From the NCBI GenBank assembly GCA_964535805.1, contig CAZHUM010000005.1, forward strand, positions 1-58,768: 58,768 nucleotides of DNA, written 5' to 3'. Every line of letters starts with the position of its first letter. Positions within the stretch are counted from its first letter, which is position 1. This stretch comes from an uncultured Thermoplasmata archaeon (GTDB lineage: Archaea > Thermoplasmatota > Thermoplasmata > Halarchaeoplasmatales > Halarchaeoplasmataceae). Below the pieces are notes generated by a model. The model did not search any database. It was given only the letters and a program-made list of their open reading frames with translations, and was not told the DNA's origin. This document shows positions 1 to 58,768 of the stretch, in pieces. The translations under genes were made by a program, and so were the position numbers.

Positions 1-50
1 AGAATGATTGCCACGATTATTGTTGCCATAATCCAAATATTTTTGTTCAT
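1..50 (-). CDS. 5' end of a secreted/membrane protein running off the window (MNKNIWIMATIIVAIIL...)
   Basis: Manual translation: ATG at 48-50, SD-like GAGGA at 55-59 on the minus strand, basic then hydrophobic signal/TM-like N-terminus. Confidence 0.6.
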   Translation of the reverse strand, partial: MNKNIWIMATIIVAII

Positions 51-73
51 CTTATCCTCTAATCCCTTTTTAT

Positions 74-862
74 TTAATAATTTGCAAGATTTTCAATAAA
101 TAATCTCGAAGCATGAATATCTTTGTAGATATCATAATATAATGCAACGAGATCCTTACCAACTTCTCCAACTAAAGGTGCATCTGGTATATATCCAATA
201 TGATTATCTGCTCTATCATTCTCAATGAAGTTAGTAGATATATGATCTGCCATCAGTAAGTAACAATACTCCAAGGTTCTTATAGGTTGGGATGTTTCAA
301 TATCTATACCATTTTCTACAACTGTAATTGTTTCTCCATCCATTTCAAATTTAAAAGAGATATCCGTTGTATCCGATATCTCATCTCCAAAATAGTAATC
401 TAGATTATCTACAAACTCTCGTATTTCGCCTAGTTTTCCATATTGACTTTCTGAAAAGGTAGGAGAGGAATTTATATCTTCAAGCTTTTTCAGATATTTA
501 GTTAATAAAAATCTAGCGTAACTTTCGTTATTAGTATCAGCAATCTCTGTTTTTATCCGTTCAAAAGCCCGTCTAGTTTGATGATATACACCACCGATAT
601 AACAATCTTCCCAATATCCAAATCCTGTAGCCTTTGGACTTCGATAAGATAATTCATCCTCAAACCACTCAAACATATTACTCATAAACTGTAAAGACCA
701 ATACCCTTCCGCCAATAAAGCTAGTGTCCCGAGAGATACTGACGGTGTCGCAGCCATCATCAAGAACAATAGATCTTTCCCACCGGGTTGCAGGGCAGTT
801 TTCAGGTAATTTTGTGCTTCCATATGAAACTCTCTTCCCTGTTGATCAGCAATCTCTTCCAA
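74..862 (-). CDS. Hypothetical protein, AT-rich; possibly 5'-truncated or pseudogenised
   Basis: 262-aa ORF with TTG start and no recognisable motif; an upstream frame with an internal TAA appears to join via a G-run at 881-886. Confidence 0.5.
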   Translation of the reverse strand: MEEIADQQGREFHMEAQNYLKTALQPGGKDLLFLMMAATPSVSLGTLALLAEGYWSLQFMSNMFEWFEDELSYRSPKATGFGYWEDCYIGGVYHQTRRAFERIKTEIADTNNESYARFLLTKYLKKLEDINSSPTFSESQYGKLGEIREFVDNLDYYFGDEISDTTDISFKFEMDGETITVVENGIDIETSQPIRTLEYCYLLMADHISTNFIENDRADNHIGYIPDAPLVGEVGKDLVALYYDIYKDIHASRLFIENLANY

Positions 863-1140
863 CGAAGGTATATCACCATACCCCCCTCTATAATATCTGG
901 CAAATCTACAACAAGAAAATAGATCTCAGGAAAATCGGTTTATTCTTGGCTGTTCTGAAATCGATGATTTGCTATGAATACCTTCTTGTCATCCCTTCTT
1001 TGATAAGTATCCATCAAAAAAAACGGAGATGGAAGTTTTGTCTAAACTGGAATCTATTTAGACACCTTACAACTCCTATAAACGTAAGAATTTTTATATG
1101 GACGCATCCCCTTTCCCACTAATCTTCAAAGGTAGATATC

Positions 1141-1857
1141 ATGACTGAGATCCCGAAAAGCCATCCAAGGTACGAGTCGCTCAGGGTCCGAGAGTTATTG
1201 GTGAAAGGTGTAGAAGACGGTATCACATCCAAGGCGGGGTTGATAGCACACGGTAGGGGAGAAGCCTTCGATTACCTGATCGGCGAGGAGACCATAGATA
1301 CAGCGATGATAGCTGAAAGAGCAGCCCTTCATCGGATGATAGAAGCCGATAATCCAGTGATATCCGTCAACGGCAACGTTGCGGCACTGGTTCCAGGAGA
1401 GACAGTCCAACTGGCAAAAAGACTCGACGCCAAGCTCGAGGTGAATCTGTTTCATCGAACCGATGAACGTTTGGAGAAGATACACGATAAGCTGGTCGAA
1501 AACGGTGCCGGAACGGTTTATGGGTTGGATGCCGATGCAGAGATCCCGGAGTTGGATCACGACAGGGCGTTGTGTTCCAAAGAGGGCATCTACACTTCCG
1601 ACGTGGTGCTGGTGCCCCTGGAGGACGGCGATAGAGCAACGGCTCTTTCCGAGATGGGGAAGACGGTGATAACCATCGATCTGAACCCGCTCTCTCGTAC
1701 AGCCCAGACTGCCGATATAACCATCGTAGATAATATCACCAGAGCGGTCCCCAACATGATACGTATCAAACCGCTTCCAGGTAGATTCGATAACCAAGAG
1801 AACCTTGATTCGGTTATGGATCACATCGCAGAACGGTTGAAAGAAGGTCAGATATAG
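1141..1857 (+). CDS. pps: 4-phosphopantoate--beta-alanine ligase (archaeal phosphopantothenate synthetase)
   Basis: Motifs HPRYESL, GLIAHGRGEAFDYLIGE, ISVNGN, VPLEDGDR, IDLNPLSRT. Confidence 0.95.
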   Translation: MTEIPKSHPRYESLRVRELLVKGVEDGITSKAGLIAHGRGEAFDYLIGEETIDTAMIAERAALHRMIEADNPVISVNGNVAALVPGETVQLAKRLDAKLEVNLFHRTDERLEKIHDKLVENGAGTVYGLDADAEIPELDHDRALCSKEGIYTSDVVLVPLEDGDRATALSEMGKTVITIDLNPLSRTAQTADITIVDNITRAVPNMIRIKPLPGRFDNQENLDSVMDHIAERLKEGQI

Positions 1858-1899
1858 AAAAAGACAATTATATAAGCATGATATAGGAGCATCGATAAC

Positions 1900-3135
1900 A
1901 TGAACAATCTCGTCGAAAAAGGTGTTAAACGATTGAAATGGGCAAGGGATCACATGGACGTGATCGACATAGTGAGAGAAGAGATCAAGGACAGTGGATA
2001 TCTGGACGGGCTTAACATATCCATGGCCCTGCACGTAGAGGCGAAAACGGGTATCCTCGGACTATCACTAGCACATGCCGGAGCGAATATCAAGATGGCA
2101 AGCTGCAACCCGCTTTCAACGGACGATTCCGTGGCGGAAGCACTGCGGGAGGAGTACAACATGGACGTCTTCGCCAAAAGGGGTGAGACCCAGGAGGAGT
2201 ACTACGACAATCTTAACAAGATATTAGAACACGATCCCGACGTTGTCATCGACGACGGCGGCGACCTGATATCGCTGATACACACCGAAAGGACGGATTT
2301 GATCGACGGGATCTACGGAGGTGCCGAGGAGACCACCACGGGCATAGTTCGATTACGTGCCATGGAGAAGGACGGAGCGCTCAAGTTCCCGGTGATGTCC
2401 GTGAACGACGCGTTCATGAAGCACCTTTTCGACAATCGATACGGTACGGGTCAGTCCACCATGGACGGCCTGATGACCGCAACGAACCTGCAGTTGAGCG
2501 GTAAAAAAGTATTGGTAGCCGGCTACGGGTGGTGCGGCAAAGGCATCGCCATGAGAGCCAAGGGCATGGGTGCCGACGTCATGGTATCCGAGATCGATCC
2601 GATAAAAGCGGTGGAGGCAAAGATGGAAGGCTTCGAAGTCGCACCTGCTAGGGAGAACATAAAGAAAGCCGACTTCGTCGTGACGGTGACCGGAGTGAAG
2701 AACGTTATCGGTGAAGAGGAGATCCAGAATGCAAAGGACGGCTGCATACTGTCGAACTCAGGTCACTTCAACAACGAGATATCGATACCTCTGCTGGAGG
2801 AGATGTCTAAAAGTAAAAGTGAGGCCAGGGACGATGTTATGGAATATAAACTCGAAAACGGCAAGAAGATCTATCTGTTAGCCGATGGAAGACTTGTCAA
2901 CCTAGCTGTCGGCCAGGGGCACCCCGCGGAGATCATGGACATGAGCTTCGCCCTGCAGATGCTAGCTGCCGAGTACGTAGTGAAAACAGATGGTCTTGAA
3001 CCGAAGGTCCACGGCATCCCGAGAGAGCTCGACGAGAAGGTGGCTAGGCTGAGGCTCAAGGCGGACGGCGTCGATATCGATGAGCTGAGCCAGGAGCAGA
3101 GGGACTACGTCGAGGGGTGGGAAGAGGGGACTTGA
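1900..3135 (+). CDS. ahcY: Adenosylhomocysteinase
   Basis: SCNPLST, DDGGD, EETTTG, KHLFDNRYGTGQS, GYGWCGKG, GHPAEIMDMSF. Confidence 0.97.
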   Translation: MNNLVEKGVKRLKWARDHMDVIDIVREEIKDSGYLDGLNISMALHVEAKTGILGLSLAHAGANIKMASCNPLSTDDSVAEALREEYNMDVFAKRGETQEEYYDNLNKILEHDPDVVIDDGGDLISLIHTERTDLIDGIYGGAEETTTGIVRLRAMEKDGALKFPVMSVNDAFMKHLFDNRYGTGQSTMDGLMTATNLQLSGKKVLVAGYGWCGKGIAMRAKGMGADVMVSEIDPIKAVEAKMEGFEVAPARENIKKADFVVTVTGVKNVIGEEEIQNAKDGCILSNSGHFNNEISIPLLEEMSKSKSEARDDVMEYKLENGKKIYLLADGRLVNLAVGQGHPAEIMDMSFALQMLAAEYVVKTDGLEPKVHGIPRELDEKVARLRLKADGVDIDELSQEQRDYVEGWEEGT

Positions 3136-3232
3136 AAACAAGGAACCCTCGACATAAGTTTTATGTATCTTAATCCGTTTATAATCCATATATTGGAGGA
3201 TAAATAGCCAAAATGAGATTGGATATGATAAG

Positions 3233-6200
3233 ATGAGATTCGATAAGCCATTAGCTTTGATTTTAGTGATATCAATCACCCTGAGTGGAGTGGGGATCGG
3301 TATAGCATCTATGAATGATGGGAAAAACGATAAAGAAGTCAAATCGATAGGACCGGATGATCTATCGTATACCTCTCACTCACCTATACGTATAGATAAT
3401 AACGCTGAACTGGCTTTGGAGGCTAGTTCCGGGAGTGGAACGGAGGCGGACCCGTACGTGATCGAAGGATACGAGATCGATGGAACTGGTTATGGTTACT
3501 GTTTGTATGTTGGGAATACGACCGATCATTTTGTGGTTAGGGATTGTTATCTGCACAATGCGAGTGGGAATTTTAATTTTCCTTACTTCATGAATTCGGG
3601 CATTATTTTATATGAAGTTAGGAATGGGAGTATAACGGATTGTAAATTATCTAACAGCGAGTATGGATTTTTTCTGTGCTATTCTGATAATAATCGATTA
3701 GATAACAATAGTATATCTAATTCCTCTGAAGGCTTTTTTATAAGCCAGTCGGATTTTAATATCATAAGTAATAATACGGCATCTAAGAATTTTAATGGGA
3801 TATACCTATTCGGTTCAAAAAACAACAATGTGAAAAATAATTTTGCATTCAATAACTCTTATGGAATATACATCTCGGGATCGGATGATAACACAGTTAG
3901 TAACAACGATCTTTCATCAAACGAAAAATATGGTATCGAGTTATCTTATTCTCATCTAAACAATTTGACGGATAATCAGTGCTCTTATAATCCTGTTGGG
4001 ATATATCTGAATAATTCTGACGATGGATTTTTGAGTCAAAATATTGTTTCAAATAACTCGATAGGTGTCCAACTCATCTCCTCAGTTGGCAACACCCTCC
4101 AGAATAATACCTCAGAATCGAATGTCGGGGATGGTGTCAGCGCACAGAAATCTTCAAATAATGATTTCGTGAATAATCGTGTTAAATCGAACGGTGGGAA
4201 GGGAATAATTCTAGATGATTCTGATGGAAATTTATTACAAAATAATGATGCTTTAGATAATAGATATGGGATATTTCTTAAATCCTCAGTTTCGAATATT
4301 CTGATACAGAACAAAGAATCATCAAACACTAAGATCGGTCTTAAATTATTGGGGTCCTCTTCCACTGAGATAAGGATGAATAGAGCGATTTTAAATGATG
4401 AGGAAGGGATAATGTTCAATAATTCTGATAATAATTTAATCACGAATAGTATTTCATCGAACAACTCTAAAGGTATTTGGCTTGAGTCATCTGACATGAT
4501 CATAATGACTAACAATACAGTAGATTGTAACACATATAGTGGTGTTACTCTATCGAATTCTAGTGAAAACAATACGATAGATAATAACACTATATCCGAT
4601 AACGATGAAAACGGGATACAGATAAGTAACTTGTGTGTCAATAATATCTTGAAGAATAACTCACTTTTCTCGAATAAAAGATCAGGTATCGTCATTTTTT
4701 CTTCTGAGCGGAATACGATTATCGAAAATGTTATAGTAAATAATACGAACGGAACTTCTTTAAATAGATCTGAAAATAATATATTTTATTATAACAGTTT
4801 TATCAACAATACTCATCAGATATATGCTCCGGATAATTCGTCATACCTATGCATATGGAACAGCAGTAAGGAAGAAGGCAATCACTGGTCGGATTATAAC
4901 GGTTCTGACCAGGGTGAAAATAACAGGACAGCAGAAGATGGTATCGGTGATACGAAAATACCTCATCCCGAGACTGATCAGGGTTATGGATACAAACGTT
5001 TAGACAACTACCCACTTATGAAATCATGGGAGCCATGGAAAGTTAAGGTGAATCGATCAAACATAAGGATAAATAATAATTCAGATCTGTCTAAGGAAGC
5101 GACTTCTGGAAATGGTACGGCAAACGATCCTTTCATCATCGAGGGACTAGAAATCGATGGATTGGGTTTAAGATACTGCATATATATAGGAAATACGACA
5201 GACCATTTTGTTTTAAGGGATTCTAATCTGACTAATGCAACCGGAGACCTTATCAAAAATCAAACAAGTTCTGGACTACACATCTATAATGTGACGAACG
5301 GAGTTATAAAAAATAATACTATCGCAGATATTCATGGTATCGATAAAGATGACGGAGGGAAAAATGGACACACAGCTATTGGTATCCATTTAGAACACGG
5401 TACAAATATTTCGATAGAAAAAAATAGAATCATCAATATAAGTGGAGGGGATGGATGTAATAACAGCGATGCTTTCGGAATCTATTCAGAGTCGTCAAAT
5501 AGTACCAAAATATTGTTTAACAATATATCTTATATAATAGGTGCAAAAGGGGAGAAGGGGGTCAATGGCACAGACGGATTCAATGGCAGTGATTCAACTG
5601 GAATTTATCTAGATTCATCTATTTCAAATACGATAATTTCGAACAACATCTCATATATTTACGGTGGAAACGGCGGCAGGGGTGCAGATGCAACGAATAC
5701 AATACTCGACGGGGGAGAAGCTGGAGATGGGGGAAAAGCTACAGCTATTGGTTTGAATTCTTCATCTTCAAATTACATCACTTCGAATAATATATTTTAC
5801 ACATATGGAGGGGATGGGGGAAACGGCGGCAAGGGAAGTTTTGCTACTCGAAGAGGAGGTGACGGTGGTGATGGCGGCAAAGCTGCAGGTTCAAGTTTCA
5901 AATCATCATCTAACAATCAGATTTCTTTAAATAATCTTTCATATCTAGTTGGTGGTGACGGTGGTACTGGAGGAGAAGGGGTAGATGGAGGAGATTTTGA
6001 TAATGGAGGGCGAGGAGCGAACGGCGGTGATGGTGGGTGTTCGACTGCGATTTACATGAACTATTCCGGGGACAATAATATTACCAAAAATCAAATATAT
6101 AACCTCTCTGGAGGGGATGGTGAGAAAGGTGGTATCGGTGGTCGCGGTGGAGGATACAGCGGTAACGGAGGGAAAGGAGGTGACGGTGGTGACGGTGGAG

Positions 6201-8791
6201 GGGCTATCGGTGTCAATCTTAGATCATCTGATTCAAACTACCTTTCTGCGAATGACATCCGCGTTCTTAACAGCGGTTATGGAGGGGACGGTTCTCATGG
6301 AGGGGACGGTGGAGAGATAGGTTGGGGCGGTTCTGGTGGCGATGGAGGGAATGGTGGTCAGGGGGGAAAGGCTATCGGCATACTCTTATTTACATCAAAA
6401 GGTAATAACGCATCGACAAACACCATCTGTAATCTAAAAGGTAACAATGCTGGCGATGGTAGTTACGGTGGGGATGGAGGCTATGATGATCAGATATCTG
6501 GCGACGGTGGAGATGGAGGGAATGGAGGGATAGGTGGTATGACTTCAGGTATCTACCTACAAAACTCTAGTTCGAATACCCTCTATCAAATCGATATGAA
6601 TGATCTCAGTGGTGGAAGAGGAGGTTATGGGGGAAACGCTGGTGACGGCTGTTATAATACTGAATCAGGTGGTGCTGGTGGAGATGGTGGAGATGGAGGT
6701 GACGGGGGAATCGCTAGAGGCATATTTTTGAATAATTCAAAAAACAATAAAGGGATATATTGCTATATTACTACCTTGCAGGGAGGGAACGGTAAAGAAG
6801 GAGGGATTAGAGGAGCAGGGGAACCCGTTGGTGAAGATGGTAAAAATGGGCATGATGGAATATCTGTCGGTGCCAATCATATCTCATCCGATGAGAATAT
6901 ATTGAGGTACAGTACTATCTCTAAGAACGAATATTGTATATATCTCAATTCGTCTTACGGTAATGAGATTAAACATAATAATTTCATAAATAATACAGAT
7001 CAGGCATACGATGATGGACGCAACATCTGGAATTCTTCTTATCCGGTTGGGGGGAATTACTGGAGTAACTACAACGGCTATGACGACTACAGTGGCCCCA
7101 ATCAGGATCAACCTGGAAGTGACGGGATCGGTGATACAAATTATACTATCTTTGGCGATACCAATGCAGATGAATACCCCCTGATGGAACCTTATCCATA
7201 TGAAGGTCTAGCCTATACACCATGGCCTTGTTTCGGTCAGAACAATAATAATACTGGTCAAAGCCCATACAATACAACTCATGTGGATGGAACGCTAAGA
7301 TGGAGATGCAATACCAGTGGTGCAGTTAAATCATCCCCTGCTATAGGTGATGATGGAACGATATATGTAGGCTCGAACGATAATAAATTGTATGCCATCA
7401 ATCCAGATGGTACCGAGAAATGGAACTTAACCACAGGAGGAGATGTTGTATCATCCCCTGCGATATCAGAAAATGGGACGATATACGTAGGGTCACTAGA
7501 TAATAGATTATATGCTATAAATCCGGATGGAACGGAGAAATGGAGCTTTACAACGGGCGGGGATGTACGTTCTTCGCCAGCTATCGACTCTGACGGCACG
7601 ATATACGTCGGTTCTTGGGACGACAAGCTGTATGCGATAAACCCAGATGGGACGGAAAGGTGGAACTTTTCGACCAGTTCCGGTGACGGTATCAGTTCTG
7701 CATGTGCTTTATCGGATAACGGCACTATATATTTCACTGCAGGTGCCACACTATATGCACTATATGACAACGGAACAGAGATATGGAATAACAGTTATGG
7801 TGCAGAGATACAGAAGTCCTCACCTACATTATTCAATGGAACGATCTATGTAGGAGGAGAAATAGGATTCAGCGGGGGTGCCCTTTATGCCATACACACT
7901 AACGGAACCAAGAAATGGGAGTTCGATACAGGGGGAAATGTCAGGGCATCACCATCTGTAGGAAAAGAAGGTACGATTTACGTAGGTAGTACCGATCCCT
8001 CCTCTCGGTTATTTGCAGTGCATCCCAACGGGACCAAGAGATGGGAATTCTATACCGACGATATCAGTTCATCACCAGCTATAGGTAGCGATGATACGAT
8101 ATATATCGGGTCATGGGAGAACTCAAGATTTTATGCTGTAAATCCAAATGGAACCGAAAAATGGAATAAAAGTTTTAGAGATAGGATATTTTCTTCTCCT
8201 TCTATAGACGAGAATGGAGATGTTTACGTTGGCTGTGATGATGGTTATCTTTATGCCTTAACCGGGGGATTCAGTATAAATTTATATGAAGGTTCGGATG
8301 GATGGAATTTTGTATCCCATTGTTACATTCCATATAATACAAATATCGAATCGATTTTGAACGATCCCATAAACGGGATAAATGGAACTTATGACAAATT
8401 AATGACGTATGATGCAGAAAAAGACGAATGGAGGACCTATGTACCTGACAGATCGGACTATTACAATGACCTGGATAATTGGGATCGGAGTATGGGTCTT
8501 TGGATACATGTAAAATATAATGACACACTGACTATTCCGGGTAAGCCCCCGTCTAAAACGAATTTAACCCTCCATCCAGGCTGGAACATGGTAGGATATC
8601 CATCCGCAATTGACAGAACCGCAAGCGATACATTACCTCCCGAGGTCACGAAGATAGGAGTGTTCAACGCCTCTCGCGAGTACAACATCGAGTACATCTG
8701 CGATCTAACTAATTACACCATGACAGCAGGCGAGGGTTACTGGGTCTACAACGGTGCTAATTACGATTTGGTTTGGACTGTTGAATACTGA
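3233..8791 (+). CDS. Large secreted cell-surface protein: signal peptide, two NosD/CASH right-handed beta-helix modules (second with Gly-rich inserts), PQQ-like beta-propeller, C-terminal duplicated GWN domain
   Basis: N-terminal hydrophobic helix; GIxLxxSxxNxIxNN repeats; GNYWS(D/N)Y motifs; about 8 SSPAIxxDGTIYVGSxDxxLYAINPDGTEKW repeats; GWNFVSH and GWNMVGY. Confidence 0.85.
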   Translation: MRFDKPLALILVISITLSGVGIGIASMNDGKNDKEVKSIGPDDLSYTSHSPIRIDNNAELALEASSGSGTEADPYVIEGYEIDGTGYGYCLYVGNTTDHFVVRDCYLHNASGNFNFPYFMNSGIILYEVRNGSITDCKLSNSEYGFFLCYSDNNRLDNNSISNSSEGFFISQSDFNIISNNTASKNFNGIYLFGSKNNNVKNNFAFNNSYGIYISGSDDNTVSNNDLSSNEKYGIELSYSHLNNLTDNQCSYNPVGIYLNNSDDGFLSQNIVSNNSIGVQLISSVGNTLQNNTSESNVGDGVSAQKSSNNDFVNNRVKSNGGKGIILDDSDGNLLQNNDALDNRYGIFLKSSVSNILIQNKESSNTKIGLKLLGSSSTEIRMNRAILNDEEGIMFNNSDNNLITNSISSNNSKGIWLESSDMIIMTNNTVDCNTYSGVTLSNSSENNTIDNNTISDNDENGIQISNLCVNNILKNNSLFSNKRSGIVIFSSERNTIIENVIVNNTNGTSLNRSENNIFYYNSFINNTHQIYAPDNSSYLCIWNSSKEEGNHWSDYNGSDQGENNRTAEDGIGDTKIPHPETDQGYGYKRLDNYPLMKSWEPWKVKVNRSNIRINNNSDLSKEATSGNGTANDPFIIEGLEIDGLGLRYCIYIGNTTDHFVLRDSNLTNATGDLIKNQTSSGLHIYNVTNGVIKNNTIADIHGIDKDDGGKNGHTAIGIHLEHGTNISIEKNRIINISGGDGCNNSDAFGIYSESSNSTKILFNNISYIIGAKGEKGVNGTDGFNGSDSTGIYLDSSISNTIISNNISYIYGGNGGRGADATNTILDGGEAGDGGKATAIGLNSSSSNYITSNNIFYTYGGDGGNGGKGSFATRRGGDGGDGGKAAGSSFKSSSNNQISLNNLSYLVGGDGGTGGEGVDGGDFDNGGRGANGGDGGCSTAIYMNYSGDNNITKNQIYNLSGGDGEKGGIGGRGGGYSGNGGKGGDGGDGGGAIGVNLRSSDSNYLSANDIRVLNSGYGGDGSHGGDGGEIGWGGSGGDGGNGGQGGKAIGILLFTSKGNNASTNTICNLKGNNAGDGSYGGDGGYDDQISGDGGDGGNGGIGGMTSGIYLQNSSSNTLYQIDMNDLSGGRGGYGGNAGDGCYNTESGGAGGDGGDGGDGGIARGIFLNNSKNNKGIYCYITTLQGGNGKEGGIRGAGEPVGEDGKNGHDGISVGANHISSDENILRYSTISKNEYCIYLNSSYGNEIKHNNFINNTDQAYDDGRNIWNSSYPVGGNYWSNYNGYDDYSGPNQDQPGSDGIGDTNYTIFGDTNADEYPLMEPYPYEGLAYTPWPCFGQNNNNTGQSPYNTTHVDGTLRWRCNTSGAVKSSPAIGDDGTIYVGSNDNKLYAINPDGTEKWNLTTGGDVVSSPAISENGTIYVGSLDNRLYAINPDGTEKWSFTTGGDVRSSPAIDSDGTIYVGSWDDKLYAINPDGTERWNFSTSSGDGISSACALSDNGTIYFTAGATLYALYDNGTEIWNNSYGAEIQKSSPTLFNGTIYVGGEIGFSGGALYAIHTNGTKKWEFDTGGNVRASPSVGKEGTIYVGSTDPSSRLFAVHPNGTKRWEFYTDDISSSPAIGSDDTIYIGSWENSRFYAVNPNGTEKWNKSFRDRIFSSPSIDENGDVYVGCDDGYLYALTGGFSINLYEGSDGWNFVSHCYIPYNTNIESILNDPINGINGTYDKLMTYDAEKDEWRTYVPDRSDYYNDLDNWDRSMGLWIHVKYNDTLTIPGKPPSKTNLTLHPGWNMVGYPSAIDRTASDTLPPEVTKIGVFNASREYNIEYICDLTNYTMTAGEGYWVYNGANYDLVWTVEY

Positions 8792-8909
8792 TACGAGGGG
8801 TGCAAATAACCAACACTACCCAAATTCAACCCACCCAAAATAATCATCAGAAATATTTATATTTGGTAAGCTATACTCGGCAGGTAGACAGAGCTCTTGG
8901 TGGTATCCA

Positions 8910-10151
8910 ATGACATCTGGGAAAAACAAAAATCTGATGATAATTTTAGCGGTCGGGTTAATAGCTTTGCTTATAATCGGATCGATTTTTATCTATGAAC
9001 CTCCGCTCCAAAGGTACGAGAAGAGGAGGGAGATGATGGACACCTACGTAACTATCATAGTTTACGATAACGACGAAGACCATGCCATGAAGTCCATAGA
9101 TTCTGCCTTCGACAGGATAGAAGAGGTCATAGCTATCACATCACGGTACAACAGTTCGTCGGAACTTTATCAGTTAAACGAGCAGGGTCAGCTCACAGGT
9201 GCCTCACCGGAGCTCGTCGAGTTGATAGAAACTTCGGTCCAGTACTACGAGATCACCGACGGTGCCTTCGACATCACTATCACACCATTATTAAATCTAT
9301 GGAGTGAGGAATTCGAATTGACAGAGCTCGATACCGATCACAGATCAGATATAGAAGACGGCATCTTTTCAGGCTCACTGAGAGATGAGTTCGAGGATAT
9401 AGACCCACCTCTTTACGAACTGAACGAGACGCCGACCATATCGACATCTGAAAGCGGGTGGACGATATCTTCTTCGTGGCAGATGTACTACATCACCGAA
9501 GGTGACGAAACCTTTTCACTATCAACGAATTTCTGGTATCTTCCCGAAGATACACAGGATTACTACATCAACCAGACCCAGCAGTACGTGGGTTCGGATA
9601 AGATACAGATACAGGGCGATTCCATCTCTCTTCAAGAAGGTATGGGCATCACCTTAGACGGTATCGCCAAGGGTTATGCCGTGGACGAGGCGATCGACGA
9701 GTTGAAAAACAATGATATCCACAGTGCCTTGGTGAACGCAGGCGGCGATATTGCGACCGTCGGGAAAAAACCAAGTGGCGAAAAGTGGGTCACTGGTTTG
9801 AGGAATCCCGAGGACGAAGAAGAGTCCGTGATGGAGTTCGAAGTGTCGGGAGAAGCCATAGCCACCTCGGGCAATTACGAACGCTATTTCGACGAAAATG
9901 CCAGAGTTGGACACATAATGGACCCGAGGACGGGAAGAACGGTGACGAAAGCTTCCAGTGCGACGATAATCGCTGATGACTGTACTTCAGCGGACGCCTT
10001 GGCTACGGCAATTTTTGTATTGGGGCCCGACGACGGGACGGAACTAGTCAACTCCCTAGATGGGACGGAATCGCTGGTGTTGGATTACGAAGACCCGTCG
10101 GTTATGACAAGATCAGATGGCATGTCGGATTATGAATTAAGTGAAGGATAA
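8910..10151 (+). CDS. apbE: FAD:protein FMN transferase ApbE, membrane-anchored
   Basis: GAFDITI, LDGIAKGYAVD, VNAGGDI, ATSGNYERY, HIMDPRTG, ADALATA; lies next to rnf genes whose products need flavinylation. Confidence 0.93.
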   Translation: MTSGKNKNLMIILAVGLIALLIIGSIFIYEPPLQRYEKRREMMDTYVTIIVYDNDEDHAMKSIDSAFDRIEEVIAITSRYNSSSELYQLNEQGQLTGASPELVELIETSVQYYEITDGAFDITITPLLNLWSEEFELTELDTDHRSDIEDGIFSGSLRDEFEDIDPPLYELNETPTISTSESGWTISSSWQMYYITEGDETFSLSTNFWYLPEDTQDYYINQTQQYVGSDKIQIQGDSISLQEGMGITLDGIAKGYAVDEAIDELKNNDIHSALVNAGGDIATVGKKPSGEKWVTGLRNPEDEEESVMEFEVSGEAIATSGNYERYFDENARVGHIMDPRTGRTVTKASSATIIADDCTSADALATAIFVLGPDDGTELVNSLDGTESLVLDYEDPSVMTRSDGMSDYELSEG

Positions 10152-10167
10152 ATTTAGACGGTGCATA

Positions 10168-11490
10168 ATGATGGATTTATTTAATAAGAAAAAAAGCAGC
10201 GGGGTTCACCCTCCGGAGAACAAGCTGTCCAGCGGTAAAAAGATAGAGCGAGCCGAACTACCAAGAGAGGTTACTTTACCGCTGAGCCAGCATATAGGAG
10301 CACCAGCTAAAGCTGTAGTCAAAAAAGGCGACCGAGTAAAAACTGGGCAGAAGATAGCCGAAGCCGGCGGATTCGTTTCTGTACCCATCCACGCCACGGT
10401 ATCGGGAGAGGTTAAAAAGATCACAAAGACCGTCAGTGCGGTCACTTCACAGGTTGTCGAAGCAGTAATCATAGAATCCGATGGAAAGGACGAATGGATC
10501 GAGATAGAGAAGCCGAAGCATCCCGACAGACAAACAAAAGACGAGATGCTGGAGCACGTCAAAGAAGCCGGTATCGTCGGTCTTGGAGGCGCTACTTTTC
10601 CAACTCACGTCAAGCTGCAGCCTCCACCGGATAAACCTATCGATACGATCATCGTCAACGGGTGCGAGTGTGAGCCGTACATCACATCGGATCACAGATT
10701 GATGCTGGAGAAGGGTGAAGAGATACTCAAAGGCCTGGCTTTGATGATGAGGATGATCGGGTGTAAAAGGGCTTATGTGGCCATAGAGGACAACAAGCCC
10801 GATGCTGTGAAGAACATGAGATCCCTTCTTTCCAAGGTAAAATTACCAGGTAAAGTCACCGTCGAGTCCCTAGGTACGAAGTACCCGTTGGGGGCGGAGA
10901 AAACCCTGCTCAAAAGGATCCTGGGTAGAGAAGTACCTGTTGGAGGTCTGCCCATGGAAGTCGGCGTAGTGGTACAGAACGTCGGCACGCTGAAAGCCAT
11001 CCACGATGCCGTTTATTTTGGGAGGCCGTTAGTGGAGAGGGTGGTCACAGTCACGGGCATGGTCAAGGAACCCAAGAATCTACTTTCACGTTTCGGCAGA
11101 CCCGCAAGAGAGCTGATAGATATGTGTGGAGGAACGGTCGGAGACGCTGACGTTATGATATTCGGAGGTCCCATGATGGGTATCGCACAGCCGAGATTCG
11201 AAGAACCGACACAGAAGGGAACCAATTCTATACTGGTCCAGGAGAGCGAGAATATATCCGAGGCGAACTGCATACGATGTGGAGCATGCATCGAATCATG
11301 TCCCATGGACTTGGTCCCCCTGATGTACGTCCATTACACAAAGAACGAAATGTACGCAGAACTAGCAGATTACTGGATAGAGAACTGTGTGGAGTGCGGA
11401 TCCTGTGCTTACAACTGTCCGGCAAAGATACCCATAGTCCAGTACATCAAGGTTGGAAAGGCGGAATCGGCGAAATTGGGGGGTAAATGA
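10168..11490 (+). CDS. rnfC: Rnf complex subunit C
   Basis: QHIGAPA, GIVGLGGATFPTHVK, NGCECEPYITSD, GGPMMG, two CxxCxxCxxxCP motifs. Confidence 0.96.
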   Translation: MMDLFNKKKSSGVHPPENKLSSGKKIERAELPREVTLPLSQHIGAPAKAVVKKGDRVKTGQKIAEAGGFVSVPIHATVSGEVKKITKTVSAVTSQVVEAVIIESDGKDEWIEIEKPKHPDRQTKDEMLEHVKEAGIVGLGGATFPTHVKLQPPPDKPIDTIIVNGCECEPYITSDHRLMLEKGEEILKGLALMMRMIGCKRAYVAIEDNKPDAVKNMRSLLSKVKLPGKVTVESLGTKYPLGAEKTLLKRILGREVPVGGLPMEVGVVVQNVGTLKAIHDAVYFGRPLVERVVTVTGMVKEPKNLLSRFGRPARELIDMCGGTVGDADVMIFGGPMMGIAQPRFEEPTQKGTNSILVQESENISEANCIRCGACIESCPMDLVPLMYVHYTKNEMYAELADYWIENCVECGSCAYNCPAKIPIVQYIKVGKAESAKLGGK

Positions 11491-12479
11491 TGCCAGAAAA
11501 AAACGATGAAAAGGGGTTGAAAGTAAGCACTTCACCCCACGTACACGCAAAAAAATCGACTAAAAGGATCATGTTCTACGTTTGTTTAGCACTCCTTTTA
11601 CCATCAGCCACCGGGGTTTACTATTTCGGTATATACGCACTTTTCGTTATATTGGTCTCAGTTTTCACCTGTATACTTACGGAATATGCTGCCAAGAAGC
11701 TCAGAAAACGAGAATTCAAGATGGATGGGAGCGCAATAGTGACCGGCTTACTTTTAGCTCTTATATTACCTCCTCGTGTCCCACTATGGGCTGTCGTTAT
11801 CGGGGCCGCCTTCTCGATCGCTCTTATAAAGGAAGCATTCGGAGGTCTGGGATACAATATCTTCAACCCCGCCTTGGCGGGCAGAGCCTTCCTATCCGTG
11901 AGTTTCGCCGGGATGATGACCCGGTGGGTGGCGCCAGTATCATCACCGATAGCAGACGCGGTATCTACCGCCACCCCTCTTTCAGAGAATTTCTCGTATG
12001 CAGGTACAAAGCATGAACTATACATGGACCTACTCTTCGGTAACGTCGGAGGCTGCATAGGTGAAACATCAGCACTTCTTATTCTCATAGGAGGACTAGC
12101 GCTTCTCGCCCTAGGCGTGATCAAATGGAGGATCCCGGTCATATTCATAGGAACCGTTTTCGGCCTTACATGGCTGATACCCGGACAGGACCCGATATTC
12201 CACATCTTGGCAGGAGGTCTTTTCCTGGGAGCCTTCTTCATGGCCACGGACTATGTCACCGCACCTCTTACTGCAAGGGGACAGATGTTGTTCGCTTTCT
12301 GTGCGGGTGTTTTAGTGGTGATGATCAGACTCTTCGGTTCCATGCCTGAAGGTGTGGCGTTTTCGATATTACTCATGAACGCCTTCACCCCGCTGATCGA
12401 CCGATACATAAGGCCGAAGCCATACGGTTACGTACCCCCAGAAAAAGATGAAGAAGAGGAGGGCGATAAAGATGAATAA
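11487..12479 (+). CDS. rnfD: Rnf complex subunit D
   Basis: FGGLGYNIFNPA, STATP FMN site, GCIGETS, FMATDYVT. Confidence 0.96.
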   Translation: MMPEKNDEKGLKVSTSPHVHAKKSTKRIMFYVCLALLLPSATGVYYFGIYALFVILVSVFTCILTEYAAKKLRKREFKMDGSAIVTGLLLALILPPRVPLWAVVIGAAFSIALIKEAFGGLGYNIFNPALAGRAFLSVSFAGMMTRWVAPVSSPIADAVSTATPLSENFSYAGTKHELYMDLLFGNVGGCIGETSALLILIGGLALLALGVIKWRIPVIFIGTVFGLTWLIPGQDPIFHILAGGLFLGAFFMATDYVTAPLTARGQMLFAFCAGVLVVMIRLFGSMPEGVAFSILLMNAFTPLIDRYIRPKPYGYVPPEKDEEEEGDKDE

Positions 12480-13047
12480 AAAGGATTTCATGACTGATAT
12501 ATTCCCGATACTGTTCTTGACTATCGTTGTATGCGTATCTGTGATAGCGCTGTCCTTGACGAATTCCGTAACGGAAGAGAAGATAGAAGAGGCGAAAAAA
12601 GATGCAGTACGCGAGATGCTCCGTGAACAGTTCCCACAGATGAAGGATTACGGATACGATGATGAATACGAATTCTACACGGTTTACGGGGAAAACGAGG
12701 AGGTCATCGGTTACGCATATCAAACTGAGGGCAGTGGCTACGGCGGTCCCATCGAGATGTTGGTGGCCCTCGAAGACACAAGCCTGACCGCCAACAACAC
12801 GGTCATCCGAGGTATATCAATTATCTCACATCAAGAAACGCCTGGTCTAGGCGCAAAGATAGAACAAGAATCCTTCCTGAACCAGTTCGAAGGAGTGAAT
12901 GCTAACGAGGTACGATTGGCGGAGGATGGAGGCGAGATAGATGCTATATCAGGAGCCACGATAAGCTCTTCAACCGTGGTAAACGAGGTGCAGCAATCGG
13001 CCCTGGAAAAAGCCGAACAGATAAGAGAAACACAGGAGGTGGATTAA
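12472..13047 (+). CDS. rnfG: Rnf complex subunit G
   Basis: N-terminal TM, GYGGPI, ETPGLG, DAISGATISS FMN site; start moved to ATG 12472. Confidence 0.94.
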   Translation: MNKKDFMTDIFPILFLTIVVCVSVIALSLTNSVTEEKIEEAKKDAVREMLREQFPQMKDYGYDDEYEFYTVYGENEEVIGYAYQTEGSGYGGPIEMLVALEDTSLTANNTVIRGISIISHQETPGLGAKIEQESFLNQFEGVNANEVRLAEDGGEIDAISGATISSSTVVNEVQQSALEKAEQIRETQEVD

Positions 13048-13048
13048 G

Positions 13049-13663
13049 ATGTCCGGTACGATTGAAAATTTTAAGAAAGGCATAATAGATTCCAACCCCG
13101 TTCTGGTTCTGTTACTGGGTCTTTGCCCCACTTTAGCGGTGAGTACCTCCATAGATAACGGACTGGGTATGACAGCGGCGGTCCTTTTCGTACTTCTGTG
13201 TGCCAACATAATCGTTTCACTTATACGTGATTTCATACCTGAAAGGGTCAGGATACCCGTATTCATCGTAGTGATCGCAACTCTTGTGACCATAGTCGAT
13301 CTCTCGATGCAGGCGTTTTCACCCGGGCTGAGCAAATCACTGGGGATCTACATTCCCTTGATAGTAGTTAACTGTATAATCTTGGGGCGTGCAGAAGCGT
13401 TCGCTTCGAAGAACAAATTAAAGGATTCCGTAGCCGACGCCTTGGGCATGGTCGTGGGATTTGGAATAGCGATAGTGATCATATCATTTTTCAGACAAGT
13501 GCTGGGAACGGGTAAATTGTCTATCATGGGTTTTGGCATAGTCACACTACCCGGCCTCTCAGATAATCCCATGGCTGTATTCATCCTACCCATGGGTGCT
13601 TTTATGGTGATCGGGGTTTTGCTAGCCGCCTTAAGATACGCAGGGGTGATATCAAATGAATAA
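13049..13663 (+). CDS. rnfE: Rnf complex subunit E
   Basis: LLGLCPTLAVST, IPLIVVNCIILGRAEAFA. Confidence 0.95.
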   Translation: MSGTIENFKKGIIDSNPVLVLLLGLCPTLAVSTSIDNGLGMTAAVLFVLLCANIIVSLIRDFIPERVRIPVFIVVIATLVTIVDLSMQAFSPGLSKSLGIYIPLIVVNCIILGRAEAFASKNKLKDSVADALGMVVGFGIAIVIISFFRQVLGTGKLSIMGFGIVTLPGLSDNPMAVFILPMGAFMVIGVLLAALRYAGVISNE

Positions 13664-14231
13664 CCTATTATCGATTTTCATAGGCATGGCCCTGATCAAC
13701 AACTTCGTATTGACGAAGTTCCTGGGTCTTTGCCCCTTCTTCGGTGTTTCTAAGAAACTATCCAGTGCATTAAGTATGGGCATGGCCGTTATCCTGGTGA
13801 TGACAGCGGCATCGGCAGTCACGTGGATATTGTTCTTCCAGATCCTAATTCCATTCGGTGTTGACTATATGTCCACGGTTATATTCATACTCGTTATCGC
13901 TTCCCTTGTACAGATAATAGAATTGACTATAAGAAGGACGAACATGCCGCTCTACAACGCTCTAGGAATATACTTACCGCTTATTACGACAAACTGTGCC
14001 GTTCTCGGTGTGACCTTTATCAACGCTCGAAGCGGTTTCACCTTCATAGAAACATTAGTGAGCGCTCTCGGTGCTGGATTTGGTTTCACATTGGTTCTAG
14101 CGATCATGTCCGGTATTCGAGAGAGATTGGACATAGCCGATGTGCCGGAATCATTCGAAGGTATCCCGGTCGCTTTCTTGGTAGCCATGATGCTGGGTGT
14201 CGCTTTCATCGCATTCGGAGGCATGATCTAG
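13656..14231 (+). CDS. rnfA: Rnf complex subunit A
   Basis: NNFVLTKFLGLCPFFGVS, LPLITTNCAVLG. Confidence 0.95.
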   Translation: MNNLLSIFIGMALINNFVLTKFLGLCPFFGVSKKLSSALSMGMAVILVMTAASAVTWILFFQILIPFGVDYMSTVIFILVIASLVQIIELTIRRTNMPLYNALGIYLPLITTNCAVLGVTFINARSGFTFIETLVSALGAGFGFTLVLAIMSGIRERLDIADVPESFEGIPVAFLVAMMLGVAFIAFGGMI

Positions 14232-15065
14232 ATGGACCCTCAATTGATTATAATCATAGTCACTCTCACCGCTGTAGGGATGGGCTGCGGTATAGCTATC
14301 TACCTGGCGAACAGGTTCCTGCCCGAAGAGGACGAGACTCTAAAGGAGGCGGAGGAAATTCACAAATATCTGCCAGGTATGGACTGCGGTGCCTGCGGTC
14401 ACCCAGGCTGTTTTGCATATGCGGGAGAGGTTGCCAAAGACCCGAGTACATTACAAACAAGTCCCTGCATGACCCTGATGAACGATGATGAGGCGCTCGA
14501 GGGATTGGGAGATTATCTGGGGATGGATCTCAGTGGTGGGGAGAAGAAAGTCGCCGTGGTCCACTGTGTAGGCGAATCTGATACCATATACGACTACGAA
14601 GGTGTAGAAACCTGCAAATCAGCTATGCAGTTATCGGCTGGATTCAAAAGGTGCCCCTATGGCTGCCTGGGTCTCGGTGACTGCGTGAAGGTCTGCCCGG
14701 TCGATGCCATCTCGATAAATAAAGAAAAAGGAGTGGCGGAGATCGATCCAGAGAAGTGCATAGGCTGCGGGTTGTGTGTCGACGAGTGCCCGAATAACCT
14801 TATAGAGCTCATACCGGCCGAGATGCCGCAGTACCTGGGCTGTAATTACCTTTCCAAAAAGGATATACCCAGCAGAGAACGATGTGACACGGGCTGTATC
14901 CACTGCAGATTGTGTGTAAAATTCGCTGAAGGGGACGAGGTCCAATGGAACGAAGAAAAAGACCTTCCCTATTTCGATCCAGAGAAATGCCTACCTGCAC
15001 CTGATTCGATAGAAAAATGTCCCAGGGATATTATAATCCCAAGGGATGTTGAAAAGAATAAGTAG
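14232..15065 (+). CDS. rnfB: Rnf complex subunit B (polyferredoxin)
   Basis: N-terminal TM, LPGMDCGACGHPGC, CPYGCLGLGDC, CIGCGLCVDECP. Confidence 0.93.
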   Translation: MDPQLIIIIVTLTAVGMGCGIAIYLANRFLPEEDETLKEAEEIHKYLPGMDCGACGHPGCFAYAGEVAKDPSTLQTSPCMTLMNDDEALEGLGDYLGMDLSGGEKKVAVVHCVGESDTIYDYEGVETCKSAMQLSAGFKRCPYGCLGLGDCVKVCPVDAISINKEKGVAEIDPEKCIGCGLCVDECPNNLIELIPAEMPQYLGCNYLSKKDIPSRERCDTGCIHCRLCVKFAEGDEVQWNEEKDLPYFDPEKCLPAPDSIEKCPRDIIIPRDVEKNK

Positions 15066-15078
15066 ATTTTTTTATTAT

Positions 15079-16410
15079 CTACATCTTTTTGATCGCCATC
15101 TCGGCTGCGTTTACCAATGGATAAGCTATCGGAGATGCGGTCACTGCGGGGTGAGTCGCCATCTGGAACGTAGCGATATCGTCGGCTGTCATCTTCTTCT
15201 GTATACAGGCGCTGATAACGTTGACAACTTCTCCAGCACTCGGGTCTCCACGTACCTGTCCACCTATCAATACACTGTTCTTTTTATTGAATATCAATTG
15301 AACTTTCATGGGGTGCCCGCCGGGCATTCCGCCCGGATGTCTGTTCATCTTCTCGAATTCACCCACTGCAACTTCGAAACCTTCCTCTGCAGCTTGTTTC
15401 TCGTTCAAACCCGCCATCGCGATGGTCAGATCACCGATGGCAGTTGAGAAAGCACTTACGACACCTGGACTTTCACGCTTTGTGCCGAATAGATTTGCTC
15501 CTACGATCCGGGATTCCATGGTCGCTACGGAAGCTAGTTTGACACCGCACGGTTTACCGGTGAAGAATGATCTCTTGGAGGTACAATCTCCACATGCGAA
15601 GATATCTTTGTCGGATGTCCTCATGTGTTTATCGACGATCAGTCCACCTTTGTCGGTATCCAAACCTGTTTTTTTACCGAGTTCAGCGTTTGGTATGACA
15701 CCGATCCCTACCACGAGTAAGTCGGCCTTCAATTCACGACCGTCAGATAGTTTGACTTTTTCAACCTTTTCACCACCGAGGACCTCTTCAAGTTTCGTCC
15801 CAGTGATTACGTTGACACCTCTTTCCTCTAATTTTTTCTCCGCATCGATACAGAAGTCTTCAACGAAAGCCAGCATCAAGCAGTGAGGCAGCATCTCTAC
15901 GACTGTAACGTTCAAACCACGTTTGTTGCACTCGTCGGCGAATTCTACTCCTATGAAACCACCGCCTAAGATAACAACCTCTTCCGCGTCCTCCATGGAA
16001 TCCAGCATGGAATGCATGTAATCCACGTCTTTGACGACGGAGAAAACGTTCTTTTTATCTAGTCCGGGTATGGGCGGCATGATTGGATCCGCACCCGTTG
16101 CCAAAACTAGTTTATCGTATTTGACTTCCTCTCCACTCTTCAGCACGACCTTCTTGTTGCCTCTGTCGATGTTCTCTGCTTCATCGATTATAAGGTCTAT
16201 ATCGTTCGCATCGAGTACACCGTCGGGTATCAAGTTGTTCTCAGGTTTTTCAACAGTCCCGAAGATATACGGTATCCCACAAGGGATCAATACCCTATCT
16301 TCTTTCCTGATCAGTGTAATACTCTTATCTGGATAGTGTCTTCTAGCAGTTATACCAGCAGGGATGCCCGCTGCACTTCCGCCTATAATTACTACATCTG
16401 CTTCTTTCAT
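15079..16410 (-). CDS. FAD-dependent pyridine nucleotide-disulfide oxidoreductase (CoA-disulfide reductase/NADH oxidase family)
   Basis: GGSAAG, single redox Cys in PCGIPY, LATGA, GGGFIGVE, ACGDC, C-terminal dimerisation domain. Confidence 0.88.
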   Translation of the reverse strand: MKEADVVIIGGSAAGIPAGITARRHYPDKSITLIRKEDRVLIPCGIPYIFGTVEKPENNLIPDGVLDANDIDLIIDEAENIDRGNKKVVLKSGEEVKYDKLVLATGADPIMPPIPGLDKKNVFSVVKDVDYMHSMLDSMEDAEEVVILGGGFIGVEFADECNKRGLNVTVVEMLPHCLMLAFVEDFCIDAEKKLEERGVNVITGTKLEEVLGGEKVEKVKLSDGRELKADLLVVGIGVIPNAELGKKTGLDTDKGGLIVDKHMRTSDKDIFACGDCTSKRSFFTGKPCGVKLASVATMESRIVGANLFGTKRESPGVVSAFSTAIGDLTIAMAGLNEKQAAEEGFEVAVGEFEKMNRHPGGMPGGHPMKVQLIFNKKNSVLIGGQVRGDPSAGEVVNVISACIQKKMTADDIATFQMATHPAVTASPIAYPLVNAAEMAIKKM

Positions 16411-16603
16411 CTTATTATCCCCATTTTTTATCTACTGGCTTGGATCTTGCCAAGCTCTATTGAAAATCAATTAAATCGATTAACTATATACCATTTTGCT
16501 TAACAATTGATTGGATCTCCTTTAAAAGATAACACTCTAGCTTAACGATTGTAAATACATCAAGACTTTCAAAGGTGGTATGAAAAGAAGAAAGATTAAA
16601 AAC

Positions 16604-16870
16604 TCATACCAGGGTTATATCGATGGCTTCGGCACTCTGGATGCCTTCTATGTCTTTGAGCCTATCTTCCATCTCGTCGACGATACCGCCTTCGTCAGGT
16701 ATAACGACAGTCGATATGACCGCCATGAGTCCGAATGCTATCTTCTCCTGTGAAGAGCCCTTGTACGTTCCGTACTCTTCGGCGATACTCTCTACTTCCG
16801 CTTTGATGGCATCTAGATCTGCTTCGGGGTCCTCGGGCATGATCCTGTAAACCAGCATTACGTCCCCCAT
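16604..16870 (-). CDS. ef1b: Translation elongation factor aEF-1beta
   Basis: MGDVMLVYRIMPEDPEADL...IAFGL motif; true start ATG 16870. Confidence 0.93.
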   Translation of the reverse strand: MGDVMLVYRIMPEDPEADLDAIKAEVESIAEEYGTYKGSSQEKIAFGLMAVISTVVIPDEGGIVDEMEDRLKDIEGIQSAEAIDITLV

Positions 16871-16871
16871 C

Positions 16872-17039
16872 TCAGGGCCCCCTGAAACCACATTCTGGAC
16901 ACTCGTATTTTTCACCCTGATCACGGCACTTTTTGCATCTTCCTATAGTAGCTTCACCGCATTCTGGACATTCGAAAACCGTGTTTTTCAACCCGACCAA
17001 GGTTATACCGCATGAGGTACAGTTGAAATCTTTTTTCAT
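16872..17039 (-). CDS. Small zinc-finger protein (HVO_2753/DUF1610-like), 55 aa, not in ORF track
   Basis: Manual translation [55 protein letters not shown]; four CxxC; usual position upstream of aEF-1beta. Confidence 0.92.
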
Positions 17040-17268
17040 CGTTATCGATTTTTCGAGAAAGCAATAGATATTTAAGATTGTCGCTTTAGATGGATGCTAA
17101 ATGGTGGCTTCCTGATGGTTTCAAATTATAGAGGAAGACATAACTCTATAGGAATTAATTCCTACTCTCACTCGAAGCAAGTTCTCGTGATCATGACATA
17201 TTCGTTATGTCCTCCACAACTAGTCAAAGACGCAGACAAATTATACAAAAGTTACGTCTTTGACTATA

Positions 17269-17733
17269 TTATTTCTTCTCCAATATCGGGATCTGACTCC
17301 ATCTCTCTTCATAAAGGATATCCATGAGCCGCTCCTTTGCCTCTACCATCTCCTCTGTCATCCCTTCCTTTAAGCTCATATCTTTGGGCTGGATACCTAT
17401 GAGAACAACTTCATCCACGCGCCTGCCCAGGAACTCCATAACCAACGAGAGGGGCATAGCGTGTGTGCTCATGGTGAATACACCCAATCTGTCTCTGGGC
17501 ACGATCCTGATCTCACCGGCGTCGAGTTTTAAGTGAGCGGCATCGACTATTATAACCGTGTCGTATGTGTCCTCCTCCACATGGGGGATGACGTTCTCTG
17601 GTACGGTACCGCAGTCTATGGTCTCCCACCCTTCTTTTTCGAATTCCCTCGCGATAAGTTCCCCTATAGCATCGTCCCCTCGGATGTCGTTACCCACGCC
17701 AAGGAGCAGTACTCGTTTCATCGAGAATTTCAT
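17269..17733 (-). CDS. hycI: Hydrogenase maturation endopeptidase (HycI-like)
   Basis: LLGVGNDIRGDDAIG, CGTVPEN, IVDAA, STHAMPL, IGIQP. Confidence 0.9.
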   Translation of the reverse strand: MKFSMKRVLLLGVGNDIRGDDAIGELIAREFEKEGWETIDCGTVPENVIPHVEEDTYDTVIIVDAAHLKLDAGEIRIVPRDRLGVFTMSTHAMPLSLVMEFLGRRVDEVVLIGIQPKDMSLKEGMTEEMVEAKERLMDILYEERWSQIPILEKK

Positions 17734-17814
17734 ATACACACCGTATAAAACCTTTCCTGATATCAAAAATCATCAGAAAAATATTTGTTATAGAATCCAC
17801 TTTCGGCATTTGAG

Positions 17815-18741
17815 ATGGAAAATTTCAAGGAGAAGTATTACCGGCTGCTGGAATTAGCTCCGCGGGAAGAGGTCGACGAATACGCGAAGAAGCAGCTCAA
17901 GAAACGACTGTTAGAATGGTACAACAAAGAGAAGAACTATCTTGTAAGTCTAGAGTATTTCGTCAACGGGAAAGAATTCGACAATTTGATGTCTGGAGTT
18001 TACAATATCGAGCACTTGGAAAAGATGAAGGTCAAGTTCCTGAGACCCGATCTAGACATGGAGTGGAACTTCACTAGACCCACAAAGGAATTACTCGAGA
18101 AAGAGGGCAAGGGATTGTGCAGGTCATTCGATTACGATTACAGGTCATTGAATAAATGGGTCGCTGCCAACAAGATGCACAACGAGAAAGTGATGGTAAG
18201 AGCTTATATCTCGGATTTCTTCGAGCCGATATCGATCAAAACAAAGTCACAGTATCACCACGCAGAGGAAGTTCCCCAGCGATACCAGCCAAGGTTGGAG
18301 ACACTCAGTGGTCTATGGCAGGATATGAGGAGTGGTGTTCTGCCCTTCGAAATAAGACTATCGCTTTACACTCCTGAAGATAGGTACTTGTACCTCATAG
18401 ATCCAGTTGCAGACATGCAGAAGCCACACCCTCTTAGTCACGTAACTTATGAAAGGGAGAGAAGGGAAGCCATCGATTATCTCCATTTCGATACCGTAGC
18501 GGCTAGGATAGGTCTCCCTAAGCTGGTAAGGAATATCATGGAGTTCATCTTCGAGTGTGGTGAGAAGACATTACCGGATGTTGCCCATACTTTCAACGTG
18601 GCGGAGAAAATAGCTCAAAACAGTGTTCAATCTCTTGTATCCAAGGGGTTGGTCAAGAAAAGAAAAGACGTTTATTACCACATATCCATGGAAACGATAA
18701 GAGAGTATTATCAAGAATATATATCAAATCCACCAAAGTAG
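17815..18741 (+). CDS. Hypothetical protein with probable C-terminal winged HTH
   Basis: Long ORF; C-terminal pattern LPDVAHTFNVAEKIAQNSVQSLVSKGLV. Confidence 0.6.
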   Translation: MENFKEKYYRLLELAPREEVDEYAKKQLKKRLLEWYNKEKNYLVSLEYFVNGKEFDNLMSGVYNIEHLEKMKVKFLRPDLDMEWNFTRPTKELLEKEGKGLCRSFDYDYRSLNKWVAANKMHNEKVMVRAYISDFFEPISIKTKSQYHHAEEVPQRYQPRLETLSGLWQDMRSGVLPFEIRLSLYTPEDRYLYLIDPVADMQKPHPLSHVTYERERREAIDYLHFDTVAARIGLPKLVRNIMEFIFECGEKTLPDVAHTFNVAEKIAQNSVQSLVSKGLVKKRKDVYYHISMETIREYYQEYISNPPK

Positions 18742-18742
18742 C

Positions 18743-19324
18743 TCAAATTTTCCTCCATCTATCCTCTTCATTTTCATGTTTTTCTTCGATATTTTTGCTG
18801 CGGCTAAGCGGAACCCTCCTTCTGACGTACTCAAAAAAGATAAGGGTTACTGCCAGGATCGCCACCACTGAAACTATATATCTCCAGTCGGTCCATCTAC
18901 TGACTCTCTCTTCTACTGAGACCTTGAAAAGGTCCGCCTTTTCGTAGTAATCCTCGGGATATAAATACACATCTGGATAGATCTCTATTTGGAATCTGTA
19001 GTATATATTACCGGTTTTTTGTTGAGCCGGTATTTCGTATGTCCATGTTTTATTATCATTCTTTCTATACATCATATTTACGTGGTCGTTCTCTTCTACA
19101 TCCCACCATAGGATGTAGACCGAAGAGATGTTCTCGACATCGAAATCGATAGTAATGTTAAGCGTCTTCCCTACGTTAACGCTTTCAGTTTGGTCATGTT
19201 GGACTCCAGGTTTCCATTCCTGACCCACAGATGCGGATGTGCCAGCGCACGCAATAACAAATAAAATACAGATTGATATAATAACGTGCCCCGTGCCCGA
19301 GGGTAAAATAGTCTTGACATCCAT
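18743..19324 (-). CDS. Hypothetical exported protein with C-terminal membrane anchor
   Basis: N-terminal signal-like segment, beta-rich core, C-terminal TM followed by RRR. Confidence 0.65.
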   Translation of the reverse strand: MDVKTILPSGTGHVIISICILFVIACAGTSASVGQEWKPGVQHDQTESVNVGKTLNITIDFDVENISSVYILWWDVEENDHVNMMYRKNDNKTWTYEIPAQQKTGNIYYRFQIEIYPDVYLYPEDYYEKADLFKVSVEERVSRWTDWRYIVSVVAILAVTLIFFEYVRRRVPLSRSKNIEEKHENEEDRWRKI

Positions 19325-19328
19325 CGAT

Positions 19329-19808
19329 TTATTCCTCTCGTATAAGGTCTCCTATGGTTATACCCTGACCTTTTTTGGATTGGTTGGGTACGTAATCCCC
19401 GAGCTCTTCCATCAAAGTTATCCCAAGGATATGCTCCAGCTTGGCGATGAGTTCGTTGCTCGGGTTCAGGTCTCCGTGTTCCAACTTTGCAACGACGGAT
19501 TTCTTTTCCATCATCTCTTTAGCTAGGTCTTCTTGGGTCCAGTTTTTCACTAATCTAGCGTCCCTAATCCTGTCAGGATAGTCCATAACGAGCTCTTTTT
19601 TTCCCTCGTTATGGGAGCTTCTCTCATAAGCTTGCCTTCTCTTCCTATTTATCCTTTCGATTATCTCGTTCTTTGTAGTACCTCCACCTTCTGACGAAAA
19701 CACTTCTTTTCCATGTCTTGCACATTCACTGCATACCTGAAGGGTTGACCCTTCGATGACAACGTTTTTCGCTTTACTGATCTTTTTCCCGCAAAGTTCG
19801 CAATTCAT
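19329..19808 (-). CDS. mbf1: Archaeal multiprotein bridging factor aMBF1
   Basis: CELCG...IEG...VCSEC Zn ribbon plus HTH (WTQEDLA, KLE), C-terminal TIGDL. Confidence 0.93.
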   Translation of the reverse strand: MNCELCGKKISKAKNVVIEGSTLQVCSECARHGKEVFSSEGGGTTKNEIIERINRKRRQAYERSSHNEGKKELVMDYPDRIRDARLVKNWTQEDLAKEMMEKKSVVAKLEHGDLNPSNELIAKLEHILGITLMEELGDYVPNQSKKGQGITIGDLIREE

Positions 19809-19975
19809 GTATAATCCCCCATGTTAGTATCAAGAGTAGATTTAACAGATATAAAGATTTTTATTATTATTCAATAAAAAGCGGTATTAGGGGTCAAAAA
19901 TTTAAGAAAACTTTTATATGCCCAATTTCATTACAGGGTAGTTAAAGTAAATTCAAAAATACAAAAAGTGATATC

Positions 19976-20602
19976 ATGGCTTCAAAGAAAAAATCAAAGA
20001 AGGAAGCTGCTGATTGGTTCGACGAGCTTGACCAAGAGTTAGAGAAACAGACCGAGAAAACATTCAGGGATCTGGGTAAAAAGGAAAAGAAGAGAGCGGA
20101 ATTCAATCAACAGTTCATAAAAGATTTTTGGAGGATATGGATTCGATTCGAGAAACTTAATGTGCATTTCAGCGTGAAGCCAGAGTATAGTTCATTCGCT
20201 AACTTTGATGAATTTCCCGAGGATTGGGAATTCAAAGATGACTTTGATTTTTCAGGAGTTAGGGTCATAAAGCTGATGGATAAGACACAGGAAGAAGAAC
20301 GCGCTGGTGACACACTCCTATTGGAGTACTATAAGGAGGACGATGAAGATAAGGTTGGCTTATTCTTCGAGTTCTGCGGGGGAGAGACCTATTACAAGTA
20401 CAGCGGATGGAAAAGGATCTTCGCTAGATACACTCTCTTCGAGTCGGATTTCCCACTAAAAGACAAAGATGTCAACAATATCCACGACATCATGAAAGAC
20501 GTAGTGAAAGTTTGGTACGAATCACATCTAAAGAGGGATAGATCCATAATATTAGAGCATATCAAATCTGAGTACGAGAAGGTAGAGGAGTATCCAGAGT
20601 AA
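19976..20602 (+). CDS. Hypothetical protein
   Basis: 208-aa ORF with host-like codon usage and an upstream TTTTATAT TATA-like element. Confidence 0.7.
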   Translation: MASKKKSKKEAADWFDELDQELEKQTEKTFRDLGKKEKKRAEFNQQFIKDFWRIWIRFEKLNVHFSVKPEYSSFANFDEFPEDWEFKDDFDFSGVRVIKLMDKTQEEERAGDTLLLEYYKEDDEDKVGLFFEFCGGETYYKYSGWKRIFARYTLFESDFPLKDKDVNNIHDIMKDVVKVWYESHLKRDRSIILEHIKSEYEKVEEYPE

Positions 20603-20715
20603 AAATACATCTGCATCGACTCTCATACTTTCACCGTTTTCATTACCCCCTGCAGCAAAGGGTTAAATACAATTTTGTTAATAGTTGGGCTGCATTAAGC
20701 AAAAAGCGTGAAACC

Positions 20716-22023
20716 ATGAATAAAGAAAAACTCGCGCCCCACATAGATGACATAGAACGGGCGTTAAAAGGAAAATTGAGCGAAGCGCAGATCGAAGAGG
20801 AACTCCGAAACTATTTGGATGTTTACGGAGTACCCTTGGGAACAGCTAAAAGAGCTATAGTTAAGAAACACGAGGGAGACCCGGAAAAACTCTATCTCAG
20901 TACCGAAAGGAAGGTAGAGGAGATAGTCGGCGACGAGAGAGGTCTCGATTTAAAAGCAAGGATAGTTTCTATTAACGATAAAGAGATCGAAGTCGACGGC
21001 AACAAGAAAAAGATACACTACGGTATATTCGGCGACGAAACGGGAACGGTCCCATTCACCATCTGGGAAGATCTAGATGAGGACTTGGAGAAGGGAGACA
21101 CTGTACATGTGAGGAACGCCTATGCCAACACGTGGAACGATAAACCACAGGTGAACATAGGCTCACGTACATCCTTGAAACTTCTAGATTCGGATGAAGT
21201 ACCTCCTTTCAAAAGTGAACCACAGACGTGCGATATCAAGGATATACGCGAAGGCATGAGGAATCTAGAGGTTATCTCTAGGGTTCTCTCGATGGAAGAG
21301 AAAACAGTCCAGACAGACAATGGTGAGAAAGATCTTATTTCCGGCGTGCTAGCGGATGAAACAGGCAAAGTACAGTTCAGCGCGTGGCACGACTTCGGAT
21401 TCAAAAGTAATGATGCTTTGAAGATCACAGGTGGCTACGTCCGCTCGTGGAGAGGCATACCTCAATTCAGCTTCGACGAGAACGCCGAAGTAGAGACATT
21501 GGACGAGGAAGAACTTCCGCCCGCGGACGAGCTGTCTCAAGAGACCGCCATGACCATATCGGAATTGGCAAGGCGCGGAGGAGCGGTCGATACCTACATC
21601 GACGCGGTGATGATAGACATAAAGAGCGGCAGCGGCCTGATATTCAGATGTCCCGAGTGCAGCCGGGTAGTACAGAAGGGTGCCTGCAGGGTCCACGGAC
21701 GTGTGGACGGAGAGCCCGATCTCAGAGTAAAAGGAATACTGGACGACGGCACGGGCGCTCTAACGGTCATAGTAAATAAAGAACTAACCGAGGAAGTACT
21801 AGGATACGGACTGGACAAAGCCATGGATATGGCTAGAGACAACATGAACCAGGACGTCGTCAAAGACGAGCTGGAAGAAAAATTGATCGCCCAGCCCCTC
21901 AGGGTCCGAGGTAACGTGACCAGCGACGAGTACGGTCTGATGCTCGTCGCTAACGATGTCGATTTCAAAACAATCGACGTTGAAGAGGAAGCTAGAAAAC
22001 TTTTAGACGAGGTGAGAGTCTGA
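20716..22023 (+). CDS. rpa: Replication protein A (multi OB-fold plus Zn finger)
   Basis: Repeated GDETG/ADETG/DDGTG OB motifs; RCPECSRV...CRVHG zinc finger. Confidence 0.92.
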   Translation: MNKEKLAPHIDDIERALKGKLSEAQIEEELRNYLDVYGVPLGTAKRAIVKKHEGDPEKLYLSTERKVEEIVGDERGLDLKARIVSINDKEIEVDGNKKKIHYGIFGDETGTVPFTIWEDLDEDLEKGDTVHVRNAYANTWNDKPQVNIGSRTSLKLLDSDEVPPFKSEPQTCDIKDIREGMRNLEVISRVLSMEEKTVQTDNGEKDLISGVLADETGKVQFSAWHDFGFKSNDALKITGGYVRSWRGIPQFSFDENAEVETLDEEELPPADELSQETAMTISELARRGGAVDTYIDAVMIDIKSGSGLIFRCPECSRVVQKGACRVHGRVDGEPDLRVKGILDDGTGALTVIVNKELTEEVLGYGLDKAMDMARDNMNQDVVKDELEEKLIAQPLRVRGNVTSDEYGLMLVANDVDFKTIDVEEEARKLLDEVRV

Positions 22024-22060
22024 ACTCTCCTCTTTCTTTTTTTATTTTGGAGGCTAAAAA

Positions 22061-22957
22061 ATGAGTATGATGAATCGTGAAGTTGCGTGGAGGATCTTTG
22101 CAGAAGAGTTCAACAATTCCAATTTGGAGATAGGTGGTGACGGAGATAGAAAACCGACTTACCTGGTATCTCCATTAGGTGCCATGATAAATCGTCTATA
22201 CGTAGTTGGCGTTCTCACGGAGACCGAGAACTACGGCAGTCCGGAGGAACCATTGTGGAGGGCACGTGTTACCGACCCGACGGGCACTTTCTTCATATCG
22301 GCGGGACAGTATCAACCCGGTGTCGCCACCGCGTTGGCCAACATGGAACCACCAGCCTTCGTTGCAGTAGTAGGCAAAGCCAGCACTTATCAACCCGACG
22401 ATGAAACCTTCCTCACGTCAATACGTGGTGAACAGATCAAGGAAGTCGACGAGGACCAGAGAAATTACTGGATCCTTGAAGCCTCTAAAAGCCTGCAAAC
22501 GAGGTTGGGAGCATCTGCAGAAGCTGCAAAGATGGAAGAAGTATCGTCGGAAGAACTCATCAAGCTCGGCTACGATCCTAAGTTAGCGGAGGGTATCAAA
22601 AAAGCTTCGGAACACTATGGTCAATTCCCCATAGAGAAGTATTGGACCCTGCTCGAAGACTCTCTTATGTACGTACTGCCGGAGTATGAGAAACCTCTAG
22701 ATGTAGATAAACCGGAAGCGGAAAAGCAAGAGGAAGAAGCCGCTGACGAAGAGATAGAAAAGAAGGTTTTGGAGATCATCGAGCACCTTGAAGAGGACTA
22801 CGACAGCGAGACGGGTCTTGAGTACGACCTTGTGCTGGACGAGGCCATGAAGAAAGAGAAGATCAGCAGGGAGGAATTCGAGGAGATAGTCAGGAACCTT
22901 CGGGAAACTGGACAGATATATGAACCCATGCTGGGGAATATAAAAAGGATCTATTGA
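22061..22957 (+). CDS. RPA-associated protein / RPA2-like (OB-fold plus C-terminal wHTH)
   Basis: REVAWRIFAEE, SPLGAMINRLYVVGVLTE, DPTGTF, AGQYQP; adjacent to rpa. Confidence 0.88.
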   Translation: MSMMNREVAWRIFAEEFNNSNLEIGGDGDRKPTYLVSPLGAMINRLYVVGVLTETENYGSPEEPLWRARVTDPTGTFFISAGQYQPGVATALANMEPPAFVAVVGKASTYQPDDETFLTSIRGEQIKEVDEDQRNYWILEASKSLQTRLGASAEAAKMEEVSSEELIKLGYDPKLAEGIKKASEHYGQFPIEKYWTLLEDSLMYVLPEYEKPLDVDKPEAEKQEEEAADEEIEKKVLEIIEHLEEDYDSETGLEYDLVLDEAMKKEKISREEFEEIVRNLRETGQIYEPMLGNIKRIY

Positions 22958-22965
22958 TGCAGTTA

Positions 22966-23730
22966 TCAGTCCTTATCTTTCTCTTTTTGTTTCTTTATAG
23001 CTTGACCCAGGTCTATTTCTCCCTCCACTACTTTTTTGGCCAGATCCTTTGAGATGGTTATCGTACCTTCGCTTTTGATCCTACTTCTACGCTGAATTTC
23101 CCGTTTCTCACCTTCTGTAGCTTCCACTTTGAATTCACCGAATGCCAATTCACCGGTGGTCAGCGCTATCTCTTTGGCGGCTCTCAGGTCGGGTTTCTCT
23201 CCTACGCTAGTCGTTCTCTCCTCGTTAACTATCTCGATCCTCACTCCGAGACGACCCAAGGCGTTGATGGTCCTGTTCCTATTGGTCTTATCACCGTGGC
23301 CGATGCGTATTACCATGCTGTTGAATCTATAGCCCGTTATGTACCTTTCAACCAATCGTCTCACGTCCTCTGGATTCTCGGCATATTCTGTCTCTAGAAC
23401 TCTTCCATCGCCGAGTATCGCCACTCCAGGTCTTGAACCTGGGTCGATGCCTATTATGATCCAGTCGTATGATGCCTTATCCGACAGCTTGGACAGTGCA
23501 CTCCTAACCCCCTTTCTGATATCATCTTCTATAGGAACGATATTGTCAAAATCTATAGCTCCCTTCTCCTGCTCGGTTGTCAAAACCACTTTTACGTTAT
23601 CAGGGAGTTCATCCCTGGGTGATAGACTGATGAACGGTATATCCCGATGTTTGAGCTCTTTAACGACATCGTGATAGAATTTGAAGTTGTCCGTGATAAC
23701 CGCTAGTATCTTCACGGTTAAGTGATACAC
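22966..23730 (-). CDS. Conserved archaeal protein with RNase H-like (YqgF/RuvX-like) fold
   Basis: IIIGIDPGSRPGVA, IRIGHG, VNEERTT motifs. Confidence 0.65.
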   Translation of the reverse strand: MYHLTVKILAVITDNFKFYHDVVKELKHRDIPFISLSPRDELPDNVKVVLTTEQEKGAIDFDNIVPIEDDIRKGVRSALSKLSDKASYDWIIIGIDPGSRPGVAILGDGRVLETEYAENPEDVRRLVERYITGYRFNSMVIRIGHGDKTNRNRTINALGRLGVRIEIVNEERTTSVGEKPDLRAAKEIALTTGELAFGEFKVEATEGEKREIQRRSRIKSEGTITISKDLAKKVVEGEIDLGQAIKKQKEKDKD

Positions 23731-23785
23731 TCTAAAGATATATTATTTTTGAAAAAAGAAAAATAAAATAAAAAAGAAAGGATTT

Positions 23786-25144
23786 TTAGTCTATAGGAGG
23801 AGCGTCCTCTATGTACCCGTTCTCCATGAGATGTTTGGTCTGGTCTCTGCTCTTCAGGATTATCCTTTCCGCCTTATCTCTGAGTTCGCTTTCGCTGAGT
23901 TTGACCCTAGCTATTCCCTGATCGATGGCCTTCAGTCCTACTCTAACAGCCTGCCTTATGTAAACTTCAGTGTTCTCCATCGTGGGTACTAGATGTTCAG
24001 CGTCGAGTCCTGCTTCCTCCTGCACCTCTGCAATGGCGTAAGCGGCCTCTATATGCATCTCATCGGTGATGGTCTCCGCTCTCACGTCGAGTGTACCTCT
24101 GAAAATACCAGGGAATCCTATAGAGTTGTTGATCTGGTTGGGGAAATCGGATCTCCCGGTTCCGACCACTCTGATACCGGCCTCTTTAGCTTCCCACGGC
24201 CATATCTCGGGTATCGGATTCGCCACTGCGAACAGTATCGCATCATCGTTCATCTTCGTCAACCATTCTTTCTTGATGGTATCCGGGCCTGGTTTAGATG
24301 CTGCGACTACAACGTCTTTTCCAGCTATCAACTCTGGAAGACCGCCTTCCTGTTGTTCTTTGTTTGTTTTCTGAGCGAATTTCCATTTTTCTGGCGTCTT
24401 TACTTTATCCAGATCATCTCTACCGCTGTGAAGCAGACCCGTTGAATCGCACAAGTAAAGGTTCTTCTCTGGTACTCCCGCTTGGAGAAGAGTCCTTGCA
24501 AAACACAGGTTCGCTGCTCCAGAGCCGACAAGACCTATCTGAACATCGTCTAATTTCTTACCGACTACTTTCAGACCGTTGATGACCCCTGCTAATGTGA
24601 TCGCTGCAGTTCCCTGCTGATCATCGTGCCAGACCGGGATGTCCATCTCCTCTCTGAGTTTCTCTAGAACATAGAAACACTTCGGCTTTGATATATCTTC
24701 TAAATTGATACCTCCGAAAGACGGGGCGATCCACTTGACCAGTTGAACTATATCGTCTGGATCGTGAGCGTTGATACAGATGGGAAACGCATCCACACCT
24801 CCCAGGTACTTGAACAGAAGCCCCTTTCCTTCCATGACAGGCATACCTGCTTCAGGTCCTATATCTCCTAAACCTAGAACTCTGCTACCATCACTTACGA
24901 CGGCAACGTTGTTCCACTTGTTGGTGTGTTCGTAAACCATCTCGGGATTCTTCTTTATATCCTGACATGGCTTTGCCACTCCGGGTGTATACCAAACCCC
25001 GAAGTCGTTAAAACTTTTGACCTGAACCTTGGGAGAAACCTCGATCTTCCCCTTGTAAAAGGGATGCCATTTCATAGCTTTCTTGGCCGGTTCCTTAGCC
25101 TTCTCCAGTAACTCTTCTTTAGTGACCTTCTTTTCTTCAGACAT
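23786..25144 (-). CDS. mae: NAD(P)-dependent malic enzyme
   Basis: YTPGVA, VLGLGDIGP, PVMEGK, GGINLEDI, HDDQQGTA, TGRSDFPNQINN. Confidence 0.95.
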   Translation of the reverse strand: MSEEKKVTKEELLEKAKEPAKKAMKWHPFYKGKIEVSPKVQVKSFNDFGVWYTPGVAKPCQDIKKNPEMVYEHTNKWNNVAVVSDGSRVLGLGDIGPEAGMPVMEGKGLLFKYLGGVDAFPICINAHDPDDIVQLVKWIAPSFGGINLEDISKPKCFYVLEKLREEMDIPVWHDDQQGTAAITLAGVINGLKVVGKKLDDVQIGLVGSGAANLCFARTLLQAGVPEKNLYLCDSTGLLHSGRDDLDKVKTPEKWKFAQKTNKEQQEGGLPELIAGKDVVVAASKPGPDTIKKEWLTKMNDDAILFAVANPIPEIWPWEAKEAGIRVVGTGRSDFPNQINNSIGFPGIFRGTLDVRAETITDEMHIEAAYAIAEVQEEAGLDAEHLVPTMENTEVYIRQAVRVGLKAIDQGIARVKLSESELRDKAERIILKSRDQTKHLMENGYIEDAPPID

Positions 25145-25222
25145 GGTGTAACCACGGATTGGAGAAAATATGGGATATATAAATAGATAATGGGGGGAGA
25201 GGGAAGGTGTTTGTAACGATGT

Positions 25223-25843
25223 TCAGAATCCGAGCAGAGTAAATCCGATTATTAGTCCTGCTGCGATGAACATACCCATCTTCGTTCTGTCATCGAGATT
25301 TTCTGCCTTTGCACCCCCAATTACAAGACCGATAGATGCGATAGACACTCCGATCGATCTACATAAGAAGGAAAAAGCGTCTAGGTTATTCATCATACCA
25401 GAGTTGATATCGATATTGGTCATCGTCAAGGCTCGGATCACGAATCCGACTATCAATATAACAAATCCGAATATAGTTATCCAAAGGTAACCATAACTCA
25501 CTTCTTCATCTGCAGCCGAAGCCGGAGGTTTAGCGGGGTGGAAACCGTTGGTCCTTGAATATCTTCTTTCCTGTGCTGAAGGCTGCTCTGAAGGCTCTTT
25601 GTAGTAGCTTGATCCAGGTCTATCAGTGCCCTGGTCTCCTGACTCCTCCGGTTCTGCCCTTATCTTTTTCTTTCTCGTTTTACTCTTCTTTCTTTCTTCT
25701 TCTAGCTTTGCTTCGATCTCCTCCGGCGACGCCCATCGAAATTTTCTTCCGCAATCTGGACAAGCACCGGCTCCATCGTCGAAGAATCGGAGATTAGCAG
25801 AGCCACAGACGGCACAAATACCTTCAGTAGGTTTTTCAACCAT
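25223..25843 (-). CDS. Zn-ribbon membrane protein
   Basis: CAVC...CPDC at the N-terminus, low-complexity linker, three C-terminal TM helices. Confidence 0.7.
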   Translation of the reverse strand: MVEKPTEGICAVCGSANLRFFDDGAGACPDCGRKFRWASPEEIEAKLEEERKKSKTRKKKIRAEPEESGDQGTDRPGSSYYKEPSEQPSAQERRYSRTNGFHPAKPPASAADEEVSYGYLWITIFGFVILIVGFVIRALTMTNIDINSGMMNNLDAFSFLCRSIGVSIASIGLVIGGAKAENLDDRTKMGMFIAAGLIIGFTLLGF

Positions 25844-25907
25844 TTCTTCACCGTGTGAGTATAATTCTATAACACATATAAATTTTTTTATTTGATCTCA
25901 TGGGTAA

Positions 25908-26873
25908 CTACCATAAAACATCTACTTCATCCGTCCTGAAATTTTGGTTTATATGACTATCTTTTACGGCTACAGTGCACCCTACACGCTGCATAAGAGA
26001 TCCGGTCCATGCTATCATAGCTCCGTTATCAACGCAGAATTCACCTGGAGGAACATAGGAGCTAGCCCCCCGTTCTCCGGTCATGATTTCTATCATCTCA
26101 CGCAGCCTTTTATTTCTAACCACACCGCCTCCCAGAAGTACTTCGTCTTTTCCCGTATGTGCCAATGCTCTTTCGGTGACTTCGGTCATCATAGCGAAAG
26201 TGGTTTCCTGAGTGGAGTAGCATACGTCATTTAGGTCTTCGTCGGAGTTCAGGAGTGCCGTTAGTATCCCTGAAAAGGACACGTCCATGCCCTTTACACT
26301 GTATGGAAGCTCGATGAGATTTTCACCATCTACAGCCATCTTTTCGATCTCCGGTCCACCTGGAAAAGGTATGCCGTGTTCACGGGCGAACTTATCCAGC
26401 ATATTACCTAAACCGATGTCAAGCGTCTCTCCGAAGACTCGGTATCTACCCTTTGTAAAAGCGATGACCTGGGTATTTCCACCCGACACATAAAGTAATA
26501 CTGGGTCTGAAGCATCTGTGAGCAGTTTTCCTATCTCTATATGCGCTATGCAGTGATTAACACCCACGAGCGGGACCTCTAAAGAAAGCGCCAGGCTTCT
26601 AGCGGCAGTAGCGGTAGTCCTTAGACACGGACCTAAACCGGGTCCCTGAGAGAATGCGACTGCATCGATATCATCCCTGGAGACATCCGCTTTATCCATG
26701 GCTGAGGAGATGAGCTTGACCACTTCTCTCGAATGATGGTTTGCAGCCTCCCTGGGGTGTATCCCTTCTTCAGGTAGGTAGGTTTTCATAACAGAGGCTA
26801 ATACTTCACCGCTGTCATGGACGATACCTACTCCGATAGTGTGAGCTGTTCCCTCTAAGCCGATGGTTATCAT
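25908..26873 (-). CDS. kae1: tRNA N6-threonylcarbamoyladenosine synthase Kae1 (KEOPS), stand-alone
   Basis: GLEGTAHT, GIHPREAA, GPGLGPCL, VNHCIAHIE, LYVSGGNTQ, DNGAMIA; start moved to ATG 26873. Confidence 0.95.
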   Translation of the reverse strand: MITIGLEGTAHTIGVGIVHDSGEVLASVMKTYLPEEGIHPREAANHHSREVVKLISSAMDKADVSRDDIDAVAFSQGPGLGPCLRTTATAARSLALSLEVPLVGVNHCIAHIEIGKLLTDASDPVLLYVSGGNTQVIAFTKGRYRVFGETLDIGLGNMLDKFAREHGIPFPGGPEIEKMAVDGENLIELPYSVKGMDVSFSGILTALLNSDEDLNDVCYSTQETTFAMMTEVTERALAHTGKDEVLLGGGVVRNKRLREMIEIMTGERGASSYVPPGEFCVDNGAMIAWTGSLMQRVGCTVAVKDSHINQNFRTDEVDVLW

Positions 26874-26910
26874 GAATAAAAAAAGAAAAAAGAAAAGGTT
26901 ATAAAAGTGT

Positions 26911-27051
26911 TTACTTACCAATCCTGAACACTTTGGTCCCGCAGCTTGGACATTCGCCCTTCGTCGCGGGTCTTCCGTTCTTCATGGTGATCTTCTTAGG
27001 ATTCTTTATCTCTACTTTTTTTCTACATTTTACACAATATGCTTCTGCCAT
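26911..27051 (-). CDS. Small basic Zn-ribbon protein (DUF5679-like), 46 aa, not in ORF track
   Basis: Manual translation MAEAYCVKCRKKVEIKNPKKITMKNGRPATKGECPSCGTKVFRIGK; SD-like AGGAG upstream; T-rich tract downstream. Confidence 0.9.
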   Translation of the reverse strand: MAEAYCVKCRKKVEIKNPKKITMKNGRPATKGECPSCGTKVFRIGK

Positions 27052-27125
27052 ATTATACGTCTCCTGTAAACTTACAATTGTGAGGGAGTATTAAAGGTTT
27101 TAGGCACGAAATAGGGGTAAAAAGT

Positions 27126-27561
27126 GGGACAGGTGACCGGAGTAAGCCCCTTTCTGTTCTAGACAGCATTCATCTATGCGTCCTACCTGCCGGTACCGGA
27201 AAGGTCATCCCGGCTAGTTTGGACTTGCTCCAGTAGGGTAAGTGGCCGTTTCATCGGTTCCTCCGGATCGTCGCTCAGTGGGTTAACTCACCTGTTTTTC
27301 AACAGGATTCGCACACATCACAGCTCCTCGAAGGGCGTGTCGTTTCTGCTCCCGTTATCGGAAAACGATGTTTTCCGAATGGACCTGGACTCTCGCCCCA
27401 CCGACTTGCGTCGGTCTACTTTTCCTGTGGAGAGGGGACTTTCCTCAGGTAGATATTCAGGGAGATGGGTTCCATCCCCTTGAATGCTCGGGGCTGACGA
27501 ACCTTTAGAAAAGTTTCGTCTTCCCCTTTGAACCCGTAAGCTGTCCACGGTCTCCTGACCC
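27126..27561 (-). ncRNA. rnpB: RNase P RNA
   Basis: Minus strand has GAGGAAAGUCC (27446-27436) and 3' AACAGAAAGGGGCUUA; ends pair as P1 (GGGUCAGGAGACCG / CGGUCACCUGUCCC); P2 GGACAGC/GCUGUCU. Confidence 0.95.
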
Positions 27562-27584
27562 AGAAATAAGATTTGTTTGGAAGA

Positions 27585-27600
27585 GTATATATAATTTTTT
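27585..27600 (-). promoter_or_regulatory. TATA box/BRE of rnpB
   Basis: AAAAAATTATATATAC on the minus strand about 25-30 nt upstream of the RNA 5' end. Confidence 0.65.
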
Positions 27601-27604
27601 ATCT

Positions 27605-28261
27605 CTAATGGAGTATTTCTCCTTCTATGGTCCAGCGCCCGCTGCCGCTGTAATAATCGAATTCACCTTTTATAATAACTGGCTCACCATCGAGAAGATA
27701 ATCGTCATGCGGTGTCCGATTCACTCGGCAGTAAACACTGTAGAAACCCCCCTCTAGGTCTGAGATTTCGAGGACCGTTGTGTTCTCATACCTCTGTAAA
27801 AAAGTTATCTCTCCCTTTATCTTCATATTCGTTCCCTGGTACCATTCAGGGTTCTCTAAAATAGATTTTATAGGTGTAAAGCTGCTGTATGCTATTTCTT
27901 TGACGATGAGTTCTCCAGGTCCTTCTACGTTAATAGATATATCTTCCTCGTATAGTTCGACTCTCCCTTTGGTCCAGATGACAGCACCGGGGATCAGTTC
28001 ATCCCTTTCTTCCATATCGGATATCAAGTCTTTATCTACGAATACATCTAGTCTTTCTTTAGAATTGGGATCTCCGATCACTATACTCATAGAGCTGCCG
28101 AAATCGAAAACGTCCATAACCATACCTTCCGTTTCCACAAGTGCTCCCACGTATTCCTCGTCGATATCCCCTATATCCACTTCTTTTGCGTCCTGTGAGG
28201 CTGCGTAGAGATACAGTGATGCCGTGCCGATGAGCGAGATCACAACGGCTATGGTCAACAA
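27605..28261 (-). CDS. Membrane-anchored tandem OB-fold protein
   Basis: N-terminal TM, two OB-like repeats (VETEGMV...WTKGRVELY; MKIKGEI...IIKGEFDYY). Confidence 0.7.
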   Translation of the reverse strand: MLTIAVVISLIGTASLYLYAASQDAKEVDIGDIDEEYVGALVETEGMVMDVFDFGSSMSIVIGDPNSKERLDVFVDKDLISDMEERDELIPGAVIWTKGRVELYEEDISINVEGPGELIVKEIAYSSFTPIKSILENPEWYQGTNMKIKGEITFLQRYENTTVLEISDLEGGFYSVYCRVNRTPHDDYLLDGEPVIIKGEFDYYSGSGRWTIEGEILH

Positions 28262-28286
28262 CCTTTCCTTAGAAATTTCGATCCTT

Positions 28287-29450
28287 TCATCCTCCGATCA
28301 TCTGGGTTAGTTTCTCTTCCAGTACCTCTGCGGGTATATCGGAAATAGATACCCTGGTCGTTCGACCCTTTCCGTCGGATTTAGTTTTCGTATCCAGGAG
28401 TCCGTTATCATCCAGCGAATTCAAGTACTTCCAAAATTGCGTGTGACCCAGTTTTTTATGTCCCTTGGTTTCACAGATGACGTGGTAGTGTTTTTCCACT
28501 TCTCCAGTCGTCGTATATGATTGTTCTCTCAGTTTCTGGGTGGCTGCGAGTAGGATCAGTTTCTCATGTTCATTCAGACCCTTTATACGACTGATAGTCA
28601 TGTACGGATCGATGTCCGCTTTGGCGGTCCGTATATGCTCCGCAGCTATCTTGTTCTTTTCCCTCTCTTCAGCCAAGAGACCAGATTTTTCCATGAGCTC
28701 GATACCTAGTCTTGCATCACCCTTCGCCCCGGCGATGTCAGACAATAATCTCAACTCGTCGTCTTCGATGGCTCCTGGATAGAGAGCGAGTCCCGCCCTG
28801 TACTGCAGTATGTCGTACATCTCGTCCGGATCGTAGGGTTCGAATCTGACCTGGTTGCTCCTTTTGAAGGTGCTTAAAGCACTTTCCTCCATGAACTCCA
28901 GTATGTTTTTCTGAGATATCAAGAAGAGAGACAAGCTGCCCTTTGGAGAGATGCTCTCGTCGTCGAATCTGGAGAGCAGGAAGACGAGTTCCGAGCCTTC
29001 CCTTTTTATCAGGGCATCGATCTCGTCCAGTATGATGAAAAGATGTGTGTTTTTCTCTTTTATGTGTTTACGCAGTATCTCCATCATCTCACCTACGGAG
29101 AAACCCCTGTCGGGGAATCCTTTATCGAAATGAGATACTATCTTCCACATGGCTGAGCTGTTGTTACCCCTCCTCCTGCAGTTGACTATAACGTAATCGA
29201 CTACGCTGCCCTCTTCAGCGGCCCATTTCTTGTAGTCCATACAGAATCTCTTGGCCGTAGCGGTTTTACCGGTCCCCACGTTTCCCTGTAGGAACACGTT
29301 CTGGGAGACCCCGCCCTCCACCACTCTTCGAAACAAGGTGAAGAGTTTTTGCATCTGCTCTTCCCGGTTTGGTAGTTTATCCGGTATATAATCGAATGAT
29401 AATTTTTTTAGATTGTCTATAACCCTTCCCGTCTTTTTTTGAAATACCAT
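28287..29450 (-). CDS. cdc6: Orc1/Cdc6 family AAA+ ATPase
   Basis: LSFDYIPDKLPNRE, Walker A GNVGTGKT, VNCR, IILDEID, GDAR, C-terminal wHTH. Confidence 0.93.
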   Translation of the reverse strand: MVFQKKTGRVIDNLKKLSFDYIPDKLPNREEQMQKLFTLFRRVVEGGVSQNVFLQGNVGTGKTATAKRFCMDYKKWAAEEGSVVDYVIVNCRRRGNNSSAMWKIVSHFDKGFPDRGFSVGEMMEILRKHIKEKNTHLFIILDEIDALIKREGSELVFLLSRFDDESISPKGSLSLFLISQKNILEFMEESALSTFKRSNQVRFEPYDPDEMYDILQYRAGLALYPGAIEDDELRLLSDIAGAKGDARLGIELMEKSGLLAEEREKNKIAAEHIRTAKADIDPYMTISRIKGLNEHEKLILLAATQKLREQSYTTTGEVEKHYHVICETKGHKKLGHTQFWKYLNSLDDNGLLDTKTKSDGKGRTTRVSISDIPAEVLEEKLTQMIGG

Positions 29451-29461
29451 GGTCGATAACC

Positions 29462-30496
29462 CTATTTTCTGCTTTTCAACTCGGCTCCGCAGGAATCGCA
29501 GAAGTTGAAATCCTCGTTCACTTCAGACCCACAAACGGGGCAGACTATACATTCCTCGTCGTTCTCCTCTTCATCTTCTTCCTCTTCCCCCTCATCTTCT
29601 ACTTCCTTTTCACTCTCATCCTGCTCTTCTTCCTCTTCAATCTCTTCCTCTTCAATCTCTTCCTCTACTTCTCCTTCGATCTCCTCTCTTGTCCTTGGAA
29701 GCACAGAATCCGTGATCGTCACTCTGTTTCCAGCCTGGAGTGATCCAGCGTATTCCACACTGCCGTCAACCTTTACGTTGTCTTTTAATTCCACATCGCC
29801 CAGAGCGGATATATCACCTACACTTGAACCTTCTTCTACCGTTACATTACTCTCGCTCTCGATGTCACCGGTGGATGTATCCTTGTCTATTGAGACCTCC
29901 TTTCCCTTTACCATGCCCTCGATCTTACTAGCATGACCAACGAATACATAACCGTTTTTGGATATCACATCTCCATCTATTTCAGTTTCGTTGCCTAGAT
30001 TGATATCGCCATCCGCTTCTATGGACCCCTTTATGATGACCCCGTCTTCCACGGTCAGGGTATCCTCGCAGACGATATCGCCATGGACCTCGGAATTGGA
30101 GTGAAGCGTAAGTTCTTGAGCGGATTTGACCCCGTAATCCCCGGTTTCACTGGAGCTTTTTGACGTATCCTCCATCAAACGTTCATTCTCTTCGTTGAGC
30201 TCATCTATCTCCTTCCTGAGTTGGATGTTCTCGTCCTCTAACTCGTCTATGAGCTCCCTCTTCTCCTCGGTTATATCCTCCAGCTCCCCGGCCTTTCTTA
30301 ATTTGGATTCTAATTCCTTTATATGGCCGTCCTTTTCTTCGATCATCCTTCTTTTATCGTCCAGTATCCTTCTCTTTTCCTTCTTTAAACTCTTGATCTC
30401 GTTGAGAAGCTTACCTCTAGCCTCTTTTAATTTCTTTATCTGGGTCCGATATTCTTCGATTTTTTTTCGGATACGTTCTTTGTTACTGGACATCAA
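29462..30496 (-). CDS. Coiled-coil + bactofilin-like (polymer-forming) beta-helix + acidic tract + Zn-ribbon protein
   Basis: Heptad-rich aa 1-110; I/VxGxI repeats; poly-Glu; CPVCG...FCDSCG. Confidence 0.75.
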   Translation of the reverse strand: MMSSNKERIRKKIEEYRTQIKKLKEARGKLLNEIKSLKKEKRRILDDKRRMIEEKDGHIKELESKLRKAGELEDITEEKRELIDELEDENIQLRKEIDELNEENERLMEDTSKSSSETGDYGVKSAQELTLHSNSEVHGDIVCEDTLTVEDGVIIKGSIEADGDINLGNETEIDGDVISKNGYVFVGHASKIEGMVKGKEVSIDKDTSTGDIESESNVTVEEGSSVGDISALGDVELKDNVKVDGSVEYAGSLQAGNRVTITDSVLPRTREEIEGEVEEEIEEEEIEEEEEQDESEKEVEDEGEEEEDEEENDEECIVCPVCGSEVNEDFNFCDSCGAELKSRK

Positions 30497-30550
30497 AATC
30501 TCCTATTAACCTCATCTTCAGGAATTATATTTAATATTTACCATCATCGT

Positions 30551-31186
30551 TTAAGAGGTCCAATCGTCTCGTTTTAATTCTTCGATCACCCCGTCCATCC
30601 TCTCGATCTCGACGATCGAAAAAACAGTCCCCTTCCTAGATAACCTTTCTAGGTTCTTACCCATCACCTTTTCTCTGTGCCTTTCAAGGTCGGTGTACCC
30701 GGATAGATGATTGATCCTTTCATCCCATTTTACAGCGAATTCTTCCGGTGTGGACGCATCGATATTGGTCTTCAGAAGCTTTTTCTCTATGAAGGACTGT
30801 CTTATCCACTGCAATCCGGATACGTGATCACAGTAAGCCATGGTGTAGTGCTCGTCGTCCATGTCTATGCCGTGGATCGGGATCTCGTTTTCTATACAGT
30901 ACTCGTAGAAAGAGATGTAGGAAGGTGGAGGCATACTAACGTCTCCGAACTCCTGTAGGTTTCTTGCATAGGCCTTCTCGGGTGTGGATAATTCAAGGTC
31001 GAAATCATCGGGGTTATCGATGAAGTACTTCAGGCCTTCCAGGTCCTCCTTTGAGATGGGCAATGCGCCGATATCGAAATCAGACCTTTTATATTCATTC
31101 AAAAGTTCGTTCGCTTTACTGACTAAACCCTTGACCGCACCCACTAGAAGTATTATTTTCCCCTGGGGAGACTGTAATCTTATCAT
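30551..31186 (-). CDS. Conserved hypothetical protein
   Basis: 211-aa ORF closely packed between co-oriented neighbours. Confidence 0.7.
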   Translation of the reverse strand: MIRLQSPQGKIILLVGAVKGLVSKANELLNEYKRSDFDIGALPISKEDLEGLKYFIDNPDDFDLELSTPEKAYARNLQEFGDVSMPPPSYISFYEYCIENEIPIHGIDMDDEHYTMAYCDHVSGLQWIRQSFIEKKLLKTNIDASTPEEFAVKWDERINHLSGYTDLERHREKVMGKNLERLSRKGTVFSIVEIERMDGVIEELKRDDWTS

Positions 31187-31189
31187 CGA

Positions 31190-32140
31190 TCAATTCTCCT
31201 TTGACCTTTCTTTCAGTAATTCTATGATACCGTCTTTGGAATCCAGGTACAACAGTTCTTCCTTGTTGATTATCGGTGTCCCTTCGATGTTGACGGTACT
31301 GTACTTCTCCCTGAGGAATATCACTCCGTCTTTTTCGGTTATACTGGATATGTTAGAAACGATATGTGCTTTCTTTTTTAACCTGGAATCTCCCTTGGTT
31401 CCAACACCGCTCAACAGGATTGTGTTCTCATCCGAGGTGACCGCCTCGAAAGGACATCTAGCAGTGGGTGTGATATCGTAGCCCATGGACAACAAAGAGT
31501 CGAATATGATCTTCTGGAATCCCGAGAATTCTTCGATACATTCATCCTGGTCTTCCAGTTCACCGTCGTACTCCAGTGGGTTCAAAGGTAGTATCAGGTC
31601 CTCGCCGAAGTACTCCTCTATTTTAAGGGCGACGTCAAGGTCGACTCCCATGCCGTCCTCGTACTTCTGTATGGCTTTCCGTGAGACGCCTGCGATGTCG
31701 GCTAATCTTCCCAGTGATATCCGCCTTTCTTTCCTAGCCTCTCTGAGCAGTTCGGAATCTATTGATACATAAAATCCGCCGGGTGCCGAGAAAACATAGG
31801 GCGGGACACCTTCCAGGAATAGATCGGAGAGAGTATCCGGGGTCAAGAGCGGTATACCTCTACGCGAGTAAATAACGCCCTTCTCCAGCTTTCTTCTACC
31901 TCCCTTCAATGATATGAACATGGGCGAACCGTCGATTGCATCGGATAAAATCTTCATCTCCTTGGCACTCTCTATACGTGAACTGTCGGCGTTGACCAGC
32001 ACGCTGATCACCAGTAAAAAATCGTCCTTCCTGGCTATGATATCGAAACTGATCCCCCTCTCGTTGTGCCTCTCCGATAGGTAAAATCCAGCTTTAGCTA
32101 AAATGTCACGCACTTGTTCAACCAGCTGGTACCTGTTCAT
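31190..32140 (-). CDS. Archaeal HTH transcriptional regulator (COG1395-like)
   Basis: SFDIIARK, APGGFYVSID, SLGRLADIAGVSRKAIQKYE. Confidence 0.88.
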   Translation of the reverse strand: MNRYQLVEQVRDILAKAGFYLSERHNERGISFDIIARKDDFLLVISVLVNADSSRIESAKEMKILSDAIDGSPMFISLKGGRRKLEKGVIYSRRGIPLLTPDTLSDLFLEGVPPYVFSAPGGFYVSIDSELLREARKERRISLGRLADIAGVSRKAIQKYEDGMGVDLDVALKIEEYFGEDLILPLNPLEYDGELEDQDECIEEFSGFQKIIFDSLLSMGYDITPTARCPFEAVTSDENTILLSGVGTKGDSRLKKKAHIVSNISSITEKDGVIFLREKYSTVNIEGTPIINKEELLYLDSKDGIIELLKERSKEN

Positions 32141-32223
32141 CAGTACTTTTATACATTTAAGGTTCTATATAATTGTGGCGGTTAATCGAAACCCCTATAA
32201 AACTCACCCCCTTTCCCGAAAAC

Positions 32224-32937
32224 ATGACCGAGATCATCTACATGCCCGATATCGACGGCAATTACGTCAAGGAGTTCGAAGCCGTGGTGGAGAGAGCCGG
32301 AGACGATTACGTAGTGCTGGACAGGACGGCTTTTTATCCCGAAGGCGGCGGCCAGCCCTCCGATAAAGGCGTTCTGAAGTGGGGGGGAAAAGAAACCCAG
32401 GTGACGAAAGTAGAGAAGAAAGGTGACATCATCCACAGGTTGAAGGGACCGATACCGGAAGAGGGAACGAAAGTCCGAGCCTACATCGATTGGGACCTGC
32501 GCTACGAACACATGAAGATGCACACCGTCCAGCACCTGCTTTCTGCTGTTGTTTTCGAGATGTACGGCGGTGAGACCGTGGGCAACCAGATCCACGCGGA
32601 TTACTCACGTGTGGACTTCGCACCCGTTAACTTATCCGATGAAGCTATCCAGAAGATCCAAGGTGAGGTGAATAGAGTAATCGAAAAAGGCCTCGACGTG
32701 TCGATCTACGAAGAGGACAGGGAGAAGCTGGAAGAGGAGATGGACGAAAAGAGGGTGAACCTATCGCTGCTGCCCAAATCGATCAAGCGCCTGAGGGCCA
32801 TCGACATCGACGGCTGCGACATCTGTCCCTGTGCCGGCACCCATCTAAGGAACACTGAAGAGATAGGATCCATCGAGATCACCAAGGTGGAGAACAAGGG
32901 CAAGGATAGGCAGCGCATCTACTACGAGTTGACATAG
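32224..32937 (+). CDS. alaXM: Alanyl-tRNA editing protein AlaX-M
   Basis: LDRTAFYPEGGGQPSDKG, HTVQH, CAGTH Zn-binding motifs. Confidence 0.93.
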   Translation: MTEIIYMPDIDGNYVKEFEAVVERAGDDYVVLDRTAFYPEGGGQPSDKGVLKWGGKETQVTKVEKKGDIIHRLKGPIPEEGTKVRAYIDWDLRYEHMKMHTVQHLLSAVVFEMYGGETVGNQIHADYSRVDFAPVNLSDEAIQKIQGEVNRVIEKGLDVSIYEEDREKLEEEMDEKRVNLSLLPKSIKRLRAIDIDGCDICPCAGTHLRNTEEIGSIEITKVENKGKDRQRIYYELT

Positions 32938-32946
32938 TACTGAAGA

Positions 32947-33873
32947 TTACAACCTGTTAACCACATCTATCAGAAGTGTATTGATTTTATCTATGGATTC
33001 GTAGAGATCCTTCTCATCGATATCAGTCAATACGAACTCTCTTTCATCACCCCAACTGAAAAGATCTTTGTTGGACAACATCGGTCTCTTATCATCGAGA
33101 TTTTCCCTGTATTTCTTGTATAGTTCTAGGCTAAAATTTGTTTTTCTTACTATATCTTCGGTGTACTGAAATATTTCGATATCCCCTTCACTGCATATCT
33201 TGTGGATGTCTACGAAGTCTCTAGCCTTAACGCCTCTCCGCAACAGTATGCTCCTTACCTTCTCGCACAATATCTCTCTTATATCATATGAAGGAAGGAC
33301 TATTTCAGTGGTGTATTTTTCGTAATCCTCAGGAAAGATCGATTCTATATTCAATGTTCCTCGGTCCTCTATCAGATTGACGGCGTCTTTATTGATCGAG
33401 GGGTAGATTATGTCTTCCACAAAATTGATCTGGACCTTAATAAAAGAAGTGGTTTTCAATAACTCGGATTCATACCAAAATTTGAATGTTACCATCTTAT
33501 TACTCCCCCCTATCTCGACCCATCTTTTATCCCCTTTATCGCATATGAATTCCAAGCCAGCTTTTTCACATATTCTTTCGAACCGATCCCCTATCTCATC
33601 GATAACGTCTGAAAGATATCTTCTTATCTCTTTACCCGATTTATTAAGGAAGGTTTTCTGATCTCTCCACGTAAAATCTAGATCTTCAGAGAACCGATAG
33701 TATCCTAGATAACATTTGATAAGGCATGTTCCTCCTTTGAATATCAAATTCCTTCTGAGCATACTGTCTTCTGATATTTCACGGAGTAGATTATGCAAGA
33801 TCACATCTTTTTCTACCAGATCGACTCTGTTGATATCTAAAGCTTCGGAAATCTCATCAATAAAAGGTTTCAT
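32947..33873 (-). CDS. abiEii: AbiEii/AbiGii-family nucleotidyltransferase toxin (type IV TA)
   Basis: VEKD, FKGGTCL, YRFSEDLDF, EKVRS, RDFVD. Confidence 0.92.
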   Translation of the reverse strand: MKPFIDEISEALDINRVDLVEKDVILHNLLREISEDSMLRRNLIFKGGTCLIKCYLGYYRFSEDLDFTWRDQKTFLNKSGKEIRRYLSDVIDEIGDRFERICEKAGLEFICDKGDKRWVEIGGSNKMVTFKFWYESELLKTTSFIKVQINFVEDIIYPSINKDAVNLIEDRGTLNIESIFPEDYEKYTTEIVLPSYDIREILCEKVRSILLRRGVKARDFVDIHKICSEGDIEIFQYTEDIVRKTNFSLELYKKYRENLDDKRPMLSNKDLFSWGDEREFVLTDIDEKDLYESIDKINTLLIDVVNRL

Positions 33874-34496
33874 AACAGATCCTCCAAGGTTCGTTTCACG
33901 GACATGGGATAATGTTCCGAGTATTTCCTGATCCTGTCCTCAGTGATATATCCTCTGTATTCTGAGATGTCCATCATTATCCTCTTCTCCTCCTTACCGT
34001 TGTAACGCCATAGATAGATAAAATCCAAGATAGTCTTGTCGATATCCGAATGCATGTAGGGCTCCTCTATTACACCGAATCCGAAGAGGCCTTCTTTCAG
34101 TTTTGTGAACTTGAATTCATGACCTGCGATCTCCATGATGTTCTTTCTGAATATCGAATCGTTCAAAACGTACTCTACGGCGAAATGCTCGTGTGTTGCA
34201 TTGTTCAACTTCAACGCGGTGTTTAGACCGAAGTACCACTCCGAAACACCCTTCAATTCCATACCTCTGGAAACCAAATCAAGATGTGAATATTTTGTTT
34301 TACCGAACTTCACTTCTTCCAACGTCTTTACATAGAAGACCCCTCTGAATATTCTAAGAAGGTAACCACGAGAAAGGAGATTTCGGATCGTATTGTTGTA
34401 GTCCAGGTCGAATGTAGAGCAGTAATTCTTGACCTCATCTGAGGTGACGAATTCTTTATCTTCTAGATGTAGTTTTTTTAACACGGGATTCCTCAT
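33870..34496 (-). CDS. abiEi: AbiEi-like antitoxin/transcriptional regulator
   Basis: N-terminal wHTH (LLSRGYLLRIFRGVFY), YFGLNTAL, DKTILD; 4-nt overlap with the toxin. Confidence 0.85.
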   Translation of the reverse strand: MRNPVLKKLHLEDKEFVTSDEVKNYCSTFDLDYNNTIRNLLSRGYLLRIFRGVFYVKTLEEVKFGKTKYSHLDLVSRGMELKGVSEWYFGLNTALKLNNATHEHFAVEYVLNDSIFRKNIMEIAGHEFKFTKLKEGLFGFGVIEEPYMHSDIDKTILDFIYLWRYNGKEEKRIMMDISEYRGYITEDRIRKYSEHYPMSVKRTLEDLL

Positions 34497-34656
34497 TTAT
34501 ATCACAATGGTCCATTTATCGATACTTTATGATATGTATTATAATGTATATAAACGTTGTTATAGTGACGTATAATAGGAGTACAGATATTATATGTGTA
34601 TATATGTGCAGTCAATTTATTTATAGCTTATTATATAATGTCTAACGGTGGATACA

Positions 34657-34776
34657 TTGAGTGATACAACTACCATCTAGGTCAAAAAGAAAACACCCAA
34701 AAGACTACAGGAAGAGAAGAAGAGGAAGGTGTACGAAAGACTAATCAATAAATTGTCTAATCTAAAGAATAGATGA
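34657..34776 (+). pseudogene. Small RHH/VapB-type antitoxin-like remnant with in-frame TAG
   Basis: SD-like GGTGGA then TTG: MSDTTTI*VKKKTPKRLQEEKKRKVYERLINKLSNLKNR, resembling the archaeal TTIQV...L...K...Y...I..L pattern. Confidence 0.5.
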
Positions 34777-34827
34777 AGCTCAATCGCAAGACTTAAAAAC
34801 ACTCTTCCAATCGGAAACCTAGTTAGT

Positions 34828-35343
34828 ATGAGAGCCGAGTCAATCGCATGTAATTATGTGGTGAAAAAGGAGAACCGCAGCAGAGAGCTGGTGATAAACT
34901 GCAAAGACTGCAGTGATGATTTTAAGTTAAGTAAGTGCCTGGGAGGTATCATCCTCGCCATGGAAGGGGAGTACAATATAGATGCACTCATCCTATCGGA
35001 TTACCTGGAACGGCAGTATTCTAAAGAAGTCCTGGGTATACTTGAAGATATACGGGATATATCCGAGGAACTGGAACAGCTGGCATCCAGAAGGATGAAC
35101 GAGAAAAAGTGCCGCGACTGCAAAATCAATCCAGGAAAGATGTACTCCGAGATCAGAAAAACCCTCGTGAGTTCACCTGAAGATATCTATAAATCCTTTT
35201 CAGAGTACTCTAAACTGCTGATGAAGAAGGAAGGCTGCACACAATGCAGAAAATCATCTAAAGAAGAACTTACATTGATCGGAGAAAGGCTGCTGGACCT
35301 TAGGAACAAGATCATGAGAGAAGCATTCGACGTGGTGGGGTGA
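34828..35343 (+). CDS. Cys-rich protein upstream of the pilus ATPase (possibly its N-terminal domain)
   Basis: CKDC, CRDC, CTQC motifs; ends 22 nt before the ATPase ORF. Confidence 0.7.
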   Translation: MRAESIACNYVVKKENRSRELVINCKDCSDDFKLSKCLGGIILAMEGEYNIDALILSDYLERQYSKEVLGILEDIRDISEELEQLASRRMNEKKCRDCKINPGKMYSEIRKTLVSSPEDIYKSFSEYSKLLMKKEGCTQCRKSSKEELTLIGERLLDLRNKIMREAFDVVG

Positions 35344-35365
35344 AAAGATCCGTTATGCCAATCTA

Positions 35366-37069
35366 TTGAAGAAGATAAGTTCGGTCAAAAAAGATCGTAT
35401 CCAACGCGGTCTTGAGGCGATCGTAGACAACAATCAAAATATCAGACCCGGGTTCTCTTATACCTGGGTGTCATCCAGCTTACCCAACGATGCCGTTACC
35501 ATGTACGAATATCCAGTGGACGGTACGACCATAAGAATACATCGATTGCCCTCGGAAACCGAGGATCTTTACATGATAATGCCCCCCGAGTACAAGATGC
35601 CAAAACAACAGGCGAAGCTGGTATCACTTGTTAAACAATCACTCTCCGAGCATTATCCATCTACGATGAAGTTGAACCGCCCAGAGCAGGTTCGAGAGTA
35701 CATCCAATCCGAGGGAAGGCGCCTTCTGGTCAGGACCGCCAAGAAACTCGATATCGAGTTGGGTGAGAACAGGGAAGAGAGCATCGACAGAGTGAATGAA
35801 CTGGCGGATATACTGTGCTCGTACACCGTCGGCTACGGCATCCTGGAGACCCTCCTCAAGGACCCACACGTTGAAGACATCTACGTGGACGCCCCTTCGG
35901 ATTCCAATAACATCTATCTGGAGCTGGGAGGTATCGATGATGTCAGGGACAAGTGCAGGACCAACGTCTTTCTCTCAAGCAAGGATATGAACAGTACCCT
36001 TTCACGCTTCAGATCTGAGAGCGGTAAGCCCTTCTCGGAAGCATTTCCAGTCCTAGAAACGGACCTAAGCCAGTACGACACTAGGGTGACCGTGATCGGC
36101 TCACCTCTAAGTCCAGATGGAACCGCGTTCGCACTGAGAAGAAGAGATACCGAACCGTGGACTTTACCAAGATTGATCAAAGCGGGCAGCTTGACACCCC
36201 TAGCAGCTGGTCTCCTATCCTTCATGATCGACGGCAGGAGTACCATATTAGTAGCGGGCAGCAGAGGTGCCGGGAAAACGACACTCTTAGGTGCTTTGAT
36301 GCTGGAATTCCCCAAGAGCCAGAGGATCCTCACCATAGAAGATACCAGGGAACTCCCCAGCAGGGAGATGCAGAAGCTGGATTACAACATCCAAAGTATG
36401 ACCGTGGGTTCTTCACTTGAAGAGGGTGGACTGACAGCGGACCACGCACTAAAGGTTTCTCTCAGGCTGGGTGAATCATCCATCGTTCTCGGAGAGGTCA
36501 GGGGTCAGGAAGCAAGGACTCTATACGAAGCCATGCGAGCCGGAACAGCGGGAAGCGCCGTGATGGGCACCATACACGGCAACTCACCCATGGCGGTTTA
36601 CGAGCGTGTGGTACACGATATGGGCATCTCAAAAGAGAGCTTCAGCGCCACCGATCTGATCGTCATCGCCGGTATAATCCGCCCGGGTGGGATGCAGACC
36701 AGGAAGAGAAGAGTTACACACATATCAGAATACGATGATGCAAGTTTCAACGACCTTATGAACTTTGAAGACGAACTGAAGGCGACGGATTTCTTAAAAA
36801 GAAATTCTGAGAAGATAGGAGAGATAGCAAGGTCATGGGGACTGACTTATCAACAAGCTATAGAGAACATCAACCTTCGAGCTTACATAAGAGAAGAGAT
36901 GGTGAAAGCATCCAAAGTGAAAGGCGATTCGATACTCAAACCCGCTTGGATAGCCGAGGCAAACGACAGATTCTGGAATCTGATAGAGAAATATCACGGA
37001 ACTGGTTCTTACGAAGAAGTGAAAAGAGAATGGACGGAATGGTATCAAAAGAGAATAAAATATGTCTAG
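35366..37069 (+). CDS. Type II/IV secretion / type IV pilus assembly ATPase (VirB11/CpaF/FlaI family)
   Basis: Walker A GSRGAGKTT, TIEDTREL, LRLGESSIVLGEVRG, GTIHG; start uncertain. Confidence 0.92.
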   Translation: MKKISSVKKDRIQRGLEAIVDNNQNIRPGFSYTWVSSSLPNDAVTMYEYPVDGTTIRIHRLPSETEDLYMIMPPEYKMPKQQAKLVSLVKQSLSEHYPSTMKLNRPEQVREYIQSEGRRLLVRTAKKLDIELGENREESIDRVNELADILCSYTVGYGILETLLKDPHVEDIYVDAPSDSNNIYLELGGIDDVRDKCRTNVFLSSKDMNSTLSRFRSESGKPFSEAFPVLETDLSQYDTRVTVIGSPLSPDGTAFALRRRDTEPWTLPRLIKAGSLTPLAAGLLSFMIDGRSTILVAGSRGAGKTTLLGALMLEFPKSQRILTIEDTRELPSREMQKLDYNIQSMTVGSSLEEGGLTADHALKVSLRLGESSIVLGEVRGQEARTLYEAMRAGTAGSAVMGTIHGNSPMAVYERVVHDMGISKESFSATDLIVIAGIIRPGGMQTRKRRVTHISEYDDASFNDLMNFEDELKATDFLKRNSEKIGEIARSWGLTYQQAIENINLRAYIREEMVKASKVKGDSILKPAWIAEANDRFWNLIEKYHGTGSYEEVKREWTEWYQKRIKYV

Positions 37070-39047
37070 GTTCTACGAAAATGCGTGCAAAGCGGTGGCT
37101 GGACGTTTCGGTCCAACAAGGGAAGAGATCGGAGAGAAGAAGGAGAAGAGAAAGGAAAAATATATTCAAAAGGGTAAGGAACATAGGAAAACCGAGAGCG
37201 CACTTAAGGAAGCCAAGATCGTTCATGGAAAAGAATCAAAGGAATACGGAAGATTAAAAGATAATCATGAGAAAACCCAAAAAGAACTGGAAAACGCTGA
37301 GGAACAGTACAAAAGAAAGAAATTTAAAAAGACCACGTATGTTACAAATCTGGACCTCGAATACGAAGAGGTACTCATATTCTCTGTTTTCAATTCCCTG
37401 ATAACCTTTATCCTGATCGCAGCATCCATGATAGTAGTACATCAATTCCATCCCCTTTCACTTTACGAGATCCTAGTTTATGTTCTACCTACCGTCTTGA
37501 TCCTCCCCATGGCCGTGCTCATTTTCACCGCGGATTATCCCGATATATTGGAGAGGCGATTGAAAGCTGAAACGATCGGAAAAGCTCCGGAGAGTATCAA
37601 TTACATGACCATGTCCATGAGGGTGACTCCATCGCTGTACAGGGCAGTACAGTTCTCAGCCGATAACACCGAGCCACCGATATCCACAGGTCTTAAAAAA
37701 GTGCTCTGGGATGTTTACACGAGAACGGAATCCAGCCTTGAGGAGTCCTTCATCTCCTTCGCGATGGAGTGGGGAGAATGGAACAAAGACCTCAAGAGGG
37801 CGCTTTACTCGGTCAGGTCTGCCATGCTGGAGAGGACCAAGGAGGGTCTGAATTCTTCACTGGAGAAAGCTAACGATATCATAATCAGCGGGACAAAGAG
37901 GCAGGTAGAAGACTTCGCCAACTCCCTTGGTACCCCGACCACCATCCTTTTCGCCATCGGGATACTTCTCCCTCTGATAATCGGTGCCATGCTCCCTATG
38001 GTAGCACTCGGAGGTCTAGATATAACCAGCACGACGTCAAATGAACCCACACAGAGTCCTATAGGCCTATCACACACCGTTCTGCTGATGGACGTGATAG
38101 CACCTCTTGGAGCCTTCTTATACTCCTATAAGATCCTAGGTGATAGACCGGGAACTTCCTCACCTCCGGAGATAGAGAAAGAAGGCGACGAAAGAAAGAT
38201 CCTTATCCAAGCCCTGGTCCTCACCGTTTTACTGACCTCAGCCGTCATATTATTCTCCACGCAGCTATCATCTCTGATGCCACTTCCCTATTTCTGGCCC
38301 CCTATCCTTTTCGTATCTTATTATTTCCTGAAAACTTCTTGGAAGAAAAGGAGGCTGAGAAAAGAGATAATAGAGATGGAAAGAGAGTTTCCCGATGCAC
38401 TTTTCCAGCTGGGCAGCAGGATCGCGGAGGGCATGCCTCCCGAAAGAGCCTTCCTAAAAACCAGTGAATCCATGAAAGGGACCAAGGTAGGAGACCTTCT
38501 CCAAGAGATATCATGCACACTTCAGATCAATAGATTACCACTGGAAGAAGCTCTGTTCGGTGAAACCGGGATCTTAGAAGATCATCCATCTCGAACCATA
38601 AAAGCTACGATGAAAACCGTGGTCGATATTACAAAGAAAGATCCACAGGAAGCCGGTAAAACCATCATCCAGATATCCAACTACTTGAGAGATATGGAGG
38701 AGATGGACCACGATATCAAGTCCCGGCTCAGCCAATCGGTGGAGATGATGAAGGGAACCGCCCTCGTTTTCGCACCGGTCGTCATGGGTGTGGTGAGCTC
38801 ACTTTATTTCATGCTTTACTCCATCTTCTCGGAGATAACCAACATGCAGATGATCTCTCCGACTGCTTTTACCGCCGTCGTAGCGCTATACCTCGTTCTG
38901 ATGAGTATAGTGATAACTTACTTCACCACTGGAATCAAATCCAGGTTGGACCCTATAGAATTCAAATACAATATAGGGATCATGCTGCCTGTATCTATAG
39001 CCGTCTTTTCCCTCAGCCTATTGATAGGAAAAATGGGTATCGGGTGA
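37062..39047 (+). CDS. Type IV pilus membrane platform protein (TadB/TadC/FlaJ-like, two T2SSF domains)
   Basis: Multiple TM helices, EFPDALFQLGSRIAEGMPPERA; overlaps the ATPase gene. Confidence 0.85.
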   Translation: MSRFYENACKAVAGRFGPTREEIGEKKEKRKEKYIQKGKEHRKTESALKEAKIVHGKESKEYGRLKDNHEKTQKELENAEEQYKRKKFKKTTYVTNLDLEYEEVLIFSVFNSLITFILIAASMIVVHQFHPLSLYEILVYVLPTVLILPMAVLIFTADYPDILERRLKAETIGKAPESINYMTMSMRVTPSLYRAVQFSADNTEPPISTGLKKVLWDVYTRTESSLEESFISFAMEWGEWNKDLKRALYSVRSAMLERTKEGLNSSLEKANDIIISGTKRQVEDFANSLGTPTTILFAIGILLPLIIGAMLPMVALGGLDITSTTSNEPTQSPIGLSHTVLLMDVIAPLGAFLYSYKILGDRPGTSSPPEIEKEGDERKILIQALVLTVLLTSAVILFSTQLSSLMPLPYFWPPILFVSYYFLKTSWKKRRLRKEIIEMEREFPDALFQLGSRIAEGMPPERAFLKTSESMKGTKVGDLLQEISCTLQINRLPLEEALFGETGILEDHPSRTIKATMKTVVDITKKDPQEAGKTIIQISNYLRDMEEMDHDIKSRLSQSVEMMKGTALVFAPVVMGVVSSLYFMLYSIFSEITNMQMISPTAFTAVVALYLVLMSIVITYFTTGIKSRLDPIEFKYNIGIMLPVSIAVFSLSLLIGKMGIG

Positions 39048-39057
39048 GTTAGTAAGA

Positions 39058-39588
39058 TCACTTGTTCTTTTGTACTAGCTCTACACCCTTTTTCAACGCG
39101 TCCATGTTCAATTCGATGAATCTACTCGGTACGCTGTCCTTAACGGAGTTCTGAAGAGACACCTCTGGTACCAGGTCAGCAGCTTCGTTGAATCCGCCCA
39201 GCATGACTATGTTGGCAACGATCTTGTTGCCCAGGTCTTCAGCCATCTTGGTCGCCGGGATCTCGATGGCACCTTCGAAATCGTAGTTAACCACCAAATC
39301 GGGGTCTAGAATGACAACTGAATCTTCAGTTAGATCTCCGTGGTACTTGTCCCAAGCGGGCTGACTCATCACCATCATGTACTCCGTGGTCGGCAGCCCG
39401 CAGTAACCTATCTCCCTGTCCGATATGATGACTTCTGATCTAGCTGCTCCACCCCTAGCCTCGGGTCCGTAGCTCTGCATCTGCACGGCGTTGTAGTCGT
39501 GGAAAACCGATGCTGCTTTTCCCAGTATATAGCCGGCGGTCATGATCCCCTGGCCACCGCTCCCGCACAATCTAGCGTTCTTCCTCAT
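39058..39588 (-). CDS. korG: 2-oxoacid:ferredoxin oxidoreductase gamma subunit
   Basis: GSGGQG, SYGPEARGG, NIVMLG. Confidence 0.92.
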   Translation of the reverse strand: MRKNARLCGSGGQGIMTAGYILGKAASVFHDYNAVQMQSYGPEARGGAARSEVIISDREIGYCGLPTTEYMMVMSQPAWDKYHGDLTEDSVVILDPDLVVNYDFEGAIEIPATKMAEDLGNKIVANIVMLGGFNEAADLVPEVSLQNSVKDSVPSRFIELNMDALKKGVELVQKNK

Positions 39589-40457
39589 CCTATAGCCTCC
39601 ATAAGTTCTTCATACCTTTCATCCAGCGATTTCTTCCTAACGTTATGGAGTACACCTACCTTGATCTTGTCTTTAACCTCTTCTTTCTCATCGTCACTAC
39701 CGTACTTCATTATCATGTCGTAGTCCTCTTTGAGTATGGTGGTCTCCTTGTAGAAGTTCCAAAGGTCCTTGATCTCTCTGAATTTATTCCTTCTTCCGTA
39801 TGCTGTTGTACAGGGTGACATCATCTCTATAAGGCTGAATCCCTTGTTCTGTAGGCCCTCTTGAATAGAGTTGATCGGCTGGTTCGGTCGATTAACAGGC
39901 CATCTTGCCACATATGAAGCACCGGCTGCGATGGCCATACTGCTAATATCGAATGGCGGTTCGATACATCCGTAGGGTGCGGTTGTAGCAAAATCACCTT
40001 CTGGCGTCGTCGGAGCAACCTGCCCTCCGGTCATACCGTATATGAAATTATTGACAGCAATCACCGTGATATCTATATTCCTTCTTACCGCATGGATAAA
40101 GTGGTTACCACCTATACCGATACAGTCACCGTCTCCGGTGAATACGACGACGTTTAGATCTGGATTTGTTACTTTGACTCCGGTTGCAAACGCTAGTGCC
40201 CTGCCGTGAGTGGTATGGAGGGCATCGACTTTGACATATCCAGGTATCCTAGAAGAACATCCTATTCCGGATAGGAACACTGTATTGTCCATATCGAGCC
40301 CTTCTTTTTCTATCGCCCAAAGAGTGTAATCCAATACATTACCTAGACCGCAACCGTTGCAGAATATGTGCGGCATCATCTCCTTTCTCAAGTATTTCTC
40401 TCTGATCTTTTCACCGCTAGCTACGTCCACATTCTTTGCTTTATCCTCTGATACCAT
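39585..40457 (-). CDS. korB: 2-oxoacid:ferredoxin oxidoreductase beta subunit
   Basis: FCNGCG, GIGCS, HGRA, GDGD...NN TPP motif, YGMTGGQ. Confidence 0.94.
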   Translation of the reverse strand: MVSEDKAKNVDVASGEKIREKYLRKEMMPHIFCNGCGLGNVLDYTLWAIEKEGLDMDNTVFLSGIGCSSRIPGYVKVDALHTTHGRALAFATGVKVTNPDLNVVVFTGDGDCIGIGGNHFIHAVRRNIDITVIAVNNFIYGMTGGQVAPTTPEGDFATTAPYGCIEPPFDISSMAIAAGASYVARWPVNRPNQPINSIQEGLQNKGFSLIEMMSPCTTAYGRRNKFREIKDLWNFYKETTILKEDYDMIMKYGSDDEKEEVKDKIKVGVLHNVRKKSLDERYEELMEAIG

Positions 40458-40458
40458 C

Positions 40459-41622
40459 CTAGATCACCTCCAAGATCTCGTCGGGTCTGTGTAGTTCTCC
40501 ACCTATCTTACCTGCTAGTACTACTTCGCATTCAGCGTACTCGTTCACTTTGTGGTACATCTGACCCAGGTTCATCTCAGCCACGACTATCTTATCGACC
40601 TTGCGTGAAAGCTCTTCCACCGCCTTAATCGGGAACGGCCATAGTGTTTTCAGTCTAAAATAACCGACCTTCTTGCCCCTTTTTCTGGCTAGGTTAACTG
40701 CACCCAATGCACTCCTGCTGGCTATGCCGTATGAGAGTATAGCAACATCGGCGTCATCGATGTTCCTCTCTTCTATATCTGTGAGTGTTTCTCTATCATC
40801 CGTTACCTTCTCTACCTGCCTTCGAATCAGTTTATCATGGTCTTCCTGGTCATCCGTCGCCGGGAATCCGTGCTCGTCGTGTGTGAGTCCCGTAACATAG
40901 GTCTTGTACCCCGTCCCAAAAGGTGCGAACTCAGGTACTTTTTCTTTACCGTATCGACCCTTGCCGAAGGGAACATAATCCTCTGGACCCACCTTCGGTT
41001 TCTTCCTGTAGAATAGATCAACCTCGTCGGGTATCTCTATCATCTCTCTCATGTGCCCTAAGTCGGCACTGATATACAAGAAAACCGGGGTCCTGTACTC
41101 CTCTGCAAGATTGAAACTTTTGATGGTGAGCTCCACTGTCTCTTGGATCGTGTTGGGTGAAAGCACGATGGGGTGATAATCTCCGTGGGAACCGTATCGT
41201 CCCTGCATCACGTCGCCCTGTGCACCCAACGTGGGCTGTCCCGTGGACGGTCCCGATCTTTGCACGTTAGCTACGACAACCGGTGTTTCGCTCATTGCGG
41301 CGAATCCTATGTTCTCCTGCATGAGGGAAAATCCGGGTCCGCTGGTAGCGGTCATGGCTTTTGCACCGGTCCATGAAGATCCGATGATCGATGCCATACT
41401 CGCCAGCTCGTCCTCCATCTGGATGTATTTACCACCCACTTTAGGCAGTAATCTAGCCATCATCTCTGCTATCTCAGACGCTGGTGTTATAGGATAACCT
41501 CCGAAGAAGTTGCACCCCGCAAGAAGAGCACCGTAGCAAACGGCTGCATCTCCGTGGATGAACTGCCTCTTGGCACCAAGTGCTTTCTTTACTCTCTCTA
41601 AGTCAAAATCTTCTTCATTCAT
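40459..41622 (-). CDS. korA: 2-oxoacid:ferredoxin oxidoreductase alpha subunit (2-oxoglutarate-type likely)
   Basis: GYPITPASE, QMEDE, TATSGPGFSLMQE, QRSGPSTGQPT. Confidence 0.94.
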   Translation of the reverse strand: MNEEDFDLERVKKALGAKRQFIHGDAAVCYGALLAGCNFFGGYPITPASEIAEMMARLLPKVGGKYIQMEDELASMASIIGSSWTGAKAMTATSGPGFSLMQENIGFAAMSETPVVVANVQRSGPSTGQPTLGAQGDVMQGRYGSHGDYHPIVLSPNTIQETVELTIKSFNLAEEYRTPVFLYISADLGHMREMIEIPDEVDLFYRKKPKVGPEDYVPFGKGRYGKEKVPEFAPFGTGYKTYVTGLTHDEHGFPATDDQEDHDKLIRRQVEKVTDDRETLTDIEERNIDDADVAILSYGIASRSALGAVNLARKRGKKVGYFRLKTLWPFPIKAVEELSRKVDKIVVAEMNLGQMYHKVNEYAECEVVLAGKIGGELHRPDEILEVI

Positions 41623-41821
41623 CTTCTTCCTCCACGACGGTGATGGCAAAATCAGGACATATCAATTCGCAAAGTCTGCAGTTGTTGCATCTATCTTCGA
41701 TCTCCACCGGTTGATGAACACCTTTTTTGTTCAGTTCCTCGCTCTCTTCCAGCGCATCACGGGGGCAGAATAATATGCACAGGTTGCATCCTTTGCAGTA
41801 GTCCTCGTTAACTTCGATCAT
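41615..41821 (-). CDS. korD: 2-oxoacid:ferredoxin oxidoreductase delta subunit (2[4Fe-4S])
   Basis: CKGCNLCILFCP and CNNCRLCELICPDFAI. Confidence 0.92.
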   Translation of the reverse strand: MIEVNEDYCKGCNLCILFCPRDALEESEELNKKGVHQPVEIEDRCNNCRLCELICPDFAITVVEEEDE

Positions 41822-41832
41822 CAGAGTCCACC

Positions 41833-43485
41833 CTACAGGGTCACCTCTACGTCGAGATGCCTCTCTAGTACCTTCTTCCCTCTGTACTCAGGAATAAGCA
41901 TCGGTGATTCTCTATCGGTTTCGATACCGTTCTTCTTCATCTCATTTTCGTAGTCAGTGATATGATCCATGGTCAATTTACCCACCTTGGCTTTTCTAGC
42001 ATGCTTCGCCGCTGCTATACCGGCTCTTCTTCCGAACACGTTGTAATCCAAGAGCGAGTTTCCCATGAGCCTGTTCTTTCCGTGAACACCACCTTCTACC
42101 TCTCCACCGGCGAACAATCCGGCTACGGGCGTTGATGCGTCCTCATTGATTATAAGACCGCCGTTCTGATAGTGCAGTGTCGGGAACACCAATATCGGGT
42201 CTTTCGTCATGTCGATACCGAACCTCTCGTACTGCCTTACCATGGCGGGTAGCCTTTCAGCTATCGTGCCCTCACCCTTGATCTCGTCGATAAGCGGGGC
42301 GTCCAGCCATACGCCTTTCATCCCGGTAGGGGTCTCGATACCGTTGTCCCTGCCGTAGCACTCCCTTATTATCGCTGCGGCTTCGATGTCTCTTGGCTCG
42401 AGTGGGTTGACGAACAACTCACCGTCTTTGTTAACCGGTTGTCCACCGAGGCTTCTGACCTTCTCGGTCACAAGCAGGCCGACTATCTGATCTGGATAAG
42501 CGGCACCTGTCGGGTGGTACTGAACGCTGTCCATATCCGTGAGCGGGACTCCAGCTTTGTATCCCATTATCAGCCCGTCTCCCGTAGCTCCATAATGATT
42601 GGTTGTCGGGTATGATTGTATATGCAATCTTCCGAATCCACCGGTAGCCATGATGGTCGATTTCGCTCTCACGATGTAGTACTCGTTGGTCTCCAAGTTC
42701 ATCAAAATCGCACCGGCGACTTGACCTTTATCGTCCTTGAGAAGCTCGACCGCCGGAGTGAACTCTAGCACGGGTACATCGAGATTTCTAGATTCATCTC
42801 TCAGCACCCTCATCAGCTCCATTCCGGTGTAATCTCTTGCCGAGTGTAACCTGTATCTAGAAGTACCTCCACCTGGTAGCTCAACGAACTCTCCGTCTTC
42901 GTCCCTATCGTACATGATCCCCAGTTCCTCGTGCCATTCGATGAGTTTAGGGGCGTCCATGGTCAGTGCTTTGACCAGTTCGGGAACGTTGGTGAAGTGT
43001 CCACCACCTATAGCGTCCAGGTAGTGCTTGACCGGTGAATCGTCTGCTTTATCTGCTGCCTGTATTCCTCCCTGGGCCATCATGCTGTTGGAATCGCCGT
43101 GCCTCAATTTCGTAGCTATAAGTATTTCCTGGGGATCGATCCCTTCCTCGATAGCCCATAGGGCGGAAACCGTACCGGCTCCACCTCCACCTATGATCAG
43201 TATATCAACGTCATAATCGATCTGTGAGAGGTCGATCTCGGAGGGATCTATCAAGCTGTGTGCTTCCAGTAGATCGACTAATTCAGTGGGTCCAACTTCG
43301 CCCTTGCTGGGTCCGATATTGATATCTCTCTTCCCCTCTTCTCTGTAATCGGGGTGGAAGTTGTTAAGCGTCTCGTCCCCCTGCTCGGATGTCATCCTCT
43401 CGAATGTTTTATCTGCTCTTTCGGAACGTGTCTCTTCGACCCTTTCGATGGATTTTCTCATATATTCTGGATAACCGTCAGCCAT
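41833..43485 (-). CDS. frdA: Fumarate reductase/succinate dehydrogenase-family flavoprotein (TfrA/FrdA-like)
   Basis: GGGGAG, AQGG, QYHPT, PRD, HYQNGG, HGKNRLMGNSL catalytic motifs. Confidence 0.88.
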   Translation of the reverse strand: MADGYPEYMRKSIERVEETRSERADKTFERMTSEQGDETLNNFHPDYREEGKRDINIGPSKGEVGPTELVDLLEAHSLIDPSEIDLSQIDYDVDILIIGGGGAGTVSALWAIEEGIDPQEILIATKLRHGDSNSMMAQGGIQAADKADDSPVKHYLDAIGGGHFTNVPELVKALTMDAPKLIEWHEELGIMYDRDEDGEFVELPGGGTSRYRLHSARDYTGMELMRVLRDESRNLDVPVLEFTPAVELLKDDKGQVAGAILMNLETNEYYIVRAKSTIMATGGFGRLHIQSYPTTNHYGATGDGLIMGYKAGVPLTDMDSVQYHPTGAAYPDQIVGLLVTEKVRSLGGQPVNKDGELFVNPLEPRDIEAAAIIRECYGRDNGIETPTGMKGVWLDAPLIDEIKGEGTIAERLPAMVRQYERFGIDMTKDPILVFPTLHYQNGGLIINEDASTPVAGLFAGGEVEGGVHGKNRLMGNSLLDYNVFGRRAGIAAAKHARKAKVGKLTMDHITDYENEMKKNGIETDRESPMLIPEYRGKKVLERHLDVEVTL

Positions 43486-43490
43486 ATCAA

Positions 43491-44207
43491 TCACTCCTTT
43501 TCGAAATCTCTCTCTTCATACGTCTTCCTCAATTCCTCTTCGCTCATATCGAGAAGTTTCTTTAATTCAACATCGTACTTGCCCTCCTCGATCTCTTTAA
43601 CCCTCATATCGAGTTCCTCACTGTCTTCGTCGATGTATTTACCAGTGATCCTCCTGGCAAGCTGGGCGAGATGATAGTGTTTTATGTCCGCTGGACATCT
43701 TATAGAACATAAACCGCATTGGATGCAGTCGAACGAAAGGTCGGCGCACCTTTCTATATCTCCACGCAGTGCAGCTTGAACGTAATCCATGACTTCGATA
43801 TCCTGGGGGCATGCCTTCGTGCACGTGTTGCAGGAAACACATCTAGCGATCTCTGGATAGTACTCCAGCATCACGTTGTCTCTTTTCTCTGGATTCACTT
43901 CATCGATATCGTATTCTTCCCGGGCACCGGGTACGAAGGGAAGTTGGACCAAGAACATACCGTCCTTGACCGCCGTTTGACACGCCAGGTCCATCTTCAA
44001 CTTGTACTCGTCCTCGAGTCTGTAAATCGTAGCGCAGGCACCGCAGAAACCTCCCCGGCATCCACAACCTCGTACGTACTTGTATCCAGCGTACTCGAGT
44101 GCCGTCATGATGGTGAGTCCTTCGGGCACTTTGTACCTCTTACCCATGACGTATATATCGATTAATTTTACTTCCTCTTCCTTCTTTTTCTCTTCATCTT
44201 CAGGCAT
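43491..44207 (-). CDS. frdB: Fumarate reductase Fe-S subunit (FrdB/TfrB N-terminal-like)
   Basis: CRGGFCGAC...LACQ [2Fe-2S]; CVSCNTCTKACP; CIQCGLCSIRCP. Confidence 0.85.
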   Translation of the reverse strand: MPEDEEKKKEEEVKLIDIYVMGKRYKVPEGLTIMTALEYAGYKYVRGCGCRGGFCGACATIYRLEDEYKLKMDLACQTAVKDGMFLVQLPFVPGAREEYDIDEVNPEKRDNVMLEYYPEIARCVSCNTCTKACPQDIEVMDYVQAALRGDIERCADLSFDCIQCGLCSIRCPADIKHYHLAQLARRITGKYIDEDSEELDMRVKEIEEGKYDVELKKLLDMSEEELRKTYEERDFEKE

Positions 44208-44214
44208 ACCAATC

Positions 44215-45066
44215 TCACTCCAAAATATCCTTATCCTTTAGTAATTTTTTCGGGTCGATCTTATGTTTCTTCATCTCTACATCCAATCCAAATGAGAGGG
44301 CTATCAGTTCGGTTAAGTAAAATACGGGTATCTCGAAATCCGTTGCCCTCTGGTGAAAGTCAAGGTTGAACTGGCACAACGGGCACGACAGCGCTATCGC
44401 TTCGGCACCGTCCTCCACCGCTCTACCCACGATATCTTTCACCCTCTTCTCTACGATATCGCTCCTATTCACCGTGTGATAAGAACCGCAGCACTCCGTT
44501 CTCTTTGGGTTGTCGATCACCTGTGCACCCGTGCACTCCAACAGTTCCTCCATTATATGGGGATCTTCGGTGTCGTCGATCGCGGCGATATCGGGCCTCA
44601 AAAGCATACAGCCGTAATAGGGTGCTACTTTCAGGTTGTCCAGGTGCACCTTGACCCTTTTCTTGATCTCGTCCTTCATCTCGATGAGTACTTGGAAAAT
44701 ATGTTTCACGTCCACGTTACCTTCGTAATCCGGATCATCGGTCAAAAACTCGTTCATGGTCTCCAGGTCATCGGGTATCTCCTTCATCCTCTCGTTGGCC
44801 TGCTTGAGCACGTTGTAACACATGTCACAAAGGGTGACGATCTCTTCCTCCCCCTGCTCCTGTGCGCAGCACATGGTCCTTATCGGAGCGATCTGGTGCA
44901 TGATATCATCGGTGGTCAACGATTGAACTGCTCCACAGCAGTACCAGTTATCCATCTCGACCAGCGGTTTGCCAAGGGCTTCCATGACCGCCATGGCGCT
45001 CTGTTCGTAATCGCTGGCCTTTGTTTTAAGCGTACATCCTGGATAGTAAAGTAAAGCGTCCTCCAT
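44215..45066 (-). CDS. hdrB: Heterodisulfide reductase subunit B-like (two CCG domains)
   Basis: YYPGC, CCGA, CDMC, YYGC, CCGS, CPLCQFNLD. Confidence 0.9.
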   Translation of the reverse strand: MEDALLYYPGCTLKTKASDYEQSAMAVMEALGKPLVEMDNWYCCGAVQSLTTDDIMHQIAPIRTMCCAQEQGEEEIVTLCDMCYNVLKQANERMKEIPDDLETMNEFLTDDPDYEGNVDVKHIFQVLIEMKDEIKKRVKVHLDNLKVAPYYGCMLLRPDIAAIDDTEDPHIMEELLECTGAQVIDNPKRTECCGSYHTVNRSDIVEKRVKDIVGRAVEDGAEAIALSCPLCQFNLDFHQRATDFEIPVFYLTELIALSFGLDVEMKKHKIDPKKLLKDKDILE

Positions 45067-45070
45067 GATA

Positions 45071-45457
45071 TCACCCCGTCTCCTTCCTGAAACAGCCCAC
45101 CACTGCGAGCTGAGGCAGTTCATCCATATTCTCAACGTGGTCGACGTCGACCATATCGATGTTCTCTCTAAGCATGATCTGTCTAACGGCTTCCATGATC
45201 TTGGCGATGTCTATATCCCTCGGGCATCTTACGCTGCACGTAAAACACGCTGCACATATCCACATGGTGTTCTTCTCCAGTATCCCCTTCTTGTCCCCGA
45301 GAACGATCTTCTTGAATATCCTCTCCGGAAGGACGTCCATCTCCTTGACGAAGGGGCAGCCCGCCGAGCACGTACCGCATCTTATGCAGGCGTTCACCGA
45401 TTCCCCGGAAAGTTCTTCCACTTTTTCAAGAAAATCTAAGTCTCTTTTCACCTTCAT
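45071..45457 (-). CDS. hdrC: Heterodisulfide reductase subunit C-like
   Basis: CIRCGTCSAGCP; WICAACFTCSVRCPRDID. Confidence 0.9.
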   Translation of the reverse strand: MKVKRDLDFLEKVEELSGESVNACIRCGTCSAGCPFVKEMDVLPERIFKKIVLGDKKGILEKNTMWICAACFTCSVRCPRDIDIAKIMEAVRQIMLRENIDMVDVDHVENMDELPQLAVVGCFRKETG

Positions 45458-46917
45458 CGATCATCACCCATACCCTGTGAAAGTTCCTTGTATATCTTTC
45501 CCTCATCATCGTACATATCGATCTTCAACGGTGTATCTCCCATGGCGGAGTGTGTAGCACAAGCAAGGCACGGGTCGTATGCTCTGAAAGCCCTCTCCAC
45601 GCTGTTCAGCATGCCCGGCTGTATGTTCCCAGCATCCACGTACTTCTTAGCGGCATCACGTATGCTCATGGAAATAGGTGCTGCGTTGTGAACTGTCGCC
45701 ACGATCAGATTCAAGTCCTCTATCAGACCGTTTTCATCGAGCTCGTAATCGTGTATGAGGGTGCCTCTTGCCGCTTCGACGATGCCTACACCCTTTCCAG
45801 GTGTTCCAACTTCGCTCCTTATGTTCTCGCTCTCCAGGTCCTCGTCGTTCGCCAACATCTTAACCAATTCTGCGGACTGCATCACCTCGATGAGTCTAGC
45901 CCAGTGATACGCAAGTGTAGAGTGAACCGGATAACCCAGTGTATCGTACATCTCGTCGAACTCCTCCTGAGCAAGCGGTGTTTTCATGCCCTCGGATGCG
46001 TTCAATCTGCCCAAGGGACCGACACGATAAACACCTGAGTCCATACCTTCTTCGAACCCCTTCCATCCAACCTCTTTGAGATATGGGAACTTCATATAAC
46101 TGTAGGGCTCTACGTGCTCTCTGATAACGTCCATGTAGTCTATGTTCTTGAAAGAGACGAAATCTTTTCCTTCAGGGTCGACGACGTTGACTATTCCACC
46201 GGTGTGACTCACCTTCTTATCCTCCGTTAAACCCATACTGTATATGTTGAGTGAATCTTCAACGATGGGCTTCTCGTATTCCTTGAGCACCTTTTCTTTG
46301 AAAAGGTCCAATGTGAACTTGGAGAACTCTACCATACCCTCTGCCATCTCTTGAACTTCCTTTCTTTCCTCGGTGGTCAAGTGCTTGACTACGCCTCCCG
46401 GCACCGCGAAAGAGGGATGGACCGCCTTTCCTCCGAGCATCCTGATGATCTTCTGTCCGTTACCCCTCTGTCGGATCACTTTTTTACTGATCTCCAGGCC
46501 GACCTTTTCGATGACCCCCAAGATGTTCCTCGCATTCCGGGGTGCATCCACGCCTACCAGGAAATCCGGACTCGCTAGATAGTAGAAGTGAAGAAGATGG
46601 TCCGCATAGATGTATCCGTTGTAGAACAGCTCTCTCAGTTTCTTTGCGGGTACCGTGGGTTCCACGTCGTAGGCGCTGTCCAGCGCTTTAGCCGATGCCA
46701 AGTGATGCGCCACCGGGCATACACCACATATCCTGCTGGTTATCGTCGGCATGTCCTCCGCCCTTCTGCCCTGACAGAACTTTTCGAATCCTTTGAATTC
46801 GGGTACCTGCAGGTAGGCGTTCTTCACGTTCTTCTCATCGTCCAAAAATATCTCTATCTTGCCGTGACCTTCCAGTCTGGTTATGGGATCTATGGAGATC
46901 TTATTATCATCACTCAT
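45454..46917 (-). CDS. mvhA: Group 3c [NiFe]-hydrogenase large subunit
   Basis: PITRLEGHG, RICGVCPVAH, EAARGTLIH, RAYDPCLACATH plus cleavable C-terminal tail. Confidence 0.94.
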   Translation of the reverse strand: MSDDNKISIDPITRLEGHGKIEIFLDDEKNVKNAYLQVPEFKGFEKFCQGRRAEDMPTITSRICGVCPVAHHLASAKALDSAYDVEPTVPAKKLRELFYNGYIYADHLLHFYYLASPDFLVGVDAPRNARNILGVIEKVGLEISKKVIRQRGNGQKIIRMLGGKAVHPSFAVPGGVVKHLTTEERKEVQEMAEGMVEFSKFTLDLFKEKVLKEYEKPIVEDSLNIYSMGLTEDKKVSHTGGIVNVVDPEGKDFVSFKNIDYMDVIREHVEPYSYMKFPYLKEVGWKGFEEGMDSGVYRVGPLGRLNASEGMKTPLAQEEFDEMYDTLGYPVHSTLAYHWARLIEVMQSAELVKMLANDEDLESENIRSEVGTPGKGVGIVEAARGTLIHDYELDENGLIEDLNLIVATVHNAAPISMSIRDAAKKYVDAGNIQPGMLNSVERAFRAYDPCLACATHSAMGDTPLKIDMYDDEGKIYKELSQGMGDDR

Positions 46918-47887
46918 CTGGATCACCCCTCTTGTATTTCAGCAGGCTGCTGGGTAGGCTGAACCTGTAAAAGGAACCCGTGGGATCCCTCACGGAATCG
47001 ATGGCTTTCTTTATCTCCTCTTCCGTTTTCCTTGTCTCGCCTTCGATACTTATGACCGAAGCCAGTGCCGAGAGCATCCTTCCGCCTTGGTCCAAAGCTT
47101 CTCTCGTAGGACCGTTGCATCCGATACACGGATGGCCCACCTTGGTGCATGCACCATCGCAGTTACCCGCTGTGGCAGGACCCATGCAAAGAATACCTTG
47201 GTCGAGAAGGCATCTTTCCGGATCGATGTCCGTTTTTTCCTGGATAGGTACCAGCTTCTCGATCTTTTTCTCTTCTCTTTCCATGGGACATACATCGCAG
47301 ACACTTTTCTCCGATATGAAATCGTATTTGCCGACTTCAATATCGTCATCCAGCAGTGCTGGAAAAGCTTCCTCGAGTTGTACTGGAAGCGGCGGGCAGC
47401 CCGGGATGTAGTAATCGACTTCGATGATGTCGTGTAAAGGAACGATATGATGCAGCAGTTCCGGCAGCTCCAGTTCGCCTTCCTCCACTTTGCTGATCTT
47501 TTGAGGAACGGTGCCTTCATCGGTGGATTTCGTATGGTAAGCTTCATCCAACAATTCTTGCTTTGAGTACATGTTACCCAGACCGAAAAGACCACCCAGA
47601 GTCGAGCAGGAACCGTAGGCAACGACGTTCTTCGCTTTTTTTCTCAACAATTTTACGAGTTCCCTGTTCTCCTCCGATCTCATCGCACCGTTGATGAAGA
47701 TAAAGTCCATCTCGTCGTCTTCCATGGCCTCTACATCTTCATATTTCGGGTCCATCGCGCAGGGCCAGAAAACGATGTCCGCTATCTCAACGACATCCAA
47801 AATCATCTCATCGATATCTAGAACACTCACTTCACAACCACCACAGGCACCGCACCAATAAAATCCGATCTTCTTTTTATCGCTCAT
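46910..47887 (-). CDS. mvhG: [NiFe]-hydrogenase small subunit
   Basis: CGACGGC, GSCS, PGCPP, CLLDQGILCMGPAT...C...CIGCNGP. Confidence 0.93.
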   Translation of the reverse strand: MSDKKKIGFYWCGACGGCEVSVLDIDEMILDVVEIADIVFWPCAMDPKYEDVEAMEDDEMDFIFINGAMRSEENRELVKLLRKKAKNVVAYGSCSTLGGLFGLGNMYSKQELLDEAYHTKSTDEGTVPQKISKVEEGELELPELLHHIVPLHDIIEVDYYIPGCPPLPVQLEEAFPALLDDDIEVGKYDFISEKSVCDVCPMEREEKKIEKLVPIQEKTDIDPERCLLDQGILCMGPATAGNCDGACTKVGHPCIGCNGPTREALDQGGRMLSALASVISIEGETRKTEEEIKKAIDSVRDPTGSFYRFSLPSSLLKYKRGDPDE

Positions 47888-48309
47888 AATTCTTCCTCCT
47901 TGAAATCCAGGGGACCTAATTCTCTGATCTCCTCCGTCATATCAGTCATAACCTTGGCGAACTTCCCCCCCTCTGCAGAAGATATCCAGTCCAGCCTCAG
48001 CCTTTTAGCGTTCAACCCCATGTCCTTCATCATCTTCTGCATGAGATCGAATTTCCTTATGGTCTTGTAATTTCCATCTATGTAATGGCAGTCTCCGGGG
48101 TGACATCCCGCTATGAGCACTCCGTCAGCACCTTCTTTGAACGATTGGAACACGTGCTCCGGTGAAACTCTGGAAGAGCACATGACCTTGATGTTGAGGA
48201 TGTTCGGAGGATACTGCTCTCGGCTCACACCTGCAAGGTCCGCACCCGCGTAACTACACCAATTGCATAGAAAGGCGATTATCTTAGGTTCGAATTCTTC
48301 AGCCATCAT
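47884..48309 (-). CDS. mvhD: Hydrogenase [2Fe-2S] delta subunit
   Basis: FLCNWCSYAGAD, VMCSSRV, GCHPGDCHY; ATGA overlap with the hdrA stop. Confidence 0.95.
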   Translation of the reverse strand: MMAEEFEPKIIAFLCNWCSYAGADLAGVSREQYPPNILNIKVMCSSRVSPEHVFQSFKEGADGVLIAGCHPGDCHYIDGNYKTIRKFDLMQKMMKDMGLNAKRLRLDWISSAEGGKFAKVMTDMTEEIRELGPLDFKEEEL

Positions 48310-51300
48310 ACCACCTCGTCCTTCATGAGTGCGGCTTTGATCATAGCGGATATCATGTCCTCTTCGAAGCCTTTCTGGTCTATAGCCCCGGTTGGACATA
48401 CGCTTGCGCAGGAACCGCATCCTTTACAGAGTACTTTGTTGATAACTGCGATGCCTTCCTCTTCGTCGTGGTCGATGGCTCCGTAGGGGCAGACGGAGAT
48501 ACACATCTTACAGCCGCTGCATATATCCTCATTCACTACAGATATTATACCTTCGCTCTTGGTGTACCCCCTCATCATGGGTATCGCCGCCTTGGAAGCC
48601 GCGCCTTCACCCTGAGATATGGTGTCCGCTACGTTCTTGGGATAATGGGCACCACCGGCGAGGTATACTCCCTCGGAAGGGAATTCTAGTGGTCTGAGTT
48701 TTGCGTGGGCTTCCATGTAGAAACCCGCTGGGTCCGAAGAGATCTTGAGCATCTTTTTTAGTTTACCGGCGCTGCTGTCTCCCTCGAGCTGCATCGCTAG
48801 AACTAGATAATCGGCGTCGATCTCCAGTTCTTCACCTAAAAGGTTGTCGTAAACTTTTATGTTCAATGAGTCGTCACCGATGGTTACTTCCGGCTTCTTT
48901 TCAGTAGAGTACCTCAGGAATATCACGCCGTCCTCTTCGGATACATCCATGTAGTACTCTTCTTCCTTCTTACCGAAGACCCTCATATCTTTGTACATTA
49001 TATAAACGTTGGATCTAGGATATCTTTGTTTCATAGCTTTGGCGTTCTTCAGGGAGTTGCCGCATCCCACACGGCAGCACCAAGGCCTGTCTTCTTCCAT
49101 GGCACCGACGCAGTTGATGAACACAACGTTCTCTGGATCTTCCAGTGCATCGTCAGCCAAAGCTTCGTCCAATTCGAGCTGGGTCATGATCCTGTCGGAA
49201 TCTTTGTAACCGTAGAACCCATCCGGTTCTATCTCCTGGAAACCGGTAGCCATGACGATGGTATCAACTTCGATCTCCTCGCCGTTAACGGTTACCGCGT
49301 AGTTGCCTATGTAGCCCTCTACATCCTCGACTTCCGCGGAGGTGAGGATATCTACATTTTCATTGTCTCTAAGTTGATGTTCAAGGTTATGGATGAACTC
49401 TTGAGAATCTATATCTGAAGGGAACAGCGTGTTCAACCTGTTGAGCTTGCCACCGAGTTTATCTTCCCTTTCCACCAAGGTCACTCTCTGACCCGAATTC
49501 GCCAAGCTCAACCCGGTCTGCATACCGGCTGGTCCACCACCGATGATCAGTGTGCGGTTACCCACTTCTATCTCCTCCTCCGTTAGAGCGGATAAGAGCT
49601 TCGCTTTTGCAACCGCCATCTTGGTTATTATCTTAGCCTTTTCCGTCGCCTTTTCCACATCGTCGCTGTGTACCCAGCTGCATTGATTCCTGATGTTAGC
49701 CATCTCGAAAAGATACCTGTTCAGCCCCGCTTCTTCGAGGGTGTCCTTGAACAGCTCGCCGTGGGTCCTCGGTGAGCACGCTGAAACTACGATCCTGTTA
49801 AGGTTGTGCTCTTCGATGGCTTCCTTCATGATCGTCTGTGCGTCCTCGGAACAAGCGAACATGGTGTCATCGACGTAAACAACTCCCGGTATATCTCTAA
49901 CCGCTTCGCTGACGCTTTCTACGTCCACGTATTTGGAGATGTTCTTACCGCAGTGACAAACGAAGACACCGATCCTAGGTTCTTCACCGGTCACGTCCCT
50001 CTCTTCTGGTTTCTCCGGTCTCCCCTTTCTTTTTCTATCCTTGATCGGCTGTAGAGCTCTCGCCGCGGCACCGCTGGCCTGTGCTACGCTGTCGGGAATA
50101 TCCTTGGGTGACTGGGCACAGCCCGCAAGGTAGATACCGTCTTTAGTGGAATCCATGGGCGCCGTGAGTAAATCTTTTGATTTGAAGAAACCGTTTTCAT
50201 CCAGTTCTATATCGAGTATGTCCGCTAACTTGTAATTACCTTGAGATGGAACGATAGCCGACGAGAGAACGACCATATCTACGCAGTCAGTCCTTACCTC
50301 TCCCTCCTCCGTGTTCTCGTACTCGATCGCCATCTTTCCGTCGTGTGTTTTGTACACCCTCGACGGTCTTCCCCTGATGTAATTGACCCCCTTTTCTTTC
50401 GCCTTGTCGTAGTACTGTTGAAAATCTTTGCCGTAGGCTCTAAGATCCATATAATATATATATGTGTCAAGGTCGGGATTTTCCCCCTTGCTTATCGAAG
50501 CCTCTTTCGTCGCGTACATACAACAAACACGTGAACAGTAGGGCATCCCCTTCTGCTTGCATCGTGAACCTACACACTGTATCCAAGCCACGGATCCCGG
50601 TTCCTTCCCGTCGGAGGGCTTCATTATCTTACCTCCGGTCGGCCCGGAAGCTGAAAGAAGCCGCTCGTACTCCATGGCGGTCAGTACGTTGTCGTATTCC
50701 CCGTAGCCGTACTCCTCTCTCCACTCGTCGGGTTCCATCATCTGATAGCCCGTAGCTACTACGATACTTCCGACCTTGATCTCTATCTCCTGAGAAGATT
50801 CCAGGAAGTTGATCGCCCCGGCGTCGCAGACCCTTTCACATGCGCCGCAGCCGACACAATTCTCGTAGTCGATAGTGTAAGTCAGAGGAACCGATTGTGG
50901 ATATTCTACGTATATCGCCTTCCTGGAAGAGAGCTCCTCGTCGAACTCGTTGGGGACCTCGACGGGGCACGATTCCTCGCAGTCGGCACATCCAGTACAG
51001 ATATCCGGATCTACATATTTCGTTCTTTTCCAAACCTTTACGTCAAAACCGCCTGAGCTGCCGATGACTTCCTTGACCTCAGAATAAGTCAACAAATCGA
51101 TATTAGGATGTCTGCTCGTCTCCACCATCTTGGGTGCCGAGATGCAGATAGAACAATCATTGGTCGGAAAGGTCTTATCCAATTTGACCATATTCCCACC
51201 TATGCTTGGTGATTTATCCACCAAGACGACCTCATACCCTTTGTCAGCAAGGTCAAGGGCAGTCTGAACACCAGAGATACCACCGCCGATAATTAATACA

Positions 51301-51311
51301 TCTTTTTTCAT
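48306..51311 (-). CDS. hdrA: Large tandem HdrA-like flavoprotein (about 1000 aa, two FAD modules)
   Basis: GGGISG...LDKTFPTNDCSIC, CSRVCCMYATK; internal RIGVFVCHCG, CSPRTH, NIRNQCSWVH, GGGPAG; C-terminal 2[4Fe-4S]; start moved to ATG 51311. Confidence 0.93.
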   Translation of the reverse strand: MKKDVLIIGGGISGVQTALDLADKGYEVVLVDKSPSIGGNMVKLDKTFPTNDCSICISAPKMVETSRHPNIDLLTYSEVKEVIGSSGGFDVKVWKRTKYVDPDICTGCADCEESCPVEVPNEFDEELSSRKAIYVEYPQSVPLTYTIDYENCVGCGACERVCDAGAINFLESSQEIEIKVGSIVVATGYQMMEPDEWREEYGYGEYDNVLTAMEYERLLSASGPTGGKIMKPSDGKEPGSVAWIQCVGSRCKQKGMPYCSRVCCMYATKEASISKGENPDLDTYIYYMDLRAYGKDFQQYYDKAKEKGVNYIRGRPSRVYKTHDGKMAIEYENTEEGEVRTDCVDMVVLSSAIVPSQGNYKLADILDIELDENGFFKSKDLLTAPMDSTKDGIYLAGCAQSPKDIPDSVAQASGAAARALQPIKDRKRKGRPEKPEERDVTGEEPRIGVFVCHCGKNISKYVDVESVSEAVRDIPGVVYVDDTMFACSEDAQTIMKEAIEEHNLNRIVVSACSPRTHGELFKDTLEEAGLNRYLFEMANIRNQCSWVHSDDVEKATEKAKIITKMAVAKAKLLSALTEEEIEVGNRTLIIGGGPAGMQTGLSLANSGQRVTLVEREDKLGGKLNRLNTLFPSDIDSQEFIHNLEHQLRDNENVDILTSAEVEDVEGYIGNYAVTVNGEEIEVDTIVMATGFQEIEPDGFYGYKDSDRIMTQLELDEALADDALEDPENVVFINCVGAMEEDRPWCCRVGCGNSLKNAKAMKQRYPRSNVYIMYKDMRVFGKKEEEYYMDVSEEDGVIFLRYSTEKKPEVTIGDDSLNIKVYDNLLGEELEIDADYLVLAMQLEGDSSAGKLKKMLKISSDPAGFYMEAHAKLRPLEFPSEGVYLAGGAHYPKNVADTISQGEGAASKAAIPMMRGYTKSEGIISVVNEDICSGCKMCISVCPYGAIDHDEEEGIAVINKVLCKGCGSCASVCPTGAIDQKGFEEDMISAMIKAALMKDEVV

Positions 51312-51336
51312 GATGAGCCAACCATGTTTGATGGTT

Positions 51337-51560
51337 TTCCCCTCGCGGGGAATGTTGGAATAACAAGGGGGATATAATACCTTCGGTTTGCTTTCCAATA
51401 TTAATCCGGGGATTCCAACACTGCGGGGAGAACGTTGTTAGATATGTTATTTAATCTTTTTCTTTTTTATTGGAAATATACACAGATATAATTACAATGT
51501 AAAATTATATATTAACAATCATTAACCCCGGAATCAACACAGAAATTCTTTATATCCGAC
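51337..51560. promoter_or_regulatory. Divergent promoter region hdrA/fumA with repeated TRTTGGAA boxes
   Basis: TGTTGGAA 51353, TTCCAATA 51393, TTCCAACA 51413, TATTGGAA 51468; AT-rich TATA-like tracts. Confidence 0.55.
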
Positions 51561-51585
51561 CCCTTAATCCGCCGATGCTGATAAC

Positions 51586-52452
51586 ATGAATCAAGATGAG
51601 CTTGAAGATAAGCTTGTAGAAGCGATAAGATTGGCGGTTACAAGGACAACTCCCGAGACAGAGAAAGCGCTGAGAGATGCACTTAAGGAGGAAGAAGAAT
51701 CCGGACCCAAGGTGCAGCTGGAAGCCATATTGGAGAACATCGATGTTGGAAAGGAAGAGAGCAGACCGATATGCCAGGACACTGGGACCCCTACTTTCTT
51801 CGTCGAGGTGGGGGATGAGTTCGGGGAAATCGGAAAGTTAGAGGATATAATAACGAAAGCAGTGAGAAGGGCGACGGAAGAGGTCCCTCTGAGACCCAAT
51901 GCCATAGATCCTTTGGAAGACAAGAACAGCGGCGACAACACGGGTAGATCCATCCCGGCTGTACATTGGGAGATCGTCGAAGGCAGCGGAGTCAAGATAA
52001 CCGCCATGCCCAAGGGAGGCGGCAGCGAGAACATGAGTAAACTGGTCATGATGACTCCCGGAAGGGGATTGAAAGGTGTCAAAGAGATAGTGCTCGAGCA
52101 CGTGGCTGCCATGGCGGGCAAACCCTGTCCACCGACCACCTTGGCTGTCGGTATAGGAGGAGGAGCGGATCTAGCACTTGAATTGGCGAAGAAGGCACTT
52201 CTGAGACCCGTCGGCGAGCATCATCCAGAAGAAAAAGTTGCCCAACTCGAAAGGGAGCTGAAAGACAAGATCAACCAGCTCGGAGTCGGGCCCATGGGGA
52301 TCGGAGGTAAAACCACCGTCCTCGACGTCAAGATCGAGTACGCCCACAGACACCCGGCGTCCTTCCCTGTTGCCATAGTACCTCAGTGCTGGGCGAACAG
52401 ACAGGCGACGGTGATCGTAGATGCCCATGGCAACGTGGAGGTGGAACAATGA
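51586..52452 (+). CDS. fumA: Fe-S fumarate hydratase (class I) alpha subunit
   Basis: PICQDTG, PLRPN, KGGGSEN, PCPP, GPMGIGG, QCWA. Confidence 0.93.
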   Translation: MNQDELEDKLVEAIRLAVTRTTPETEKALRDALKEEEESGPKVQLEAILENIDVGKEESRPICQDTGTPTFFVEVGDEFGEIGKLEDIITKAVRRATEEVPLRPNAIDPLEDKNSGDNTGRSIPAVHWEIVEGSGVKITAMPKGGGSENMSKLVMMTPGRGLKGVKEIVLEHVAAMAGKPCPPTTLAVGIGGGADLALELAKKALLRPVGEHHPEEKVAQLERELKDKINQLGVGPMGIGGKTTVLDVKIEYAHRHPASFPVAIVPQCWANRQATVIVDAHGNVEVEQ

Positions 52453-53036
52453 AGAAAGTGATTACGACACCGATAGATCCTGAAGAGGTAAAGAAGCTGA
52501 AAGTGGGCGATGCGTTCTACATAACCGGCACGATATTCACCGCAAGAGATTCCGCTCACGAACTTTTCTTGGAGATGGACAAGGGAGAGGTTCCCTTCGA
52601 CCCGTCTAAGTACGCCATGTTCCACTGCGGTCCGGCGATACACAAGGTAGACGGAAAGTGGGAAGTGGTTTCTGCAGGACCAACCACCAGCATACGCATG
52701 GAGATATTCGAGGACGATTTCATCGAGAAGTTCGGCACCAAGATCATCATCGGTAAAGGCGGAATGGCGGATAGGACTTTGAAGGCACTTGGAAAGCATG
52801 GAGCCGTTTATGTACAGTACACCGGAGGAGCCGGGGCCCTGATGGCGAATGCGATCGAGGAAGTGGAAGACGTGTACTTCCTCGAAGAGCTCGGTATACC
52901 GGAAGCATTCTGGATGTTCAGAGTCAAAGAAGCCGGTCCATTCCTGGTGACCATGGACTCACACGGCAGCAGCATCCACGACGACGTGGACAAAGAAGTA
53001 CAGAAGAACTTAGAAAGGCTGAAGTCGGAACTTTAA
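52449..53036 (+). CDS. fumB: Fe-S fumarate hydratase beta subunit
   Basis: TARDSAH, HCGP, GPTTSIRM, IGKGG, MDSHG; ATGA overlap with the alpha subunit. Confidence 0.93.
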   Translation: MKKVITTPIDPEEVKKLKVGDAFYITGTIFTARDSAHELFLEMDKGEVPFDPSKYAMFHCGPAIHKVDGKWEVVSAGPTTSIRMEIFEDDFIEKFGTKIIIGKGGMADRTLKALGKHGAVYVQYTGGAGALMANAIEEVEDVYFLEELGIPEAFWMFRVKEAGPFLVTMDSHGSSIHDDVDKEVQKNLERLKSEL

Positions 53037-53063
53037 TAAAACCTCTTTTCTCTTTTTTTAATA

Positions 53064-53804
53064 ATGACCGAGATATCAGAGGATCTTGTAGAGGATATTT
53101 TAGATTCCAATCTAAGCACCGCTGTTACCGGAGCCGGCGTATCCGTAGAGAGCGACATCGCCCCATTCCGCGGGAAGAACGGTCTATGGAATGAATACGA
53201 TCCGAATGAGTACGCCCACGTGAGTGCATTCAACAGGGACCCGGAGAAATGCTGGGAACTTTTTAAAATCCAAATTGAGGAAGTTTTTGATGCCGAGCCG
53301 AATCCAGGTCATGTAGGTCTGGTGGAACTTGAAAAGTACGGACTCAAATCGGTGATCACACAGAACATAGACGGGCTCCATCAACGAGCCGGGAGTAGGG
53401 ATGTAATCGAACTGCACGGCACATTGTATGAGTTGGTCTGCACCGGTTGCGGTCAAGGCTACAAGACTGAGAGATATTTAAAAACTGTAAGAGAGGGCGA
53501 GGTTCCAAACTGTTCATGCGGTTCCCTGCTGAGGCCAGATGTGGTACTCTTCGGTGAACAGCTGCCCTTCGACGCGGTAGGACGGGCTGGGGAGGAAGTC
53601 GAGAACTGCGATATAATGTTCGTAGTTGGCACTTCAGCAATCGTGCAGCCCGCTGCCAGTTTACCCATTGTAGCCAAGTCACACGGGGCGAAGATCGTGG
53701 AGATCAACCTGGAAGAAACACCGCTTACTCATCATATCTCTGATTATTTTATTAAGGGCAAAGCTGGAGAAACACTACCAGATCTACTCTCCCGACTTCG
53801 GTGA
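53064..53804 (+). CDS. cobB: NAD-dependent protein deacylase (Sir2/CobB)
   Basis: TGAGVSVES, TQNIDGLHQRAG, LHG, CxxC...CxC, RPDVVLFGE, VGTS. Confidence 0.95.
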   Translation: MTEISEDLVEDILDSNLSTAVTGAGVSVESDIAPFRGKNGLWNEYDPNEYAHVSAFNRDPEKCWELFKIQIEEVFDAEPNPGHVGLVELEKYGLKSVITQNIDGLHQRAGSRDVIELHGTLYELVCTGCGQGYKTERYLKTVREGEVPNCSCGSLLRPDVVLFGEQLPFDAVGRAGEEVENCDIMFVVGTSAIVQPAASLPIVAKSHGAKIVEINLEETPLTHHISDYFIKGKAGETLPDLLSRLR

Positions 53805-54210
53805 TCAATCTTAAGATTTCAAGGTACTGAGGGTTTGAGTAGACAAGAGGTTCTACCAGGGGGGAGTAGTACGATGTTACGAGAACGGTGAGAAGAAGAG
53901 TGCTAGGATCATCATGGGTTACATGCGCGGAAGGAACGCGGGAAGGTAGTAAAACCGAAAAGAAGAAAATCGGTTAGGATAACACCTTTGTAGTATAGAG
54001 ATATACCTTTTACATTCCATTTACTAGGTTATAATTATGTAATATGTTCTAGTTAGCGGGTTTATAGTAGAATTTTTCTTCAAAGGATGTTTGGTCATAT
54101 CTTCCATTTTTCAGTATAATAGATCACCTTTCGATTTCTTCTATCTTCCTCTTAAATGTATTTCTGTTTTTACGAAAGATATATAAAACACAAAAGAAAT
54201 ATATCGAAAG

Positions 54211-54759
54211 ATGAAGAAAGCGGTAATGGTGTGTGCGTGGCTGATGGATCATGAAAAGACCACTCAAGCAGATATATCAAGGGAATTAGATATCTCTCTG
54301 AGCACTGTGAACAGAGCAGTTAAAAAACTGGAAAAGATGGGTGCGGTAGAAGTCTTCAGCAGGAGTTTAGAGACCAGAGATAAAGAGAAGATCCTGATGT
54401 ATATGGCGAGCATAAGAAATACGGAGAAAGATATCGTATATCGAACTAGGGTAAAAGAAAAGGTCAGGGACATAGAAAGGTCCATGCCGGGAGGTGTGGA
54501 ATTCACCGCATACACAGCGTACAAATTCCGATATGAAGACGTACCTGCAGACTATTCCGAAGTTTACGTATATGCAGACGAAGAAGCCATAGAAGAGATC
54601 AAGCGAAGGTTCCCGCAGGTAAAAGGTCCACCGAACCTTTTCGTTCTAAAAAAAGAGATAGGAGTGAACGATGCACTGATCTTCGCAGACCTGTGGAATA
54701 TGAAGGAATGGTATGCCAAAGAATTCACGAGGAAGATGCATGACAGAATATTGGAATGA
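54211..54759 (+). CDS. wHTH (MarR-like) protein with AbiEi-like C-terminus; putative antitoxin
   Basis: TQADISRELDISLSTVNRAVKKL HTH; overlaps the downstream NTase gene. Confidence 0.75.
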   Translation: MKKAVMVCAWLMDHEKTTQADISRELDISLSTVNRAVKKLEKMGAVEVFSRSLETRDKEKILMYMASIRNTEKDIVYRTRVKEKVRDIERSMPGGVEFTAYTAYKFRYEDVPADYSEVYVYADEEAIEEIKRRFPQVKGPPNLFVLKKEIGVNDALIFADLWNMKEWYAKEFTRKMHDRILE

Positions 54760-55354
54760 ATCACTGACCAAAGCGAGCTGGGAGAGCTTACAGACGTTTT
54801 CTAAAGAATACGACTTCATCCTTATCGGAGGATGGGCGGTATACCTTTGGACGAAGCAGCATAAATCCAAAGATATAGATATTGTGATCGATTTTGAAAC
54901 CTTAGGGGAGTTGAAGCAGGATTTCGATGTTACCAAAAACGATCGCTTGAAGAAATACGAGATCCAGAAGGATAAATTTGATGTTGATATCTATGTCAAA
55001 TATTATTCGGAACTCGGTTTTCCTTTGGAGGATATAGGAGTAACTGATATCGAAGGGTTCACCGTTCCCGTACTAGAGGATCTGATTATCTTAAAACAGA
55101 ATGCAGAGATCGATAGAAGGGGAAGCGTCAAAGGAAAGAAAGATGCCATCGATATCTTGTCCATGCTGATATACGGCGGTTTCGACCATGAAAAATACGT
55201 TTCGAAACTGGAAGTGTACGATCTCGATTTCGAGGAAGAGTTGATAAAGGTGGTCGAGGACTTCGATGCCAAGGATTCGAAATACCTTAAGATGGGGTTC
55301 AAAGAGTTCAAAGATTGGCAGAATGGATTCTTGGATGAGTTAGGTGTACGGTAA
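54740..55354 (+). CDS. Nucleotidyltransferase-fold protein (AbiEii-like putative toxin)
   Basis: ILIGGWAV, SKDIDIV, KKDAID motifs; start moved to ATG 54740. Confidence 0.75.
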   Translation: MTEYWNESLTKASWESLQTFSKEYDFILIGGWAVYLWTKQHKSKDIDIVIDFETLGELKQDFDVTKNDRLKKYEIQKDKFDVDIYVKYYSELGFPLEDIGVTDIEGFTVPVLEDLIILKQNAEIDRRGSVKGKKDAIDILSMLIYGGFDHEKYVSKLEVYDLDFEEELIKVVEDFDAKDSKYLKMGFKEFKDWQNGFLDELGVR

Positions 55355-55420
55355 GATATATCTATTGAGTTCTTGTCAAGACCATCTATTAGATAAAGGA
55401 GAAGATATGAACCCTTTGCT

Positions 55421-55483
55421 CCGAGATTATTTTATCCATATATATCTATACACAAGAGATAGGAGGAACAGAATTTGTTCGCT
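55421..55483 (+). repeat. Cassette-boundary repeat copy 1 (attC-like imperfect palindrome)
   Basis: CCGAGAT TATTT TATCCATAT A TATCT ATACACAAG AGATA GGAGGAACA GAATTT GTTCGCT. Confidence 0.85.
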
Positions 55484-55618
55484 GTGAGTAATAGTATCAA
55501 CCAGCCACGCTCCCACCGCATCCGAGCGAAGACGCTAGGCATGTGCGTCAAGGGCTCAACCGGACCACCTGCAAGCGTAAACGGTGGACTATTCACCTTT
55601 TCATCTCAGTTCAGATAT

Positions 55619-56113
55619 TCATGAAAATATTTTATTTCTGTCGATTTTCCGATTGTCCTTATCTTCAATTTTTGCTATCGCTTTCTTTGCCTCCTTTTTA
55701 TCGATGAATCCGTCCTTTAACATCCTCTTCAATATGGAGTCGAATGCAGTTATCTCAACTCCTTTTTCTTTGGCCACCTTTGCCGCGACTTTATCCATGG
55801 TGAAGAAGACAGCGTTTCTCCGTTTAGCAACAGCTATGGATTCTAGTTCCCCTTTACCTATCATGATCTGGTCGAACCATTTCCTGTAGAGTTCTTTTTC
55901 ATCTCTAGAAATATTGACTGTATCGATCTCTTTTTCCTGCAATATTTTGTTAGGAAACCTGTATCCGTAATCTAGAGGCCTCTCGAGTTCATCTTCAACT
56001 TTTGGAGTTATGATGATCCTACCGTCTGAATATAAATCTAAAATCTCGTTTACTAGTTCACCTTTTGCGAGTACCGATGCTGCGTCGGTATCAAGTACTA
56101 GAAGGTCATTCAT
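55619..56113 (-). CDS. vapC: PIN-domain (VapC-like) toxin
   Basis: LVLDTD, VEDEL, GKGELESIAVA, FFTMDK. Confidence 0.85.
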   Translation of the reverse strand: MNDLLVLDTDAASVLAKGELVNEILDLYSDGRIIITPKVEDELERPLDYGYRFPNKILQEKEIDTVNISRDEKELYRKWFDQIMIGKGELESIAVAKRRNAVFFTMDKVAAKVAKEKGVEITAFDSILKRMLKDGFIDKKEAKKAIAKIEDKDNRKIDRNKIFS

Positions 56114-56127
56114 GGGAATATCAACCT

Positions 56128-56427
56128 CTAGTCGTTCTGTTCCTCGCTGAGATAAGTCTTTACTGTGATCCCTCTATCTTTTAATTCCTGCTTAAAACTT
56201 TCCGAGTCGATCTCCGCTATCTCCGCCGCTCTCATCAGTGAGACCTTCCCCTCTTTATACAGTTCTATAGCTATACGTAATTTTTTCTCGGGATTTTTTC
56301 TCAGAAACGTTCTGAAGGCATCACGGATCACATCGCTTTTGGAACTATATTCACCAGTTTTTACTAGAGTGTTTATCTCGTTATTCATCAACTCAGGGAT
56401 GCTGATCGAAACACTTTTGCTTGGCAT
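56128..56427 (-). CDS. RHH + UPF0175 fusion antitoxin
   Basis: MPSKSVSISIP...GEYSSKSDVIRDA (RHH) then AIELYKEGKVSLMRAAEIA (UPF0175); start moved to ATG 56427. Confidence 0.85.
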   Translation of the reverse strand: MPSKSVSISIPELMNNEINTLVKTGEYSSKSDVIRDAFRTFLRKNPEKKLRIAIELYKEGKVSLMRAAEIAEIDSESFKQELKDRGITVKTYLSEEQND

Positions 56428-56513
56428 AAAATAATAAATATTGCTATCTATTATTAACTTTTTGGTTTGATAGAGGTGACAATAACGGTATCGAAAGCAG
56501 GCTGAAGTTAATG

Positions 56514-56577
56514 CCGAAACTATTTTATTCATCCGTATCTATACACCATGAGACAGGAGGAACAGGACTTGTTCGCC
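56514..56577 (+). repeat. Cassette-boundary repeat copy 2 (attC-like)
   Basis: CCGAAAC TATTT TATTCATCC G TATCT ATACACCATG AGACA GGAGGAACA GGACTT GTTCGCC, followed by GTTAGAC. Confidence 0.85.
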
Positions 56578-56703
56578 GTTAGACTAAGTATCAAACAGTC
56601 ACCCCCGCCCTACACTTCGAAGCCCGGCAAAACCCAAGATCCACTTTTTTAGGATATAAGATAGCGAAGGATATTTATATTGTCATAAAAATTGGATGGT
56701 GAT

Positions 56704-57369
56704 ATGAAGAGAGCGGAGATAATGGTAGAAGGAAAGGTACAGAGAGCCGGCTATAGAGATAACATCGATAAAGTCGCATACGAACATGGATTAACGGGAT
56801 ACGTTAAAAATCTGGAAGATGGGACAGTAAAAGTAGTTTGTGAAGGGGAGAAAGAAGAGATAGAAAATTTTTTGGAAGAGATCAATATCGATAAGTACCC
56901 GATCAAGGTCACTAACATCGATGTGGAATATTCTGAGGCTACTGGTGAATTTGAATATTTTGATATAGTACGAGAAGAGGATTTTACAAAAGCCGTGTAC
57001 GAAAGGATGGATATAGCTGCTGATTATCTTGGAAACATTTACGAGGAGACCAAAGAAGTTCATAAAGAGACAAAGAAGGTGCACGAGGAAACTAAGAAGG
57101 TGGGAGAGAAAGTGGACAAAGGTTTCAGTGATGTAAAGGAGGAATTGGGTGGGAAATTGGATAACATATCTGATAAACTAGATCGATCCATAACTCATAC
57201 AGAGGAATTTCATAATGAAACCGTCCAAAAATTCGATTATTTAGATGTAAAATATGGAGAATTCAGTACGACTTTGGATAAACTACTGAATAAATTTGAT
57301 ATTTTAGAAAATGATATAAGAGAGATGAAGGATGCATTCGTGAAGTTGGTCGACCATTATACAAAGTGA
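56704..57369 (+). CDS. Acylphosphatase domain fused to a long coiled coil
   Basis: GKVQRAGYR, GYVKNLEDGTV; heptad repeats ETKEVHK/ETKKVHE/ETKKVGE. Confidence 0.85.
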   Translation: MKRAEIMVEGKVQRAGYRDNIDKVAYEHGLTGYVKNLEDGTVKVVCEGEKEEIENFLEEINIDKYPIKVTNIDVEYSEATGEFEYFDIVREEDFTKAVYERMDIAADYLGNIYEETKEVHKETKKVHEETKKVGEKVDKGFSDVKEELGGKLDNISDKLDRSITHTEEFHNETVQKFDYLDVKYGEFSTTLDKLLNKFDILENDIREMKDAFVKLVDHYTK

Positions 57370-57389
57370 TCTAGGTATTGTAATCCTTT

Positions 57390-57453
57390 CCGAAATTATT
57401 TTATCCATACGTATCTAGATATGGTTAGATAGGAGGAATAGAACTTGTTCGCT
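57390..57453 (+). repeat. Cassette-boundary repeat copy 3 (attC-like)
   Basis: CCGAAAT TATTT TATCCATAC G TATCT AGATATGGTT AGATA GGAGGAATA GAACTT GTTCGCT, 20 nt after the acylphosphatase stop. Confidence 0.85.
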
Positions 57454-57696
57454 GTTCGACCACGGATAGGAAAATCATGCTTCCATCATCCCATTTCCCC
57501 CCTCACTTTCCCCAAAAAATAAATACCTTTCCCCACCCCAATATTATCCCCTTTGCAATATAACAAAACATCAAACGACTTTTACATATTTCAGGATTTT
57601 CTAGAAAAATTCTAAACATCGATGGGATTGCGAGGCATCGCAAGGTCTACGACCGAGCGAAAGGAGTAATTCGATTACTTCACAATTCCAGTAGAC

Positions 57697-57912
57697 GCAA
57701 AATACGTTTGATATTACACACTTCAGACAATCAACAAAAATCTCTTCTCTAACCCTCACCACCAAAACCAAACGAAAACGCTCTGCAAACGACGTTTGAC
57801 ACACGAATATATTTTGCAAAGGACGTTTAGTACTTAGCATGCGTCTGCAGAAAGACTCTCGTCCTTCTGAAGAAAGGAGGAATCTATTTGATTCCTGTGC
57901 GAAGAACGTTTG
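57697..57912. repeat. Four copies of the palindromic motif GCRAANNACGTTTR in non-coding DNA
   Basis: 57697 GCAAAATACGTTTG, 57785 GCAAACGACGTTTG, 57816 GCAAAGGACGTTTA, 57899 GCGAAGAACGTTTG. Confidence 0.6.
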
Positions 57913-58055
57913 GTGAGCAGGGTTTGAAAAAACAAACATTTGTAGATCATTGACTATTTTGATTACAAATCGTATTAATAAAAGAATATATGAAGTCAAA
58001 AGTTATCTAAAAAAGTTTTTATATCTAAAATATATTGTATATATTGGTGTTCAAA

Positions 58056-58331
58056 ATGGAAGTATCGATTACAAAAATGTCACCCAATGGGCAGATAGTG
58101 ATATCTTCTGATATCCGCAAAGCACTGGGTCTCTCACCAGGAGATAAATTTCTAGTGATCGGAGAAGAGAGCGGTATCTTGCTTAGAAGTCTAAAGAAAG
58201 AAGATATAAAGCAGGAGATAGAACAACTCCTTATCGAAATAGGCGAAGAGATGGAAAAAGGAGATGTCACAAAAGAGGATGTCAAGAAAGAGATAAAAAA
58301 TTATAGGAAGGACAAGAGGAAAGTAGCATGA
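58056..58331 (+). CDS. AbrB/MazE/SpoVT-family antitoxin
   Basis: TKMSPNGQIVISSDIRKALGLSPGDKF; 4-nt overlap with the PIN gene. Confidence 0.9.
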   Translation: MEVSITKMSPNGQIVISSDIRKALGLSPGDKFLVIGEESGILLRSLKKEDIKQEIEQLLIEIGEEMEKGDVTKEDVKKEIKNYRKDKRKVA

Positions 58332-58735
58332 AGGTTGTATTCGACACTAACATACTTATATCTGGTATGGGTTGGTCTGGTAGGGAGAGAAAACTCCTTC
58401 TTCTAGCTGTATCAGAAGAATATGAACTAGTAATTTCGGACAAAATACTCAAAGAGTTGGTGGGAGTTCTACAAAGGGAAAAATTCAGTCACTTGGATTC
58501 GAAAAAGATATTCAGGTTCCTAGATTTATTAACCAGAGTTACCACTGTGGTGATACCAGATGACCACTACGAAATTATCAAGGAGGACCCAGATGATAAT
58601 ATGGTCATTGACTGCGCTTTGGAAGCAAAGGCAGAATATATCGTGTCTGGAGACCACCATCTTTTAGATTTGAAAGAATTCAAAGGTGTACAGATCGTTG
58701 ATTCTGCCACATTTGAAAAAATATTGAAAGAATAG
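58328..58735 (+). CDS. vapC: PIN-domain toxin (TIGR00305-like)
   Basis: VVFDTNILISG, DPDDNMVIDCA, IVSGDHHLL. Confidence 0.92.
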   Translation: MKVVFDTNILISGMGWSGRERKLLLLAVSEEYELVISDKILKELVGVLQREKFSHLDSKKIFRFLDLLTRVTTVVIPDDHYEIIKEDPDDNMVIDCALEAKAEYIVSGDHHLLDLKEFKGVQIVDSATFEKILKE

Positions 58736-58751
58736 ACTGTTTGTTCTCTCT

Positions 58752-58768: not shown

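Follow-up and report, generated by a model that had tools for sequence, protein, structure and literature searches.

Twelve co-oriented genes on the minus strand of an uncultured Thermoplasmata archaeon, hdrA-mvhD-mvhG-mvhA-hdrC-hdrB-frdB-frdA-korD-korA-korB-korG (39058-51311 of the window, i.e. the whole 58,768-nt stretch analyzed), may well encode a bifurcating fumarate reductase, based on HdrA and driven by H2, that delivers ferredoxin to Kor or Rnf. The operon product would be a soluble multi-subunit system carrying electrons from H2 to fumarate. The [NiFe] hydrogenase MvhAG would take up electrons from H2 and pass them through MvhD to a fused HdrA, whose flavin would split them by flavin-based bifurcation. 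The high-potential electron would travel via HdrC, which is short, and HdrB, a CCG protein, to the Fe-S subunit FrdB, and from there to a non-covalent FAD in FrdA, where fumarate would be reduced to succinate; the low-potential electron would go to ferredoxin. Reduced ferredoxin could then serve a presumably co-transcribed Kor in the reductive carboxylation of succinyl-CoA, a branch to 2-oxoglutarate, or alternatively Rnf ion pumping. FumAB would be the source of fumarate. The physical complex, bifurcation, the reaction direction and the Kor substrate are all features that we infer. In methanogens the acceptor is CoM-S-S-CoB, whereas fumarate is proposed to take that place here. The methanogen heterodisulfide lies at about −140 mV. 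The fumarate/succinate couple is more positive, with an E0' of +33 mV, so H2-driven bifurcation to ferredoxin is thermodynamically feasible.

Operon layout

Adjacent operon genes are spaced by −17 to +11 nt. The twelve-gene cluster described in the initial annotation was recovered in full, with every gene on the minus strand and the order kept in relatives. A 274-nt, AT-rich intergenic spacer (51312..51585, no strand; 28% G+C vs ~45-50% in its flanks) separates hdrA from fumA and fumB (51586..53036, plus strand), confirming that fumAB is divergent from the operon. A sigma-70-type promoter scan, a model unsuited to archaea, found no more sites in this spacer than in shuffled sequences. The products of fumA (51586-52452) and fumB (52449-53036) score above the NCBIfam cut-offs for a two-subunit class I fumarate hydratase (TIGR00722, 367.5 vs 100.65; NF004885, 339.9 vs 276; TIGR00723, 195.8 vs 145.15).

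The fumarate reductase had also been described as anchor-free. When 19-residue segments of all 12 operon proteins were scored on the Kyte-Doolittle scale, none of the proteins (0/12) had a segment above the threshold of 1.6, so the operon encodes no membrane anchor of the FrdC/D type, in agreement with that description.

Hydrogenase and Hdr subunits

The Hdr, Mvh, Tfr and Kor proteins all fall short of their NCBIfam equivalog cut-offs, which counts against the proposed function; the exceptions among the proteins studied are a generic KorA model and FumAB. HdrA (48306..51311, 1001 aa; NCBIfam HdrA2, 1051.8 bits, cut-off 1100) is a fused, tandem, “one-and-a-half” form. Its first module comprises an FAD domain with an inserted ferredoxin domain, and its second an N-terminal domain, another FAD domain that lacks the inserted ferredoxin, and a C-terminal ferredoxin domain. 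HdrA chains from the PDB align to it over three separate segments (5-419, 436-596 and 815-996). A start at an upstream TTG was rejected in favor of the ATG of MKKDVLIIGGG. MvhD (47884..48309; Pfam FlpD, 1.7e-53), a [2Fe-2S] protein that connects the hydrogenase to HdrA, is encoded by a gene that overlaps both hdrA and mvhG by 4 nt. The hydrogenase small subunit MvhG (46910..47887) matches Pfam Oxidored_q6 and NCBIfam VhuG (209 bits, cut-off 450), and the large subunit MvhA (45454..46926) matches Pfam NiFeSe_Hases and NCBIfam VhuA (405 bits, cut-off 800). MvhA contains RICGVCPVAHH and DPCLACATH, which we take to be the Ni-Fe binding motifs, and is 61% identical to a paralogue on another contig of the genome, C14.

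Elsewhere, the genome encodes a canonical hdrC-hdrB-hdrA locus together with mvhDGA. The canonical HdrA has 663 aa, in contrast to the 1001-aa tandem protein of the operon, and the canonical HdrC has 214 aa, compared with only 128 aa for the operon protein (45071..45457; two [4Fe-4S] motifs, Pfam Fer4_8/Fer4_17; NCBIfam HdrC, 72 bits vs cut-off 160). Orthologues of the short HdrC are 118-144 aa long across 56 loci, and its 8 Cys are invariant in 32 sequences. HdrB (44215..45066, 283 aa; Pfam CCG twice) scores below cut-off for both NCBIfam SdhE (146.6 bits) and HdrB (142.7 bits); its 10 Cys are invariant in 32 sequences and match the Cys of solved HdrB chains in alignment. It is 29% identical to the other HdrB of the genome, as against 41-51% to Frd-linked HdrB of other phyla. 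Judged by these comparisons, the Hdr set of the operon is a specialized one, since a separate canonical locus exists and HdrB is closer to Frd-linked proteins than to its own paralogue.

In methanogen enzymes solved as HdrABC, the CCG motifs form disulfide-reducing clusters. Both CCG motifs are complete in the operon HdrB, so a thiol/disulfide shuttle, in which HdrB acts on a disulfide substrate, is a possible alternative to direct transfer. However, the operon encodes a single HdrBC, and a Pfam domain search found no CCG domain in FrdB, so with a shuttle HdrA and Frd could not both have a CCG partner.

FrdB and the FrdA flavoprotein

Electron transfer from HdrB to FrdB would lead into an Fe-S subunit (43491..44207) with a [2Fe-2S] motif and two CxxCxxCxxxCP motifs (Pfam Fer2_4, Fer2 and Fer4 families; the NCBIfam models for the TfrB N-terminus and dhsB match weakly). 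Its 4+4+4 Cys show no variation in 32 sequences. The partner flavoprotein FrdA (41833..43494) has 553 aa from a GTG start, or 550 aa from the alternative ATG at 43485, the start used in most database homologues. Pfam FAD_binding_2 covers residues 97-481, preceded by an N-terminal extension of ~96 aa, and the C-terminal SdhA domain (Succ_DH_flav_C) was absent in a Pfam search. Its top NCBIfam match is TfrA (342 bits vs cut-off 718). Alignment to E. coli FrdA and SdhA nevertheless showed that all dicarboxylate catalytic residues (H/T/E/R/H/R) are kept; the positions matching E. coli FrdA His232, Thr244, Glu245, Arg287, His355 and Arg390 are invariant in 85/85 sequences. Identities within the family are 58-93%.

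E. coli-type FrdA/SdhA proteins have His at the covalent-FAD site, whereas the operon flavoprotein, like the rest of the 85 family sequences, has Asn. The FAD thus reads as non-covalently bound. Enzymes with non-covalent FAD, such as E. coli FrdA His44 mutants and soluble flavocytochrome fumarate reductases, reduce fumarate but oxidize succinate poorly. The Asn found in all 85 sequences would therefore favor the fumarate-reducing direction. Grouping with NadB had been named as a result that would count against this assignment; FrdA scores under the NadB cut-off. The flavoprotein need not serve as NadB, given this score, its gene for an Fe-S partner, and the presence of aspartate dehydrogenase and NadA in the genome.

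Conservation and exchange of the electron donor

In a species-representative collection with one genome per species, 593 stretches matched the FrdA family; membership held up in 584, which are archaeal and bacterial. The best 80 of these 584 loci were inspected (49 archaeal and 31 bacterial by record title); 11 of the 80 come from the window's own family, so the loci are not independent. A synteny search for hdrA-mvh-hdrCB-frdBA-kor, suggested in the initial annotation, found the gene order in 16/16 loci from relatives and recurring across the 80 loci of other species. The description of a “merged” operon holds for the joined gene set but not as a local merger, since the module is widespread and conserved. 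Of the best 80 loci, 77 have frdB immediately upstream of frdA; the counts for other genes are 64 (hdrB), 57 (hdrA), 43 (kor), 34 (mvhA) and 14 (fumA or fumB). For the 36 fully flanked loci (upstream flank ≥8 kb, downstream flank ≥3 kb), the counts are 34 for hdrB, 34 for hdrA, 30 for mvhD, 25 for kor and 18 for mvhA. In one locus (L040), hdrCB-frdBA occurs with neither hdrA nor mvh in the 8 kb upstream or the 10 kb downstream; a second, fully flanked locus (L104) carries nothing of the set but frdBA. By gene neighborhood, the minimal conserved unit is hdrCB-frdBA, which weighs against the bifurcating reading.

In sampled loci that lack Mvh, its place is taken by NAD(P)H modules of Flx-like or GltD-like type. 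Flx-like genes (NAD_binding_1, FAD_binding_6 and DHODB_Fe-S domains; Fer4_22; FrhB-like) fill the Mvh slot of MAG loci from Chloroflexaceae and Eubacteriales, and an HdrA of locus L013 carries a fused module of Fer4_20 and Pyr_redox_2. On the FrdA tree, loci with and without Mvh are intermixed. The electron-donor module is, on this comparative evidence, interchangeable, while hdrA/mvhD and hdrCB-frdBA stay. The functional link claimed initially, between HdrA/MvhD, HdrCB, FrdBA and Kor, has strong support: synteny persists in both domains, and donor modules are swapped around a constant hdrCB-frdBA. FlxA-FrdB fusions, which account for 9 of the 16 longer FrdB relatives, place FrdB and a donor subunit in one polypeptide, and could equally mean that electrons pass straight from donor to Frd with no bifurcation.

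Bifurcating fumarate reduction has a precedent. It was proposed for Ca. Endoriftia, a tubeworm symbiont, and Thioflavicoccus, with NADH as donor via Flx; most of the cluster genes share expression patterns, and Endoriftia tfrAB has a pattern unlike the rest of the cluster. The donor proposed here is instead H2 via Mvh. The NADH (Flx) version is thus already published, and the H2/Mvh version is a new form of the same idea. The gene set turns up in numerous uncultured archaea and bacteria, which suggests that fumarate is an electron acceptor long sought for Hdr complexes of this kind. The earlier reading of a cytoplasmic, H2-dependent bifurcating fumarate reductase stood as to gene content, solubility and functional linkage. 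It lacked the tandem HdrA, the short HdrC, the atypical non-covalent-FAD flavoprotein, the second, canonical Mvh-Hdr locus and the published Flx version.

Ferredoxin use and genome background

All four Kor subunits are present. The delta subunit KorD (41615..41821), a 68-aa 2x[4Fe-4S] ferredoxin recognized from its ORF and Cys motifs, appears only with a minimum ORF length of 20 aa, and its adjacency to frdA or korA is conserved in related loci. KorA (40459..41622), the alpha subunit of this four-subunit 2-oxoacid:ferredoxin oxidoreductase, passes NCBIfam PRK08659 (538.6 bits, cut-off 411) and falls under the cut-off of the 2-oxoglutarate synthase alpha model (362.5 vs 579). The TPP-binding beta subunit KorB (39585..40457) gives the genome's top score for the 2-oxoglutarate:ferredoxin oxidoreductase beta model (274.3 bits, cut-off 364), compared with 215.6 for its paralogue in a second Kor-type set on contig C33; both paralogues are thus under the equivalog cut-off. 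The gamma subunit KorG (39058..39588) scores 188 bits against PRK08537 (cut-off 235). SucC is present in the genome, which answers the proposed check for succinyl-CoA synthetase. Rnf is a possible sink for reduced ferredoxin: apbE and rnfCDGEAB (8910..15065, plus strand) lie in the same window, outside the operon, which bears out the presence of this suggested outlet. RnfC, RnfD, RnfG and RnfE pass their NCBIfam subfamily cut-offs, RnfA is 2 bits short and RnfB also falls short.

Searches of the genome, rated 95% complete, found no match for McrA, ComA, DsrC or citrate synthase. The missing McrA match agrees with the non-methanogenic background claimed initially, and the missing ComA match answers the accompanying question of CoM biosynthesis. 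With no citrate synthase match, the genome shows no clear oxidative route to 2-oxoglutarate. The genome background, as predicted from sequence, fits the fumarate-reductase reading. Malic enzyme is encoded in the same window. The host is a salt-loving archaeon.

Organization of the operon

Twelve genes on the minus strand (39058-51311), in the order hdrA-mvhD-mvhG-mvhA-hdrC-hdrB-frdB-frdA-korD-korA-korB-korG, were identified from ORF maps and family scans. Neighboring genes overlap by at most 17 nt or are separated by at most 11 nt, with frdBA following 7 nt after hdrB, and no extra ORF lies within the operon. The korD product is only 68 aa long, with two CxxCxxCxxxCP motifs, and the gene is visible only when short ORFs are listed. 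A convergent gene lies 10 nt from the end of the operon. At the other end, a 274-nt spacer of 28% G+C separates hdrA from the divergent genes fumA and fumB, both of which score above the NCBIfam cut-offs for class I fumarate hydratase. A scan of all 12 proteins in 19-residue segments, using the Kyte-Doolittle scale with a threshold of 1.6, found no membrane-anchor-like hydrophobic stretch. Hence, every structural item of the initial annotation, namely the gene set, the co-orientation, the tight spacing, the lack of an FrdC/D anchor, and the divergent fumAB, holds in the ORF maps, family scans, and hydrophobicity analysis, and the operon is real, far beyond what chance would produce. Scans with bacterial consensus sequences, applied here to an archaeal host, found 15 sigma-70-type promoter-like sites in the operon compared with 14.6 ± 3.1 in shuffled sequences, and 10 terminator-like sites compared with 9.4 ± 3.7. 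Directly 3' of fumB is a gene for a Sir2-family deacylase (53064-53804, plus strand), and the fumBA-sir2 order recurs in several genomes of the family (loci L019, L023, L024, L029, and L034).

Hydrogenase and Hdr subunits

The hydrogenase genes match the Pfam families NiFeSe_Hases (MvhA), Oxidored_q6 (MvhG), and FlpD (MvhD), and their best NCBIfam matches are the Vhu models, yet with scores under the cut-offs. The MvhA translation contains RICGVCPVAHH and DPCLACATH, which we take to be the Ni-Fe binding motifs. HdrC is a protein of 128 aa (118-144 aa in orthologues from 56 loci) with two [4Fe-4S] motifs and eight cysteines that are invariant in 32 sequences; it scores 72 bits with the HdrC model, for which the cut-off is 160. 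HdrB has two complete CCG motifs and ten cysteines, which line up with those of solved HdrB and do not vary across 32 sequences. Its best NCBIfam models are SdhE (NF042965; 146.6 bits, cut-off 500) and HdrB (142.7 bits, cut-off 345).

HdrA, at 1001 aa, scores 1051.8 bits with the HdrA2 model (cut-off 1100) and does not have the canonical architecture, that of a ~650-aa protein forming a homodimer in solved complexes. Instead, it matches solved HdrA chains in three rearranged stretches: residues 5-419 correspond to 154-568, residues 436-596 to 3-163, and residues 815-996 to 475-654. Relative to the canonical 663-aa HdrA encoded elsewhere in the same genome, module 1 has neither the N-terminal domain nor the C-terminal ferredoxin domain, and the inserted ferredoxin domain is absent from module 2. 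The protein thus resembles an asymmetric pair of HdrA units in covalent fusion that share a single set of accessory domains. Such a fused HdrA would be interesting with regard to how HdrA bifurcates electrons.

The operon shares its subunit families (MvhA/G, MvhD, HdrA, HdrC, and HdrB) with the MvhADG-HdrABC complex of methanogens (5odc, 8rvu, 8rvv, 7bkb, and 9sfi), and the mechanism proposed here is the same as that of the methanogen complex, namely flavin-based bifurcation that sends electrons of H2 both to ferredoxin and to a high-potential acceptor. There are differences between the two systems. The window organism has no McrA or ComA match in a 95% complete genome; its HdrA is a 1001-aa tandem fusion; its HdrC is ~60 aa shorter; its HdrB is ~35% identical to the solved chains, as read off the alignment; and all of the scores fall under the NCBIfam cut-offs.

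The genome that includes the window (2.15 Mb in 131 contigs, 95% complete) has a second, canonical set of these genes on contig C14 (locus L109, 1482-13390). There, hdrC (214 aa), hdrB, and hdrA (663 aa) adjoin beta-oxidation genes, straight after genes for thiolase, 3-hydroxyacyl-CoA dehydrogenase, and enoyl-CoA hydratase and before a gene for acyl-CoA synthetase. Alongside, on the opposite strand, are mvhA, mvhG, and mvhD, with a gene for a 446-aa pyridine nucleotide-disulfide oxidoreductase divergent from mvhD. The Hdr encoded on C14 could be linked to acyl-CoA metabolism. Identity between the window proteins and their C14 paralogues is 61% for MvhA, 29% for HdrB, and 28% for HdrC. The low values for HdrB and HdrC argue that the Hdr set of the operon is specialized, rather than being a general cellular Hdr that lies beside frd by chance.

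The flavoprotein and its iron-sulfur partner

FrdB has an SdhB-type [2Fe-2S] motif and two full four-cysteine motifs, the second of which presumably stands where classical SdhB has its 3Fe-4S motif, and it has no CCG domain. In FrdA, the Pfam domain FAD_binding_2 covers residues 97-481, and the C-terminal SdhA domain is absent. The best named family is TfrA (NF004900; 342.4 bits, cut-off 718), which ranks ahead of SdhA/FrdA and NadB, with every score below its cut-off. The match spans positions 6-427 of the 546 in the TfrA model, and since it stops at position 427, the C-terminal part is absent by this measure too. Members of the tight family to which this protein belongs (the FrdA family) have ~96 residues ahead of the FAD fold and ~50 after position 503, compared with 2-14 before the fold and 130-167 after it in seven ordinary relatives. 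The possibility that the N-terminal extension is a relocated C-terminal SdhA domain, arising by circular permutation, was rejected, with a probability of 0.5% in a profile-profile comparison of 85 N-terminal pieces with 47 ordinary C-terminal domains. When a library is clustered at 50% identity, the entire FrdA family is reduced to a single representative, which is 61% identical to the window FrdA; the next relatives are 44-47% identical, and ordinary SdhA- or NadB-like proteins 33-43%.

Alignment to E. coli SdhA and FrdA showed that the window FrdA has the residues for substrate binding and proton transfer, and they are invariant in 85/85 sequences of the FrdA family. The aligned residues of E. 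coli FrdA are His232, Thr244, Glu245, Arg287, His355, and Arg390. At the site of the covalent-FAD histidine, all 85 sequences have Asn. The lack of this histidine, together with the lack of a hydrophobic anchor, distinguishes the window proteins from membrane-bound FrdABCD and SdhABCD. There is a parallel with the Type E SQR/8-methylmenaquinol:fumarate reductase (SdhABE) and with FrdABEF of Syntrophobacter fumaroxidans, where a CCG-containing HdrB-like subunit accompanies an SdhAB-type core. This subunit is described as replacing the haem-b anchor (PMC5947623), and SdhE is the top NCBIfam match of the window HdrB, albeit far under the cut-off. However, SdhABE enzymes are quinone-linked and membrane-associated, whereas the partners in the window are HdrA and a hydrogenase, and the window flavoprotein lacks the covalent-FAD histidine.

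FrdA might not be a fumarate reductase at all, but rather an L-aspartate oxidase (NadB) or a reductase of another unsaturated acid. It is the sole full-length FAD_binding_2 protein in the genome, and its architecture, with an N-terminal extension and no C-terminal domain, is atypical. Moreover, its score with NadB models (258 bits) is not far under that with TfrA (342 bits), and NadB has the same catalytic residues as fumarate reductase flavoproteins. While these observations would suit a different substrate, the match to the NadB model TIGR00551 (258.5 bits) is under the cut-off of 452.75, and a gene for an SdhB/TfrB-like Fe-S partner lies next to it in 77 of the 80 best loci from a scan of one genome per species. 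In addition, fumAB is adjacent in the window, and fum is present in 14 of those 80 loci. The genome also has genes for aspartate dehydrogenase and two NadA proteins, so NadB is dispensable. The assignment as NadB was therefore rejected, and the grouping with NadB that had been named in advance as a threat to the fumarate reductase assignment was looked for and is not seen. A non-fumarate substrate of any kind is unlikely; we would be very surprised to find one.

Conservation of the cluster and exchange of the donor module

A full-length FrdA orthologue with at least 58% identity was found in 27 of 41 related genomes, counting the window's own. Within the window's family, 22 of 24 other genomes have an FrdA orthologue at this level, one of them partial. 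Among 16 loci from relatives, the frdB-frdA pair is kept in all 16, as are hdr-type genes, and hdrC-hdrB is directly upstream of frdB in 13. One of the loci (L018) has only hdrA and mvhD, with hdrB and hdrC not seen in the locus.

The scan of one genome per species matched at least 593 FrdA stretches, of which at least 584 were confirmed. In the best 80 of these loci, FrdA identity is 58-93%, and record titles assign 49 to archaea and 31 to bacteria. Judging from the titles, archaeal carriers among these 80 are Thermoplasmata, Theionarchaea, Methanofastidiosum, Bathyarchaeia, a Korarchaeota-type Thermoproteota MAG, Culexarchaeum, and Heimdall-, Thor-, and Borrarchaeota; bacterial carriers are Bipolaricaulota/Acetothermia, Chloroflexaceae/Oscillochloris, Anaerolineae, Thermotogae-labelled MAGs, Fraserbacteria, WOR-3, Aerophobetes, Spirochaetota, Aminicenantes, Eubacteriales, and Acidobacteriota. 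Of the 80 loci, 36 are fully flanked, with at least 8 kb upstream and at least 3 kb downstream. In the following counts, the first number refers to the best 80 loci and the second to the 36 fully flanked loci; the loci are not independent, since 11 of the 80 come from the window's own family. The frdB gene is directly upstream of frdA in 77 and 35. The hdrB gene is present anywhere in the locus in 64 and 34, and directly upstream of frdB in 50 and 24. Next in frequency are hdrA (57 and 34), hdrA and hdrB together (53 and 33), mvhD (47 and 30), and kor (43 and 25), followed by mvhA (34 and 18) and fum (14 and 8). The place of the kor genes varies among lineages, some having them upstream of hdrA and others downstream of frdA, which means that the linkage has outlasted rearrangement. 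The synteny search proposed in the initial annotation was thus productive: clusters of hdrA, hdrCB, frdBA, and kor recur in both archaea and bacteria among the best 80 loci.

In loci without mvhGA, other genes fill the slot between mvhD and hdrC or frdB. In one Chloroflexaceae locus and two Eubacteriales loci, these genes encode a NAD_binding_1/FAD_binding_6/DHODB_Fe-S protein, a Fer4_22 protein, and an FrhB-like Fe-S protein, a combination that we take to be the make-up of FlxABC. Another locus (L013) encodes a 1105-aa HdrA fused to a Fer4_20 and Pyr_redox_2 module of the GltD/NfnB type. In a FastTree phylogeny of 85 FrdA family flavoproteins, whose branching was used qualitatively, Mvh-linked and non-Mvh loci interleave. 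This interleaving points to repeated exchange of the donor module around a constant core of HdrA, HdrCB, and FrdBA, and such exchange among Mvh, Flx, and GltD-like modules would bear on the mechanism of HdrA bifurcation.

Fusions provide a further view of this arrangement. Sixteen longer relatives of FrdB include nine in which FrdB is joined to a FlxA-like part and three FrdB-FrdA fusions. The former (P0271-P0278 and P0281; 485-548 aa) combine a FlxA-like NAD(P)H/FAD/[2Fe-2S] module with FrdB, and a residue-by-residue check of P0274 showed that the FrdB part starts exactly where the FlxA-like part stops. These proteins are either true fusions or the product of read-through of overlapping genes. 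No HdrB fusion was found among the longer proteins searched, an observation that carries little weight. In two loci, additional CCG proteins are encoded beside the cluster: LutA/LutB-like genes (CCG; LUD and Fer4) lie downstream of frdA in L013 (11582-13645), and a 648-aa protein with four CCG stretches is encoded after mvhD in L049 (14199-16145).

On the FrdA tree, the sister group of the window clade (L029-L039) consists of Bipolaricaulota loci and loci of Thermotogae-labelled MAGs (L044, L045, L050, and L051), not of other Thermoplasmata, which suggests that the cluster may have been transferred between domains. A 5.8-kb contig titled Spirochaetaceae bacterium (L031) has the genes mvhA-hdrCB-frdBA-korDA, encoding proteins 68-88% identical to those of the window's archaeal family (80% for frdA). 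This is most likely a mis-binned archaeal contig.

Proposed electron path, coupling, and direction

In the scheme that we propose, the donor module, here MvhAG, would hand electrons via MvhD to the HdrA flavin. One branch would then run from HdrC through HdrB and FrdB to the FAD of FrdA and on to fumarate, and the other would run through the HdrA ferredoxin domains to ferredoxin. Reduced ferredoxin would be used by Kor for carboxylation of succinyl-CoA or, alternatively, by Rnf for energy conservation. The position of frdBA immediately behind hdrB is the reason for proposing fumarate, rather than a heterodisulfide, as the terminal acceptor. One ferredoxin per fumarate equals the need of Kor per succinyl-CoA carboxylated, which may explain the linkage of kor. 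We infer the complex, the bifurcation, and the direction of the reaction from the genes; with strong comparative support, this appears to be the best available scheme and the simplest that would use every conserved part.

A different scheme is suggested by TfrAB, the thiol:fumarate reductase of Methanothermobacter (NF004900, NF004898), which operates on the reductive route toward 2-oxoglutarate where citrate synthase is missing. HdrC, HdrB, FrdB, and FrdA could be a split analogue of TfrAB that oxidizes some thiol pair, with Mvh-Hdr re-reducing the disulfide with H2. A soluble couple would then link hydrogenase and fumarate, as CoM-SH and CoB-SH do in Methanothermobacter. Like the window proteins, TfrAB is soluble and has no anchor; TfrA is the best-scoring named family for FrdA; and the Fe-S and CCG content of TfrB equals that of FrdB, HdrC, and HdrB, which jointly cover the TfrB model (FrdB 18-82, HdrC 129-224, HdrB 265-485). 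Both CCG motifs of HdrB are complete, one locus (L040) has hdrCB-frdBA with no hdrA or mvh nearby, and the second, canonical Mvh-Hdr of the genome could reduce a disulfide. The cluster also occurs in a MAG of Methanofastidiosum (L046), a lineage that uses CoM and CoB. However, the scores fall far short of the family cut-offs (342 bits with TfrA, cut-off 718; 37, 28, and 32 bits with TfrB, cut-off 385), and the TfrB matches are weak, with E-values of 1e-9 to 7e-7. The TfrB content is split over three genes, with an extra dicluster domain, rather than forming a single polypeptide, and the window FrdA lacks the C-terminal flavoprotein domain. The thiol substrates are probably absent from the window organism: ComA (an enzyme of CoM synthesis), McrA, and DsrC have no match in the 95% complete genome. 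Furthermore, a thiol shuttle would leave HdrA and MvhDGA of the operon without an HdrBC of their own, and the presence of hdrA with frdBA in 34 of the 36 fully flanked loci would be needless if the shuttle were diffusible. Direct wiring is favored over a thiol shuttle by this co-occurrence, by the single HdrBC in the operon, by the lack of a CCG domain in FrdB, and by the lack of a ComA or DsrC match, and we consider the shuttle improbable.

Wiring of the subunits does not require bifurcation. The genes might be co-regulated, or their products complexed, as a plain H2:fumarate oxidoreductase (elsewhere NAD(P)H:fumarate), with HdrA, HdrC, and HdrB as a mere electron wire and Kor drawing on the common ferredoxin pool of the cell. 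Reduction of fumarate with H2 is strongly exergonic, so that coupling is not needed, and the nine FlxA-FrdB fusions among the 16 longer relatives suggest that electrons take a short route between donor and Frd. Hydrogenobacter thermophilus has yielded a purified fumarate reductase that is soluble, NADH-dependent, and made up of five subunits (Miura 2008, cited in PMC13147460), and ferredoxin goes unmentioned in the description of the enzyme in that source. The likeness to the window is by description: the Hydrogenobacter enzyme is soluble, belongs to a reductive TCA pathway, and has extra non-anchor subunits, but it has been characterized biochemically, and its donor is NADH, with ferredoxin coupling unreported. 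Some of the extra subunits reportedly resemble Hdr and GltD-type proteins, which would match the HdrA-GltD-like fusion of L013, and the genes are said to be scattered in the genome. The retention of HdrA and its ferredoxin domains in 34 of the 36 fully flanked loci whatever the donor, which would be costly for a wire, argues against a plain oxidoreductase. So does the linkage of kor in 25 of the 36, and the solved HdrA-containing complexes that match the operon HdrA are titled as ferredoxin-reducing. We regard the absence of bifurcation as quite unlikely.

All four Kor subunits are present (delta-alpha-beta-gamma). The alpha subunit scores over the cut-off with a generic model (538.6 bits) and under it with the 2-oxoglutarate-specific model (362.5 bits, cut-off 579), and the beta subunit scores 274.3 bits with its 2-oxoglutarate-specific model (cut-off 364). 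The genome has at least six OFOR alpha-type genes, on contigs C33, C24, C17, and C1 (L110-L113); the other OFORs are Por and Ior (both over the cut-off), a Vor-like set, a two-subunit OFOR, and a second Kor-type set on C33. Succinyl-CoA synthetase is present, and no member of the citrate synthase/ACL family was matched in the 95% complete genome. Of the genome checks suggested at the outset, that for mcr gave no match, supporting a non-methanogen, and that for succinyl-CoA synthetase was positive. The DNA runs holding the window stretch are labelled as hypersaline mat and salt pan metagenomes, and the record titles of the nearest loci, along with a passage in PMC11287216, assign the family to the order PWKY01/Ca. 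Haloplasmatales.

Several observations favor the reductive direction. The FAD of FrdA is predicted to be non-covalent, and fumarate reduction with hardly any succinate oxidation is reported for His44 mutants of E. coli FrdA as well as for soluble flavocytochrome c3. The fumarate/succinate couple, reported as +33 mV, is favorable; no citrate synthase route to 2-oxoglutarate is evident in the genome; and the published model for Ca. Endoriftia is reductive. Nonetheless, the same complex could run in reverse, by confurcation, in glutamate or peptide fermentation. Kor would oxidize 2-oxoglutarate, FrdAB would oxidize succinate, HdrA would merge both electron pairs, and Mvh would release 2 H2, with FumAB and malic enzyme carrying carbon to pyruvate. 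The stoichiometry is as good as in the forward direction, with one Kor ferredoxin per succinate, and the gene set fits equally, given that kor, frd, and fum are linked and malic enzyme is encoded in the window. Since citrate synthase is unmatched, a horseshoe pathway could run oxidatively from imported glutamate. On the other hand, Asn at the covalent-FAD site in 85/85 sequences argues for a fumarate-reducing bias, going by general enzymology. With a ferredoxin potential of about -450 to -500 mV, the mean of the succinate (+33 mV) and ferredoxin potentials is far above that of H+/H2, and extremely low H2 would be needed. The FrdA family also occurs with kor in autotroph-type bacteria (Chloroflexaceae and Oscillochloris, by record title). 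These points, and the reductive Endoriftia model, make confurcation a rather unlikely alternative to H2-driven fumarate reduction.

Relationship to published systems

A close published parallel comes from Ca. Endoriftia, the Escarpia symbiont, and Thioflavicoccus mobilis, where flxABCD-hdrABC genes are interspersed with tfrAB and korABCD (PMC6315080, PMC11636981). Rubin-Blum et al. (2019; PMC6315080) and Mitchell et al. (2024; PMC11636981) proposed a complex passing bifurcated electrons to fumarate reductase and OGOR, and a 2026 survey repeats the idea. Most genes of the Endoriftia cluster are reported to share an expression pattern, from which tfrAB departs. All of the corresponding parts are found in the window: hdrA with an mvhD/flxD-type gene, hdrBC, a two-subunit frd, and a four-subunit kor. 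Moreover, Flx variants of the window's own FrdA family occur in the Chloroflexaceae and Eubacteriales MAG loci. The two systems differ in that the Endoriftia cluster has NADH as donor via Flx, bacterial hosts, and a full rTCA cycle with ATP-citrate lyase, whereas the window has H2 as donor via Mvh and an archaeal host with no citrate synthase/ACL-family match; the TfrA families are likened by description. The concept is therefore already in print for bacteria, and the window, as read from its genes, would be a hydrogen-driven archaeal variant of the proposed Hdr-coupled soluble fumarate reductase. What is new here is the fused HdrA, the distinct and very tightly conserved flavoprotein family, and the interchangeable donor modules.

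We found no description of an Mvh-Hdr-Frd-Kor cluster in archaea, or of a hydrogenase-linked form, in the main-text literature searched. The words fumarate, Mvh, heterodisulfide, and succinate are all absent from a paper on Thermoprofundales (PMC6461988). The relevant passages of work on Thermoplasmatota, Asgard archaea, and WOR-3 discuss Mvh-Hdr and fumarate reductase apart from each other or leave the Hdr acceptor open, one of them writing "an unidentified heterodisulfide compound". A paper on Culexarchaeia describes a different, membrane-bound hydrogenase-HdrBC cluster beside SdhA.

MvhADG-HdrABC is routinely found in uncultured anaerobes that make no CoM or CoB, with the acceptor left open, and frd directly behind hdrB offers a concrete, testable candidate for the acceptor of one class of such Hdr complexes. 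If the proposed scheme is correct, fumarate reduction could conserve energy or yield ferredoxin without quinones, cytochromes, or membranes, and the supply of low-potential electrons, from H2 or NAD(P)H, to the reductive 2-oxoglutarate branch would be explained. Several carriers belong, by record title, to groups with cultivated members, making the prediction testable at the bench. A more ambitious joint reading, which we hold to be doubtful when all of its parts are taken together, is that fumarate reduced by FrdAB is the physiological high-potential acceptor of a large class of bifurcating Hdr complexes of non-methanogens, including those of Thermoplasmata, Theionarchaea, Bathyarchaeia, Heimdall- and Thorarchaeota, Bipolaricaulota, and Chloroflexales, whose acceptor is still given in published work as an "unidentified heterodisulfide". 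In this joint reading, Mvh, the tandem HdrA, HdrCB, FrdBA, and Kor of the window would form one supercomplex. The low-potential electron would pass via KorD straight to Kor, with no free ferredoxin, and H2 would drive fumarate reduction and succinyl-CoA carboxylation at a fixed ratio of 1:1.

Other genes of the window

A gene for a 452-aa malic enzyme (23786-25144, minus strand) shares the window with fumAB, frdAB, and kor; the enzyme would join pyruvate to the malate-fumarate-succinate branch. Genes for ApbE and RnfCDGEAB (8910-15065, plus strand) are met by a convergent gene for a 443-aa pyridine nucleotide-disulfide oxidoreductase with Pyr_redox_2 and dimerization domains (15079-16410, minus strand). 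On the other side of the ApbE-Rnf genes, at 3233-8791 (plus strand), is a gene for a giant protein of 1852 aa with NosD/right-handed beta-helix and beta-propeller (PQQ_2-type) repeats.
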